A stretch of 63,978 bases of DNA from Octopus sinensis (Eukaryota), in assembly GCF_006345805.1 (NCBI RefSeq), contig NW_021832000.1, positions 1 to 63,978 on the forward strand, given 5' to 3'. The notes beneath the pieces are model-generated. The model was not told the DNA's origin. It made no database searches and worked only from the letters and a program-made list of their open reading frames with translations. The translations under genes were made by a program, and so were the position numbers. This document shows positions 1 to 63,978 of this stretch, piece by piece; the first letter of the stretch is position 1, and the number at the start of each line of letters is the position of its first letter.

Positions 1-52
1 ATATGACAGAATCTTTATGGAAATCGATGAGGTAATATAATTTTAAACTCAC

Positions 53-103
53 CATATTGTTTTGAACAGAGTTGGGTCCTTTTGGCAAAATCTCTTCCAT
101 AAT
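53..103 (-). CDS. Candidate 51-nt phase 1-1 cassette exon DYGRDFAKRTQLCSKQY
   Basis: TATTCATTTCAG acceptor, GTGAGT donor, no stop. Confidence 0.65.
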
Positions 104-589
104 CTGAAATGAATATTTTCACGTATTACATTTTATTGTATGATTTGGTTATATTTCTTAATCTGTATTTTGGTATTCTTCGACATTTATATCTTAAATG
201 GTCAACGGATGATCACTATATCTTTGGTGAGTAACTCATACTGTTTAACACAATATTTAGAGCCTTCAAAATATGCGCAAATTTCCTATCTATCCCCTCT
301 GTATTCAGATATCCAGCATAATTTAACAAGATTGAAATTATTTAATTACCTCTTTAGAACAGTATTCTTCCTCTATGCCTTTCCTTTCATATCTCTCTGT
401 ATTTGAGCGAGTTTAATGTACAGATATAAGAGAGGAAAACTAAACTAATGAGAAACAGTGTTATAAAGAGATAATTACGTGAAGTAATTACAATATTGTT
501 AAATTATGTCGGATGTCACATTACAGTGCGGTGATATATATATATCAGTAATCAAGCGATCAGAGAGAATTCTGAGCGACATCATCACC

Positions 590-995
590 AAATGCAGATG
601 GAAGAAGTGTTGTATTACTCTTGAATAGTGTCCTGATGTCATATGGGCCGCATATCTTTTGTATCTTTTCGGAGAGGCCTTTCACATAAGGTAGACAGAC
701 TGTGGACAGTTTATTGGTTTCATCCTCTCTTTTCTTCATAATTGGAGTGGATAGTATGTTTTTGGGTAGTTGTTGCTTAATAGATTGTTACTTAGCGTGA
801 TCATTTCTTCGTTGTGGGTTTCACGATCGCTACTTATATTCTTTACTCGATGTTTTAGGCACTGAGCAATCCCTCTCTTTACACTGTAAGGATGGTGGGA
901 AATGAAGTTGATGTATCGTCCGGTAAAGGTCGGCTTGCGGTATACGGATGTTCTGAATCCATACTTGGTGCGTGTTATTAATACATCCAGGTTCG
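590..995 (-). mobile_element. Penelope-like element RT C-terminal fragment (copies at ~8305-8710 and ~18385-18785)
   Basis: LDVLITRT..FRTSVYRKPTFTGRYINFISHHPYSVKRGI...NNYP and LPYVKGLSEKIQK, typical of PLE RT. Confidence 0.85.
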
Positions 996-1676
996 AAATT
1001 TCCCTAAGGCACCTGATGAAGGCTGGAGGGTATATCAGACTAAACGTTGTGTTAACAACAAACAAGATGAGTTCTCATCTTTTAAATATCGAACTAGGCT
1101 CTCTAAAATGCCTTGTATCCTTTCTTCCTTCAATACGTGTGTCATTTCTTTGAATGCATTGGCTTGCTTTGCATCATACAGTCAGTATCTATATTTATGA
1201 ATGGGAAAGAGGCAATGGTTGTCTGTGCAACAGACGAAAGTCTTCCACTTGGATAAAGACAATGTTTAATGGATGTAGTGATAGATTTACAAGTCTTGAA
1301 GAAAGACAAGTGTTCAAACTCGGAATGCATTTCCTTGTACGTGAACAAGATAATGAGTGGCACCTGCTTGAATAACAACAACAATAACCAGTCAGTAAAC
1401 GTAGTAAAATGTAAAACAAACAAAATCATTAACTCACCTGAAAAAGTATAACATATTATATATCCCCGTTCAAAAAGAGAATATTCAATCTATTGTTTCT
1501 TCTAAATTATCCATTTTACCAACCATGTTAACTTGAGTGGATAATTTATGAAATGTCAGTAATATCGATCCCTTTAATATAATCAGTTTACAGCTAAAAC
1601 GTGCAATTGGAATTTAGGAATAGAACATATTCTTAATAATTCCTACGAACAAAATAGCTCAGGTAAACCTATTTAC

Positions 1677-1702
1677 CTGCTTGTTCTGAGACTTGGGAAA
1701 CC
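1677..1702 (-). other. 26-nt truncated cassette paralog GFPKSQNKQ (phase 1 to 0)
   Basis: TATTTATTTCAG acceptor, CAG|GTAAAT donor. Confidence 0.4.
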
Positions 1703-1807
1703 CTGAAATAAATATTTCAAGGTTTTTCAAATTTATAATAAAATATTTTAAATCTAGATATTAATAATATATATTTTATTATTGTGGGACTTTCTGATCA
1801 TCAATGG

Positions 1808-2150
1808 GCAGCCTGTGTATGGACAGCTGTGTATGCTACATAGTAGGGAAATGTATGTAGTGAACACAGAGGACGTGTAAAGGCTTGAACAAAATGGAAC
1901 CAGCATGCTCCACTGGATGGTCACTGTCAGTGTGCAGGTATAAAATGCTGACATGTTTTAAGATAAAAATCGAGAGTTATCACATGTATGTAGTACGCAA
2001 GACAGACGACTGTGCTAGTATGACCCTGTGATATGTATGAATAAGATCAGCTGTATAAAGAGCACCGATCTGTAAATGTGGAGAGAACCTCAAGAAAACT
2101 GGAAGGAAGTGTTGAGAAATGAGCTTCAGATCTTGAACCTGAGAGTCAAT
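1808..2150 (+). mobile_element. Degenerate RTE LINE 3' coding fragment (copies at ~9523-9868 and ~19599-19945)
   Basis: Aligns by eye to 39010-39360 of the RTE in this window (ATGCTACAT..AGT, CCAGCATGCTCC..TG, CAAGA.AGACGA.TG.GCT). Confidence 0.7.
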
Positions 2151-2699
2151 CGGTAGAAAAGCGGGTATCTTTAAGAGACATATGTTCCTCGACCAATGGG
2201 GGTGGATAGTATCTCAGAATAGGACGTGTCTTGGGTAGAGACCGCCCATCAAATACATTTTAGAAAGAACATCAGACGATAAATGATGAGGATGTATTCG
2301 ATTGTATTGTTATATGCAGCTAGTATTTATCTTGAAAGAGAAAGAGACAATGGTTTCTCAGCAGAAAACCAAAGTCATTACTTCGATAAAGACAATGCTT
2401 AGTGGATGGAACGATAAATTTAATGTTGTATCTAAGAAAAGACAACAGCAAAAATAAAAGTTTAAAACATTGTTAAAAGATATGAAGAGATAATATTTTG
2501 TAACAGCAACATCCGACATAATTCGTGATATAACAACTCAAATCTTCCTAATTTAACTAAAATATTGCACACAGTTCATACAACACCATTTCCAAAACGC
2601 TTCCGTCCCATTAATTGTCGATAAACACAGAAATAGCTACACCAGTCGTCTCGTTAGCTGAAAACACTGATATACACCAGTGGAGCTTAGTACTATAGA

Positions 2700-2911
2700 G
2701 AGAAATCCGTGATTATCTGGCAATGTTTAACTTGACCATTACAAAAGTCGTTAACACTAGAAGGAGATCAGATGTACAATTACAAACTGCACGGTGGAGA
2801 GATATCATATTGTACCCTGACTGCTACCACAATCCGCCGTACACAACAAAACGCAGCATTTTAGCAGTTCCTTGTGTGATGATTAACAAAATGAAAGAAT
2901 GGAATATCTGA
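2700..2911 (+). mobile_element. Possible very degenerate Penelope-like RT remnant (copy at ~10415-10626)
   Basis: LAMFNLTITK...SDV... and CYHNPPYTTKRSI loosely resemble FLDILI...TDIYYKPT...S.HP..TKRSI. Confidence 0.3.
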
Positions 2912-3369
2912 CGGGTTAGATCTGTATTTTTCACTGAGGCTATGACCAGCTACCTCTGGTTATAGATCTATTAAAGGGCTGAGTAGAAATTAAACTACAT
3001 GTGGTAAGATTTCTCTCTCCGACACATAATAGACATAAAAAATTGAGATAAGCCCGCCCCAGCACCAATTTTATCAGAGAATTAAGTAAATAACAATCGA
3101 ATAAACAAAACAGAAACGACTTTTTACTATTTTAGATAAATCAATTAATTACTGCACACCAATTTCTAATTACTGGACTAACTTCAAACAATCTGACACC
3201 GCGACATCAGGTATCCTGAAACATTGTACACTTGCACAAAACCTTATTAACTACATTTAACTGGTCATCTACATACTATTGCATAAACATATCCGAAATG
3301 ATACACAATAACTGACAATTAAGCATATATAAGCATGACGCAAATATAGATCAAACTGGAAGCATTGAA

Positions 3370-4470
3370 TCTGACGTTTGCCAGGAAGTTTCGAATATTC
3401 TCTTTCTTTTAACCCATTCCCATGTTTTCGTTTTCATCTTAATGCCCTTACAATTATTGGACAAACAGGCAGCGCACCAATGTCCAAAACTTTTATAAGT
3501 TTAAACCTAAACGTATGCATAGTTTCTCCTGCTACTTTGAACTTCACTTTGTTCTGCTGATCTTCCACAAATAACAGATTGTATTATTTATTTGCTTCAA
3601 GTCAAATTCTTCACAAAGTAATCAGTCCACCCAGGCTATCCAGAAATATTTGCATAACATTTTGGTCTCTACAAGTATTTTTATGTCATCCATGAATGTC
3701 TTGTCTGGTGCTTTCACTTGGGTCATTTCTTTTGAGCAGACTACTGATCTAAGTAACATCTCGAAACTGAAGGATTAATATTGTGCACCCTGCTCCAATT
3801 CCGATGACAGTCCCTGTAAAATGGTTTGTAATGAGCTGCCTTTTGAAATTGTTATAACAGCTCATCATCAGACCTTAAAATTGCCCCAGTATGTAAAAGA
3901 AGTTCATTGATTTCATCAATAAATTGTATGGTCCACAACCATATGCTTTAGAGCGATCGAGCCATACAACATTCCAATTACTTCAATTCTTCTTTTTGTG
4001 TTGATCCCAGTTTGACATTTCATGTCCTACAAACCAAGAAAGTCAGGGATTTCCAGTCATCTGAACACTTTCCATCACATATCAATTATTTTGTAGGTGT
4101 ATAGGTGATCTCTTAGCATGTACATCCACGTAAAGCTTGTCATTAAGGATTGAAACTAATTTCAATTGGCCAATTGATTGTGATTCAGATTCCTTTCAAA
4201 AGTGAACTCTTTCTGCCTTATATCAGTCATAAATCCCTTCAATTTTATACCACAAACCCTTACTATTATATAATGCTTATATAATGCAGTTTTTGCTCTT
4301 GCCCCCCTTCTTGCTGCAATCTCTCAGTTAAAAGTTTAATTCCTGACTTTCTTTGAGAATTTATTAGAAAGACATCAACGTTTCTTTTGCTTGTACCACA
4401 ATAAGATGCACCTAGGACACTTTATCAAGTGCTTTTAGGCAAGTATACCCTCATATAAAACCTAGAATGG
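3370..4470 (-). mobile_element. HERO/NeSL-like (RLE clade) non-LTR RT fossil; paralogs at ~11085-12250, ~14380-15535, ~21070-22000
   Basis: VVWLDRSKAYG near 3930-3970 and FMDD at 3685-3696; many stops and frameshifts. Confidence 0.75.
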
Positions 4471-5157
4471 TTAATTGAGATGTGTCTTCTATCCGTTCAT
4501 GACGTGGGAGCCTGGAAATCAGACGATATAGGATGAAGAGATTGTCAATTATTGTATAGTATCTTGCAACCAGTTTCTGTTTCGAAGTAAGAAATATAGA
4601 CAACAACTATCACAGAAGTAAGTTGGATAAGGGCAATGTGTAGCGTATGTAATAAAATATCTGTGAAATAAAACAGACTGCTTATACTTGAAATACCTTT
4701 CAAAGTACTTTTTTAGAAATATCAGCCAAAATAACAACATTAATCTATCATCAGCAAACATAATATAAAATGTAAAACAAAGAGAAATGTCATTAACACG
4801 AATGTTTATCGCTAAACAACTACAAATATTAGTTTTCTCTTCCAAAGTAAAATATTAAATCTATTGTCTTCGAAGTTATCCCTTTTACAAACCATGCTCA
4901 CCACATCGGATATTTTGTGAAATTACAATAATATCGATATGTTTTATTGGGTAAACTGGCAATATGACCATTCCGAAATATAATAATATCTGTTTCAACA
5001 CACGACTTCACATAAAAAATCTTGCACAACAAATATTTAATAGAATTATTATGCATCAAACTTTTCAAATGCAAAATTTGGATTGGAAGATGTTGTCAGT
5101 CATTCAGTAAAGTTAAAATTTACAGTAATCGATAAGGTAATGATATTTTATACTCAT

Positions 5158-5220
5158 CATCAAATGATTCTGTTTCAAGCATAGGAAAGTTTGGAGACAG
5201 TGTTGTTTGCGACTATGTGT
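5158..5220 (-). pseudogene. 63-nt dead cassette paralog
   Basis: Acceptor CCG, donor ATGAGT, in-frame TAG; paralog of 12921-12983. Confidence 0.5.
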
Positions 5221-6063
5221 CGGAAAAATATATTTTCAAGTTTTACATTTTACACTATAATATGATTATATCTATCAATCAAAAATATTCCATTACCGTA
5301 AGATATCTTTATTTTTAATGGTCAACGGCTGACCACTATGCTTTTGGTCAGCACGCTTTACAGATTCAATATAACAAAACTCTTTATTAAGAGCCACCAA
5401 AATATTAACTAATTTCGTTCTGAAGAAGAACTGACTTGGACAGTGACAACTCATCTAGTCCATAGGAGCCTGGAAATCTGACGATAAATGTCGGGGTTGT
5501 TGCCTGTGATTCACTTGCATCGTGCAACCTGTATCTTTCATGAAGTAAGAAAGGCAGATACCGATTATCACAGTAGCAAAGAAATGTTTTCTATTCGGGA
5601 AAAGACAATGTGTAGTGGATGTAATAATAAAATTACTACCAGTGTAACAAAACAGAGAGTTTACACTTGGAACGCATTTCATTGCAATTCTTCTAGATTA
5701 TGAGAAGCATCCGTTTAAATAGCAACAATAACAATAATAACCTTGAAGTAAACATGATAAAAAGTGTGACAAAAACAGCTGTCATTAACTCTAAATTTAT
5801 ATTCCTAAACAAATTAGCTTAGTTCTCTCTTTCTCAAAACTATACAAAATATATTCCCGTTTCAATTTTCCATTTTACAAACCACTCTAACCTCGTTGGA
5901 TATTTTGTGAACTTTCAGTAATATCGATATATTGAATAGAATTATTATACAACATTTCGAATCTAATTAGGATAGAATCTGTACTCAGTCGTTCTAAAAT
6001 ACAAAAGCTCGGGAGAAGGTGAAATGTATAGAAATCGGTAAATTAATATCATTTCATACTTAC

Positions 6064-6150
6064 AATCATTCTCTGATTGGTCTACTCCAGAATACGATTT
6101 AAAACCGGAATCGGTACTGGCTCCCGATACCATACTTCCTGTTGAATGTT
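6064..6150 (-). CDS. Candidate 87-nt phase 1-1 cassette exon EHSTGSMVSGASTDSGFKSYSGVDQSEND
   Basis: TATTCATTTCAG acceptor, GTAAGT donor, no stop. Confidence 0.7.
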
Positions 6151-6599
6151 CTGAAATGAATATTTTCAAGATTTGCGTTGTATAGGATGATGTGCTTATC
6201 TTTGTTAATAATCTATATTTCACAATTGTGACATATTTCTATTTTCAATTGTCAGCGACTGACCACTATGCTTTTGGTCAGCACGTTTTACAGTTTCAAT
6301 ATAACAAAACTCTATATTAAGAGCAACCAAAATATTAACTAATTTCCTATCTATACTCTTTGTATTCAGATATCAAATATAATTCAACAATATTGTAATT
6401 ATTTATTTCATCATTGTCTCTTTATAACAGAATTTTGCTTTTAGTTTTCTCTTTCCTTCCGTATTTCTCTGATTCTCAGGGTGTTTAAGGCACATGTATA
6501 AAGAGAAGATAACTCAACTACTGAAAAACACTGCTATAAAGAGATAATTACGTGAAGTAATTGCAATATTGTTAAATTATGTTGGATGTCACAATACAT

Positions 6600-6900
6600 T
6601 GCGTTGATATATGAAGGTTGGTCTCAAAACGAAGCCGGATTGGACCAATCGCATAAACCTCTTCAACAACACCTTTTTACCTGCAATTTACAACAGGTGT
6701 GAAAGCTGGTACACGACGAAGAGGGAGGGTGTGAGTCTGATAATGGCCCAAAACACAATCGAAAAATCGAGGTTTGGGAGTGTTGCTAAATTTGCACATC
6801 AAGAGTGAGGCGATCAGAGAGAAATCCGGTGTGAGAGACATCATCACTAAAAACTTATGCCAAAATTTCAGATAGGACAGGTAGCCAGCTCCCTGAAAAT
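6600..6900 (+). mobile_element. Degenerate RTE-type LINE 3' fragment (copies at ~13430-13730 and ~16680-16980)
   Basis: LFNNTFLPAIYNRCESW.T...SEAIREKSGVRDII resembles the RTE C-terminus (LP.L.YG.E.W...IR....V.DI). Confidence 0.65.
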
Positions 6901-7768
6901 ATTTAGAGATGCACAGTTGTTGAGAGTTATATACACGAGCAGAGGAGGTCACTGAGAGCGAATCCAAAAGTGAGTATTTGACGAAATACGACATCCTACG
7001 TAGGTGAGAAGGTCAAGATGAAGACAGAAGTGGAGGGTGCACTGTGATCTCTGGTGTCGTCAATACACTCAGTCAGTCGATCATGGTCAAGGTGGTATTT
7101 CTGTCACATCTATGACATAGCGTTTTCACCTCTACCATAGTAAACCTCACGAACCAAACTTCTCGTTTTCTGCTCAACTCAAATGCCAAGCAAGTGGATA
7201 ACCATATATCGATCTTCAAAAACTGGTTGCACCACTTATAGTTAGAAAAAAAGCACCAGCTCTCTCTGTGAAACATTGATTCTGGAAATTTTTGATTTTA
7301 ACTGCCCACATCAACCTGCGTAGTTGTGACGCATCTATGACATGGCGTTTTCACATCTACAGTAGAACTCACTAATCAAACAATCTTATAATTTTCTGCT
7401 CACTTCCAGTGTCAACAAAGTTAATCATCAAATATCTATCTTCAAATTCATTTCACTTTAGACTACAAACACCTACTCTCTCTCTGTGAAACATTGCTGC
7501 TGGTAATCTTTAATTTTAACTGCCCACATCTACGTTCACCAGAATGTCATCTCATGTAGAAAATATTTGAAGACCCCTGAATGAAATAGATTTCATCCCA
7601 AGTGAGTAATGATTAATTCTACACAGGCGTAGAGGAAAGAAATATCAGATGTCCCCCAAAACTGTGAACACCTAATGTACTTCATACAAGGTCATGGTAA
7701 ATTTACTATCAGTGAAATATGACAGAATCTTTATGGAAATCGATGAGGTAATATAATTTTAAACTCAC

Positions 7769-7819
7769 CATATTGTTTTGAACTGAGTTGGGTCCTTTTG
7801 GCAAAATCTCTTCCATAAT
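7769..7819 (-). CDS. Candidate 51-nt phase 1-1 cassette exon DYGRDFAKRTQLSSKQY
   Basis: TATTCATTTCAG acceptor, GTGAGT donor, no stop. Confidence 0.65.
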
Positions 7820-9391
7820 CTGAAATGAATATTTTCACGTATTACATTTTATTGTATGATTTGGTTATATTTCTTAATCTGTATTTTGGTATTCTTCGAC
7901 ATTTATATCTTAAATGGTCAACGGATGATCACTATATCTTTGGTGAGTAACTCATACTGTTTAACACAATATTTAGAGCCTTCAAAATATGCGCAAATTT
8001 CCTATCTATCCCCTCTGTATTCAGATATCCAGCATAATTTAACAAGATTGAAATTATTTAATTACCTCTTTAGAACAGTATTCTTCCTCTATGCCTTTCC
8101 TTTCATATCTCTCTGTATTTGAGCGAGTTTAATGTACAGATATAAGAGAGGAAAACTAAACTAATGAGAAACAGTGTTATAAAGAGATAATTACGTGAAG
8201 TAATTACAATATTGTTAAATTATGTCGGATGTCACATTACAGTGCGGTGATATATATATATCAGTAATCAAGCGATCAGAGAGAATTCTGAGCGACATCA
8301 TCACCAAATGCAGATGGAAGAAGTGTTGTATTACTCTTGAATAGTGTCCTGATGTCATATGGGCCGCATATCTTTTGTATCTTTTCGGAGAGGCCTTTCA
8401 CATAAGGTAGACAGACTGTGGACAGTTTATTGGTTTCATCCTCTCTTTTCTTCATAATTGGAGTGGATAGTATGTTTTTGGGTAGTTGTTGCTTAATAGA
8501 TTGTTACTTAGCGTGATCATTTCTTCGTTGTGGGTTTCACGATCGCTACTTATATTCTTTACTCGATGTTTTAGGCACTGAGCAATCCCTCTCTTTACAC
8601 TGTAAGGATGGTGGGAAATGAAGTTGATGTATCGTCCGGTAAAGGTCGGCTTGCGGTATACGGATGTTCTGAATCCATACTTGGTGCGTGTTATTAATAC
8701 CTCCAGGTTCGAAATTTCCTCAAGACACCTGATGAAGGCTGGAGGGTATATCAGCCTAAACGTTGTGTTAACAACAAACAAGATGAGTTCTCATCTTTTA
8801 AATATCGAACTAGGCTCTCTAAAATGCCTTGTATCCTTTCTTCCTTCAATACGTGTGTCATTTCTTTGAATGCATTGGCTTGCTTTGCATCATACAGTCA
8901 GTATCTATATTTATGAATGGAAAGTGGCGATGGTAGTCTGTGCAACAGACGAAAATCTTCCACTTGGATAAAGACAATGTTTAATGGATGTAATGATAGA
9001 TTTACAAGTCTTGAAGAAAGACAAGTATTCAAACTCGGAATGCATTTCCTTGTACGTGAACAAGATAATGAGTGGCACCTGCTTGAATAACAACAACAAT
9101 AACCAGTCAGTAAACGTAGTAAAATGTAAAGCAAGCAAAATATTTAACTCACCTGAAAAAGAATAACATATTATATATCCCCGTTCAAAAAGAGAATATT
9201 CAATCTATTGTTTCTTCTAAATTATCCATTTTACCAACCATGTTAACTTGAGTGGATAATTTATGAAATGTCAGTAATATCGATCCCTTTAATATAATCA
9301 GTTTACAGCTAAAACATGCAATTGAAATTTATGAATAGAACACATTCTTAATAATTGTGACAAACAAAATAGCTCAGGTAAACCTATTTAC

Positions 9392-9417
9392 CTGCTTGTT
9401 CTGAGACTTGGGAAACC
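9392..9417 (-). other. 26-nt truncated cassette paralog GFPKSQNKQ (phase 1 to 0)
   Basis: TATTTATTTCAG acceptor, CAG|GTAAAT donor. Confidence 0.4.
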
Positions 9418-12400
9418 CTGAAATAAATATTTCAAGGTTTTTAAAATTTATTATAAAATATTTTAAATCTAGATATTAATAATATATATTTTATTATTGT
9501 GGGACTTTCTGATCACCAATGGGCAGCCTGTGTATGAACAGCTGTGTAAGCTACATAGTAGTGAAATGTATGTAGTGAACACAGAAGACGTTTAAAGGCG
9601 TGAACAAAATGGAACCAGCACGCTCCACTGGATGGTGACTGTCAGCGTGCAGGTATAAAATGCTGACACGTTTTAAGATAAAAGTCGAGAGTTATCACAT
9701 GTATGTAGTACGCAAGACAGACGACTGTGCTAGTATGGCCATGTGATATGTATGAATAAGATCAGCTGTATAAAGAGCACCGATCTGTAAATGTGGAGAG
9801 AACCTCAAGAAAAATGGAAGGAAGTGTTGAGAAATGAGCTTCAGATCTTGAACCTGAGAGTCAATCGGTAGAAAAGCGGGTATCTTTAAGAGACATATGT
9901 CCCTCAACCAATGGGGGTGGATAGTATCTCAGAATAGGACGTGTCTTGTGTAGAGACCGCCCATCCAATGCATTTTAGACAGAAAATCAGACGATAAATG
10001 ATGAGGATGTATTCGATTGTATTGTTATATGCAGCTAGTATTTATCTTGAAAGAGTGAGAGACAATGGTTTCTCAGCAGAAAACCAAAGTCATTACTTTG
10101 ATAAATACAATGCTTAGTAGATGGAACGATAAATTTAATGTTGTATCTAAGAAAAGACAACAGCAAAAATAAAAGTTTAAAACATTGTTAAAAGATATGA
10201 AGAGATAATATTTTTTAACAGCAACATCCGACATAATTCGTGATATAACAACTCAAATCTTCCTAATTTAACTAAAATATTGCACACAGTTCCTACAACA
10301 CCATTTCCAAAACGCTTCCGTCCCATTAATTGTCGATAAACACAGAAATAGCTACACCAGTCGTCCCGCAAGCTGAAAACACTGATATACACCAGTGGAG
10401 CTTAGTACTATAGAGAGAAATCCGTGGTATTCTGGCAATGTTTAATTTGACCATTACAAAAGTCGTTAACACTAGAAGGAGTTCAGATGTACAATTACAA
10501 ACTGCACGGTGGAGAGATATCATATTCTACCCTGACTGCTACCACAATCCGCCGTACACAACAAAACGAGACATTTTAGCAGTTCCTTGTGTGATGATTA
10601 ACAAAATGAAAGAATGGAATATCTGACGGGTTAGATCTGTATTTTTCACTGAGGCTATGACCAGCTACCTCTGGTTATAGATCTATTAAAGGGCTGAGTA
10701 GAAATTAAACTACTTGTGGTAAGAATTCTCTCTCCGACACAAAATAGACATACAAAATTGAGATAAGCCCGCCCCAGCACCAATTTTATCAGAGAATTAT
10801 GTAAATAACTATCGAATAAACAAAACATAAACGACTTTTTACTATTTTAGATAAATCAATTTCTGCACACCAATTTCTAATTGCTGGACTAACTTCAAAC
10901 AATCTGACACCGCGACATCAAGTATCCTGAAACATTGTACACTTGCACAAAACCTTATTAACTACATTTTACTGGTCATCTACATACTATTGCATAAACA
11001 TATCCGAAATGATACATAATAACTGACAATCAAGCATATATAAGCATGACGCAAATATAGATCAAACTGGAAGCATTGAATCTTACGTTTGCCAGCAAGT
11101 TTCGAATATTCTCTTTCTTTTAACCCATTCCCATGTTTTCGTTTTCATCTTAATGCCCTTACAATTATTGGACAAAGAGGCAGCGCAACACTATCTGAAA
11201 CTTTTATAAGTTTTTCCCTGAATGTATGCATGTATGCAGTGCCTCAGCATGGCCACAGCTCATGAGCTGAAACTAGAATCAATCAATCAATCAATCATAG
11301 TTTCTCCAGCTACTTTGAACTTCACTTTGTTCTGCTGATCTTCCACAAATAACAGATTGTATTATTTATTTGCTTCAAGTCAAATTCTTGACAAAGTAAT
11401 AAGTCCACCCAGGCTATCCAGAAATATTTGCATAACATTTTGGTCTCTACATAGTATTTTTATGTCATCCATGAATGTCTTGTCTTGTTCTTTCACTTGG
11501 GTCATTTCTTCTGAGCAGACTACTGATCTAGGTAACATCTCGAAACTGAAGGATTAATATTGTGCACCCTGCTCCAATTCCGATGACAGTCCCTGTAAAA
11601 TGGTTTGTAATGAGCTGCCTTTTGAAATTGTTATACCAGCTCATCATCAGACCTTCACACTGCCCCAGTATGTCAAAGAAGTTCATTGATTTCATCAATA
11701 AATTGTATGGTACCCAACCATATGCTTTAGAGCGATCAAGGCATACAACATTCCAATTACTTCAATTCTTCTTTGTGTGTTGATCCCAGTTTGACATCTC
11801 ATGTCCTTCAAACCAAGAAAGTCAGCGGATTCCAGTCATCTGCACACTTTCCATCACATATCAATTATTTTGTAGTTGTATAGGTGATCTCTTAGCATGT
11901 ACATCCACGTAAAGCATGTCATTAAGGATTGAAACTAATTTCAATTGGCCAATTAATTGTGATTCAGATTCCTTTCATACGTGAACTCAGTCATAAATCC
12001 CTTCAATTTTATACTACAAACCCTTACTATTATATAATGCTTATATAATGCAGTTTTTGCTCTTGCCTCCTTCTTGCTGCAATCTCTCAGTTAAAAGTTT
12101 AATTCCTGACTTTCTTTGGGGTTTTATTAGAAATACATCAACGTTTCTTTTGCTTGTACCACAATAAAATGCACCTAGGACACTTTATCAAATGGTTTGT
12201 TTTAGGAAATTATACCCTCATATAAAACCTAGAATGGTTAACTGAGATTTGTCTGCTATCCGATCAAGAGGTGGGAGCATGGAAATCAGACGATAAAGGA
12301 TGAAGAGATAGTCAATTATTGTATAGTATCTTGCAACCAGTATCTGTTTTGAAGTAAGAGATATAGAACAACTATCACAGAAGTAAGTTGGATAAGGGCA

Positions 12401-12920
12401 ATGTTTAGCGGATGTAATGAAATATCTGTGAAATAAATCAGACTGCTTATACTTGAAATACATTTCAAAGTACTTTTTTAGAAATATCAGCCAAAATAAC
12501 AATATTAATCTATCAGCAAACATAATATAAAATGTAAAACAAAGAGAAATGTCATTAACACGAATGTTTATCGCTAAACAACTACAAATATTAGTTTTCT
12601 CTTCCAAAGTGAAATATAAAATCTATTGTCTTCCAAGTTATCCATTTTACAAACCATGCTCACCACATCGGATATTTTGTGAAATTACAATAATATCGAT
12701 ATGTTTTATTGGCTAAACTGGCAAAATGACCATTCCGAAATATAATAATATCTGTTTCAACACACGACTTCACATAAAAAAATCTTGCACAACAAATATT
12801 TAATAGAATTATTATGCATCAAACTTTTCAAATGCAAAATGTGGATTGGAAGATGTTGTCAGTCATTCAGTAAAGTTAAAATTTACAGTAATCGATAAGG
12901 TAATGATATTTTATACTCAT

Positions 12921-12983
12921 GATCAAATGATTCTGTTTCAAGCATAGGAAAGTTTGGAGACAGTATTGTTTGCGACTATGTGT
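12921..12983 (-). pseudogene. 63-nt dead cassette paralog
   Basis: Homologous flanks; acceptor CCG, donor ATGAGT, in-frame TAG. Confidence 0.5.
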
Positions 12984-15900
12984 CGGAAAAATATTTCAAG
13001 TTTTACATTTTACACTATAATGTGATTATATCTATTAATCAAAAATATTCCATTACCGTAAGATATCTTTATGTTCAATTGTCAACGGCTGACCACTATG
13101 CTTTTGGTCAGCACGCTTTACAGATTCATTACAACAAAACTCTATATTAAGATCCACCAAAATATTAACTAATTTCCTATCTTTACTCTCTGTATTCAGA
13201 CATCAAATATAATTTAACAATATTGTAATTATTTAATTTCATTGTCTCTTTATAACAATATTTTGCTTTTAGTTTTCTCTTTCCTTCCGTATTTCTCTGA
13301 TTTTCAGGGAGTTTAAGGCACAGGTATAAAGAGAGGATAACTCAACTACTGAAAAACAGTGCTATAAAGAGATAATTACGTGAAGTATTTGCAATATTTT
13401 TCAATTATGTTGGATGTCACAGTACATTGCATAGATATGTGAAAGTTGGTCTCAAAACGAAGCTGGATTCGACCAATCGCATAAATCTCTTCAACGACAC
13501 CTATTTACCTGCAATTTACAACAGGTGTGAAAGCTGGTACACAATGAAGAGGGAGGAAGTGAGTCTGATAATGGCCCAAAGCACATTCGAAAAATCGAGG
13601 TTATGGAATGTTGCTAAATTTGCACATCAGGAGTGAGGCGATCATAGAGAAATCAGGTGTGAGAGACATCATCACTAAAAACTTATGCCAAAATTTCAGA
13701 TGGGACAGGTAGCCAGCTCACTGAAATTATTTAGGGATGCACAGTTGTTGAGAGTTATATACGCGAGCAGAGGAGGTCACTGAGAGCGAATCCAAAAGTG
13801 AGTGTTTGATGAAATACGACATGCTACGTAGGTGAGAAGGTCAAGATGAAGACAGAAGTGGAGGATGCACTGTGTTCTCTGGTGTCGTCAATACACTCAG
13901 TCAGTCGACCATGGTCAAGGTGGTATTTCTGTCACATCTATGACATAGCGTTTTCACATCTACAGTAGAACTCACTAATCAAACATTCTTATAATTTTCT
14001 GCTCACTTCCAATGTCAACAAGGTTAATCATCAAATATCGATCTTCAAATACATTTCACACCACTTCATTTTAGACAACTAGCACCTACTCTCTGCGTGA
14101 AACATTGCTGCTGGTAATCTTTAAGTTTAACCGCTCTCACCAACGTTCGCCAGAATGTCTTCTGATACAGAAGATGTGTGAAACCTCCTTACGGAAACAG
14201 TTTTCTTTCCAGATGAGTAATAATTTATTCTACTAAGTTGTTGGCGAAATTGGTATCAGGTACCCCAAAAACAACACCGCCGTTTATCTACACATCATTG
14301 CATAAAATGCATCCGAAATGGTACATAATAGAACTGATTCTCAAAAATACATACGCAAGCCATGCTAGAAACATCATATACTATATTTACTTTGAGGTTT
14401 TCACAAATCTATTGCTTATAAACCATTATCGATTTTTACCATGATCTCAATATCTCTATTCTTACTAGACAATAGGGAAGCCTACCAGCATACGAAATAC
14501 TTACAAATTTGTCATTAAAATATGTCATGGTTTCTCTTGATACGTTGTATATCACTTGTTTCTGCTGCCCTTTGACAATTAAAAAACCGTATTATTTATT
14601 TGCATTAAGTCTTAATCTCGACCAAGGATTAAATCCATTCCGGTTGTCCAAAACTATTAGCATATTCTTTTGATCTCTTTCCCTTATTTGTATGTCATCG
14701 ATGATGTTTCTTCAGCCATATCTGCTGAGCAGTCTGCTGATCTGAGTAACATCTCATTAACAAAGACTGACATTTTGCATCCTACTCTAGTTTCACGCCA
14801 ATCCTACTCTCTGTATAATATGTGTGTAACGAATAGCATTTGGAAATTGTTAAACCAACTCTTCGTCATATTTTTAAAATCCTCCTGTATGTAAACGAAG
14901 GCCATTGCTTTTCTCGATGGTTTATGTTGTTCACATCCCTAAGCATTAGACTGATCCAACCATACAACATTCAAATCACTTCTATTTTTCTATGTGTGTT
15001 GGTCCCACTTTTACAAGGCATGTCCCAAACACTCAGGATGTCAACGGATTCTTTTGCATTCACACTTTCAGTCTCATTAGAGTTATTTTGTCGATGTGTA
15101 GTTGATCTCTGACCATGGAAATCTTAGCAATCATAATTGCAATCGGTGCCAACTTGCGAATTAGTTTCGCTTTAGCTTAAATTGTACGCAAAATCTTTCT
15201 CTCTTCCTCCAGCCATCAATCACACCAACTTTATACCCGAAAGTTCCACCATTATGTGATGCCTACAACAAAACCTTGTACAAGACTTGAAACTTTCTAA
15301 TGTACAGCCTCACCTTGCCTTATACCCAAAGATAACTACTTCTTTCCTGCTGCAATCCTCAAGCTCAAATTCTTCGTTCCTGATTTTGTTGGACATTTTC
15401 TTAGAGAGACGATAATACTTCACATGCTTTGCAACAATAAAATGCACCTAGAACCCTTTAGAAAGTGGTTGGTGTCAGGAATGGCATAGCACTACATGAA
15501 AGCAGTGATGTTTAAGTGAGATATGTTCCTCTACGAATGAAGAAGGGAAGTAGTTCTGAAGAAGAACTGACTTGGACAGCGACAACTCATCTAGTCCATA
15601 GGAGCCTGGAAATCTAACGATAAGTGTCGGGGTTGTTACCTGTGATTCACTTGCATCGTGCAACCTGTATCTTTCATGAAGTAAGAAAGGCAGATACCGA
15701 TTATCTCAGTAGCAAAGAAATGTTTTCTATTCGGGAAAAGACAATGTGTAGTGGATGTAATAATGAAATTACTACCAGTGTAACATAACAGAGAGTTTAC
15801 ACTTGGAACGCATTTCATTGTAATTCTTCTAGATTATGAGAAGCATCCGTTTAAATAACAACAATAACAATAATAACCTACGAGTGAATGTGGTAAAAAA

Positions 15901-16204
15901 TGTGACAAAAACGGCTGTCATTAACTCTAAATTTATGTTCCTAAACAAATTAGCTTAGTTCTATCTTTCTCAAAACTATACAAAATATATTCCCGTTTCA
16001 ATTTTCCATGTTAAAAACCACTCTAACTTCGTTGGATATTTTGTGAAATTTCAATAATATCGATATATTGAATAGAATTATTATACAACAAACCTTTCGA
16101 ATCTAATTAGGGATAGAATCTGTACTCAGTCGTTCTAACATACAAAAGCTCGAGATAAATTGAAATGTATAGAAATCGGTAACTTAATATTATTTCATAC
16201 TTAC

Positions 16205-16291
16205 ATCCTTCCTCTGATTCATCTACTCCAGAAGATGATTGTAAACCGGAATCGGTACTGGCTCCGGGTACTATACTTGCTGTTGAATGTT
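16205..16291 (-). CDS. Candidate 87-nt phase 1-1 cassette exon EHSTASIVPGASTDSGLQSSSGVDESEEG
   Basis: TATTCATTTCAG acceptor, GTAAGT donor, no stop. Confidence 0.7.
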
Positions 16292-17842
16292 CTGAAATGA
16301 ATATTTTCAAGATTTGCGTTGTATAGCATGATGTGCTTATCTTTGTTAATAATCTATATTTCACTATTGTGACTTATTTCTATTGTCAATGGCTATATAA
16401 AGGGCCACCAAAATATTAACTAATTTCCTCTCTTTACTCTCTGTATTCAGATATCAAATATAATTTAACAATATTGTAATTATTTAATTTCATTGTCTCT
16501 TTATAACAATATTTTGCTTTTAGTTTTCTCTTTCCTTCCGTATTTCTCTGATTTTCAGGAAGTTTAAGGCACAGGTATAAAAAGAGGATAACTCAACTAC
16601 TGAAAAACATTGCTATAAATAGATAATTACGTGAAGTAATTGCAATATTGTTAAATTATGTTGGATGTCACAATACATTGCATTGATATATGAAAGTTGG
16701 TCTCAAAACGAAGTCGGATTGAACCAATCACATAAACCTCTTCAACAACACCTATTTACCGGCAATTTACAACAGGTGTGAAAGCTGGTACACAACGAAG
16801 ATGGAGGATGTGAGTCTGATAATGGCCCAAAGCACAATCGAAAAATCGAGGTTTGGGAGTGTTGCTAAATTTGCACATCAAGAGTGAGGCGATCAGAGGG
16901 AAATCAGGTGTGAGAGACATCATCACTAAAAACTTATGACAAAATTTCAGATGGGACAGGTAACCAGCTCACTGAAAATATTTAGAGATGCACAGTTGTT
17001 GAGAGTTATATACACGAGCAGAGGAGGTCACTGAGAGCGAATCCAAAAGTGAGTGTTTGACGAAATACGACATGCGACATAGGTGAGAAGGTCAAGATGA
17101 AGACAGAAGTGGAGGGTGCACTGTAAACTCTGGTGACTTCAATACACTCAGTCAGTCGATCATGGTCAAGGTGGTATTTCTGTCACATTTATGACATAAC
17201 GTTTTCACCTCTACCGTAGTAAACCTCACAAACCAAACTTCTCGTTTTCTGCTCAACTCCAATGTCAAGCAAGTGGATAACCATATATCTATCTACAAAA
17301 ACTGGTCACACCACTTACCGTTAGACAGAAAGTACCTGCTCTCTGTGAAATATTGCTTCTGGTAATCTTTGATTTTAACTGCCCACATCAACGTGCGTAT
17401 TTGTGACGCATCTATGACATGGCGTTTTCACATCTACAGTAGAACTCACTAATCAAACAATCTTATAATTTTCTGCTCACTTCCAGTGTCAACAAGGTTA
17501 ATCATCAAATATCTGTCTTCAAATTCCTTTCACTTTAGATACAAACACCTACTCGCTGTGTGAAACATTGCTGCTGGTAATCTTTAATTCTAACTGCCCA
17601 CATCTACGTTCACCAGAATGTCATCTCATGTAGAAAATATTTGAAGACCCCTGAATGACATAGATTTCATCCCAAGTGAGGAATAATTAATTCTACACAG
17701 GTCTAGGAGAAAGAAATATCAGATGTCCCCCAAAACTGTTACCACCTAATTTACTTCATATAAGTTCATGGTAAATTTACTATCAGTGAAACATGACGGA
17801 ATCTTTATGGAAATCGATGAGGTAATATAATTTTAAACTCAT

Positions 17843-17893
17843 CATAATGTTTTAAACTGGGTTGGGTCCTTTTGGCGAAATCTCTTCCATAAT
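17843..17893 (-). pseudogene. 51-nt cassette paralog DYGRDFAKRTQPSLKHY with dead donor
   Basis: Acceptor intact; donor reads ATGAGT where the paralogs at 53 and 7769 have GTGAGT. Confidence 0.6.
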
Positions 17894-19467
17894 CTGAAAT
17901 GAATATTTTCACGTATTACATTTTATTGTATGATTTGGTTTTAGTTCTTAATCTATATTTTGATATTATTCGACATTTTTTTCTTAAATGGTCAACGGAT
18001 GACCACTATATCTTTGGTGAGCAACTCATACTGTTTAACACATTAATTAGAGCCTTCAAAATATGCGCAGATTTCCTATCTATCCCCTCTGTATTCAGAT
18101 ATCCAGCATGTTTTAACAAGATTGAAATTATTTAATTACCTCTTTATAACAGTATTCTTCCTCTATGCCTTTCCTTTCATATCTCTCTGCATTTGAGTGA
18201 GTTTAAAGTACAGATATAAGAGAAGAAAACTAAACTAATGAGAAACAGTGTTATAAAGAGATAATTACGTGAAGTAATTGCAATATTGTTTAATTATGTC
18301 GGATGTCACATTACAGTTCGGTGATATATATATCTGTAATCAAGCGATCAGAGAGAATTCTGGTGTGAGCGACATCATCACCAAATGCTGAAGGAAGAAG
18401 TGTGGTTTTACTCTTGAATAGTGTCCCGATGTCATATGGGCCGCATATCTTTTGTATCTTTTCGGAGAGGCCTTTCACATAAGGTAGACAGACTGGACAG
18501 TTTATTGGTTTCATCCTCTCTTTTCTTCATAATTGGAGTGGATAGTATGTGTTTGGGTAGTTGTTGCTTAATAGATTGTTACTTAGCGTGATCATTTCTT
18601 CGTTGTGGGTTTCACGATCGCTACTTATATTCTTTACTCGATGTTTTAGGCACTGAGCAATCCCTCTCTTTACACTGTAAGGATGGTGGGAAATGAAGTT
18701 GATGTATCGTCCGGTAAAGGTCGGCTTGCGGTATACGGATGTTCTGAATCCATACTTGGTGCGTGTTATTAATACCTCCAGGTTCGAAATTTCCTCAAGA
18801 CACCTGATGAAGGCTGGAGGGTATATCAGCCTAAACGTTGTGTTAACAACAAACAAGATGAGTTCTCGTCTCTTAAATATTGAACTAGGCTATCTAAAAT
18901 GTTCAGTATCCTGTCTTCCTTCAATACGTGTGTCATTTCTTTGAATGCATTGGCTTGCATTGCATCATACAGTCAGTATCTATATTTATGAATGGGAAAG
19001 TGGCGATGGTAGTCTGTGCAACAGACGAAAATCTTCCACTTGGACAAAGACAATCTTTAATGGATGTAGTGATAGATTTCCTCGTCGTGAAGAAAGAAAA
19101 GTGTTCAAACTTGGAATGCATTTCCTTGTAAGTGAACCAGATAATGAGAGGCACCTGCTTGAATAGCAACAACAATAACCAGTCAGTAAACGTAGTAAAA
19201 TGTAAAACAAACAAAATCTTTTACTCACGTGATAAAGTATAACATATTATATATCCCCGTTCAAAAAGAGAATATTCAATCTATTGTGTCTTCCAAATTA
19301 TCCATTTTACCAAACATGTTAACTTGAGTGGTTAAATTATGAAATGTCAGTAATATCGATCCCTTTAATTTAATTAGTTTACAGTTAAAACGTGCAATTG
19401 GAATTTAGGAATAGAACATATTCTTAATAATTCCTACGAACAAAATAGCTCAGGTAAACCTATTTAC

Positions 19468-19493
19468 CTGCTTGCTCTGAGATTTGGGAAACA
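19468..19493 (-). other. 26-nt truncated cassette paralog VFPKSQSKQ (phase 1 to 0)
   Basis: Same TATTTATTTCAG acceptor context, CAG|GTAAAT donor. Confidence 0.4.
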
Positions 19494-22400
19494 CTGAAAT
19501 AAATATTTCAAGGTTTTTCAAATTTATAATAAAATATTTTAAATCTAGATATTAATAATATATATTTTATTATTGTGGGACTTTCTGATCACCAATGGGC
19601 AGCCTGTGTATGGACAGCTGTGTAAGCTACATAGTAGTGAAATGTATGTAGTGAACACAGAGGACGTGTAAAGGCTTGAACAAAATGGAACCAGCATGCT
19701 CCACTGGATGGTCACTGTCAGTGTGCAGGTATAAAATGCTGACACGTTTTAAGATAAAAGTCGAGAGTTATCACATGTATGTAGTACGCAAGACAGACGA
19801 CTGTGCTAGTATGACCATGTGATGTGTATGAATAAGATCAGCTGTATAAAGAGCACCGATCTGTAAATGTGGAGAGAACCTCAAGAAAACTGGAAGGAAG
19901 TGTTGAGAAATGAGCTTCAGATCTTGAACCTGAGAGTCAATCGGTATGTAAAAGAAGTTTATTGATTTCATCAATAATTTGTTTGGTACACAAGACGTCC
20001 CTGAAACCTGACACCTCTGCTCCTCTTATTGACAGCGGGAAAAAAAACCTTTGACAACTTGTTTAGTTTTGGCCACCAGCTCAACTTTGGTATTGCAGTC
20101 AGAGCGAATGGTATATTTCTCAACCGTGTCCCATACAAACTAATCAATGAGATTTCAATCAGGGAAACTAGGAAGTTTACAAATGGGTCCACTAAAACTG
20201 CATAAGTACTCAGACAACCACTTCAGATGTATGGTAAGGAGCCGAATCCTACTGCCACGCATAAGGCCTTGCAACTGTGTCTAAATACAGGAAATCCCTT
20301 TCCAACCTGCAGTTCCCTTCCAATCCTCCATGTCAGCTAACCTGTTTATAATTGCCAGACTATCCTTTCGCCAATGGTCAACTGGTGACCCCTAAGGGTT
20401 TGTTTAACATTTTTATACTTTCTACAGTGTTACTATACCCTAGCTCAATGTTTAGGTCTACAACGAAATAGACTAACAAACCTTATTCTACTCTGTTTAT
20501 TGAGACATACTACATAATCTAACAATTCAACAATAATCTCATATAATTATCACTTGATAACGCTCTTCCTTTCTAAGTTGAGCATTTCTTTTCTTATATC
20601 TGTGACAGTATTGATGAGATGGCATTTTCTCCCTCACATCTAGATATCGCTTTCTGGCATTCTTTTATTCATCCACTTAATTCCGTTATCAACCAAGTCC
20701 GTCAACAAAACTCGAACCGCAAACACATGATACCCCACTCCAAGTAGGATCATACACCTGCTCTCTTTCTTAAACATTCATGCTGCAGTTAACCAGAATG
20801 TCATCTGATTAAGGAAATACTTGAAGACATTTGAATGTCATACGTCTTCCTTAATGAAGCAGTTTTCTTTCCGCATGAGCGAAGATAAATTCTACACAGT
20901 AGAGCAGAAGATTAATAACAACTGTCCTAAAAAAACTATACACTTGTAACACATGTTATTATCTATATACAACTTGTCATCGACATATTATTATGATGAA
21001 TATATCTGAAATGGTACATTGCAAATGATTCTCAAGTATATATAAGAAAGACGGAGACACAGATCAAACAGCAAGCCACAAATCTGTTATTTGCCCAGAT
21101 ATTTTGGTTTTTCTCCCGCTTCAAACTCTTCCTTGGTTTGTGCCATGATCTCAATGCGTCTACTCTTCACAGACAACAAACTAGCGTACCATCCTCTAAA
21201 TCATTTTACAACTTTCTTTTTAATCCTTCACAAAGAATACCCAGCTATTTTGAAATTTACTTCCTCCTGCTAACATTAAACAAACGACAGAATGAATTCT
21301 TTGCTTCATACCCGATTCTTGACCAAGAAATTAGTTCGTCCATACCATCCAGAAATATTTACATAACTTTTTGGTCTCTTGTTAGTATTCTTAGGTAATC
21401 AATTAATGCCTTCTTCGGTGATGTCAATAGAGCCCTATCTTCTGATCAATCTGCTGATCTAAGTAACATCCCCATAATAAGCACAAACCAAATGAATGAT
21501 ATGCAAAGTATAGCTATTCCAGTTTCAAGACGAAGCCAGCCTCTTGTAAAACACTCTTGTAAAATGTCATTTTTAAGATTCCTATAGCAACTCCTCATCA
21601 TATCTGTTATCTTCTCCCATATATAAAATAACTCTGTTGCTTCCTCAATTATTTCTGTGATACAGAATATGAAGTATTAGCCAGATCAAGTCATACAACA
21701 TGCAAATCCATTTTGTTGTTTTTGTGTTAAGTCCTATAGACAATATTTTGTAGATATAGAGTTGGTCTCTCAGCAAGTACACCTAAGCAAATCTTGGTAT
21801 TTATACTCAAAGATTGAAATTGTTCTAAAGTGATCGATCAGCTTTGTATTAGCGTCCATTGGTAAGTAATCTCCTTCTGCCTTGAACCAATCATCAACCG
21901 ATCCACTTTTTTGCTACAACTCTCAAAGTAATAGGTAAAGATTGTGATATAATTGTGGATAAAACTTGTATACTTTGTATGATAGTCCATTTCCTCGTTG
22001 GATGCCTTTTGCTCTTGTTTTCTTCATACAACTATCTGCATGATTCTTGTTGAAATCATTGTTGATTCCTAGCTTCATTCCGTGTTTGAAACCGTCCATC
22101 ACTGGGAACTACTGATCTTACTCTGGGTCAATGTAGGGCTCCTGTATATACCTGTCCAATTCATCTTCTGTAACTTATACACTACTTCACTTAGCATCTG
22201 CAAATAGAGTCTATTAACCTCATAACGTTACTGAAGGAGATTTTCTCTAATCCATTTATCATCATTCCCTCTATCAGCATGTCTGATATTTCTTTTTAAA
22301 GTAAGAATAAAGGTTTAAGATGTTGAACAGATGATCATTTTTCTAATGGTTATAGCATGATCAAATGCACTTAGGACCATTGTCCGTTCTAATTCCAGTG

Positions 22401-22765
22401 CCTGGAGTTAGAACGGGCATACCACCTTAGGAAAGCTGGAATGTTTAAGTGAGATGCGTTCCTCAACCAAGGAAGGTAGTCGGTAATTCTTAAGGGGAGA
22501 AAAACCGCTCAAGGGTGTATATTTTATCTTTTGTATCTTTTCCTGATCGTGTGAGATCTTTTTCTTGTGTCATATGTTTCTATATTTCCAAAAGATCCAT
22601 TTATTGGATATTCCTGCATTTGAAGTAGAACAGAATTACTTTGTAGCTAAATATTCGAATGAAATATAGCAATAGAACCGCTTCTCAGTGATTCACACAA
22701 ATTATTTAGTTCAGTTGGAGGTAAAATTTGTAGAAGTCAATTAGATACAGTTATTTTATACTCAC

Positions 22766-22816
22766 CAACTGGCTCTACCACTCTCTGGGATGCTTTCCCT
22801 TTAAACTTTGGACGCA
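22766..22816 (-). CDS. Candidate 51-nt phase 1-1 cassette exon VRPKFKGKASQRVVEPV
   Basis: TGTTTATTTCAG acceptor, GTGAGT donor, no stop. Confidence 0.7.
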
Positions 22817-23589
22817 CTGAAATAAACATTTCCAAGTTTTACACTTCATAGTAAAACTTATTATTCTTTATTAATAATTCTGTATTTAAGTATTGTGAGA
22901 CATTCATGTAATCAATGGTCAACTGGTGAGTAATATGGCTTTGGTCAGCATTTTTATACTCTCTACCATGGGACCGTGTAATATACCCAATATATAGGTC
23001 TACAACTAAATAGACTGACCTTCCTCAATCTCCTCTCACTATTAAGACATCCTACATAATCTAACAGCATTGCACTTATCTCATTTAATAATCACTTGAT
23101 AACACTGCTAATCTCTTTCTTATATTTAATCTTATCTATGACATGATTGTCCTCTCATCTCTAGACTTCACTCATCAATATTCTTCTAGCTTTCTACTTA
23201 ATTCCATGACAACCAAATTGGTCCTCAAAAGTCGGACCATGACACATTGTTTCAGGTCGGATAAACATAAACCCGCTCTCTTTTTTAAAGGTCACTGTTG
23301 GCAATCTTTAATTTTAACTGCCCACATCACACTTCATCAGAATATAATCTGATTAAGGAAATGTCAATCCTCCTCCTTAATAAGCGACTTTTTTCAGGTG
23401 AGCAATGATTAGTTCTACACAGGTGGAGAGGTAAGCGATAACAGGTATCCTGGAACACTGTACATTTGTACAAAACCTACTTAACTACAAAATAACTGTT
23501 CATGTACACATTATTACAAAGGGGTTATATCCAAATTGAGAATTAACAATTTATTCTGAAGAATATATAAACAAAATCGAACTGGAAAC

Positions 23590-24680
23590 ATGAAATTTTG
23601 CATTTTTTTAGTAGTTTTGAATTATCAGTTGTTTTCTGTCCATCTTCAGCTTTGCCATGGTCTCACTACCCCAGTATGTATCAGTCAACAAGATAACGTA
23701 CCACCATCTTTAACTTTTGGTTTGTCTTTAACTTTTGGCATGAGTTCTCCTGCCGTTCGTAACTTCCCTTGCTCCAGCTGACCTCTCACAAATTATAGAC
23801 TGCATTACTTATTTGTTTGAAACCACATTCTTGACTAAGTACTAACTCTATCGAGTCTACTAACCAGCAATATTTGCATATCCTTTTATTCTCTTGTTAG
23901 TATTGTTATGTCAGCCATGAATATCTTTCCGTTGAGCAATTTCTTCTGGACATTCTGTTAATCTAATTAGCATAACTATAAAGATCACCAACCAACTGAT
24001 ATTGTGCAACCTACAGCTATTCCAGAACCCGAACCTGGCAGTCTTTTGTGAAATTTTATCCTATGAAACACATTTTGAAACTGTTATAGCATCTCCTCAT
24101 CAGATCCTTAATCTCCTCCCATTTATTAAAGAATTTCCTTGTTGCCATCAACAATGTGTGTGGTACAGAACCATAAGCATTAGCCAGATCAAGCCATACT
24201 ACATCCGAATCTCTTTTATTCTTCTTTGCCTTTTATATGGCATCCCAGATTTAAAATGCATGTTCTACACACACAGACATTCTCCGAATTCTAGTCTTCT
24301 GGATATTTTCTGTCATATAACCATTATTTTGCTGACATGTAGCTGATTTCATAGCAAGTACAGCCTTGTAAATCTTGCCAGTCAAGATTGAAATTGGCTT
24401 CAATTGGCCACTTAGTTCTGCATTAACTTACTTTGATGAATGAAATCCTTTTGTCTTGCACCATTCATCAATCAGTTCACCTTTATCCCACAACTCCCTA
24501 AATAGTAATTAATGCTTATAACACCTGGGCACAACATTTTTACACGTTCTATGGTACACAATCATCTCCCGTTGCAATCTCCGGTCTTGCCTTCTTCACT
24601 AAGCTTTATACTTGTTTCTTGCTGAAATCGCAAAGCTGAAATATTTGATTACTGGTTTCATTGGACATTTCAAACCAAAC
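23590..24680 (-). mobile_element. HERO/NeSL-like RT fossil, best preserved copy in the array
   Basis: VVWLDLANAYGSVPH at ~24158-24202; FMAD near 23930. Confidence 0.8.
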
Positions 24681-25069
24681 ATGAGCAGGAATGTTAGTAC
24701 CGTAAGAAGGGTTCTTAAGGAGCTGCAACTTAAAGTGTTCACTATCCTTTCTTCTTTCAACCCGTCCGATGTCTCTTTGAATGTATTTGATTGTATTGTA
24801 TCATACAGCCTCTATGAAGTTTGAAGAAAGGGAAAGAGACAACGGTTTTCTGAGCAGCAAACCAACGTCTTCCACTTGAATAAAGACAATGTTTACTGGA
24901 TGCAATGATAGATTTATTATCAGTGACAAACGACAGAGTGTTCATATTTGGAACGCATTTCATTGTAAGTCTGACAGATTATGAGAGACATCAGCTAAAA
25001 TAACAACAATAACTTGTCAGTAAACATTTAAAAAATATAAAACAAACAAAACCTTTGTCATTACCTCAC

Positions 25070-25114
25070 CTGTTAAACCACAACATATATTATTTGGTTG
25101 TTCCAAAAGAGAAC
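25070..25114 (-). CDS. Candidate 45-nt phase 1-1 exon GSLLEQPNNICCGLT
   Basis: ATTTCAG acceptor with weak pyrimidine tract, GTGAGG donor; 75-nt intron to a last-exon paralog at 24994. Confidence 0.3.
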
Positions 25115-25343
25115 CTGAAATCTATTTTGCTTCTAATTTATCCATTTCACCAACCGTGCTAACATGATTGGATACTTTATTAAATGTCAATAATATCGAT
25201 ATGTTTAATATGATTAGTTTAATGCTAAAACTTCCCATTGAAAGGTAAGAATGGAAGCTGATCTTTATCATTCTGATATCAAAATAGTTCAGCAGAGAAT
25301 AAACCTTACAGAAATCAATCAAGTGCTGTTATTTTATACTCAC

Positions 25344-25394
25344 CTACAGGTTCAGCCAATGTCTGTGTTTCCTTGACTTCAAATGTTCGATTCA
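25344..25394 (-). CDS. Candidate 51-nt phase 1-1 cassette exon VNRTFEVKETQTLAEPV
   Basis: TATTTATTTCAG acceptor, GTGAGT donor, no stop. Confidence 0.7.
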
Positions 25395-26989
25395 CTGAAA
25401 TAAATATTTCAAGTTTCAAACATTTTAGAAAACTTTCTCCATCTTTATTAATAATCTATATTTTATATCAGGGATTCCTTTCATAGATGATCAACTGTTG
25501 AAAACAATAATTTTGGTTAGAATTTTTTTAGTTTGAACAGGATTACCATGTAATAGTTCAATATTTACACTGCCTTCCGAAATTTCCTTTATCTTTTGAG
25601 ACATTCGACGTCATCTAACAACTGTGTCATTATTTCATTTAATTATCACTTGATAACACCAATCTTTTATTAGGTTTGTCTTTCCTTTCTTATATCTGCA
25701 CTAAACATATGACGTGAAATTGTGCCCTCACTTCTGCCCTTCTCTAACCAACATTATTCTCATCTTTGCTTAATTCCAATGGCAACCAGTTTGGTTATCC
25801 ATGATCTAACCAGTAACACATTACACACACCACTTTAAGTTGTATAAACACTCACACCTGATCTCCTTCTTAAACATTACTGCATGTAATGATTAGTTTT
25901 CAACTTTCTGCATCACTGTGCACCAGAATTTCAGCTGATGCATGAAATGCCTAAAAACACCTTAATAGAGCAGTGTTTATAAAGGTGAGTGAAGATTACT
26001 TCTACACAGGTGGAACAGAAAATGATAGCAGGTGTCCTCAAAGAGGATACACTTGCACAAACTTCACTCTACTACAGGTAACTCTTCGTCCTTACATCAT
26101 AGCAGTGAAAAGATCTGAAATGGTAGAATGGAAGTGATTCTGAAAACTCTAGGATATCTCTGACAACCCGCTTCTATATATCAACCAAACTTTCATCTCT
26201 CCTTTCATCTCTCCTTAATCAATGCGGTGCCTCTGAATGGGCTGAAAATTCAGTTCAATCAAATCTGAGGGGACGAAATAGACACCTTCTGTAGAAATAT
26301 TTACCTGACAGAAAACCGTCTTCCTGATGTTGTAGTTAACAACATTACAAGGAATACGAAAGCCTTCTCACACCCCATTCCACCGTCACTGTTTTAAGAC
26401 ATTTGTCACTAATGATCATTGACGTCAACTAATTGAAAATATTTCTAAAATGTTTTATAAAATACATCTAATTAATGTCAAATACGTATACAGAAATGTT
26501 CCACAACTTAGTGTTTCCTAGGAAATGAAGCAAAAATACAATACCATCAAAACTTACTGAAACATAGGAACCATAATCACGGTTCGTATGGATGTGGTCA
26601 TGTAACCAAGGAAAATTGTAAAACTACAGAGAGTAATAAGGTGTAGAAGGTTACTCGAAGATGCTAAGTTCTGTTGAGGTTCTACAATTTGAGAAATGAT
26701 CTACCAATGAAAAGAAGATTCACAATATACAATATGATATTTAGAGGCCTCTGATATTCGTTCCGGGTGTAAAAATCGTGTTTTTGACAATTTTCAACTC
26801 GCCACTTGACCATGTGTCCTATTCAACAATGGATCGAAACTTATTCTCCAAGATTGTATACATCTACACTTTATTCGTTCAAAATCTCAAAGTCTCTTCT
26901 TAACTTCTTCATAGTTAATTTTATTTTTCCAATATGTGCTTTTTAACAAAATTGCACAGTTTTCTGACAAAACTTTTATCACACAAAGT

Positions 26990-27390
26990 TAATAAAAGTG
27001 ACAGGACCAGCAAGTTCAGGGAGGGAGTACATTGATTACATCGACCCCAGTGCACAACTGGTATTTTCCTATTGACCCTGAAGGAGTGAAAGGGCGAAGT
27101 CAACCTCGGCAGAATTTGAAATTAGAACCTAAAGACGGACGAAATGCAGTTAAGTGCATTAACGATTCTGCCAGGAGTCACCTCATCTATTATTTAATAA
27201 TATTAAAGCGGCGAACTAGCAGAATCGGTGGCGCGCCGAACAAAATGCCTAGTGGCGTTTCGTCCGTCTACACGTTCTGAGTTTAAAATTCCATTGAGGT
27301 TGTCTTTGCCTTTCATCCTTTCAGGCTTAATAAAATAAGTACCAGTTGTGTACTGGGGTCGATATACTCGACTCATTTCCTCCCCTGAAA
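26990..27390. mobile_element. Two SINE copies of one family in opposite orientation (~26990-27175 minus, ~27205-27390 plus)
   Basis: GACCCCAGT.CACAACTGGTA...GAAAGG.C.AAGTCAACCTC...GAATTTGAA on one side and its approximate reverse complement on the other; same family at 58345-58555. Confidence 0.75.
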
Positions 27391-27599
27391 ATTATCACAC
27401 AAGATCAATAAAAGGGCAGATATAAACCTATTTGGTAAAAAGGATCTTATTTTACATATAAAAATTTATATTTTAAATCATATTATTTTCATATTGAAAT
27501 GCTTATGGTATTAAAGTAAAACTCCTAATAACAATTTGAGATGTTATTGATTTACAATTCATTGATTAGATATTAACAGACAATTATCTAATTAGATCA

Positions 27600-28870
27600 T
27601 TATTATACGTTTTGTATTTTTGATTGTAAAAATAACTAGATATAAACGATGACAATCTCTTCTGGATGAGAGCAGATCCTCGGGGGCCAGCTTATAAAAC
27701 CTGGCTCTCCGTCCCAGGTGCTCAAACCAATCAGATAATGTTCTGTTAGGGCACCCGACAAGCATTGCAACAGATCGAGGAACGCCATGACCGAAGTCAT
27801 GCGTTGATTGGTGCATGAAATTAATAAATCTTGGTTTTCATCTGAGAGTTCAATGATACAACCAATGTACCAATCATTTTCATTCGTGTATCCAACATAT
27901 TCGCAGGACTTTAACTTTGAAATATCTTGCTCAGATGCTGGCCTCTCCTCACCTAAAAGAGTGAAATTGTCATCAGCTGATATCTTTTTCGTTAGAAGAT
28001 CAGATCTTGAAGAAGGAACGAAGCGGTGATGGGATCGTGTGCCAATTAATTTCACTGAGCTGCTGAATCGTGAAAGCAAGTCGAAGCTGTTTTCATGTCG
28101 GATGACATCGGCTGCCGACATGTCAAAGAACATTATCTCTGGAATGCTTGCACATGCTCAGCCATACATCTTGCAACCTGTGAGAAAATGTCTTTCCTGG
28201 TTGCTTGTAGACTTGCTTTTTCAGCAACACATTTCATCATACCACTGATTCCCTCATATGAACTTTTTCCACATGACATGGCAAAGAAATACGACTCCGC
28301 TTCAAGTCCTTGATCATTCTGATGATGACAGAGATTTGTTTGGTGTCTCTAGTTCTTGTATTGGTCGGCTGCACCGTCACTGAAGTACAGGAGATGGTTT
28401 ATGAATGGAAGTTCTGTCTTTATATGCGATATCACCCTCGTAATAAAAGCATGCACTGTGGTATTGTCACGTTTCAAACAATCAGATATGACACAGATTG
28501 AAGTGCATTGTGGGTTTGAACCAGTCTTATAACAGATCACGAATGGATGAATATATTGGCCTGGGAGTTGTTCCGATGAAACCCTTGCTCCGAATCCTTC
28601 ACTACAAAACTATAATTTTCTGCCAAGTCTGACAATACTGTTGCTTGATTTGATCTCAGATCATCTTTCTGATGAATAAGGAGACTAGTTTGAGCCTTTG
28701 CTATGAAATGGGGTTGATGCAGAGTATCAAACACACTTTCAGCGGTTTGAAGGAAATCATTCACTGGGGAAGTTAGGCACATCAGGGCTGCCCAGTCCAC
28801 ATAAATCCTCGTTACTAAATCCTCTGAGTCAAAATCACGTGATTAAAATATGTCCAACACTTCAGTCCAC
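27600..28870 (-). mobile_element. Degenerate DNA transposase, Sola2-like
   Basis: HFIAKAQ..., DLAENYSFVVKDSEQGFH, YFSDGAADQYKN and FFAMSCGKSSYEGISG match the DFxENY / SDG..xQYKN / HGK..DG.GG pattern I associate with Sola2; frameshifted. Confidence 0.6.
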
Positions 28871-28905
28871 ACAGCTGGCGAAAATAAGTAATTTTACAGC
28901 GGACT

Positions 28906-29266
28906 AAATCAAAATCAAAATCGATCAACATCAATGGAAATTGTAGCTTTGATACCAGTGCCGGTGGTACGTAAAAGAACCATCCGAACGTGGCCGTTGC
29001 CAGCGCCGCCCCGACTAGCCTCCGCGCCGCTGGCACGTAAAAAGCACCATCCAATCGTGACCGTTGCCAGCCTCGTCTGGCACCTGTACTGGTGGCACGT
29101 AAAAAGCACCCACTACATTCACGGAGTGGTTGGCGTTAGGAAGGGCATCCAGCCGTAGAAACACTGCCAGATCAGACTTGGCCTGGTGCAGCCTTCTGGC
29201 TTCCCAGTCCCCAGCTGAACCGTCCAACCCATGCTAGCATGGAAAGCAGACGTTAAATGATGATGA
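28906..29266 (+). mobile_element. 5'-truncated RTE 3'UTR copy
   Basis: Near match to 39570-39963: GGCACGTAAAAAGCACC repeats, CCGTCCAACCCATGCTAGCATGG, (GAT)n tail. Confidence 0.85.
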
Positions 29267-29380
29267 CTAGCGTCCTATTCATGGAAGAATATATAAGCCG
29301 GGGGAACCGGGAAACCAACCCTCTGCTTCTTATGGAGTAATGTGGTCTAACATAATTAGGTACAGTTATTTTCTACTCAC

Positions 29381-29431
29381 CAGGTGGTTCTGTCAACATC
29401 TGGACTTCCGGCTTTGACGACTTTGGACCCT
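29381..29431 (-). CDS. Candidate 51-nt phase 1-1 cassette exon EGPKSSKPEVQMLTEPP
   Basis: TTGTTTATTTCAG acceptor, GTGAGT donor, open in the phase left by the RING exon. Confidence 0.7.
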
Positions 29432-29891
29432 CTGAAATAAACAATTTCAGGTTTTAAACACTGTAGAAAAAATTTTTATCATTATAAATAATCGATATTT
29501 TATTATTGATAGACAATCCTATCATCATTAGTTAACTGGTGACCATCATGCTTTTGGAGAGCATTTGTATAATTTCTGCAGTATTACAATGTAATGATTC
29601 AAAATTTAGGTCCACAACAGCATAAACTACACTTAACAACCCTTCTCTGTCTCTTAAGGCATCCAACAATTCTAACAATTCTGAAATTATCTCATTTAAT
29701 TATCCCCTAATAACAACAGATTTTCTCTTAGTTTCGTTTTGGTTTTCTTGTGTTTGTTCCAGATCTATGACAAACATCGTCATTTCACCTCTAGACATCT
29801 CTAATCAACATTCGTTTCATCTTCTGCTTAATTCAATTGTCAACCAAGTTGCGTATCGAAGATCCAACCCCAAACACGAAACACCACTTCA

Positions 29892-29932
<41 letters not shown>

Positions 29933-30057
29933 CGTAAAAGGTGAAAAAACTACAGAAGGCTTAAATGTTAAAAAATATATATATTTGCGTCAATATGTCT
30001 GAAGAATATTTAAAAAATTTTTTAAAAATTTGTTTCTCTTATAATGACATAATTACG

Positions 30058-30096
30058 AGGAAAGACCGGTTTCGCATTTAGCTTTTCAAATTTCTG
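30058..30096 (-). ncRNA. Minimal type I hammerhead ribozyme motif, U3-A8 variant
   Basis: AGAAA-U-UUGAAAA-GC UAAAU GC-GAAA-CCGG-UC-UUUC. Confidence 0.6.
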
Positions 30097-31033
30097 GCGA
30101 CGTTATGTTTATGATGCATAGAGTTGTTCAGGAGAGTTCTAAATAGGGGGAGGTAGTGAGTGATTTCTTCCGGTCTAAGGGAGATAATCGCTTAAAAAAT
30201 TTTTCTTTCTTTCCCTTGGTGTGAATTTCTCAGTATGTTCGGATGGTTGAGTTTTGGCTCAACCATCAACACACCCTCCCCGAAAATACTACCTTACATA
30301 TCTACATACAACCCCAGAAACAAAGAAGCCTTCACCATCATCACCCAGAATTTACCAATACTTCATAAAGACCCCAAATTAAAGGAAATTCTAAACATTC
30401 ACCAAATCATTAAAAGCTACAAACAACCTAAATCACTTAAAAAGATTCTCACAAAGGCAAAATTGTCTTCTGAAATTACGGATGCAAAAGTAAAAAAATG
30501 TGGCAGATCGAACTGTGCAACATGTACAAACCTGCTAGAAGGATCAGAATTCCTCTTTAAAGAGGGACAGAAATTCAAGATCAAATCTAACTTTACTTGT
30601 GCCTCTGAAAACATAATTTATGTCATAAAATGCTCGGGCTGCCATCAAGACTACGTGGGGTCCACGGGACTATCACTCAGACGTAGATGCACACTGCATC
30701 GACAACAGATTGCATTCCCAGAGTACTGAATGATACCTTTTAGTGAGCACATTGAGAAATGCGCAAAGCAACGACTGCCACAATTTTTAATCTTTCCATT
30801 TTACCAATGTGCTATCGGATCATCAACACAAATTAGATTAAACAAAGAAACATTCTTCATTGAAAAGTACAAGCCCAAACTCAACCATCCGAACATACTG
30901 AGAAATTCACACCAAGGGAAAGAAAGAAAAAATTTTAAGCGATTATCTCCCTTACACCGGAAGAAATCAGTCACTACCTCCCCCTATTTAGAACTCTCCT
31001 GAACAACTCTATGCATCATAAACATAACGTCGC

Positions 31034-31072
31034 AAGAAATTTGAAAAGCTAAATGCGAAACCGTTCTTTCTT
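31034..31072 (+). ncRNA. Hammerhead motif copy with a stem III substitution
   Basis: Same motif, but GAAACCGTTC instead of GAAACCGGTC. Confidence 0.45.
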
Positions 31073-31241
31073 CGTAATTATGTCATTATAAGAGAAAAAA
31101 TTTTTTTTTTTATTTTTTAAATATTCTTCAGACATATTGACGCAAATATATATTTTTTAACATTTAAGCCTTCTGTAGTTTTTTCACCTTTTACGATTTT
31201 ATATATATTCACCCACGTGCTTTCACAAACCAACTTTCTTA

Positions 31242-31296
<55 letters not shown>

Positions 31297-31844
31297 GCTC
31301 TCTTTGTTATTGGTTACTACTAGTAATCTTTAATCTTAATTACCCACATCACAGTTCTCCAGAAAGTAATCAGATGTGGGGAAATATCTGAAGATATTTC
31401 AATGTCATTCATCCTCCTGAATAAAGCAGGTCGAACAGAAAGTGACATCAGGTCTAACATGAAGTGATATCTCGTGTCCTAAATTAGCACACTACATTCA
31501 CACAAAACCTCATTAACGACATAAAACTTATCGTCCACACATTATTGCTGTGAAAATATTTGAAACGGTTCAGAAGAACTGATACACGGGAATACTAATC
31601 TATACATCAATCAAAGTTTCCCACCCTTTTGATGTCCCCTCTCTTATGTTGTTCCCTAAACCCTCAGTTGAGATTTTCTTATTGAGTCTCCTATTTTATA
31701 AAGGCTCACTCTGATATTCATATAAATGCAGTTGTTTTTAATTATCAGCTTCCGAAGATATTGATAAATCATTAATCACTCTAATCACACACAAGATGTC
31801 GGTATTTACTGATAGAACCTTGGTGATTTATTGGTATTTAGTCA

Positions 31845-32012
31845 ACATTTATAATTCAGTATTCTTTATTATTCTTACGTTGCAGAAAGCAACCATCTTG
31901 AAGTGTGACAAGTCTTCTAATTGGACAAGAACAATGTTTTGTGGGAGTAGTGAGAGACATAATATGACAGAGAAAAGACACATGGAACATCTTTTATTAA
32001 AAGTGTGCTTGA

Positions 32013-32029
<17 letters not shown>
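31845..32029 (-). CDS. Proximal candidate last exon (DPVLR-stop at 32013-32015) plus 3'UTR
   Basis: 78-nt intron ending TTGTTGTGTAG; AATAAA on the minus strand at 31993-31998 and 31865-31870; 3' boundary approximate. Confidence 0.5.
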
Positions 32030-58800
<26,771 letters not shown>

Positions 58801-58954
58801 GGCTTCTGAATAAAAGATGACAAAAAAAGATTAAAACAGTTTTTAAAAACTTATAAAGTGAGGTAAACAACAATACACAGAAATTGATGATTCTAAAACC
58901 TTGCATAAGATAACATTGATATTGTAAACTTCAGTTTATCTAAATTATTATTCA

Positions 58955-59323
58955 TAGGCGCAGGAGTGGCTGTGTGGTAAGTAGCTTGCTAACCAACCAC
59001 ACGGTTGCGGGTTCAGTCCCACTGCGTGGCATCTTGGGCAAGTGTCTTCTGCTATAGCCCCGGGCCGACCAATGCCTTGTGAGTGGATTTGATAGACGGA
59101 AACTGAAAGAAGCCTGTCGTATATATGTATATAATGTATATGTGTGTGTGTTTGTGTGGCTGGTGTTGTCCCCCTAGCATTGCTTGACAACCGATGCTGG
59201 TGGTGTTTAGGTCCCCGTCCTTAGCGGTTCGGCAAAAAGAGACCATAGAATAAGTACTAAAAGGTGGTGCTCCAGCATGGCCGCAGTCAAAATGACTGAA
59301 ACAAGTAAAAGAGTAAAAGAGAG
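58955..59323 (+). mobile_element. tRNA-derived SINE
   Basis: Same family as 34691-35086. Confidence 0.9.
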
Positions 59324-60090
59324 CTGAATGTTCTTCTTCACACTAATAAACCTAACAACAGTCATTGTGTTGTGTCTCTAGGTTAGATTACAGATTGACT
59401 GGTTACAATTAAACCCTCAATATTGGAATGTACAGTCTGTTGATCAGCTACGTAGAGGCAGCGTACATGTTGAGCTATAAATCTGTGGATCATACCCCAG
59501 CTACGGTGGAGGGCACATTATATCAAAGACAAACTGATTCTCCAAAGAAAGGTAAATTTACGAAAAATAGTAAAAGAAGCAATGAAACAGAGATTGTTCA
59601 ATAAAACCTCCTGTATTGATCTTTGTCGAAACACTAGCAAAGTAGATGAGATCAAATCAGACACTATCAACAAGTGCTTACTTTATAGATTTTTGCAAAA
59701 TTCTTTATGACTATTTCATAATTATTTAATAAATTTCCATTATATATATATATATATATATATACATATCTCATTGCCTTCATCACTTAACGTCCACTTT
59801 TCATCCATTCATGAGTAAGATGGATGACAGGAGCCGGCCAGGTAGAAAAACTACCTGTCTATTTAGGAAAGGGATTTTACAGCTGGATGCCCTTCCAAAC
59901 GCCAACCACCAGTTTTGTCCCACTGTATGACACCTTGGGCGAGTACCTTCTTCTAAGTCCCATGGCTGATGAAGGATTCTAAGTGGATTAAATAGAGATA
60001 ATCTGAGAGAAGCCCATCGTACACCGCTGGACAAAATCTGAGGACCAGTGAAAAATCTGCCAAAATGAAGTGTTTGTGTGAGTGTACGTA

Positions 60091-60144
<54 letters not shown>

Positions 60145-61269
60145 TACACCTGCTTGAGTGTGTGTATATTTCCATTTGATTTTACTGGAAATCGCTCAGC
60201 TATGAACGGTTATCATTTTCCCTGTTAATAAACAAGCCATTAGAATAAGTGATCCCTTGAACAACAGGTAAGGGTTAATAACATGAAGGAGATACAGATC
60301 CAAAAAGAATGGATTGATAATATACTCATACAACCAATGGTAATATGGAGAAAAGGTGTAAAATTATTGCTTTATATGAATATAAGTACATATATAAGTC
60401 TATGTATGTGTATACTCGTGTGCATGTGTGAGTAGCTGTATGGCATAGTGATTCGGATGTTACCCTCACAAGAGCTAGATCGTGGGTTTGATTCTTGCAA
60501 TGCCCTTCCTTTCCCAAGAGAAGAAACGACAAAGGCTGGAGTCTCAAGCCATTAGAAAAGCCAGCTTAACAGAATATACGTTAACAGAACAACTTCAAAG
60601 TAACGCAGATAAAAAACGCCTGCTCCAGAGAACAGGAAACATCAAAGTAACGACAAGTCAGGTTGGAATTTAGAACTTTATCTTTTGGAGAGGAGCGACT
60701 AGTAACCTTTAACTAAGATCTTAATACATAAGCATTACGATAGATGTTTTATGAATACATTTGTGTAGAGTACACACTGGGTCAAAGATCGGGTGAGCGC
60801 TTGTATATATTATAAATACACAAATTTGGTAATTTGTTTAGTCTACTTCTTTTTCTCAAGAGCTTCATGCATCAGTGAACAGTCAACAGCGTTGGAGACC
60901 ATGGAGATTAAATTTCTGAATATTTGAAAAGAGTTTCCTGTATCATTGTAAATTTTGGTGGATATCAAAATGCCGACATCATGACTGATGCTCAATGCTC
61001 TGTGAATACTGTAAAGGCTGTGAGATGTGACACACGCATGAGACTGCGAATCTGTAGCTACTGGGAAGGGACATAGTAGGAGTTCTGAGTGTGTCTGCAC
61101 CACACCACAATTCATTGCCACATCATTGAGCAGGCAGTGAGTTACGCTCTAGACAGACAGCTTTGTGAAACTGCTGTAGACTGGGATCAAATTCTGGCTG
61201 GAGAGGATTGCCATTGGAAGGTCATATGTGTGGCAGCAAGATTCATCTCTTCGTCATACCGCTGGAAAG

Positions 61270-61660
61270 TACCAGACGTGATTGTTGGAGATTTTATACG
61301 ACTGCCCCAGCCCGAATTTCTGGTCTTCTAATTCCCCTGATTGTAATACCCTGGATTACTATGTGAGGGGCGCAATTGAGAAAGATACCAACCACTCTTC
61401 CTGCAGCGCTAAGTCCAAGCTGATGACCAAGATCAAAGAGGGGTTCGAAAATCTTCCCAAGGACACAGTGAGGAACGCATATGCCAGGCTTTGAAGATGT
61501 GTTGAGGCTGTGGTGGAAGTGAAAGGCAGATAATTTCAGTAAACCTTTATCTCTCAGCCAAAACCTAGTTTTGACAGGTTTTGAATTTTTAAAACGCCTA
61601 TTTTTGGATGTGATATGGAGTTTTATTTTCCTTTTGTGAAAACTGTCAGATGTATACATA
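61270..61660 (+). mobile_element. Tc1/mariner-superfamily transposase C-terminal fossil (D-type third catalytic motif)
   Basis: FWSSNSPDCNTLDYYVRG (compare WPPNSPDLNPLDYYVW). Confidence 0.75.
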
Positions 61661-61769
61661 CACTCATTGCATATGTATACATATCTATATACATATATTT
61701 AAATGTATATGTATACACAAATACGCATACATGTATGTGTATGCCTATCCATTTAGATATTTATTCACA

Positions 61770-61880
61770 TTTGTTGCAGCTTTGCAATATTGTATGCTAA
61801 AAGTATTCCACAAGGGACATCCAGGAATCGCAAGAATGAAAGCACTGATGAGAAGCTAAGTTTACTGGTTGAATATTTGA
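61770..61880 (+). mobile_element. Gypsy-type integrase zinc-binding fragment
   Basis: LKVFHKGHPGIARMKALMRS*VYW. Confidence 0.7.
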
Positions 61881-61983
61881 ACTCAGAACATAAACATTTC
61901 CTCCGGCCTGCTAAGCTTTCTGTCAGCCGGATAAGGAGTTTTATTTTACTTTTGTGAAAACTGTCAAATGCATTCTTGTGTTC

Positions 61984-62217
61984 TTTTTACTTGCTTCAGT
62001 CATTTGACTGCGGCCATGCAGGAGCACCACTATTAGGCGAGCAAATCGACCCCACGATATATTCTTTGTAAACCTATTACTTATTCTTAGTCTCTTTCCC
62101 GAACCACTAAATTAGAGGGATGTAAACACACCAGCATCGGTTGTCAAGCGATGTTGGCGGGGGGATAAACACAGATACACAAACACAAACGCACACATAC
62201 ACACATACACACACACG

Positions 62218-62302
<85 letters not shown>

Positions 62303-62685
62303 TATATCATCCAGCGGAAACCACAGTTGCTCAAGGTAAAAAGGAATTCCTCTCTCTTTCAGGAACATCAGTTTTTTGTATTGACTACATATCGCCGCTT
62401 TGATCTGTTTTTTGTATTGGATGCAGGTCGCCACCGTGAACCGCTGCATCATGCACTTTAAACATATAGCATGAACGAACTCACTTCAAACTATATATAT
62501 GAACTTTATAATGTCTGACTCCGTTGTGTATTATAAATGAATTTCTTGTGATTGATAGCATGAACTATCTTTTTTTATATATAACTTTTTTTGATAAGGT
62601 TCATTTCAGGAACTGAAACATGTTATAATGTATATATAAAAATTAAAAATTGTATAATATAGCAGCATTTTCGAACTTCATTTTT

Positions 62686-62729
<44 letters not shown>

Positions 62730-62885
62730 ATATATATGACGGGCTTCTTTCAGTTTTCGCCTACCAAATCCAGTCACAATGCTTTGGTTGGCCCGAGACT
62801 ATAGTAGAAAACACTTGCCGAAGGTGCCACGTAGTGGGACTCAACCCAGATCCATTTGGTTGCTAAGCAAGCTTCTTATCACACA
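61984..62885 (-). mobile_element. tRNA-derived SINE split by microsatellite and ~380 bp of unrelated sequence
   Basis: 3' half at ~61984-62190, head at ~62738-62885. Confidence 0.75.
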
Positions 62886-62891
62886 CACGCA

Positions 62892-62924
<33 letters not shown>

Positions 62925-63309
62925 TGTGTATCCAAACTGGGTTTCTATTCATGTTTGTTGCTGCTCTAGTTGCGATCTCTCAACTATATAGAAGCCGTCA
63001 GTTTATCGAAATTTCCTTGGAAAATTGATTTGGGAAAAAAGTGTACAAATCTCGATGCCAACACATTGTTATTGTTTCTTAATGTACCCTGTCCTCTTTT
63101 ATTCTACAAAAACCTGCCACACACTGCTTGACGCTTACAGACCTGTATCCTATCCTTATATATTAGAGAGAGATACTGACACAAACACACACACATATAT
63201 ACACACACATATTACACACGTTCGTAGGCACAAGAGTAACTGTGGCAAGAAGTAATTATCTTCTGTTATAGCCGTGAGCTGACCAAAGCCTTATAAGTTG
63301 TGTATGGTC

Positions 63310-63978
63310 AGTGCATCTCCGACCGCGTCGATCAATTTGCTCAGTAGAGCAGTATTGTTCCTATACGCCAGGTTGGTAAAATGGTTACGTCTCGAAGGCA
63401 CCACCAGATACTTTCTTACAGACCTTGGCCATCAGACAATCGATGACACAGTTGAAAAGATCAGCGGTGACCTTGCAATCTTTTTGATCCCCTGTTAATG
63501 GAGAACCAGTCAGAATCCTTGCAATTCACCCGCACGCAGCACTCGGTACTGCTATACACCTGTTGGAACAGGGTGGTGATCTTGGGGGGCGCGTCGACAA
63601 GCTTGAGAACTTTCGATTACTGGTTGGGACACTCATATTTAAGTTGCAAGTGAATCTCGTCACCAAGAACCATCCCCGCCATGATTCCTCCTGTCTCCAT
63701 GATCCTAACATCGCGCCTCAATATTCGCGGGTTCTTTGATCAATCGCTTCATTACCCTGGCTGACAATGAGACTGTCAACTGAGAGATCTTCAAATTAAA
63801 TGTCAACCAGTCTGCACATTATTTCCTGGTAAACACAATACTTCTTCCGAAGGATCTTGAAGTAATCAATACCACCGGGAGGCCCGAATTGCGTGGCGAC
63901 ATGAATGAGTACAGCAGGATCGACCGAAATGCAGCAATGCCCATCTCAGATAAAAGAGGGAAATTCTGGGCAGAAGAA
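63310..63978 (-). mobile_element. Degenerate RTE-type RT remnant
   Basis: VYSSTECCVRVNCKDSDWFSINRG..., DLFNCVIDCLM, TNLAYRNNTALL (compare DLEYADDTALL). Confidence 0.65.

Follow-up and report, generated by a model that had tools for sequence, protein, structure and literature searches.

Organization of the Locus

The window, i.e., the whole stretch of DNA analysed here (positions 1-63,978 of contig NW_021832000.1 of Octopus sinensis), contains an ankyrin-RING gene and, downstream of its RING exon, an array of short exons, called cassettes. The gene and the array, with all exons listed below, are located on the minus strand. Coding exon 1 (58723..58800) encodes residues 1-26 of protein P0001. 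The ankyrin region is built by exons at 49668..49826, 48496..48543 (short, with approximate ends), 46061..46216 (hypervariable between paralogs), 45045..45080 (short) and 41325..41534, and by a final exon at 35787..35963. The RING exon (PF13920; 32108..32250) ends in phase 1, as a preliminary description of this DNA had indicated. That description also proposed a possible short terminal exon at 32013..32029. RNA-type contigs ("RNA-type" being the guessed kind of run) cross this site unspliced, and none of the joints listed leads into it.

Two RefSeq models were found at this locus. Both follow one cassette chain in genomic order and differ in their last exon, which is the cassette at 53..103 in isoform X1 and a truncated cassette at 1659..1702, reading through to a stop, in isoform X2. 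The contig ends within the array, 52 bases beyond the cassette at 53..103, and no death-domain exon is present inside the 63,978-nt window.

The Cassette Array

Thirteen cassette sites make up the array, 11 with an intact acceptor and two as dead remnants. Seven of the sites are open exons, each with AG/GT ends, 51 or 87 nt long and in phase 1-1, and these are the seven stop-free exons that had been described. Cassette A (51 nt, 29381..29431) retains the glutamine of the LC8-type motif discussed below, in a degenerate core (KPEVQML). Cassette B (51 nt, 25344..25394) carries a complete KxTQT motif (VKETQTL), as the only one of the seven open cassettes. In cassette C (51 nt, 22766..22816), the +1 threonine is substituted (GKASQRV; DKASQTE in paralogs). 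Cassette H (87 nt, 16205..16291; open copy of 87 nt at 6064..6150) is serine-rich and has no motif, and cassette Y (51 nt, 7769..7819; open 51-nt copy at 53..103) has a partial one (KRTQL). The glutamine reported at codon 11 of the four 51-nt types is indeed found in all four.

The other six of the 13 cassettes are unusable. One copy of Y (17843..17893) has a dead donor (AT instead of GT). Three F exons are cut to 26 nt, namely those at 19468..19493 (truncated where a duplication breakpoint lies; paralogs carry an open 72-nt version), 9392..9417 and the one within 1659..1702. The two remnants, with approximate ends, have lost both acceptor and donor (12921..12987 and 5158..5220). The proposed figure of at least 13 paralogous micro-exons agrees with this count of sites. 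Only six exon types occur in the window because the distal ten cassettes sit in segmental duplicates.

The recurrent acceptor context noted earlier was reproduced, with nine strict matches on the minus strand versus none on the plus strand. A position weight matrix gave 11 sites at 28-37 bits and a next best site at 11 bits, a partly circular separation, as the matrix was trained on six of the scored sites. Genome-wide, the acceptor-N51-donor pattern has 29 exact matches (one being an unrelated chance match) and the acceptor-N72-donor pattern has 57, versus none for either reversed-pattern control.

Tandem segmental duplicates with a Y-H-F unit, recognized by sequence identity, occupy positions 1..19954. 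Positions 1-3520 and 7717-11231 are 97% identical, and positions 6312-9876 and 16393-19954 are 94% identical. The distal ten cassettes lie inside these 7.7-kb and 10-kb duplicates (94-97% identity). An assembly artefact is ruled out because a second contig (G000:C12277) repeats the same layout, matching positions 865-17727 at 98.9% identity, and the differences are mostly substitutions. This copy is a chimeric, partly decayed version of the family, and most of its cassettes no longer have the motif. The distal ten probably arose as side effects when the locus recombined and was segmentally duplicated, and they would add spacer length only.

Splicing of the Cassettes

GT-AG joints in the RNA-type contigs connect A-B, B-B, B-C, C-C, B-DD1, Y-H (7769 to 6150), H-Y and H-F. 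The A-B joint was present in four of four runs and the Y-H joint in one of four. These calls rest on exact exon ends, the first joint set comprised 15 of 352 joints listed, dominated by repeats, and most of the observed joints carry paralog variants. Together with the cassettes in the RefSeq models, the cassette-to-cassette joints indicate that the cassettes are spliced, as had been supposed. The joints listed from contigs include neither a C-to-H joint nor one that starts at the RING exon, and none of them skips a live cassette; the missing RING-to-cassette, RING-to-32029 and C-to-H joints were not counted as evidence. At the annotation level, cassettes are left out in varying combinations from the isoforms of 13 of the 15 family loci (chains read by eye), NW_021832000.1 not being one of them. 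These annotated skips may partly result from short-read cross-mapping between near-identical paralogs.

The strong form of the preliminary description was a Dscam-like, mutually exclusive variable tail. Dscam1 is known for its mutually exclusive clusters of exons, and the octopus cassettes resemble these in being tandemly duplicated, paralogous and symmetric, i.e., frame-preserving. However, cassettes are joined directly to each other and the models chain several of them per transcript, which contradicts a mutually exclusive choice at the family level and makes this form highly improbable. Combinatorial inclusion, the other option proposed, is what the annotation across the family displays. 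In contrast to those of Dscam1, the octopus cassettes are chained and skipped and code for short linkers rather than binding domains, and diversity resides in gene copies. Nor is the array a variable C-terminal tail: it is a linker, and the family owes its sequence diversity to the ankyrin repeats, which are hypervariable across paralogs.

The Octopus Protein Family

The layout of the family is ankyrin repeats, RING, linker and death domain, with one subfamily ending in a 1,618-aa propeller-like exon. The constant downstream domain that had been suspected is thus present in paralogs. PF00531 scored above the cut-off in four of the six paralogs scanned and is absent from both NW_021832000.1 models, whose contig ends inside the array. 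No Pfam domain was found over the linker in the proteins scanned, and Pfam and PDB searches with the giant propeller-like exon returned nothing useful. Among solved structures, the death domain of a paralog is closest to those of RIPK1, TRADD and ankyrin, a weak similarity (E 2e-4 to 6e-4). Named matches to the family come from O. sinensis, O. vulgaris and O. bimaculoides. A search of representative proteins with a whole protein as query was dominated by the ankyrin repeats. Neither the family nor the linker is described in the literature that our search covered, although supplements of genome papers could list the expansion.

The protein is annotated as an E3 ligase, a putative activity. With its ankyrin repeats ahead of a C3HC4 RING, it resembles the C-terminal half of MIB2 (ankyrin-RING-RING; PMC7815719). 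The retained RING matches MIB2 RING1 by position. According to that source, human MIB2 can ubiquitylate cFLIP without RING1 but needs the second RING to do so, and it acts on RIPK1 and cFLIP. Each of the eight octopus proteins scanned has one RING stretch; a second RING was found only in an octopus relative, P0221, with 40% identity to the protein of the window. In the octopus family, the place of the second RING is taken by the linker and the death domain. The octopus models also differ from MIB2 (PMC7815719) by the absence of the N-terminal MIB/zinc-finger region, for which no Pfam match was obtained in any of the eight proteins scanned.

Origin of the Cassettes

The linker exons and the first exon of the death domain have common splice flanks, phase and register, and one acceptor/donor pattern retrieves both kinds of exon genome-wide. 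The linker consensus S-P-K-F-E-[ED]-K-x-V-Q-T-V-A aligns in register with that of death-domain exon 1, S-P-K-L-E-E-K-x-L-[QHL]-[RD]-V-A. On this sequence evidence, death-domain exon 1 is the likely source from which the linker exons were copied. The direction of copying, from death-domain exon to linker, is presumed, the exon tree being midpoint-rooted.

A Candidate LC8-Binding Motif

The LC8/DYNLL consensus is [DS]-K-x-[TVI]-Q-[TV]-[DE], as quoted from PMC3078936, and LC8 is encoded in the octopus genome, at G000:C25:12066054. The conserved glutamine lies within a [TVI]QT core in 32 of 84 linker peptides versus none of 25 death-domain exons. When scored over positions -4 to +2, four of the 84 linkers match the consensus at six of six positions and 18 at five. 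Many cassettes are therefore likely to carry a candidate LC8/DYNLL docking site, as judged from sequence. Part of the match is inherited, because K-3 and Q0 already occur in some death-domain exons (16/25 and 8/25, respectively).

Whether the core is under selection depends on the exons considered. Across all 86 live linkers, it shows no greater conservation than the codons around it (omega 0.63 vs. 0.68, p = 0.37). Selection on the motif becomes significant only after post hoc exclusion of the 166-bp micro-array clade (omega 0.36 vs. 0.65, rank test p = 0.011). In the reduced set, Gln0 is the least changed codon (three nonsynonymous and five synonymous changes). In the 34 excluded exons, the core changes fastest (1.62 vs. 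0.76).

It is rather unlikely, in our view, that duplicated death-domain exons merely decayed to a tolerated flexible linker, with the TQT likeness accidentally inherited and the skipping due to noise or mis-mapping. The lack of motif-specific conservation across all linkers speaks for such a neutral spacer, as do the numerous dead or degenerate copies, the omega of 0.94 in the micro-array clade, the members entirely without an xQT cassette (P0006) and the largely degenerate state of the NW_021832000.1 locus. However, the core is held by 13-15 of 21 deep linker lineages. The figure of 15 of 21 compares with 22% under a neutral star-tree null, which leaves out shared ancestry and general constraint, and neutral drift from the death-domain exon yields the core in 0.06% of simulations. 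In O. bimaculoides, K-x-V-Q-T is kept in four of five cassettes despite divergent flanks. Two further points argue against neutrality: the glutamine codon toggles between CAA and CAG, and conservation has shifted to Gln0 from the positions that form the helix-face pattern in the death domain (L-1, V+2, L-6).

The cassettes could instead serve a different partner, either as functional short motifs, such as phospho-sites or TRAF-type sites, or as modules of set length, such as a ruler that spaces the RING from the death domain. LC8 would then be a look-alike, which seems quite improbable. This reading would agree with the exact length classes (51/72/78) and the frame being retained even without QT, and with the glutamine being kept in lineages without the +1 threonine (KPEVQML, GKASQRV). 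Against it, positions -4 to +2 are close to the LC8 consensus and include perfect matches, LC8 being the sole motif compared.

Proposed Function of the Linker

The explanation to which we lean, as a somewhat better than even proposition, is a linker with LC8 docking sites. Its cassettes are chained by splicing and lie between the RING and the death domain or propeller-like exon. They were likely copied from the first death-domain exon, and many would offer one LC8/DYNLL site each. Optional skipping would set the number of LC8 dimers clamping two protein copies, and so adjust the strength of pairing between these probable immune sensors. Binding of LC8 by the cassettes, and its effect on dimerization or signalling, are predicted here.

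Two known systems are comparable. ASCIZ/ATMIN-type multivalent LC8 clients (PMC5963919; motif from PMC3078936 and PMC12057147) likewise have a low-complexity linker with xQT motifs in tandem, and occupancy could grade activity. In octopus, by contrast, there is one predicted motif per exon, the number changing as exons are duplicated or skipped, and a folded-domain exon appears to be the source of these exons. The alternative exon B of myosin Va, described in PMC3613824 as required for light-chain binding, is likewise a small alternative exon that switches binding of the LC8 family, a binding only predicted in octopus. It is a single on/off exon, whereas the octopus array has up to seven, in a large gene family.

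More tentatively, and with less than an even chance, the genes could form an undescribed family of octopus innate-immune receptors. These would combine a hypervariable ankyrin sensor with a RING and with an LC8 clamp that is tuned by splicing and descends from a duplicated death-domain exon. Their effector ends, a death domain or a multi-propeller of 1,600 aa, would be interchangeable. Recombination would reshuffle these parts across dozens of loci, and exon choice would set the threshold for oligomerization in death-domain signalling. The immune role is putative. The proposed LC8 linker would make it possible to trace how a short binding motif was born from a duplicated domain exon and amplified exon by exon, giving control of valency via splicing. 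The automatic label "MIB2-like" also seems to hide a large octopus family of candidate immune sensors.

Cassette array and its duplication

The gene lies on the minus strand of the window, which spans the entire contig. Past the RING exon (32250-32108), 13 sites for short linker exons (cassettes) follow, all on the minus strand: A (29431), B (25394), C (22816), a truncated F (19493), a Y copy with a dead donor (17893), H (16291), a remnant, a truncated F (9417), Y (7819), H (6150), a second remnant, a truncated F (1702) and Y (103). Eleven have intact acceptors, and in the two remnants, located between H 16291 and F 9417 and between H 6150 and F 1702, acceptor and donor are both dead. The seven exons named in the preliminary description are all present, stop-free and in phase 1-1.

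The distal ten cassettes go back to 7.7-kb and 10-kb tandem duplicates (94-97% identity), and the F truncation coincides exactly with the duplication breakpoints. A second contig (C12277) matches window 865-17727 at 98.9%, lacks B and C and carries one additional H; the duplications are thus real, and cassette number varies at the DNA level. Window 22489-32384 matches a member of the family ending in a death domain and 1675-18754 one ending in a giant propeller-like exon, which makes the locus a chimera. The family is of more interest than this partly decayed copy.

An intronic, stop-broken element resembling a non-LTR retrotransposon (endonuclease and reverse transcriptase, from reading the ORFs) occupies 36244-39430 on the plus strand. 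Short reverse-transcriptase-like fragments (736-1074, 8452-8790, 18527-18889) were copied along with the duplication. Also intronic are a TC-rich satellite of 122 bp in 24.6 copies (51954-54951) and a CAT tract of 280 copies (48615-49460).

Gene family and C-terminal modules

Both RefSeq models of the gene, labelled Octopus sinensis 'MIB2-like' (XP_036354791.1 and XP_029654765.1), chain RING-A-B-C-H-Y-H and differ solely in the last exon. Candidate copies of the RING exon number 95 in the genome (29 of the 40 scored at 84% or above), and those of one ankyrin exon 136 (40 scored, at 88% or above). Many paralog models (P0003, P0009, P0023 and others) have an optional 16-residue exon directly before the RING; it is absent from both models of this contig.

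Paralog proteins are ordered as ankyrin, RING, short repeats and death domain, the best solved-structure matches of the latter being RIPK1, ankyrin-3 and TRADD (E 2e-4 to 6e-4). The fetched stretches of four contigs carrying the F type (three also H) gave no death-domain match. About 3.3 kb past their last cassette, these contigs have one exon that reaches 1,618 codons in length (1619-6472, minus strand, of the stretch from C12623; also C8321, C9449 and C9206) and is spliced to that cassette in RefSeq model P0076. By language-model features, its first 560 residues are similar to NHL-repeat proteins of molluscs (scores 0.91-0.92), a likeness that is a lead, NHL being annotated on 27-52% of the members behind the match. 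A Pfam search of this exon gave no match, no full-length protein record was found for it, and some copies are frameshifted. It forms an alternative C-terminus of the family, its NHL/propeller-like character being the lead.

Intact copies of the ankyrin exon at window 46061-46216 are present at 27 of 30 loci (L119-L147), 26 of them unique. pN is 0.129 and pS 0.098, against 0.014 (1.4%) in the flanking intron; the exon is hypervariable at a few codons, with up to eight residues each, and these are presumably binding-face positions. Judged by sequence, it shows the pattern of diversifying selection on a putative recognition protein.

A relative with two RINGs (P0221, ankyrin-RING-RING), 40% identical to the window protein, is a candidate ancestral form and suggests descent of the family from the C-terminal half of MIB2. 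It shares a chromosome with death-domain members. In human MIB2, ubiquitylation of cFLIP needed the second RING, according to PMC7815719, so that ligase activity of the octopus family is not assured.

Origin of the cassettes

Genome-wide, one exact acceptor-plus-donor pattern finds the linker exons and, with them, the death domain's 72-nt first exon (controls, 0), and their peptides align in register. In a midpoint-rooted tree built from 132 unique exons and their flanks (136-nt alignment), the 29 death-domain exons cluster with one degenerate offshoot, separate from the linkers with the xQT core. Since the death domain is ancient, the linkers are probably copies of its first exon.

Splicing

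Joints were read from contigs of six sequencing runs, presumed by guess to be RNA. With GT-AG ends, A-B was found in four of four runs and Y-H in one of four; B-B appeared in one run. Further joints (B-C, H-F, H-Y, C-C and B to death-domain exon 1) show paralog variants at the joint or loose ends. Such cassette-to-cassette joints contradict, at the family level, the proposed mutually exclusive, Dscam-type choice of one exon among many. Combinatorial splicing, proposed as the other option, is annotated in the family: on reading the isoform models by eye, collinear skipping separates them at 13 of 15 loci with several isoforms, two further loci being excluded for their fragmentary models. The window locus belongs to the remaining two, where no skipping is annotated. 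At the most variable loci, 12 models gave 10 chains and the 14 models read gave 11 subsets; collinear skipping is annotated in O. bimaculoides too. The RNA-type contigs showed no skipped live cassette. Cross-mapping among paralogs may be an alternative source of annotated skips. That some of them are real is suggested by the annotated joins of RING to C and of A to C, given that a B-type exon precedes C at all six genomic loci where C was found.

At 31300-32137, RNA-type contigs from four of four runs read on past the end of the RING exon into intron sequence with no splice; pre-mRNA is one possible source, and a short isoform with ankyrin and RING only, as in model P0016, another.

A putative LC8 motif in the linker

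The published LC8/DYNLL motif is [DS]-K-x-[TVI]-Q-[TV]-[DE] (PMC3078936), and LC8 pairs two client chains (PMC12057147). Of 84 unique, stop-free linker peptides (some from exons whose donor is dead), 62 carry the codon-11 Gln and 32 the [TVI]QT core, versus 8 and 0 of 25 death-domain exons. Simulated neutral drift from the death-domain exon yields the core in 0.06% of simulations. Of the 21 linker lineages, 15 hold it (13 under a majority criterion, by-eye count), where a neutral star tree, a null that flatters the result, predicts 22%. In an O. bimaculoides member, four of five cassettes retain K-x-V-Q-T; in the window, only cassette B has the full motif.

The main rival reading, that the linker is a tolerated spacer and its motifs accidental, seems to us the less likely one. 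The codon tests, which are stricter, give a mixed answer. Over all 86 live linkers, omega is 0.63 at the core and 0.68 at its neighbours (p=0.37). Over the 52 outside the 166-bp micro-array clade, removed post hoc after data inspection, it is 0.36 against 0.65 (p=0.011), and over the 34 removed linkers 1.62 against 0.76.

Micro-arrays of three to seven cassettes at 150-166 bp spacing occur at C27:15807865-15808825, C10645, C10744, C12372 and elsewhere. In them Gln and Lys alternate at the anchor position, and Thr and Ala at +1, possibly by on/off switching of putative sites or by gene conversion. Seven tandem cassettes at C1899:3042-15591, the last of them truncated where the contig stops, all contain E-K-E-I-Q-T. 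Dynein light chain (PF01221) has 22 genome matches, many intronless, and LC8 itself looks expanded in the octopus genome.

In the literature surveyed, including PMC3424572 and PMC8917759 and represented mostly by listing entries, no description of the family or linker was found. The component parts are each known separately, in other systems: multivalent LC8 clients share the multiple-site part (PMC5963919), and in myosin Va a light-chain site is switched by splicing (PMC3613824). We lean towards a sensor-RING-linker-effector protein whose linker would tune valency. Each linker exon would offer one putative LC8 site, giving 0 to ~7 per linker; exon duplication and skipping would set this valency, which may in turn set the ease of pairing and hence death-domain signalling.

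Follow-up and report, generated by a model that had tools for sequence, protein, structure and literature searches.

Linker cassette exons of an octopus ankyrin-RING gene have, in some copies, diverged faster than the introns around them

Introduction

Two 87-nt minus-strand exons in a 63,978-nt contig of Octopus sinensis (the window), at 6064..6150 and 16205..16291, were flagged in a first-pass annotation as having diverged faster than their own introns, raising the question of whether these cassettes are selected for change or whether gene conversion has homogenised only the introns. Young duplicates of venom and MHC genes show the same contrast, with coding sequence evolving more quickly than the introns next to it, and MHC genes also provide a precedent for intron homogenisation. 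Unlike venom and MHC genes, whose products are secreted folded peptides or peptide-binding grooves, the octopus units are exons repeated inside the low-complexity linker of one cytoplasmic protein. In the accessible part of one MHC study, introns were not analysed (PMC12674619).

The flagged pair is a weak case on its own

Recounting reproduced 14/87 differing nucleotides, 9/28 differing full codons, intact splice sites (the minus-strand acceptor ends in ATTTCAG and the donor reads GTAAGT, phase 1-1) and flank differences of 3/90 nt before the acceptor and 13/240 after the donor, plus two indels, at 5954 and 5969; both exons are open only in the phase 1-1 frame. The 6064 copy lies in a tandem block with a three-exon unit (5417..9870) that is 94.7% identical to 15553-19946, 232 of 4383 columns being different (5.3%), and a further partial copy of the block occupies 1-3520. 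The naive binomial p for 14/87 is 1.9e-4; intron divergence is overdispersed (mean 4.4, variance 8.2 and maximum 12 across 48 non-overlapping windows), and the negative-binomial p is 0.0075, uncorrected for having picked this exon and this pair out of several. The sliding-window comparison ended in a tie, with 10 of 3857 intronic windows (one patch, starts 7202-7211) also reaching 14/87, and dN (0.187) and dS (0.194) gave a dN/dS of 0.96 with 3-4 silent changes. Because dN/dS is close to 1 and an intron window reaches the same count, the flagged pair alone makes a weak case, and selection for change, as first proposed, is not shown by it.

The pair might then be a chance peak in a noisy alignment, leaving only the A17248 and C9449 variants to be explained. 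The uncorrected p value and the intronic tie fit this reading, as does the decomposition of the 14 differences into two branches, with the C12623 copy intermediate (9 and 5). We regard it as improbable, since the 6064 copy carries 7 private changes in 87 nt against 13/550 in its flanks (p 0.012) and the same exon shows a far larger excess on another branch. The exon excess is beyond doubt only once the other copies are added.

Both exons belong to one ankyrin-RING gene

The two exons belong to one gene, annotated in RefSeq O. sinensis as E3 ubiquitin-protein ligase MIB2-like (XP_036354791.1 / XP_029654765.1), whose models in the window include both, and both are present in the RefSeq models P0001/P0040. 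The encoded protein runs from ankyrins through one RING to a tail of phase-1 mini-exons, all on the minus strand: a first coding exon (58723..58800, ATG at 58800), ankyrin exons at 49669..49826, 48499..48544, 46062..46216, 45045..45081 (short), 41325..41534 and 35788..35963 (the last of the region), a RING exon (32108..32250, Pfam zf-C3HC4_3), and 51-nt linker exons at 29381..29431, 25344..25394 (with KETQT, an LC8-type motif) and 22766..22816 (with a degenerate motif). The 16205 copy of the 87-nt exon, first in the mRNA, is 1 nt from its C9449 paralogue and has 1 private change; the second, 6064 copy is Ser/Gly-rich and lacks a TQT motif. A 51-nt phase-1 YGRDF-type exon lies upstream of the 6064 exon (7769..7819), another (17843..17893) has a dead donor (GT to AT) and is skipped in RefSeq models, and a third (53..103) ends 52 nt from the contig end. 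By comparison with the intact C9449 and C12623 copies, a 72-nt TQT exon is broken after 25 nt and runs into a stop, forming the last exon of P0001 (1659..1702), with further copies of this remnant at 9374-9417 and 19450-19493; given this stop and the contig end, the window's gene may be incomplete.

Pfam places Ank families and the RING (residues 287-330) in P0001, and tail residues 336-474 have pLDDT <50, so the linker is predicted to be disordered. Paralogues bearing the 87-nt exon end in a propeller-like region rather than a Death domain: tblastn with 11 family Death regions gave no match at E <0.17 downstream of the 87-nt exon in the stretches examined of C9449, C12623, C12277 and the window. 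The C-terminus of P0038 matched NHL at 0.89 in an atlas search, which we treat as a lead only, and the stretches fetched upstream of four other propeller loci held no more 87-nt copies.

The name MIB2-like is an automatic one. MIB1 and MIB2 carry an N-terminal Mib-Herc2/ZZ/Mib-Herc2 array and Mib-repeat, then ankyrins and two or three C-terminal RINGs. In the octopus protein, too, a C3HC4_3 RING follows an ankyrin array, but it is not a true Mind bomb: neither the Pfam search of P0001 and five paralogues (E <=0.05) nor the precomputed domains of 38 octopus matches contained Mib-Herc2, ZZ or Mib-repeat modules, P0001 has a single RING stretch, its tail is predicted to be disordered, and the paralogues have a Death domain or NHL-like propeller beyond the mini-exon linker. 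NACHT and NB-ARC were absent from both sets, and FIIND and CARD from the Pfam search of the six proteins. A toxin-like gene was rejected because the exons belong to an intracellular ankyrin-RING model; unlike the paralogues of toxin families, with which the first-pass annotation compared them, these are exons repeated in tandem inside a single intracellular protein.

Contigs of two studies (X4, X6) join 6150 to 7769 over a GT-AG intron, and other joints connect 1702 to 16208 (X4) and 16287 to 17852 (X20); the runs behind these contigs are presumed, as a guess, to be RNA, and the joints are not copy-specific. None of the listed datasets containing the stretch is recorded as RNA, which counts neither for nor against. 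With an open frame in 8/8 copies of the 87-nt exon, the RefSeq models and the splicing of this exon type in RNA-type contigs support the proposal that the cassettes are translated.

Some copies carry an excess of change confined to the exon

Some exon copies have changed up to ~10-fold faster than the surrounding introns. The most extreme, in C12277 (A17248), differs from all others at 27-33 of 87 nt while its flanks differ by 3-8%; its excess ends at both exon borders, with 23/87 private changes in the exon against 13/550 in the flanks (p 5e-13). Across five distinct copies of the 87-nt exon, 37/87 sites vary compared with 61/566 in the flanks, including 22/51 0-fold but 1/8 4-fold sites, and the neighbouring 51-nt YGRDF-type exon is also fast-changing, with 17/51 variable sites in four copies against 46/418 in the flanks. 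The acceleration is episodic, an exon-limited excess appearing on 2 of 5 branches of distinct copies; three of the five 87-nt copies show none (1/261 vs 17/1650), and once A17248 is removed the exon evolves just 1.7 times as fast as its flanks (p 0.05-0.1).

The A17248 type recurs with 4 differences in 162 nt in contig X3, which bears another organism label, and in X4 and X20 its splice sites form head-to-tail joints. When the loose end of X20 is placed in register by hand, 7/10 codons depart from those of the 16205 copy, every one a replacement.

A neutral mosaic offers a possible, though less probable, account of these data, in which the linker exons are weakly constrained and conversion or unequal crossing-over sets old divergent exons in homogenised introns, divergence then reflecting age. 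Conversion, raised as an alternative from the outset, is real at this locus: informative sites change partners along the unit, making the flanks a mosaic, and the flagged block pair contains a 379-nt stretch of near-zero difference (8386-8764) besides the intronic 14/87 patch. Because conversion yields equally high intronic peaks, a single exon-versus-intron contrast is unreliable in such arrays. Neutral tracts, however, should not stop at both exon borders, and the 13 codons at which A17248 and the 16205 copy encode the same amino acid contain no silent change. No closer donor for the A17248 exon was found in the assembly, the best others being 75-76% identical, and conversion from the 51-nt or dead exons was rejected (local alignment z <=1.7, no 22-mer donor in the examined contigs).

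Internal controls bear on the same alternative. A splice-dead paralogous mini-exon with acceptor CCG (12921..12983, minus strand; second copy at ~5158-5220) differs at 0-6/60 positions, the intron rate, with no excess, which counts against a neutral mosaic and led us to reject general hypermutability of GC-richer exon-like DNA. The TQT exons E72 (0-2/72) and TLTL-type (0-2/51) are at or below their own flanks. On the other side, the KETQT exon has a dN/dS of 0.3-0.5, yet a silent rate 4.5 times that of its flanks (p 7e-7), and the third, SSML-type TQT exon differs at 8-9/51 in two pairs against 6-8/200 in upstream flanks; because of these two exons, exon-over-intron divergence is evidently possible without amino-acid selection.

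Exon-targeted mutation, for example with A-to-I edited mRNA serving as template for the genomic copy, would raise divergence without selection and would confine the excess to spliced exons, as seen. We consider it very improbable, and rejected its editing-templated form, since A-to-G accounts for only 6/38 changes in the 87-nt exon with no bias and all four bases raised, the expressed-type TQT exons E72 and TLTL, like most codons of the RING, show no raised divergence, and changes in the ankyrin exon cluster on binding-face codons.

Codon tests give moderate support for selection on the exons

The codon models were home-written and applied to few codons (28 + 16), and recombination can inflate such tests; the estimates below are to be read accordingly. 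Across five copies, the 87-nt exon alone gave dN/dS 2.0-2.3 (p 0.11-0.17 against dN/dS = 1), and the 51-nt neighbour, in four copies, dN/dS above 1 (p 0.019-0.047). Jointly, the two exons gave a common dN/dS of 2.84 on the flank tree (p 0.016) and 3.05 in a second test (chi-square p 0.010; bootstrap 22/539 by likelihood ratio and 2/539 by value). A raised rate with dN/dS = 1, as a neutral mosaic would have it, was rejected for both exons jointly (p 0.004-0.04), and a model in which the silent rate equals the intron rate was not (p 0.34). With the silent rate fixed at the intron rate, replacement ran at 4.35 times the neutral rate in the 87-nt exon (p 5e-11) and 5.3 times in the 51-nt exon (p 3e-8); A17248 and the C9449 variant account for most of this excess. 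Third codon positions were not depleted of change (19/21/16 by position, p 0.27), which, like the dN/dS of the flagged pair, speaks for a neutral mosaic. The original proposal of selection for change is moderately supported across copies for the two exons together.

The ankyrin face is variable and the linker rich in TQT motifs

The family comprises 141 candidate ankyrin-exon matches, of which 40 were scored. In 28 copies, the ankyrin exon corresponding to 46062..46216, hypervariable at binding-face codons, diverged by 12.7% compared with 3.7% in its flanks, and M2a was preferred over M1a with 2dL of 111-200 on three trees. Codons 6, 9, 14, 17, 18, 20, 41, 48 and 51 were selected on all three trees, and codons 6, 7, 9, 17 and 18 align with positions varying between DARPin repeats. 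These codon patterns indicate strong selection at DARPin-type binding positions.

Downstream of the RING, 39/51 family proteins (isoforms included) carry a loose TQT motif and 8 the strict one, and TQT motifs number 74 in the 6501 aa downstream of the RING but 0 in the 10580 aa upstream of it; the KETQT of P0001 fits the loose LC8 pattern, not the strict one. Most family linkers thus have TQT, which both fast exon types lack. An LC8 gene is present in the genome. LC8/DYNLL clients are described, in the part of the source consulted, as carrying [D/S]K-x-[T/V/I]-Q-[T/V]-[D/E]-type motifs in a disordered region (PMC3078936), which the predicted-disordered octopus linker resembles; it differs from the clients so described in that each exon has about one motif and the set changes through exon duplication and splicing, and its LC8 binding is putative. 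In the main text of the open-access literature we found no account of these linker exons, their TQT motifs or their evolution.

Discussion

We favour, as likely (probability about 0.55), diversifying selection in bursts combined with conversion between units. A symmetric cassette in the predicted-disordered linker was duplicated in tandem within one ankyrin-RING gene, after which diversifying selection would have acted on some copies in bursts, and exchange by recombination among the units would have held the introns on either side alike. The protein would sense variable ligands inside the cell through its ankyrin face and act as a ubiquitin ligase, and LC8 may join two chains at the TQT exons. 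The TQT-less, Ser/Gly-rich exons may form an exposed stretch read by an outside or fast-changing partner (a protease, kinase or binder), which would be why new exon versions are favoured, and the linker would gain further variety from the splicing of symmetric exons.

To our knowledge, cephalopods have no adaptive immunity, and descriptions of diversified intracellular receptors in them are scarce. The octopus family looks like one of variable intracellular sensors, and its large size, selected binding faces, swappable C-terminal modules and mini-exon linker make it a concrete candidate for such receptors. A second arms race may act on the motif-less exons that burst after intragenic duplication, not on the conserved TQT modules. 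In arrays of this kind, a single exon-versus-intron contrast is unreliable evidence.

Two known systems come close, as far as the sections consulted describe them. In fungal NLRs with hypervariable ANK/TPR/WD repeats, the concave ankyrin face is positively selected and the repeats undergo shuffling and concerted evolution (PMC4986451). The octopus ankyrin binding face is likewise positively selected, but unlike in the fungal proteins so described there is no NACHT or NB-ARC domain, the ankyrins lie at the N-terminus and are encoded by several exons, and the linker forms a second fast region. The tripwire regions of CARD8/NLRP1 are disordered and rapidly evolving, in a family with death-fold domains (PMC10249858). 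The octopus segment is also predicted to be disordered and evolves fast, and its family uses death-fold domains; it differs from CARD8/NLRP1, as described there, in lacking a FIIND, in being internal and built of cassette exons, and in that exon-bearing paralogues end propeller-like, and tripwire cleavage is hypothetical.

A more elaborate version, which we hold to be doubtful, would have these octopus sensors present two variable surfaces, a DARPin-like ankyrin library and a splice-shuffled bait linker, with LC8 clamping chains via TQT and the motif-less hypervariable exons serving as tripwires cut by pathogen proteases, so that the C-terminal module would come apart from the ankyrin-RING half. 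A Leu-Gln-Ser stretch of the 16205 copy, presumably similar to a nidoviral 3C-like protease site, is gone from the 6064 and A17248 copies.

Divergence of the duplicated 87-nt exons relative to their introns

The paired exons at 6064-6150 and 16205-16291 lie on the minus strand in phase 1-1, and the counts of the first-pass annotation were reproduced, with 14 of 87 nucleotides and 9 of 28 codons differing, intact splice sites, and flanks differing at 3/90 and 13/240 positions plus two indels. The pair sits within a 4.4-kb duplication with a background divergence of 5.3% (232/4383), over which its excess has a naive binomial p of 1.9e-4, but the intron windows are overdispersed and the negative-binomial p is 0.0075. 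The exon was expected to lie outside the intronic range, which it does not, as 10 of 3857 sliding windows, all in an intron patch at ~7202-7300, likewise attain 14/87. Chance is judged an improbable explanation for this pair. With dN at 0.187 and dS at 0.194, the pair in isolation does not show selection. Within the same 5%-diverged duplication, ~380 nt (8386-8764 versus about 18460-18840) are almost without differences, likely a recent conversion tract.

Additional copies of the fast exons

A genome search (40 scored matches) revealed eight close copies of the 87-nt exon on four contigs, of which five entered the tests; C12277:5282, C12277:15438 and C12623:255129 were excluded, their exons being identical to another copy. 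The divergent copy ending at C12277:17248, termed A17248, differs from every other copy at 27-33 of 87 nt while its flanks differ by 3-8%, and this excess is confined by the exon borders at start and end. Private changes numbered 23/87 in the exon versus 13/550 in the flanks for A17248, 7/87 versus 13/550 for the 6064 copy (p 0.012), and 1/261 versus 17/1650 for the remaining three copies, and the acceleration is therefore episodic. Both fast copies are additional copies in genes that have at least two exons of this type.

No closer donor for the A17248 exon was found in the assembly (six matches, the others at 75-76%). The A17248 type is no product of misassembly, since a sequencing-run contig under another organism label (X3) spans it with 4 differences over 162 nt, and in contigs of two further runs (X4 and X20) it is joined at its own splice sites, the acceptor used lying 9 nt upstream. 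A single base change at C12277:17249-17257 (L032:7249-7257) makes this acceptor 9 nt 5' of the exon, and the X4 and X20 contigs that use it join two 96-nt exons head to tail. The 51-nt neighbour exon (six copies, four used, with window 103 and C12277:6947 left out as near-identical) is, like the 87-nt exon, fast, with variable sites at 17/51 versus 46/418 in its flanks.

Selection tests and control exons

Home-written MG94-type codon models were used rather than PAML. On flank trees, the 87-nt exon gave a silent factor of 2.1 and a dN/dS of 2.0 (p 0.17 against 1), and the 51-nt exon gave p 0.019 against a dN/dS of 1. Selection for change, proposed earlier from the pair alone, gained moderate support from the copies together, as both exons jointly gave a dN/dS of 2.84 (p 0.016) with a silent factor of 1.6, not different from 1. 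On exon trees, dN/dS was 2.28 (p 0.11) for the 87-nt exon and 7.5 (p 0.047) for the 51-nt exon, with a common value of 3.05 (chi-square p 0.010; bootstrap 22/539 by likelihood ratio and 2/539 by value). One X20 variant has at least five differences, all five listed falling in replaced codons, and a second, a loose sequence end in X20 read by hand, has 7 of 10 codons replaced and zero silent changes; both point in the same direction as selection.

Against selection, removing A17248 leaves the 87-nt exon at only 1.7 times its flanks (p 0.05-0.1), third codon positions show no depletion (19/21/16), and the units are mosaic at their informative sites. Two controls also speak against it: the KETQT exon (19 of 30 fetched loci; 10 distant and one dead-donor locus left out) has a dN/dS of 0.3-0.5, yet its silent sites change at 4.5 times the rate of its flanks, and the SSML-type exon exists in two versions 8-11 nt apart, in similar flanks for some pairs. 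In this octopus ankyrin-RING family, old exon versions do become decoupled from their introns. A neutral mosaic of such versions is a possible though less probable account, set against the joint dN/dS above 1. Taking these observations together, we favour selection plus conversion as the explanation of the fast exons, at a probability of roughly 0.55.

Mutation targeted to exons appears very unlikely, with no A-to-G bias seen among the changes and exons of the same subfamily at or below flank level, namely the intact 72-nt exon (four copies, 0-2/72 differences) and the TLTL-type exon (0-2/51). A splice-dead exon (six copies) differs at 0-6/60, similar to its flanks, and the RING exon (24/30 loci) runs overall near the intron rate with a few codons variable. 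Exon-over-intron acceleration is a known pattern; no description of the family or its linker was found in the open-access literature.

The gene carrying the exons

The window is one entire contig of the 2.72-Gb assembly. Its gene model, the RefSeq O. sinensis 'MIB2-like' protein P0001, was retrieved with the ankyrin exon 41325-41534 as query and runs from 58800 down to 1659 through ankyrins, a single C3HC4_3 RING and short phase-1 exons including the duplicated pair. AlphaFold2 folds residues 1-335 and leaves 336-474 at a pLDDT under 50. Use of this exon type in mRNA is supported by a joint 6150-7769 across a GT-AG intron in contigs of two studies whose runs we guess to be RNA; in contigs of such runs the 87-nt exon type is spliced to both neighbours, through joints that are not copy-specific.

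The repeated unit is made up of the 51-nt and 87-nt exons together with a 72-nt exon remnant, which in the window is broken after 25 nt and then reads to a stop; contigs C9449 and C12623 have the 72-nt exon whole, and there the gene continues via TQT exons to a C-terminus of the P0038 type, for which Atlas suggests NHL at 0.89, a lead only. In other members of the family, the protein closes with a Death domain. The downstream part of the window's gene falls past the contig end. Its ankyrin-region introns hold a 5.3-kb CT-rich tract (49860-55150) and a 0.9-kb ATC-rich repeat tract (48570-49500), and an intron between two ankyrin exons holds endonuclease and reverse-transcriptase reading frames with in-frame stops (36244-39430, plus strand), which we take from their motifs to be a LINE-like element.

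Ankyrin variation, TQT motifs and a proposed mechanism

For the ankyrin exon 46062-46216, 30 of 40 listed loci were retrieved, and 28 of these entered the analysis after removal of a frameshifted copy and a stop-bearing one. Divergence was 12.7% in the exon and 3.7% in the flanks, the exon exceeding the flank in 377 of 378 pairs, and a selected site class was strongly favoured (2dL 111, 170 and 200 on exon, flank and star trees) at a dN/dS of 5.9-7.2. By alignment, the selected codons include positions varying between DARPin repeats, which form the concave binding face (PMC8229355 and PMC8683736), and they parallel the fungal NLR ankyrins (PMC4986451).

TQT-type motifs follow the RING in 39 of 51 family proteins, isoforms counted (74 in 6501 aa post-RING versus 0 in 10580 aa pre-RING), and fit the LC8/DYNLL motif (PMC3078936), making this a putative binding site recognized from sequence. 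The fast 87-nt and 51-nt types lack it. Linker exons carry about one such motif apiece, as in the P0005 cluster (12 isoforms) and at window 25344-25394, and RefSeq isoforms vary in the number of TQT exons included. Zinc-ligand cysteines are lost in the RINGs of some paralogues (P0016, P0018 and L129), and part of the family may therefore be catalytically dead.

We propose that variable ankyrins would detect ligands, the RING would ubiquitinate and LC8 would pair two chains via the TQT exons, with either a propeller or a Death domain acting downstream. With symmetric exons, unequal crossing-over could lengthen the linker and splicing could vary it with the frame kept; TQT exons would be constrained by their motif, and the Ser/Gly-rich motif-less exons would be exposed and pushed toward new sequence in some copies. 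Such driven change would fit a site recognised by an enzyme of a pathogen or by a partner that is itself changing fast. The nearest working model is the CARD8 tripwire (PMC10249858), with cleavage here putative; the family differs from it in architecture and does not qualify as a member of that class.

Subfamilies and possible exon-block shuffling

Contig C12277 (stretches L031-L034) is 98.9% identical to the window over a 16.9-kb tail, and its two ankyrin exons have just 48-52% protein identity to the window's, which makes it a chimera of two subfamilies and suggests exon-block shuffling. Six contigs (C9449, C12623, C10426, C8846, C8321 and C9206) carry close copies of one subfamily, whose linker leads into a long propeller-like C-terminus, not a Death domain, and several of these show frame breaks as assembled. 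A pair of EGF-like exons at C12623:181100-181860 comes from an unrelated adjacent gene.
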